The notes: generated from the letters alone by a model not told the origin. A DNA stretch of 16,714 bases from an uncultured archaeon (GCA_964577555.1 CAZNZM010000012.1:1-16714), one strand, 5' to 3'. Positions 1-16,714 are shown, numbered from the stretch's first letter. Numbers and translations: made by a program.

Positions 1-480
1 TTGTTTTTTTTGTGAGCCGAATTTTTTTTGTTTTTGTTGAGCCATATTTTGTCATTTTTTTTGAATCGTTTTTTTTAAGCCATTTTTTTGTTGTGTTTTA
101 GCCAATTTTTTTTGTCATTGTTTTTTTTTTAATTTTGAATTTTTGTTTTTTTTGTGAGCCGAATTTTTTTTGTTTTTGTTGAGCCATATTTTGTCATTTT
201 TTTTGAATCGTTTTTTTTAAGCCATTTTTTTGTTGTGTTTTAGCCAATTTTTTTTGTCATTGTTTTTTTTTTAATTTTGAATTTTTGTTTTTTTTGTGAG
301 CCGAATTTTTTTTTGTGTTTTTTTTGATTTATTTTATTTTTTTTTGTCTTTATTATTTTTGTTACAATTTGTTTTTTTTGTCAGATTTGAATATTTTTTT
401 TTAAGCGCTTTTTTTTGTTTTTTAAGGCTTTTTTTTAGTTTTTGGTTAGTTTTTGACTTGTTTTTTTGCTTTTATTTTCT
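1..480 (+). repeat. T-tract / AGCC-word intergenic repeat block A; T-rich strand is +
   Basis: Extreme T richness with very few C. Non-T bases cluster in short words (tgtgagccgaa, gttgagccata, aagcca, tagccaa, gtcattg, gaatcg) between T5-T10 runs. Contains the 142-bp tandem array. The distal part (316-480) shares strings with the reverse complement of block B, e.g. ttttttgatttatt at 320-333 equals the reverse complement of 11367-11380. Confidence 0.85.
11..315 (+). repeat. 142-bp tandem repeat: two identical copies (11-152, 153-294) plus a partial third (295-~315)
   Basis: tgtgagccga starts at 11, 153 and 295, a period of 142. By direct reading copies 1 and 2 are identical at every base. Bases 1-10 (ttgttttttt) equal the last 10 nt of the unit, so the array probably continues left of the window. 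Confidence 0.9.
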
Positions 481-520
481 TTAAAGTGCAGGTTATTTAA
501 ATATTTGTGAAGGGATTTGA

Positions 521-529
521 GTATATATT
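521..529 (+). promoter_or_regulatory. Candidate TATA box for the rpl21e operon (alternative: tatttaaatat at 494-504)
   Basis: gtatatatt is centred about 30 nt upstream of the ATG at 556, which would give a very short leader. Assigned by position only. Confidence 0.3.
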
Positions 530-555
530 CCGATTTCATTTGGTTAGTGGTTATT

Positions 556-876
556 ATGGCTAATAAAAAGGCAAAGGGTTCAAGGGCTAAAACAAGAGCA
601 TTAAGGAAAGGCCCAAAAGTCACGCCGAATAAATTGTTAATGGATTATCCAATAGGTTCGAAAGTTGATATTAAAATAGATTGGTCTGTCAAGGCTGGGC
701 GCCCTCACAGGAGATATCATGGGCTTACTGGGACAGTTATTGGCAAGCAAGGAAATTGTTTTGTTGTTGAAGTATATAAGTTGAATAAAAAAATGAATAT
801 AATTGTGGGTCCGGCGCATGTTAGTGCGTCGAAAGGCGTAAAGCCAAAAAAGGAGTCAAAAGTGGTGAAAGCATGA
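556..876 (+). CDS. rpl21e: 50S ribosomal protein L21e (eL21)
   Basis: ORF 517-876. The internal ATG at 556 gives MANKKAKGSRAKTRALRKGPK..., a basic N-terminus followed by RRYHGLTGTVIG, typical of eL21 at about 106 aa. The stop overlaps the next start (ATGA at 873-876). Confidence 0.9.
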   Translation: MANKKAKGSRAKTRALRKGPKVTPNKLLMDYPIGSKVDIKIDWSVKAGRPHRRYHGLTGTVIGKQGNCFVVEVYKLNKKMNIIVGPAHVSASKGVKPKKESKVVKA

Positions 877-1208
877 TAGGCAAGAAAGTCATTTCAACTA
901 AAAATATTCCTTTGTGCGAGGTAAAGGAAATTCTTTCGGAAAGGCAGAAGCAGGGCGATTTAACTTACGAACAACAACAAGCACTTGATTATTCAAAAAA
1001 ATTTTCTAAGCTTACTCCTTCTAAAGCCGAAAAACTTGCTGAAGAATTGAGGCAAATTGAAGGGCTTGACGAGGATTTCATAATAAAGGCATTGGATATC
1101 CTGCCAACCGACCTCGATACCGCTAGACTTATAGCGTACAAGTCTGGTGCAATAAATGAAGACAAACTTAAACAAGTAGTAGAACTTGCTTCAAAATACG
1201 CGAAGTAA
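873..1208 (+). CDS. rpoF: DNA-directed RNA polymerase subunit Rpo4 (RpoF)
   Basis: 111-aa helical, acidic protein. It sits immediately after rpl21e and before DUF655 and ksgA, which is the conserved archaeal order. GGTGA SD-like motif just upstream. Confidence 0.75.
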   Translation: MIGKKVISTKNIPLCEVKEILSERQKQGDLTYEQQQALDYSKKFSKLTPSKAEKLAEELRQIEGLDEDFIIKALDILPTDLDTARLIAYKSGAINEDKLKQVVELASKYAK

Positions 1209-1239
1209 GATTTTACATACATAAGCAGAGTGGATTATC

Positions 1240-1821
1240 ATGAAGGCGGAAGACAATGCTTTAGTTTTGGATTACTTGCCAAGAGGAAGGAGTTCTGATT
1301 ATAAAACCGAGCCTTTGGCACAACTTCTTGGCACTGAATTTTTTACTTTATTGGAAGTCGTTCCAAAAGTAGGCGTGGAACTTAAGCCTCTTGAGGAAGT
1401 TTATGTTGGCAAGGATGAGAGGCCTAAAATAGATTATATAAAGAAGAGAATAACCTATAAGGAATTGACTAATAATGCTTTGAACGAGCTTGAATCAGCC
1501 ATAAAAAAAATTGTTTTGATGCATGAACCAAGGTTTGTTCAGTTTTTCAATACTTCAAAGCCCATAACTTTGAAAAGGCATCAACTTGAACTTTTGCCCG
1601 GCATGGGAAAAAAACACATGTTTGATGTTCTGTCAGAGAGAGAAAAAAAGCCGTTTGAATCGTTTCAAGACATTAAGGAAAGGGTGCATGGGTTGCAAGA
1701 CCCTGCATTGTGCATAGTAAAGCGTGTCATGGAAGAACTTGAAGGGATTGATGTAAAATTTTACTTATTTGCCAGGCCGCCATTTCAAGAAAAACCTTTC
1801 TTTCCTAGAAAAAGATTTTGA
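1240..1821 (+). CDS. DUF655 / COG1491-type predicted nucleic-acid-binding protein (OB fold plus helix-hairpin-helix)
   Basis: 193 aa. The N-terminal ALVLDYLPRG and the C-terminal LELLPGMGKK HhH-like segment match my recollection of the family that sits between rpoF and ksgA in archaea. Confidence 0.7.
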   Translation: MKAEDNALVLDYLPRGRSSDYKTEPLAQLLGTEFFTLLEVVPKVGVELKPLEEVYVGKDERPKIDYIKKRITYKELTNNALNELESAIKKIVLMHEPRFVQFFNTSKPITLKRHQLELLPGMGKKHMFDVLSEREKKPFESFQDIKERVHGLQDPALCIVKRVMEELEGIDVKFYLFARPPFQEKPFFPRKRF

Positions 1822-1830
1822 TTTACGCTT

Positions 1831-2661
1831 ATGTCACTTTTTTCAAAGCTTCAAAGCCTTATGATTAATTACAGATTCAGGCCAAATGAAAAGCTCAGCC
1901 AAAATTTTTGCATTGACGAAAGGCTGTTAGTAAAAATGGTTGATTCAGCTTTTCTTAAGAAAAACGATGTAGTGCTTGAAATAGGTGCAGGAACAGGATT
2001 TTTAACCGAAAAATTGCTTGAAAAGTGCAAAGTAATAGCTGTTGAAAAAGACGATACTTTAGCTGATTTGCTTTCAAAAAATTTTTCAAACAACAAAAAT
2101 TTTGTTTTAGCTCATAACGATTTTTTGGATTTAAAAACTTTGAAATTCAACAAAATAGTGGCTTTGCCGCCTTATGCGTTATCTGATGACATAATGTTGA
2201 AAATTTTTTCATACCGCCCTGAAATTGTTGTGATTGTTTTTCAACGCGAATTTGTAAGAAAGCTTGCGGCATTTCCAGGTTTAAAGGAATATTCTTATCT
2301 TTCAGTGCTGACGAATCTTATTTTTGATTCAAATGTTTTAATAGAAAACATATCGCCAATGTCTTTTTTTCCAAAACCAAGTTCATATTCTTCTCTTCTT
2401 TGCCTTGTTTTAAGAAAAAAACAACCTGAAGTAAAAAATTTTTTTGATTTCATATTTTTCTTGAAGCAAATATTCAGATTCAAAAACAAGTCTCTCAGGA
2501 ATGCAATTAATAATGCGTATCCAGAATTGCATAAAAAATTCAAAATAGATCCTAATAAAATTGATGAATTGCTTGGTTCCTGTTATTACGCTTCGAAAAA
2601 AGTCAATTTGCTTGAACCCGAGGAATTTCTGGATTTGTTCAGGAAAATTTTTCAAGAATGA
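1831..2661 (+). CDS. ksgA: 16S rRNA (adenine1518/1519-N6)-dimethyltransferase KsgA/Dim1
   Basis: 276 aa. SAM motif I VLEIGAGTGFLT, motif IV-like VALPPYALS, and conserved gene context. Confidence 0.9.
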   Translation: MSLFSKLQSLMINYRFRPNEKLSQNFCIDERLLVKMVDSAFLKKNDVVLEIGAGTGFLTEKLLEKCKVIAVEKDDTLADLLSKNFSNNKNFVLAHNDFLDLKTLKFNKIVALPPYALSDDIMLKIFSYRPEIVVIVFQREFVRKLAAFPGLKEYSYLSVLTNLIFDSNVLIENISPMSFFPKPSSYSSLLCLVLRKKQPEVKNFFDFIFFLKQIFRFKNKSLRNAINNAYPELHKKFKIDPNKIDELLGSCYYASKKVNLLEPEEFLDLFRKIFQE

Positions 2662-4171
2662 TTTTTTGGAACTCTATTATGTCTGCAGAAGTTGCAAATT
2701 TATAAGCCGCTTCTAGTTTTGTTTCGTTTTCCGCAAAAATTTCCATTAAAGTGTCTCCTTTTTGGACTTTTGAGCCAACTTCAACGTTCAAAAGTATGCC
2801 TGCTTTTTTGTTTGCAGGTGCACCAGAAAGTCGCGCAACTTTATTAAGCAACTCGACGTTTATTACGCTTATTTCGCCTGTGCATTCCGAAAGAACCTTT
2901 TTTGAAAACTTTGCAGGAGTTATTTGTGTTGAAGATAAAATGCTTCCTCCTTGTGCCAAAATAATTTCCTTCATTTTTTCAAGTGCTTTGCCGGATTTCA
3001 ATATTTCCAAAGCTTTTTCGTATCCCTTGCCTTTTGGAACATCACCAACCAGTTCAAGCAATGCTCCTGAAAGTTCAACGGATTTTTGCGCCAAGTTGTC
3101 GAATATTTTGCCTTCAAGTATTTCAAGTGCGTGTTTTGCTTCCAATGCAGGGCCGAATGCTTTTCCACAAGGCTCAGAACCGTTTGTCAAAAGCACTTCT
3201 ACGTTGATTCCTAATTGTCTTCCAACTTCCACGAATTTCAGAGCCATTGCTTCGGCCTTTTCCCGTGTTTTTACTTTTGCAAATTGTCCTATTGGTATGT
3301 CTACTACAACATACTTGGCTCCAACACTTGCTTTTTTTGCCATTACACTTGCAATTACTTGTCCTTCAGGGTCAAGTGAAAGCGGGTATTCTATTTTGAT
3401 TATCTTGTCGTCTGCAGGTGCAAGTTCCACTGCGCCTCCCCAAGCAATGCAACCACCTGTTTTTTCAACAATTGATTTGATTTCTTCCAAAGAAAGAGAT
3501 ACTTTTGCGATTACTTCCATTGCGTCGGCAGTGCCTGCTGATGAAGTTATAGACCTTGAAGAGGTTTTTGGTATTGCATAGCCGGCAGCAGCAATTATTG
3601 GGACTATTATCATTGTGGCTCTTCCGTTCAAGCCCCCTATTGAATGCTTGTCAACAATTTTGGAATTTGAGAGTTTGAGAGTTTTGCCATTGTCTATGAG
3701 TGATTTTGTCATATGCACTATTTCATCAATGTCAAAGCCATGCACATAAACCCCACTTACAAATGCTGTTGCTTCTATTTCGCTTAAACTGTTGTCAGCT
3801 ATGTCATTTACTATTTGCTTGATTTCTTCAAAAGACAATTTTTTTCCGTCCAGTTTCTTTTTAATGAATTCCGTGCTTTTGGGTTTTTGAGCTGCTTTGA
3901 CTTCAACATATTGTTCGTCTTTTATTTCAAGTATTTTTTGAAGGTCCTTAAAAATTCCTATTTCGTTTTCTTTTATTATTGAATCCGTTACATCAACAAC
4001 CGCTTTGACGATTTTATTAGTATCAGGCGAAAAAATTTCAATCCTGTCGTTTGGAAAAACTCCTAATTCCTTTGCATCAATTATATTAAGTATTGCTATC
4101 AATTTGCCTGTTTTGAGGTCAACTGTTCTGGCTTTCAGTTTTTGCTTATAACCGTTTTTTGCTTCATTCAT
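2639..4171 (-). CDS. deoA: AMP phosphorylase (thymidine phosphorylase family, archaeal long form)
   Basis: 510 aa. DKHSIGG and TSSRSITSSAGTAD motifs of the pyrimidine-nucleoside phosphorylase fold. The ~90-aa N-terminal extension and ~500-aa length are characteristic of archaeal AMP phosphorylase. Confidence 0.85.
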   Translation of the reverse strand: MNEAKNGYKQKLKARTVDLKTGKLIAILNIIDAKELGVFPNDRIEIFSPDTNKIVKAVVDVTDSIIKENEIGIFKDLQKILEIKDEQYVEVKAAQKPKSTEFIKKKLDGKKLSFEEIKQIVNDIADNSLSEIEATAFVSGVYVHGFDIDEIVHMTKSLIDNGKTLKLSNSKIVDKHSIGGLNGRATMIIVPIIAAAGYAIPKTSSRSITSSAGTADAMEVIAKVSLSLEEIKSIVEKTGGCIAWGGAVELAPADDKIIKIEYPLSLDPEGQVIASVMAKKASVGAKYVVVDIPIGQFAKVKTREKAEAMALKFVEVGRQLGINVEVLLTNGSEPCGKAFGPALEAKHALEILEGKIFDNLAQKSVELSGALLELVGDVPKGKGYEKALEILKSGKALEKMKEIILAQGGSILSSTQITPAKFSKKVLSECTGEISVINVELLNKVARLSGAPANKKAGILLNVEVGSKVQKGDTLMEIFAENETKLEAAYKFATSADIIEFQKIILEKFS

Positions 4172-4193
4172 TGTAAAAATTAAAACCCCTAAT

Positions 4194-4208
4194 TATATAA
4201 ATCTTCGC
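4194..4208 (-). promoter_or_regulatory. BRE plus TATA box of deoA; leaderless geometry
   Basis: The minus strand reads gcgaaga-tttatata. The TATA (4194-4201) is centred about 26 nt upstream of the ATG at 4171, with a purine-rich BRE-like gcgaaga immediately upstream. Confidence 0.5.
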
Positions 4209-4245
4209 GCTTTGCAATCAAAACATATTTTTTTTCAAGTTTTTT

Positions 4246-4992
4246 TTAGGTGTTTTGTCCAAGTTTTGCGCACATTTCCATCGCAGCTTTTTTAATGTCT
4301 TGTGCTTCGTAGAGCCCTCTGCCTACAATTGCGTGCCAATTATTGCCCGCGGCTTTTCCTGAATCTGTTATGCTTCCGCCTTGTGCAACTAAGCCAGGCG
4401 AGTAAAGAATCGGTTTTATTCCAAAAGATTCCAAGAATTTTTTATAATGCAATATTTTGTCAGGTTTATTTCCAGGCACTACAAATTCTAAAACCCTGTT
4501 TTCTATTGCTAATTTATAAATTTCTTCTGGGGCAGTGTCTTTCAAAAACCCGCCTTCGCTGGAAAGGTATGCTTTGTGTGTCATTTCCCCCCCTACAATG
4601 ACTTTCAATCCTTGGTTGAATGCTGATTTTATCCATTCTTTTTCTGTTTCAGGTCCGGCTTGAGGAAAAAGTATTACCGAATCGACTTTTGCTTTTGCAC
4701 AAACTTTTGCAAATTTTTCACCAGTGAAAGGAATGTCAGTGCCTGCTTTTTGATGGTCATAAATTATTGGTTTGTCTGTGTGTTTTCTGCATGCTTTTAC
4801 AACTTTGTCCAAGCCATATGACAATGCCAATTCAAAACCTATTTTGTATGCGCCTATTCCGAAAACATCTTTTGTTTCCTTGACAAGTATTTCAAATTCT
4901 TTTAAATTGTCAAAGTCGCACGATGGCACTATGCTTTTCGGGATTTTTATTGTTGGTTCTGGTTTGTTTGTCATTATTTTCCTTCCTGCCAT
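4246..4992 (-). CDS. pyrF: Orotidine 5'-phosphate decarboxylase family protein (PyrF); alternative start at 4974
   Basis: 248 aa. Has SCDFD, YKIGFEL and IVGRG elements of the ODCase TIM barrel and is the last gene of the pyr operon. The ATG at 4974 forms TAATG with the pyrE stop. The central motif is [11 protein letters not shown] rather than the classic DxKxxD spacing. Confidence 0.75.
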
Positions 4993-5609
4993 TTTATCGG
5001 ATCCTTGAAATAATCTTTTGTCATTTTGTAAATTTCAGGTTCTATTTTTTTATGCTTTCGCAATATGTCCAATAGTTCCGAAATAGTGAATACTGAATGC
5101 AAATGCAAACCGCTTTTAAGCAATTCTTCGGAGCCGCCTTGTTGTCTGTCAATAAGAACCAAAATATCCTTTACTTTTAGTCCGACTTTTTCCAACGGAG
5201 AAATGGCTTCAAATTTGCTTGCTCCGTTTGTTATTATATCGTCAATCACTAACACGGTTTCGCCTTCAGAAAATTTTCCTTCAACCAAAGCTTTTGTTCC
5301 GTATTCCTTTACTTCTTTGCGCGGAAAAACCATGCGCCAATTCCTTTCAAGGCTTACTGCGGTTGCTATTGCAATTGCAGCAAATGGTATTCCGGCTATT
5401 GCATCAAATTTTAAATTGTCAGCCTTCAACGCCAATTGGTTTCCAACTTTTTTCAATACTGCAGGGTATGAAACTAAAATCCTCAAATCTATATAAATTG
5501 GGCTTTTCAACCCTGATTTTAAAGTAAATAAACCGAATTTTACAGCGCCTATTTCCTGCAAGTCCAATGCTAGTTGTTCCCTTTCATCCATACACATTTC
5601 CTCTTGCAA
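4974..5609 (-). CDS. pyrE: Orotate phosphoribosyltransferase; possible later starts at 5597 or 5591
   Basis: 211 aa. [19 protein letters not shown] plus the PRPP-binding motif [13 protein letters not shown]. Confidence 0.9.
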
Positions 5610-6852
5610 TTACATGTTCAATGCAACCTTTTAATTCCATTCCGTCAAAAGGGCTGTATTTTGCTTTTGTAAACAATCTTGCATTTTGGATTAATGTATT
5701 TTTATTCAAATCTATTATTATTAAATCCGCATCAAATCCTTTTCTAATAAAACCTTTGTTTTGCAAATTGAATATTTTTGCAGGGTTTTCCGACACCACT
5801 TTGATCATGTTTTGCAATGAAATTTTTTTTTCCACAACTTCGTTTAACAGCAATGGAACCATTGTTTCTATTCCTGGTATTCCTGAAGGGCATTGCCAGT
5901 AATCCAATTGTTTTTCTTCAAATGTGTGTGGTGCATGGTCTGTTGCAACAACATCGATCAAGCCGTTTTTCAAGGCAGAGTAAAGCGCGATTCTGTGTTC
6001 AGGACCTTTGATTGAAGGGTTGCATTTTATTAAATTTCCAAGTGTTTTGTAATCATTTGAATCCAAAAACAGATGATTTGGCGAAACTTCAAAGGTTATG
6101 TGGTTGCCAAATCTTAATTTTTTTCCTTGAAGAATCAGTTTCAACCCGCCTTTGCTGGAAACGTGTGCAAAATGCAAATGCCCGCCTGTTTCATTTTGAA
6201 TATTCAATAGTGTCCTTATTGCCGAAACTTCGGCTTTTTCGTTTCTGATTAAGACATGTGTTTCCGGCCAATTTTCATTTTTAAAAATTTTTTCATTTTC
6301 GGTGACAACTTTGTCGTCTTCTGCATGCGCTACAACCACAAACCCTTTTTTCCTAGAAAGCAAAAACAATTCCCTGATTGCATCAGGGTTGTTCATTAAA
6401 AGGTTTCCAGTAGTATGCCCAAAATACAATTTGACCGCGTGCAGACCTTTTGCCTTTTCCATTTCATGCAAATTGTTTTCAGTTGCACCCATGTAAAGTT
6501 CAAATGAAACCAAAGATTCTTCTTCTACAATCCTTCTTTTTTTTTCAAAAATTGTGGCGCTTATAATTGGCGGGTCGTTGTTAGGCATGTCCATTACAGT
6601 TGTAACGCCTCCATGTAGTGCCGCTAATGAGCCAGAACACCAGTCCTCTTTATATTCAAAGCCAGGAGTTCTGAAATGTACGTGGCAATCAATTGCGCCC
6701 GGCAAAATTATTTTACCTTTACAATCAATTTCATGTTCTGCATCGAATTCTTTTGCTCCAATTTCCGCAATTTTTCCGTTTGCGCATAAAATATTCGTTT
6801 TAACAAGTTTACCTTCAATGTACGCTTTTCCGTTTTTGAGTGCAAGTTTCAT
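5584..6852 (-). CDS. pyrC: Dihydroorotase
   Basis: 422 aa. Amidohydrolase metal motif [10 protein letters not shown], then VATDHAPH. The start overlaps the pyrK stop by 4 nt. Confidence 0.9.
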
Positions 6853-7712
6853 TCTTCACGCCACCTAAAGTATTCTTTTAATTCAACCCTTCTGCCGCTT
6901 TTAAGGTAAGCAATTTTTCCAAACTCTTTCATACTGCTTAATTCTTTTCCGTTGAATACTGGGCCGTCTCTGCATACTAATTTGTCATCAATTGCGCATT
7001 CACCACAAACACCTATTCCGCATTTCATGTACCGTTCAATCGAAGCTTCAAACACAATTTTGTGTTTTGCTGCTATTTCCATTGCACGCAGTATCATTGC
7101 TTCTGGCCCGCAAGCATAAACAATGTCGTGTTTTTCCTTTTCCAGCAATTTGTCAAGTACAATGACGTTAAAACCTTTTTCCCCATAAGAACCATCATCA
7201 GTAGTAACATATACTTTTCCGAATTTTTTCAATTCTTTTTCAAAAATTATTCTTTCTTTTGACCTTCCGCCAAGTATTATTTTTGTCTTGCATTTGTTTT
7301 CATAAAGCTTTTTTGCAAGCATTATTATTGAATCTATGCCGACCCCGCCGGCAATAATCACGGCTTTTTTAATGCCTTTTGTAGTGAATGGTTTTCCATA
7401 TGGGCCTCTTATCCAAAATTTTTTGCCTTCTTTCATTTCGAGCATTTTTTTTGTTGCAATCCCCTTTGCTTCTATATTAATAGCAATTTTTTTTCCATTA
7501 GGTATTAATGCTAATGGTTTTTCATCCACGCCAGGCAACCAAACCATTACAAATTGGCCTGGTTCGAAATCCATTTCAAGTCCTAGAAAAAAAGTTTTAT
7601 TGCCTGGAAATTCTTCCCTGACTTTTTCAATTATTGCAGGCCTAGTTTTTGTATCATATTTCCAGCATTTGCAATAGTCTACTTCTTTTTTTTCAATAGT
7701 TTTCATGCGCAA
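6849..7712 (-). CDS. pyrK: Dihydroorotate dehydrogenase (class 1B) electron-transfer subunit
   Basis: 287 aa. FAD/NAD-binding ferredoxin-reductase fold and a C-terminal 2Fe-2S cluster motif CGIGVCGECA. Adjacent to pyrD. Confidence 0.85.
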   Translation of the reverse strand: MRMKTIEKKEVDYCKCWKYDTKTRPAIIEKVREEFPGNKTFFLGLEMDFEPGQFVMVWLPGVDEKPLALIPNGKKIAINIEAKGIATKKMLEMKEGKKFWIRGPYGKPFTTKGIKKAVIIAGGVGIDSIIMLAKKLYENKCKTKIILGGRSKERIIFEKELKKFGKVYVTTDDGSYGEKGFNVIVLDKLLEKEKHDIVYACGPEAMILRAMEIAAKHKIVFEASIERYMKCGIGVCGECAIDDKLVCRDGPVFNGKELSSMKEFGKIAYLKSGRRVELKEYFRWREE

Positions 7713-8613
7713 TACCCTTCAATTGTTCAATTTTTGTAAAACCATTTTCTTTCATCCATTCCATAATTTCTTTGCAAACTTTTTTGAAAACTCTTGGTCC
7801 ATAAAGCCAAACTGCACTGCCTATTCCGCATGCAGTTGCACCAGCCATTATGTATTCAAGAGCGTCTTTCCCTGAAGTTATGCCGCCTTCCCCTATTATT
7901 GGTATTTCTACTTTTTCATAAAGGTCATAAGTAATCTTCAAATTTATAGGTTTCAAGGCTGGTCCACTTATCCCGCCTTTTTTGAATGCAAGAATAGGTT
8001 TTTGTGCATCAACATCTATCAACATTCCAGGCATTGTGTTGCATGCACAAAGCGCATCCGCGCCAGCTTCCTCGCATGCAATTCCTATTTCTGTCGGCGA
8101 CGTGACTGCAGGAGTCAACTTGGCTATAATCGGTATTTTTCCAACCACGTCCTTGACGCTTGAAACTATTTTTGCAGAAATATTTGGGTCTTGGGCGAAT
8201 TGCATGTCGTGCCATTCGGTATTAGGACAGGAAATATCAAGTTCAATAAACTCTGGTTTTTTTTCAGCCACGTATTGTGCAACTTCTGCGAATTCTTCCC
8301 ATTTTGTCCCATAAATACTTGCAATCAATGGAGTATTGGTTCTTTTTAATTCCTTTAACTCTTCAAATTCCTCGTCATAATTTTTATAGCCAGGAGTAGG
8401 CAAGCCAACAGCATTCAAAAGCCCGTGCTCCCATTCAATTACAGTCGGATTTTTATGTCCAAACCTTTCACGTGGCCCAATGCTTTTCATGGTGACCGCG
8501 CCAGCTCCTTCCAAAGCCACTCTTATGAGCTGTGCCGCATTTACTCCGAGGATGCCGGAAGCAAGCCGTGTAGGGTTTTGCATTTCAATGCCGCACAAAG
8601 TAGTCTTCAGCAT
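7693..8613 (-). CDS. pyrD: Dihydroorotate dehydrogenase catalytic subunit (class 1B)
   Basis: 306 aa. NASGILG-like start (RLASGILG), AVTMKSIG, ISCPN, and GGISGPALKP with IIGEGGI near the C-terminus. Confidence 0.9.
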   Translation of the reverse strand: MLKTTLCGIEMQNPTRLASGILGVNAAQLIRVALEGAGAVTMKSIGPRERFGHKNPTVIEWEHGLLNAVGLPTPGYKNYDEEFEELKELKRTNTPLIASIYGTKWEEFAEVAQYVAEKKPEFIELDISCPNTEWHDMQFAQDPNISAKIVSSVKDVVGKIPIIAKLTPAVTSPTEIGIACEEAGADALCACNTMPGMLIDVDAQKPILAFKKGGISGPALKPINLKITYDLYEKVEIPIIGEGGITSGKDALEYIMAGATACGIGSAVWLYGPRVFKKVCKEIMEWMKENGFTKIEQLKGIAHENY

Positions 8614-10061
<1,448 letters not shown>

Positions 10062-10229
10062 TTAATAAAAACCTATTGTCTGCCAAAACAAAATCATTGT
10101 GCTTTAAAACAACCTATAAAATAAGTGCAAAAAACAATTGCTGAAAAAACAAAAATTTACATAAAAAATTTCTACAAAACATGCAAATCAATAAATTTAA
10201 TAACAATTATTAAAATAATAATAAAAGTT

Positions 10230-10919
10230 ATGATAGATTATTCAGAGATTTTAAATTCTTGTTTTTCCTGGTTTAAAGACAATAAATCACGAAAATATTT
10301 TTTGATTACTTTTGCCGGCTTGTTTTTGATAAATATTGTCTTTCAAGCAATCGGTTTAGGGGCAAGTTATAATTTCGGAACTTCCAACTTAGGTTTAAGT
10401 AATTATTCTTCTTATCAAACCTTTGAAAATTTTTTTACCAGCATTTTCACCGCCTTTGCATTTTTTATTGCATTGGCATTGATTTTTGTCATAATCCAAT
10501 TTTTTGTTGTAAAGTATTTTGAGGGACGCATTATAAAGAACGCACTGGAATTTAAAGGCATAAAAGTTCCCGACTTCAATTTTAATAAATTCTTAAAATT
10601 TTGTATGCTGCAAATATGGGTTTTTTTCGTTGCTGTTGCAAGTTGGCATAATAAAATATTTTTTGTAATTTTCCTGTTGGCTGTTCTTCTTTCAGTAATT
10701 GGCGTGGCTTTGACAATTTTTATGAAAGGTTTTTTATTTATAGGAACTATAGTTTTGTTTTTGGCAAGTGTAATTTTTTTTGTTTATTTTATTGTTGTAC
10801 TTTATAATTTTTTGAGGCTTGCACTTTCAAATGTACATTTTATTAGCAACGATGTTTCAATAACCAATACCACTAAAGAAATTTGGAATTTAACAAGCGG
10901 CAAGGTTTGTCACTTTTGA
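10230..10919 (+). CDS. Multi-pass membrane protein, N-terminal part (unknown function)
   Basis: ORF 10125-10919 starts at a GTG. The ATG at 10230 (MIDYSEILNSCFSWFK...) is more plausible. Several long hydrophobic F/I/L/V segments. Ends in ...KEIWNLTSGKVCHF* just before a hydrophobic continuation in another frame. Confidence 0.65.
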   Translation: MIDYSEILNSCFSWFKDNKSRKYFLITFAGLFLINIVFQAIGLGASYNFGTSNLGLSNYSSYQTFENFFTSIFTAFAFFIALALIFVIIQFFVVKYFEGRIIKNALEFKGIKVPDFNFNKFLKFCMLQIWVFFVAVASWHNKIFFVIFLLAVLLSVIGVALTIFMKGFLFIGTIVLFLASVIFFVYFIVVLYNFLRLALSNVHFISNDVSITNTTKEIWNLTSGKVCHF

Positions 10920-10924
10920 TTTTG

Positions 10925-11242
10925 ATGGTGATTTTTTTTGCAATAGCGGTTGTTTTAGGAATTGTTTATTTTTTTATTAATTTTATTTTTTCAATTTTAT
11001 TATTGGTTTTTTATATTATTCCCGGGTTAAGTTTAATAGTTTCAACAATATTTTCAACTGCTCTGGATAGCGCTTACACAGCTTTATTAATGTTCGTGGT
11101 AAATTTTGGATTGGTGGAGTTTTATTTGAAATTTGCAAAAGAAGTCAACACGGTTGTAAATTCTGGGAATCTGGCTTATACTTCACAGCAAACCGCCAAA
11201 AAATTCAAATACGCTGAAAAAAACCAATTGAAAAAAAACTAA
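10925..11242 (+). CDS. Membrane protein, C-terminal part or a separate small membrane protein (frame -1 relative to the previous ORF)
   Basis: ORF 10883-11242 opens with TTG. The first ATG is at 10925 (MVIFFAIAVVLGIVYFF...). Same hydrophobic composition as the upstream ORF, and the two overlap across 10883-10919. Confidence 0.55.
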   Translation: MVIFFAIAVVLGIVYFFINFIFSILLLVFYIIPGLSLIVSTIFSTALDSAYTALLMFVVNFGLVEFYLKFAKEVNTVVNSGNLAYTSQQTAKKFKYAEKNQLKKN

Positions 11243-11280
11243 TCTTTGTTTTTGCAAAGGCTAAATGATTTATTTTAGCT

Positions 11281-11560
11281 AAAAACCCTATCTGCAAAAA
11301 AACCTGAAAAAATAAAAAATCAATTCAAAAAAACTTTTCACAAAATCAAGACAAAAAACAAAAAATAATAAATCAAAAAATTCTCAAAACGAACAAAAAA
11401 ATTCAAAAATGGCTCGCCAAAAAAAACAAAAAAACAAAAAAATAAAAACAACTAAAAAAATGGCTACATAAAAAAAGCTTGAAAAAAAATAGACAAAAAA
11501 ACAAAATGGCAAATTTGCTTTTGAAAAACCAATTCAAATTAAAATCGCCTAAAAAACGCA
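11281..11560 (-). repeat. T-tract / AGCC-word repeat block B, inverted orientation (T-rich strand is -)
   Basis: A-rich on +. The reverse complement reads ...ggcgagccatttttgaatttttt..., ...tatgtagccattttttt..., ...ttttttaggcgatttt.... The 16-mer ttttttaggcgatttt (reverse complement of 11541-11556) is identical to 13609-13624 in block C. The 14-mer ttttttgatttatt (reverse complement of 11367-11380) is identical to 320-333 in block A. Confidence 0.8.
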
Positions 11561-11578
11561 GCAACAAGAAAAGCAAGC

Positions 11579-11587
11579 TTTTTTATT
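11579..11587 (+). promoter_or_regulatory. Candidate TATA-like element for prs; leaderless geometry
   Basis: ttttttatt is centred 24-27 nt upstream of the tandem ATGATG at 11607-11612. No SD motif. Confidence 0.3.
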
Positions 11588-11606
11588 CAACAAATGCATC
11601 AAATTT

Positions 11607-12497
11607 ATGATGATTATTTTTAGCTTTGGAAACTCTCAAAACCTTGCAAAAAAAATAGCAAAAACAACAATGGCAAAACTTGGAAAAATAGAATACAATA
11701 CATTTCCAGACGAAGAACTTTATATAAGGTTCATGAATAAGGTTGATGGCGAAAAAGTTGTTATTGTAGAAAGCATGTTTCCAAACCCAAACTTGTCTTT
11801 GTTAAAACTTTATTTTGCTGGGAGAACTGCAAAAAGCCTTGGCGCGAAAAAAGTTATTGCTGTAATACCTTATCTTGGATTCATGCGACAGGACAAAAGA
11901 TTCAAGGATGGAGAATGCATATCAAGCAGGGAAATGGCTCATTTGATTAATTCTTCCTTTGATTCAATAATAACAATAGACCCACATTTGCATAGGATAA
12001 AAAACATGACTGACATATTTCACATTGAAAGAAAAAAACTTTCGGCAAATTCATTGATTGCAGAATATATAAAAAAGCATTTTAATCAAAAAACTGCAAT
12101 AATAGCCGGTCCTGACATTGAAAGTAGCCAATGGGCAAAAGCTATTGCTGATTCAATTCATTACGATTCCGTGATATTTCTCAAAGAAAGAAAAGGTCCA
12201 AGGAATGTTAAAATAAACGTTACAATGGAAATGAATTGGAATAAAAAGGACATAATAATAATTGACGATATTGTAAGTTCTGGACACACTATGATTGAAG
12301 CAATAAAAGAAATAAAAAAAAGGAATCCGAATTCAGTGAATTGCATTTGTGTACATGGGCTTTTTGTAGAAGGCGCCTATGAAAAAATCTTGAAAACCGG
12401 AATAAACAAAATTGTCAGTACAAATACAATTGAACACAAAAGCAATAAAATAGATGTTTCAGGAATAATAGCTGAAGAGATTTTGAAATACGATTAA
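11607..12497 (+). CDS. prs: Ribose-phosphate pyrophosphokinase (PRPP synthetase)
   Basis: 296 aa. IPYLGFMRQDKRF loop, TIDPHLH, and the PRPP-binding motif IIIIDDIVSSGHTM. Confidence 0.9.
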   Translation: MMIIFSFGNSQNLAKKIAKTTMAKLGKIEYNTFPDEELYIRFMNKVDGEKVVIVESMFPNPNLSLLKLYFAGRTAKSLGAKKVIAVIPYLGFMRQDKRFKDGECISSREMAHLINSSFDSIITIDPHLHRIKNMTDIFHIERKKLSANSLIAEYIKKHFNQKTAIIAGPDIESSQWAKAIADSIHYDSVIFLKERKGPRNVKINVTMEMNWNKKDIIIIDDIVSSGHTMIEAIKEIKKRNPNSVNCICVHGLFVEGAYEKILKTGINKIVSTNTIEHKSNKIDVSGIIAEEILKYD

Positions 12498-12600
12498 AAA
12501 ATAAAATCAGTTAAAAAAAATTTCGTTTAAACAAAAAACAGCGCAATTTATAATCAAATCATATTTTCTAATCTGTGGTTTTGCAAAAATTTTTTTATTA

Positions 12601-12615
12601 GGAAAGGTTATAAAT
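12601..12615 (+). promoter_or_regulatory. BRE-like purine run plus TATA box for the methyltransferase gene; leaderless geometry
   Basis: ggaaagg followed by ttataaat (12608-12615), centred about 26 nt upstream of the ATG at 12638. Confidence 0.45.
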
Positions 12616-12637
12616 TCTCTTTTGTTAAAAATCTTGG

Positions 12638-13264
12638 ATGCGTGAAGAAATCATAAAAAAATATGTTGGGAAGTATTCTCTTGACGTAGTAGATAATCAT
12701 AACTCTTTAGAACTTTATGAAGGATTTTTCAAAAACATGGGTTTAAAAAAAACAATAAAAGATATGATAACCGAAAAAATAGAGGGCAAGGGAAAAGTAA
12801 AGGTAATGGATATTGGTTCTGGCGACTGTGGTTTTTTGCACGATTTGAAAAAAATTTTTGGCGAAAAAATTGAAACAATTGGCATTGATTTGCTTGTACC
12901 TGAAAAAAAACCAGATAAAATTATTCCTGGCGATGCGTTAGAAATTGATTTTCCGCAAAATATTGACTTTGTTTTTTCTTTCAGGGCGCTTCATGAAATA
13001 GGCGAACCTGAAAAAATTGTCAAGAAAGTTTATAACTGCTTGGCAAAAAACGGAAAAGCGTTTCTTTCGTTCAGAACGGCTGACCTTTATTTTGGCGGGA
13101 ATGGCATAGGGGAAATAGGTGAAAAAGAAATCAAGCAATTGCAAAAAATGGTTAAAAACGGCAGGCTTGGCGGATTCAATGTTAAAGGTTTTGAAGTAAT
13201 TGTCGCAAACGATAAAGAAAGCATTGTTGCAGGCGTAAATATTTTTCTTGAAAAGGATAATTGA
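12638..13264 (+). CDS. Class I SAM-dependent methyltransferase, substrate unknown
   Basis: 208 aa. Motif I VMDIGSGDCGF and a post-I acidic residue (IGIDL). The FSFRALHEI and KNGKAFLSF segments fit the Rossmann methyltransferase fold. Confidence 0.75.
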   Translation: MREEIIKKYVGKYSLDVVDNHNSLELYEGFFKNMGLKKTIKDMITEKIEGKGKVKVMDIGSGDCGFLHDLKKIFGEKIETIGIDLLVPEKKPDKIIPGDALEIDFPQNIDFVFSFRALHEIGEPEKIVKKVYNCLAKNGKAFLSFRTADLYFGGNGIGEIGEKEIKQLQKMVKNGRLGGFNVKGFEVIVANDKESIVAGVNIFLEKDN

Positions 13265-13295
13265 ATTGATGTTGAAAATAGTTCAATGATAAAAG

Positions 13296-13304
13296 TTTTT
13301 TTTT
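13296..13304 (+). terminator. Oligo-T (T9) archaeal-type terminator after the methyltransferase gene
   Basis: A T9 run 32 nt downstream of the stop at 13262-13264. Archaeal RNAP terminates at oligo-dT tracts. Confidence 0.5.
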
Positions 13305-13477
13305 AGATGAAGATTTTTCAACCGCTGAAAATACGCTTTCTTGCCAATCATTTTTTAGGCGCGTTTATTTTTTGAATTCAAATTTGTTGTTAGCTTTTTT
13401 GACAGCCATTTTTTTGTCATTTTTTTTGTGAATTTTTTTGTGAGCCGGTTTTTTTTGTGTTTTTTTGTTTTTGGTTT

Positions 13478-13607
13478 GTTTTTGTTGAGCCATCTTTTGT
13501 CATTTTTTTTGAATCGTTTTTTTTAAGCCATTTTTTTGTTGTGTTTTAGCCAATTTTTTTTGTCATTGTTTTTTTTAATTTTGAATTTTGTTTTTTTTGT
13601 GAGTCGG
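13478..13607 (+). repeat. Dispersed copy of the 142-bp unit of block A (matches 30-162 and 172-304)
   Basis: Aligned by eye over about 130 nt. Differences seen: ccatatttt vs ccatctttt, T10 vs T8, gaatttttg vs gaattttg, gagccga vs gagtcgg. All other positions are identical. Confidence 0.85.
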
Positions 13608-13663
13608 TTTTTTTAGGCGATTTTTTTTCATGATTTTTTTTGAACGTTTTTTTAATTTTTTTT

Positions 13664-13705
13664 GTGAGCCGTTTTTTTTTAGACAATTTTTGTTTTGTTT
13701 TTTTT
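13664..13705 (+). repeat. 42-bp module shared with block D (16563-16606)
   Basis: gtgagccg-T9-agacaatttttgttttgtttttttt here, versus gtgagccg-T10-ggacaatttttgttttgttttttttt in D. Confidence 0.85.
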
Positions 13706-13869
13706 ATAAAATATTTTGCCAAGTATGTTGTTTCAAATTTAAGGATTATTTTTTTAAATTATTGGTAATAAAAAAGGTTTTTTTTGCAATGATATTGGTT
13801 TAAATTCTTTTTATGGGGCGTTCTATTATTAATAATTGTTTAATTAATTTATTTTTGGAAGGGGTTACG

Positions 13870-14997
13870 ATGAAAAATGTAGTGCAAAAAGCTATAAAAC
13901 TTGCAAAAGATGAATCAGAAAAGGCAAAGCCTAAGTCAAAAAAAGTTGTTGAGGATGACGAATCGCTTGTTGAAATGCTGGAGAGCAGTAAAGCCAGAAT
14001 AGCTGTTGTAGGTGTAGGCGGAAGCGGTTGTAATACCATGCAAAGAATGTCTGAAGTAGGAATTATAGGTGCAACCACATTCGCGATAAATACGGATGCT
14101 CAGGATTTGCTTAAGGTAAAGGCTGAGAAAAAAATTCTTATTGGAAAGAAACTTACAAGAGGACTCGGAGCTGGTTCTAATCCTTCAATAGGCGAGGCTT
14201 CGGCTCAGGAATCTCTTGAAGACCTTTCCGAGTCATTGCGCAATTTTGATTTAGTTTTCATAACTTGCGGTTTAGGCGGTGGCACTGGCACTGGCGCAGC
14301 TCCGGTAATAGCTGAACTTGTAAAAAAGAGCAAGGCATTGACAATAGGCGTTGTTACTTTGCCTTTTACTGTTGAAGGAAAAAAGAGAGCTGAAAATGCA
14401 ATGTATGGCCTTTCTAATCTAAGGCAACATGCTGATACAATAATTGTTATTCCAAATGATAAAATACTTGAAATTGCTCCTGATTTGCCGTTAAATGCTG
14501 CTTTCAAGGTTGCTGACGAAGTCCTTACAAATGCTGTGAAAGGAATAACTGAATTAATTACCAAACCAGGTTTGATAAATCTTGATTTTGCAGATTTGAG
14601 AACAATTTTAGAGAAAGGCGGAGCCGCAATGATAGGGTTAGGAGAAAGCGGAACCCAAAGCGGTCCAAGCGAAGCAAGAGCACTTGAAGCAGTTGAGAAT
14701 GCTTTGACTTCGCCATTGCTTGACGTGGATATTTCAAATGCAAATAGAGCTCTTATCAATGTCATTGGAGGTTCTGACATGACATTGAGAGAAGCTGAGT
14801 TGATTGTTGAAGCAGTTGCTGCAAAAATAAATTCTCATGCCCACATAATTTGGGGGGCCATGATTGACGATACAATTCCGAAAAACCAGATTCAAGCAAT
14901 GGTAGTTATTGCCGGCGGAAAATTCCCTTTTTTGGATGAGAATGGTGATATTCCAAAAGGCGGCAATATAGACCTTGGAATACAATTCACTGATTGA
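13870..14997 (+). CDS. ftsZ: Cell division GTPase FtsZ
   Basis: ORF 13813-14997. The ATG at 13870 (MKNVVQKAIKLAK...) is preceded by ggaagggg. Tubulin signature GLGGGTGTGAAPVIA, plus NTDAQ and VVTLPF. Confidence 0.92.
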   Translation: MKNVVQKAIKLAKDESEKAKPKSKKVVEDDESLVEMLESSKARIAVVGVGGSGCNTMQRMSEVGIIGATTFAINTDAQDLLKVKAEKKILIGKKLTRGLGAGSNPSIGEASAQESLEDLSESLRNFDLVFITCGLGGGTGTGAAPVIAELVKKSKALTIGVVTLPFTVEGKKRAENAMYGLSNLRQHADTIIVIPNDKILEIAPDLPLNAAFKVADEVLTNAVKGITELITKPGLINLDFADLRTILEKGGAAMIGLGESGTQSGPSEARALEAVENALTSPLLDVDISNANRALINVIGGSDMTLREAELIVEAVAAKINSHAHIIWGAMIDDTIPKNQIQAMVVIAGGKFPFLDENGDIPKGGNIDLGIQFTD

Positions 14998-15034
14998 ATT
15001 CAAAGGGTTTTGGCAGACAAACCAATAAAATAAA

Positions 15035-15042
15035 TTTTTTTT
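15035..15042 (+). terminator. Oligo-T (T8) run after ftsZ
   Basis: A T8 run 38 nt downstream of the ftsZ stop. May attenuate or terminate before secE. Confidence 0.3.
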
Positions 15043-15113
15043 GGAGACTTTTTAGGAGTTACTTTGTCCAGCAGAACCTTTTTATTGTTTTCTTAGGACA
15101 CTATGATTTGTTT

Positions 15114-15296
15114 ATGATTGGCAAAGAGAAAATTAACGAGTTTATAAACTCCAGCATTAGAATATTCAATGTTTCGCGAAAGCCAACAGGAAACGAATAC
15201 AAAATAATGTTGAAAGTAATTGGCATTGGAATTATTTTTATTGGTTTGATTGGTTTTATTGTAAGGCTTGTTTTGGAAGGCTTTTTTAAAATATGA
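15114..15296 (+). CDS. secE: Preprotein translocase subunit SecE (Sec61 gamma)
   Basis: The internal ATG of ORF 14994-15296 gives a 60-aa protein with a single C-terminal TM segment (VIGIGIIFIGLIGFIVRLV). The position between ftsZ and spt5 is conserved in archaea. Confidence 0.75.
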   Translation: MIGKEKINEFINSSIRIFNVSRKPTGNEYKIMLKVIGIGIIFIGLIGFIVRLVLEGFFKI

Positions 15297-15429
15297 TTTT
15301 TAAAGATAATTTTTCTTTTAAAATCGGCTTTCAGTTGTGTTTTTAAACATTTTCAAACGCTTGAATTTAAGTTAACGGCTATTTTTTTAGCTGATTATTT
15401 TTTTATTTGGAAAATGAAGGAGCATTAAA

Positions 15430-15870
15430 ATGATTTTTACCGTAAGAACAACAGTTGGACAGGAAAGTCTTGTGGTGGATATACTTTCAAGCAAAATAAA
15501 AATGGATAATTTGAATATTTATTCAATTTCTGTCATTCCAGGGCTTAAAGGTTATGTACTTATAGAAGCAGAAGATGAGGTCACCTTGCGAAGGGGAATT
15601 TCAAATACATCCCACATAAAGGGAAAAGGCATTGTTGGAGGTCAAGTAAAGATTGAAGAACTCAGCGGCTTGCTTGAAGCAAAGCCACTGATGAAAAGCA
15701 TAAAAGAAGGCATGAAAGTGGAACTTATTGCAGGTCCATTTAAAGGTTCTAAAGCAAAGGTTTTAAGGGTAAATGATGCGAAAGAGGAAGTTACGGTGGA
15801 GCTTTTGGATGAAGCAGTAAAAATTCCAGTGACAATTCATGCTGAACATATTAGAATAATCAAAGAGTAA
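15430..15870 (+). CDS. spt5: Transcription elongation factor Spt5 (archaeal NusG)
   Basis: 146 aa. NGN domain start IFTVRTTVGQE and KOW motif ELIAGPFKGSKAKVLRV. GGAG SD motif 7 nt upstream. Confidence 0.9.
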   Translation: MIFTVRTTVGQESLVVDILSSKIKMDNLNIYSISVIPGLKGYVLIEAEDEVTLRRGISNTSHIKGKGIVGGQVKIEELSGLLEAKPLMKSIKEGMKVELIAGPFKGSKAKVLRVNDAKEEVTVELLDEAVKIPVTIHAEHIRIIKE

Positions 15871-15888
15871 AGGAGTTGATTTTTTTTT

Positions 15889-16362
15889 ATGGCTGAAGTT
15901 AAATTGATGGTTGAAGGCGGAAAAGCAACTGCAGGACCCCCGTTAGGTCCGTCATTAGCGCCGCTTGGAGTTAACATAGGACAAATAGTTTCACAAATAA
16001 ACGAAAAAACAAAAGGCTATGCTGGAATGAAAGTGCCAGTAGTTGTAGAAGTTGACAAATCAAAAAATGTTACTATAAATGTTGGTTCTCCTCCGACTAG
16101 CGCATTGATATTGAAAGAAGCTAAAGCGTCAAAAGGCGGGGCTAATCAAAAAACAGATGCAGTTGGAAATCTCACGATGCAGCAAGTCAAAAAGTTGGCT
16201 GAAATGAAAATGAATTCTTTGTCTTCTTCAAAAATTTATTCAGCAGTAAGGGAAATAGTAGGCACTTGCAATTCAATGGGGATAACAATTGAAGGCAAAC
16301 GCGCAAAAGAAATACAAAAAGAAATCAAGTCAGGCAATTGGGATCATTTGTTAAAAAATTGA
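15889..16362 (+). CDS. rpl11: 50S ribosomal protein L11 (uL11)
   Basis: 157 aa. GGKATAGPPLGPSLAPLGVN signature. AGGAG upstream. Confidence 0.92.
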   Translation: MAEVKLMVEGGKATAGPPLGPSLAPLGVNIGQIVSQINEKTKGYAGMKVPVVVEVDKSKNVTINVGSPPTSALILKEAKASKGGANQKTDAVGNLTMQQVKKLAEMKMNSLSSSKIYSAVREIVGTCNSMGITIEGKRAKEIQKEIKSGNWDHLLKN

Positions 16363-16370
16363 TTTTTTTT
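16363..16370 (+). terminator. Oligo-T (T8) run immediately after the rpl11 stop
   Basis: tga followed directly by tttttttt. This is the first T-tract of repeat block D. Confidence 0.45.
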
Positions 16371-16714
16371 AAATTTTTCTTGTATTTTTAGATTTGTTTT
16401 TCTGGAATTTATATTTTTTTACTTGTTTTTTTTGAAAATGAATTATTTTTTTTAGTTATTTTTTTGTTTTTCTTTTATGTTTCTTTGGCTAGCCTTTTTT
16501 TGTCGTATTTTTTTAGAAATTTGTTTGTTTTTTTGTGTGTTGTTTTTTTGTTGTTTGTTTTGGTGAGCCGTTTTTTTTTTGGACAATTTTTGTTTTGTTT
16601 TTTTTTGGTGGGTTTTGTTTTTTTTTGCTAATTTGTTTTTTTTTGTGAGCCGTTTTTTTGAATTCTTTTTTTGTCAAGCTGTTTTTTTGGCGTATTTTTT
16701 TGTTTTTTTAGTTG
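16363..16714 (+). repeat. T-tract / AGCC-word repeat block D; T-rich strand is +; runs off the right edge
   Basis: Words ttggctagcc, tggtgagccg, tgtgagccg, gtcaagctg and ggcgta between T6-T10 runs. 16521-16565 contains only G and T. 16563-16606 matches 13664-13705. Confidence 0.8.

Follow-up and report, generated by a model that had tools for sequence, protein, structure and literature searches.

Oligo-T arrays between genes of a low-GC DPANN archaeon: hypervariable, strand-polarised minisatellites that may act as one-way stop zones

Archaeal terminators, minisatellites and the arrays of the window

In AT-rich eukaryotes (yeast, Plasmodium, Dictyostelium), the poly(dA:dT) DNA found beside promoters and gene ends is homopolymer-rich and strand-asymmetric; the tracts vary in length by slippage, show broad length distributions and act via nucleosome exclusion. 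Among archaea, T5 is a minimal terminator and consecutive oligo-dT signals are natural, as in Pyrococcus furiosus, where four of them follow the histone gene (PMC2253867). Terminators with multiple U4 tracts are described for Methanococcus maripaludis, and both termination efficiency and the binding of aCPSF1 increase with the number of U4 tracts, yet terminators with more than two tracts still reach a median efficiency of only about 55% (PMC8716108).

Here, we analysed a stretch of 16,714 bp (hereafter, the window) from a small uncultured low-GC archaeon of the Diapherotrites/Iainarchaeota (DPANN); the analysis covered about 26 kb of its own genome. The four T-rich blocks reported in a first-pass annotation are all present at the positions given, with 20 to 31 runs of at least five T (T≥5) each, and similar arrays occur in a congener and in a sister lineage. 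The arrays are non-coding, 350–870 bp in size, and lie between some genes only. Like archaeal U-tract terminators, they carry T≥5 runs on the non-template strand, for which a hairpin is unneeded; they place tracts in series, an arrangement common in such terminators that raises efficiency, and two of them (C and D) directly follow co-directional stop codons. Known archaeal terminators, however, consist of one to a few tracts in ~30–50 nt, as against 20–45 over 350–870 bp in the arrays, which moreover are made of duplicated modules, are hypervariable and are mostly not downstream of a co-directional gene. Minisatellites, VNTRs and satellite DNA, which evolve by unequal exchange and gene conversion (concerted evolution), resemble the arrays in several ways: higher-order units of 142 and 143 bp stand in tandem, an array is more similar to its paralogues in the genome than to its orthologues, length and modules vary between close strains, and assemblers break in the repeats. 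Unlike minisatellites, the arrays lack a fixed short period, their units being mosaics of T-runs and short words, and they are dispersed with a single strand polarity in the single-copy intergenic spacers of a compact archaeal genome. With eukaryotic poly(dA:dT) the arrays share the homopolymer-rich, strand-asymmetric, non-coding character, the location by promoters and gene ends and the variation in length by slippage, but their runs are capped at 10 within a repeated word grammar. Our reading, with middling confidence, is that they are lineage-specific, hypervariable, strand-polarised oligo-T minisatellites which would act as one-way stop zones.

Location and composition of the arrays

Array A (1–480; T-rich strand, +) lies upstream of the L21e-rpoF-DUF655-ksgA unit, and in the congener the orthologous array forms a divergent spacer of 657 bp that separates an exonuclease gene from L21e. 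Array B (11258–11560; T-rich strand, −) is directly upstream of prs, and array C (13294–13710; T-rich strand, +) is located between a methyltransferase gene and ftsZ. Array D (16363–16714; T-rich strand, +) begins at the L11 stop codon and extends 114 bp past the end of the window (L001, to about 10940), where it is followed by a 60-aa minus-strand ORF and then by the L1-L10-L12 genes. Both C and D start 0–30 nt after the stop codons of + strand genes, in line with the earlier description of them as directly downstream of + strand units. Ahead of L21e, prs and ftsZ, the arrays stop ~75–135 bp short of the start codon and adjoin conserved promoter regions. The promoter-proximal region of L21e (481–555, +), outside array A, contains a TATA-like TTATTTAAATA at 493–503 and TATATAT at 522–528; it is nearly identical in the congener strains L128, L129 and L130, whereas the adjoining array is not. 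Likewise, in the ftsZ promoter and leader (13735–13869, +; TTTAAATT at 13799–13806) most columns from ~13735 to the ATG are identical to those of the congener L126, whereas essentially no alignment is possible in the array upstream. The true start of ftsZ is at 13870; the ATG at 13813 is missing from L116.

On their T-rich strands the blocks are 65% T and 6.8% C in A (1–500), 55.5% T and 8% C in B (11243–11606, minus strand), 57% T and 7.8% C in C (13265–13812), and 66% T and 5.8% C in D (16363–16828, extended coordinates). They hold 31, 20, 29 and 30 T≥5 runs, respectively (110 in the four blocks), or 58.6 per kb as compared to 9.7 (+) and 6.6 (−) per kb elsewhere in the 26 kb. The arrays are built of T7–T9 runs with GC-containing words of 1–11 nt between them; the mode across the four blocks of the window is T7–T8, and in two species, despite turnover, run lengths are bimodal with a mode at 7–9 and none above 10.

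The words themselves far exceed chance. The AGCC-type word GTGAGCCG is found in seven copies against 0.12 expected, a count reached in none of 200 shuffles, and the T-rich strand has 17 copies of AG[CT]C[GA], where shuffles preserving the T-runs give 0.85. That the words recur across blocks holds in part: sharing is significant between A and C (score reached in 0/1000 shuffles) and between C and D (2/1000) and marginal between A and D (64/1000); B shares words significantly with neither A (191/1000) nor D (253/1000). Block B has the grammar of the other blocks, but its word homology to them is weak.

Turnover of the arrays and the prs|ftsZ inversion

Tandem Repeats Finder (TRF) identified in array A a 142-bp unit present in 2.2 copies that are 100% identical (1–313; copies at 1–142 and 143–284 and a partial third at 285–313, all on the + strand). 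The unit has seven T≥7 runs and 7.7% C, in agreement with the first-pass counts (seven runs, ~8% C). A copy of this unit within array C (13429–13607, +) differs from it by one 20-bp insertion, by T-run lengths and by a few substitutions, and the T10/T8, T5/T4 and T9/T10 differences noted before are indeed present between unit copies. Array C also has a ~50-bp module (13656–13705, +) in common with D, and D contains an internal 30-bp duplicate. Congener L126 has a tandem unit of its own (143 bp, 1.9 copies, 86% matches). Outside these tandem units, each array is a mosaic and not a regular tandem.

Where contigs of three other samples overlap the window, they match it at 100% identity; with the same sequence in four samples and related arrays in many independent assemblies, we reject misassembly of low-complexity DNA, and the blocks are genuine. 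All independent assemblies, however, break inside block A, so that the 2.2-copy structure is seen in the window contig only.

Between the window and L126 the arrays are almost unalignable, whereas the surrounding DNA aligns at 84–86% and conservation is much stronger in the promoter regions next to them. The two sets of arrays have word content in common (score reached in 7/300 shuffles), but word order is not conserved (161/300). Strain polymorphism was measured in the congener, the window's own strain copies being all identical: in array A of L128, L129 and L130 we found 3% mismatches and 117 gap columns out of 521 (22%), with 0.3% mismatches in the flanking genes. A module of ~150 bp is common to array A of L130 and array D of L126, and modules common to arrays within one genome are missing from orthologous arrays. 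The arrays evolve very fast, lengthening, shortening and becoming homogenised by tandem duplication, by indels in and around the runs, and by exchange of modules between loci (concerted evolution). Head-to-tail units and polymorphism of length and structure among close strains are the marks of minisatellites or VNTRs, and the arrays are hypervariable minisatellites; the comparison of strains and species strongly supports the recombining minisatellite spread by gene conversion, one of the proposals made at first.

In the congener, a single 871-bp array lies between prs and ftsZ, and in all other relatives prs(−) faces ftsZ(+). Using blastn, we found that L126 7474–9484 corresponds to window 13303–11307 in reverse, with collinear flanks; the inverted segment (11258–13303) comprises array B, prs and the methyltransferase gene, and the breakpoints fall within 11258–11306 and 13304–13494, the second inside the array. 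Array B itself aligns, reversed, to L126 9187–9484. B is the portion nearest prs of the ancestral prs|ftsZ array, flipped by the inversion, and B and C are separate in the window because the inversion (~11258–13303) split one ancestral array. Block B had been put forward as the case that would discriminate between functions; it does not, since it was turned round by this inversion. The arrays do delimit gene blocks, as first described, and they coincide with rearrangement breakpoints as well as with transcription-unit borders.

Array polarity, termination and alternative explanations

Eleven arrays from three lineages were compared with their neighbouring genes. Only four have a co-directional gene ending upstream that they could terminate, namely C (the methyltransferase gene), D (L11) and two arrays in relatives; B, the congener's A and prs|ftsZ arrays, and three sister-lineage arrays have none. 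For two of the 11, the genes on both sides run antisense to the T-rich strand, and several are in divergent spacers. Within a lineage, the arrays are on one chromosome strand whatever the orientation of the genes, the sole exception being due to the recent inversion; array polarity follows the chromosome strand and not the neighbouring genes.

Our best functional guess, from the sequence, is a one-way, cumulative U-tract termination barrier. The proposal of a unidirectional barrier makes physical sense, since canonical archaeal U-tract termination signals are found in every unit (at least 4–5 T on the non-template strand, no hairpin needed; the blocks hold 110 T≥5 runs), but the polarity does not follow the flanking genes (4/11). 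Each T-run would be a canonical archaeal termination signal, intrinsic or with aCPSF1/FttA, so that RNA polymerase travelling along the T-rich strand would meet 20–45 successive signals. Sense-strand T≥5 runs are not depleted in coding sequence (88 observed, 60 expected); single T5–T8 runs are tolerated inside this organism's genes, and each is therefore probably leaky. An array would then be a cumulative one-way stop zone that may shield the downstream L21e, ftsZ and L1 operons from incoming transcription and that elsewhere may halt antisense read-through, its polarity being inherited with the chromosome strand and not set by the neighbouring gene. T-rich DNA is one-way by definition, so that the orientation data cannot confirm selection. 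Three further points count against a barrier: the arrays greatly exceed the length that termination should require, the T7–9 mode could have come down, without selection, from an ancestral module that was duplicated, and higher-GC relatives with this gene order do with spacers of 100–200 bp.

A larger claim would be that the arrays are a selected, so far undescribed, class of genome-organising element in archaea: "terminator satellites" polarised by chromosome strand, whose 20–45 weak U-tract signals make a near-absolute one-way barrier, whose function is kept by concerted evolution despite turnover, and which are hotspots of inversion and insertion. We regard this as doubtful; if true, such satellites would perhaps coordinate transcription with replication, and their inversions and insertions would reshape gene order.

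A neutral or selfish satellite with no function, produced by AT-biased mutation, slippage and unequal or ectopic recombination under weak selection in a low-GC lineage, is a real possibility, if not one we expect to prevail. The arrays are confined to low-GC relatives (31–35% GC) and are absent from the higher-GC ones (38–54% GC). Turnover is extreme, with no conservation of word order, the core word of the sister lineage (AGTCG; GAGCCG-type in the window) is a C-to-T variant in the direction of the skew, and the + strand has an excess of T over A at 4-fold sites regardless of gene strand. Polarity is independent of gene orientation, and the only inverted pair (B and C) arose when the inversion split a single array; with neutrality, the common polarity would stem from shared ancestry and from inverted copies being costly. 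However, the genomes of DPANN archaea are compact, and 30–300 bp is the ordinary spacer length here. Slippage, moreover, is expected to give a decaying distribution of run lengths, not a bimodal one with a sharp cap at 10; the prs|ftsZ position has kept an array in three lineages; and L119, at 35% GC, is without arrays, so that low GC alone is not sufficient for them.

That the arrays serve chromatin or a DNA-binding protein seems unlikely. Stiff poly(dA:dT) might exclude histones or nucleoid proteins near the L21e, ftsZ, prs and L1 promoters, or a protein might read the AGCC/GGCT words, and the ~75–135 bp between arrays and the L21e, prs and ftsZ starts, the 6–20 fold enrichment that AG[CT]C[GA] shows in each of the three lineages on the T-rich strand, a GGCTAGCC palindrome in D and inverted GGCTC/GAGCC word pairs in L126 all speak for this. 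Yet the words differ by lineage, and their order, scrambled between congeners, and spacing are not conserved; the sister lineage's use of AGTCG makes the AGCC words unlikely to be conserved protein-binding sites, which weakens this earlier suggestion. Run-to-run spacing is broadly 11–16 bp (Fourier peaks at 13–16 bp), and neither analysis revealed a 10.5-bp phasing or the 10–11-bp period of phased A-tracts, so that no intrinsic planar bend is expected. Nucleosome exclusion, besides, needs no single strand polarity, and the ~26 kb examined contain no histone or candidate binding protein.

A link to replication is very unlikely. The T-rich strand would mark one replication strand, for example as a pyrimidine-rich lagging-strand template that favours priming or as a polar barrier to forks or R-loops, which would fit the single chromosome strand per lineage (the recent inversion apart) and the T>A excess that the T-rich strand of the window, L128 and L117 shows at 4-fold degenerate sites; but L122 and L131, both with arrays, have a skew close to zero, the skew is present in L117, which has none, and the 26 kb contain no origin, orc1/cdc6 or ORB-like repeats. 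A replication origin was rejected as a candidate, since orc1/cdc6 is absent and the repeat search gave no ORB-like inverted repeats in or flanking the blocks.

It is scarcely credible that the A-rich strand codes for an RNA or for Lys-rich peptides, or that the blocks are assembly artefacts: gene callers do place Lys-rich ORFs of 42–58 aa on that strand, AGCCAT gives as its reverse complement ATGGCT, which is found in the start context of L21e and L11, and contigs break in block A, but T-run changes between unit copies would shift the frame, the translated unit has no homologues, and the sequence is identical in four samples. The arrays are non-coding, as proposed, and unstructured: period-3 power is 0.2–0.8 as against 7–22 in known genes, stop-free runs are as composition predicts and no longer than in shuffles, and RNA folding (z-scores +1.4 and +1.0) predicts no structure. 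In Rfam 15 the window gave no match even at E≤1, nor did the arrays of related loci, and tRNA hits were absent. Repeat, domain and folding searches likewise upheld the earlier statement that the blocks have no fixed period, transposase, ORB-like motif or RNA-like structure. We rejected a CRISPR array (no fixed period or constant repeat, and no cas domains in neighbouring genes) and a MITE or insertion sequence: there is no transposase nearby, the only long inverted matches are those of block B to the other blocks, and the GTGAGCCG words flanking the C unit are merely the start of the next unit, not terminal repeats. Finally, the short divergent spacer between pyrB and a membrane-protein gene (10035–10229, −), rich in T4–T6 runs and tied to block B by repeat family D16, is a weak version of the array grammar.

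Composition and integrity of the oligo-T arrays

The window is archaeal, with a GC content of 34%, and carries the genes for L21e, RpoF, DUF655, KsgA and AMP phosphorylase, the pyrF-E-C-K-D-I-B operon, and the genes for PRPP synthetase (prs), a methyltransferase, FtsZ, SecE, Spt5/NusG and L11; the best-matching FtsZ proteins are annotated as Candidatus Diapherotrites (DPANN). Positions 5889-16714 are 100% identical to positions 1-10826 of L001, a contig from JGI metagenome 3300037501 that adds 9.6 kb to the right, making 26 kb viewable altogether. Fragments of the window were also recovered at 100% identity in JGI 3300043267 and SRR12686701.

The four blocks of T-runs and words described in the first-pass annotation are present as arrays A (1-480, + strand), B (11258-11560, - strand), C (13294-13710, +) and D (16363-16714, +, running on for 114 bp beyond the window end). 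Each holds 20-31 runs of T>=5, a density of 58.6 per kb as compared with 7-10 per kb outside the blocks; ordinary spacers in the 26 kb measure 30-300 bp and have 0-7 T-runs. The T-rich strand, which carries the runs, is 55-66% T and 6-8% C, and when tokenised it resolves into T4-T10 runs with words of 1-11 nt in between, most of them G-initial. The words lie far beyond shuffled expectation: GTGAGCCG occurs seven times (0.12 expected), and for AG[CT]C[GA] the T-rich strand has 17 copies, where shuffles with the runs held in place give 0.85.

Misassembly, raised earlier as a possible source of the blocks, is rejected since their sequence is concordant among independent assemblies. In the window contig, block A consists of 2.2 copies of a 142-bp unit in perfect tandem; all independent assemblies break within it, so that its copy number rests on the window contig, and a search for its leftward extension found that the four contigs with L21e of this strain all stop within the array. 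The copy of the 142-bp unit in block C (13429-13607) has one 20-bp insertion, a few substitutions and three T-run length changes, the last being of the kind noted in the first-pass annotation. A module of about 50 bp is common to C and D, and a 30-bp piece is duplicated within D. The proposal of one word family across all blocks stands in shuffle tests for A-C and C-D and is marginal for A-D, but word sharing of B with A or with D did not reach significance. Within the 142-bp unit, a half-unit periodicity of about 70 bp showed no excess over token-order shuffles.

Array D also includes the palindrome GGCTAGCC (16487-16494). AGCCAT recurs at 40-45, 78-83, 13404-13409, 13488-13493 and 13526-13531, and on the - strand at 11409-11414 and 11460-11465; its reverse complement, ATGGCT, is the sequence at the start codons of L21e (556) and L11 (15889).

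Arrays in relatives, polarity and an inversion

Many Diapherotrites contigs share the order pyr operon, methyltransferase, prs, ftsZ-secE-nusG-L11, L1-L10-L12, Lon. In six relatives (L115, L117-L121; 35-54% GC) the spacers are short and hold no arrays; arrays are present in two low-GC lineages besides the window. The first is a congener (L126/L128, JGI 3300010938; DNA 84-86% identical to the window, FtsZ 99%), with arrays in the prs(-)/ftsZ(+) spacer (871 bp, 46 runs of T>=5), in the exonuclease gene/L21e spacer (657 bp) and after L11. The second is a sister lineage (L116, L122, L131; FtsZ 87%, GC 32%), with arrays at prs/TBP-like, hyp324/ftsZ, L44e/Lon and exo/GT4. The core word is AGTCG in the sister lineage and AGCCG or AGCCA in the genus of the window, a difference that amounts to C-to-T on the T-rich strand. 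In one congener array (L126 9187-10000), GGCTC/GAGCC inverted pairs enclose a T9 run and could form weak hairpins. A search for GTGAGCCG with T flanks in GTDB species genomes, JGI metagenome contigs and IMG/VR returned isolated chance matches in unrelated bacteria and phages; as neither large collection gave a multi-copy match or the window contig itself, neither appears to include this organism, and the viral collection gave no multi-copy match either. We found no description of such repeats or arrays in the literature on Diapherotrites/Iainarchaeota.

By blastn, L126 1-7468 corresponds to window 3778-11257 and L126 9643-12854 to window 13495-16642, both in the same orientation, whereas L126 7474-9484 corresponds to window 13303-11307, reversed. 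Since prs(-) lies opposite ftsZ(+) in all other relatives, the inversion of about 11258-13303 is derived in the window. From these alignments it is well supported that this segment was inverted, that one breakpoint fell within the large prs/ftsZ array, that block B is the prs-proximal piece of that array, flipped along with prs and the methyltransferase gene, and that block C is what remained on the ftsZ side. Before the inversion, one and the same strand was T-rich for all arrays. Block B does have its T-rich strand on the minus strand, as first noted, but it loses its role as the case that discriminates between mechanisms, its orientation being explained by the inversion.

Within a lineage, it is always the ftsZ/L21e sense strand that is T-rich in the arrays, irrespective of the orientation of the flanking genes. 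A co-directional gene ends just upstream of 4 of the 11 arrays (window C and D, L126 D, and L44e/Lon of L122), five immediately precede a gene encoded on the T-rich strand, and two have genes antisense to that strand on both sides. Ordinary spacers after minus-strand genes have their T-runs on the minus strand, as in normal terminators.

Skew at 4-fold degenerate sites was taken as a stand-in for the direction of replication. In the window, T exceeds A on the + strand at these sites, in genes on either strand (Fisher p = 1.4e-7), with the same sign in L128 and in the array-less L117. In L122 and L131 the excess is near zero, and a link of the arrays to replication is therefore suggestive at most. 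Over all coding sequences of the window and L001, TA4 was +0.08 in + genes and, along the sense strand, -0.165 in - genes; no comparable strand component was seen in GC4 skew.

Concerted evolution and possible function

Window and L126 arrays can be aligned through T-runs only; conservation is much higher over about 135 bp ahead of the ftsZ start and about 50 bp ahead of the prs start. The L126 contig has a tandem unit of its own, of 143 bp. The 142-bp unit shares word content with the L126 array (7 of 300 shuffles reach the score) but not word order (161 of 300), and collinearity of the two units is at chance level. Among three congener strains, flanking genes differ by 0.3% mismatches, as compared with 3% mismatches and 117 gap columns out of 521 in array A, in which an internal segment was replaced; the segment present in L130 matches a module found in that species' array D. 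In both species, modules are therefore exchanged between arrays at different loci, and paralogous arrays are more alike than orthologous ones, a pattern of concerted evolution in a minisatellite. Thus, on sequence comparison, the arrays are well supported as a minisatellite repeat family evolving in concert, and the earlier suggestion of a recombining minisatellite is borne out by the strain indels, the exchange between loci and the closer resemblance of paralogous arrays.

Archaeal RNA polymerase stops at oligo-dT, for which T5 is a minimal signal, and natural examples of several such signals in succession exist (PMC2253867). More U4 tracts raise termination efficiency and aCPSF1 binding in M. 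maripaludis, but with more than two tracts the median efficiency is still about 55% (PMC8716108). Sense-strand T>=5 runs are not avoided in the genes studied here (88 observed, 60 expected), so that single tracts are probably leaky terminators; 20-45 of them in series would act as a cumulative, one-directional stop zone for transcription. A putative insulator function is, in our analysis, the most likely of several readings, and the main rival is that the arrays are a purely neutral satellite. T-run lengths peak at 7-9 with a maximum of 10 in two species in which the surrounding sequence has completely turned over; this fits a constraint on the runs, and the peak and cap could also have been carried over from a duplicated ancestral module. 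The arrays combine two known kinds of element, archaeal U-tract terminators and minisatellites evolving in concert. Should they act as insulators, a compact DPANN genome would devote 2-5% of a region to long polar insulators in which many weak terminators are strung together, offering a direct, testable model of cumulative, factor-assisted archaeal termination and a prokaryotic case of satellite-like DNA held in step by concerted evolution. Even if neutral, they fragment metagenome assemblies of these organisms, draw spurious Lys-rich gene calls and flag rearrangement breakpoints.

The exclusions made in the first-pass annotation (coding, RNA structure, CRISPR-like period, MITE, ORB origin) held on testing. 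Period-3 power is 0.2-0.8 in the blocks as compared with 7-22 in known genes, and stop-free runs on the A-rich strand equal those in shuffles, so the Lys-rich ORFs called on that strand are spurious; the A-rich strand of the 142-bp unit, translated in three frames as a protein query, gave no match at E<=1. Structured RNA is rejected by folding z-scores of +1.4 and +1.0, and Rfam and tRNA searches found no match. Phased bent DNA is dismissed on the T-run spacing of 11-16 bp, and CRISPR, MITE and replication origin on a repeat search and the neighbouring gene content, which gave no such features. A scan for sigma-70 promoters and hairpin terminators, with models not applicable to an archaeon, showed no enrichment.

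Neighbouring genes and leaders

The 394-aa FtsZ call begins at an ATG (13813) that falls inside a conserved, non-coding stretch of promoter and leader, in which a TTTAAATT box occupies 13799-13806. Because L116 lacks this ATG, the true ftsZ start is placed at 13870 (375 aa). A conserved leader precedes L1 (L001 11296-11350; L119 13525-13590; GAGCCG...ACCAATTCGTTGGTAGG); it is presumably an L1 autoregulatory mRNA site, as in methanogens, and was not detected by Rfam. The GAGCCG hexamer is common to this leader and the array words.

Between array D and L1, a 60-aa ORF on the minus strand (L001 10958-11140, equivalent to window 16846-17028) is rich in Lys at its N-terminus and acidic at its C-terminus (MATRNKTGKKGKK...EDEELLFERP). 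Pfam gave no significant match (NETI below threshold, E 0.043), period-3 is weak (1.9) and the antisense strand resembles the array grammar; the ORF could encode a small basic protein or be spurious. The L11/L1 spacer is a hotspot for insertions: L115 has PIN/MazE-type genes there and L120 a pair of PIN-domain genes. The L11 protein of the window is 157 aa long, and array D comes after its gene; some relatives have a long Lys/Glu-rich C-terminal extension (L117, 264 aa, 12160-12954; L119, about 320 aa, about 12525-13486).

Two window ORFs in different frames (10230-10919 and 10925-11242) correspond to a single 337-aa membrane protein of L126 (55% and 48% identity), and the split adjoins a T8 run (10932-10939); the break is either a real frameshift, making a pseudogene, or a homopolymer-length error common to the assemblies. 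The 5S/TBP region, beyond the left end of the window, was read in contigs of relatives: in the congener, a 5S rRNA gene (L128 15934-16050) adjoins the TBP gene, with L21e a few kb further downstream, and in the sister lineage a 5S-like sequence, judged by eye only, lies at the equivalent spot (L131, about 3640-3760).
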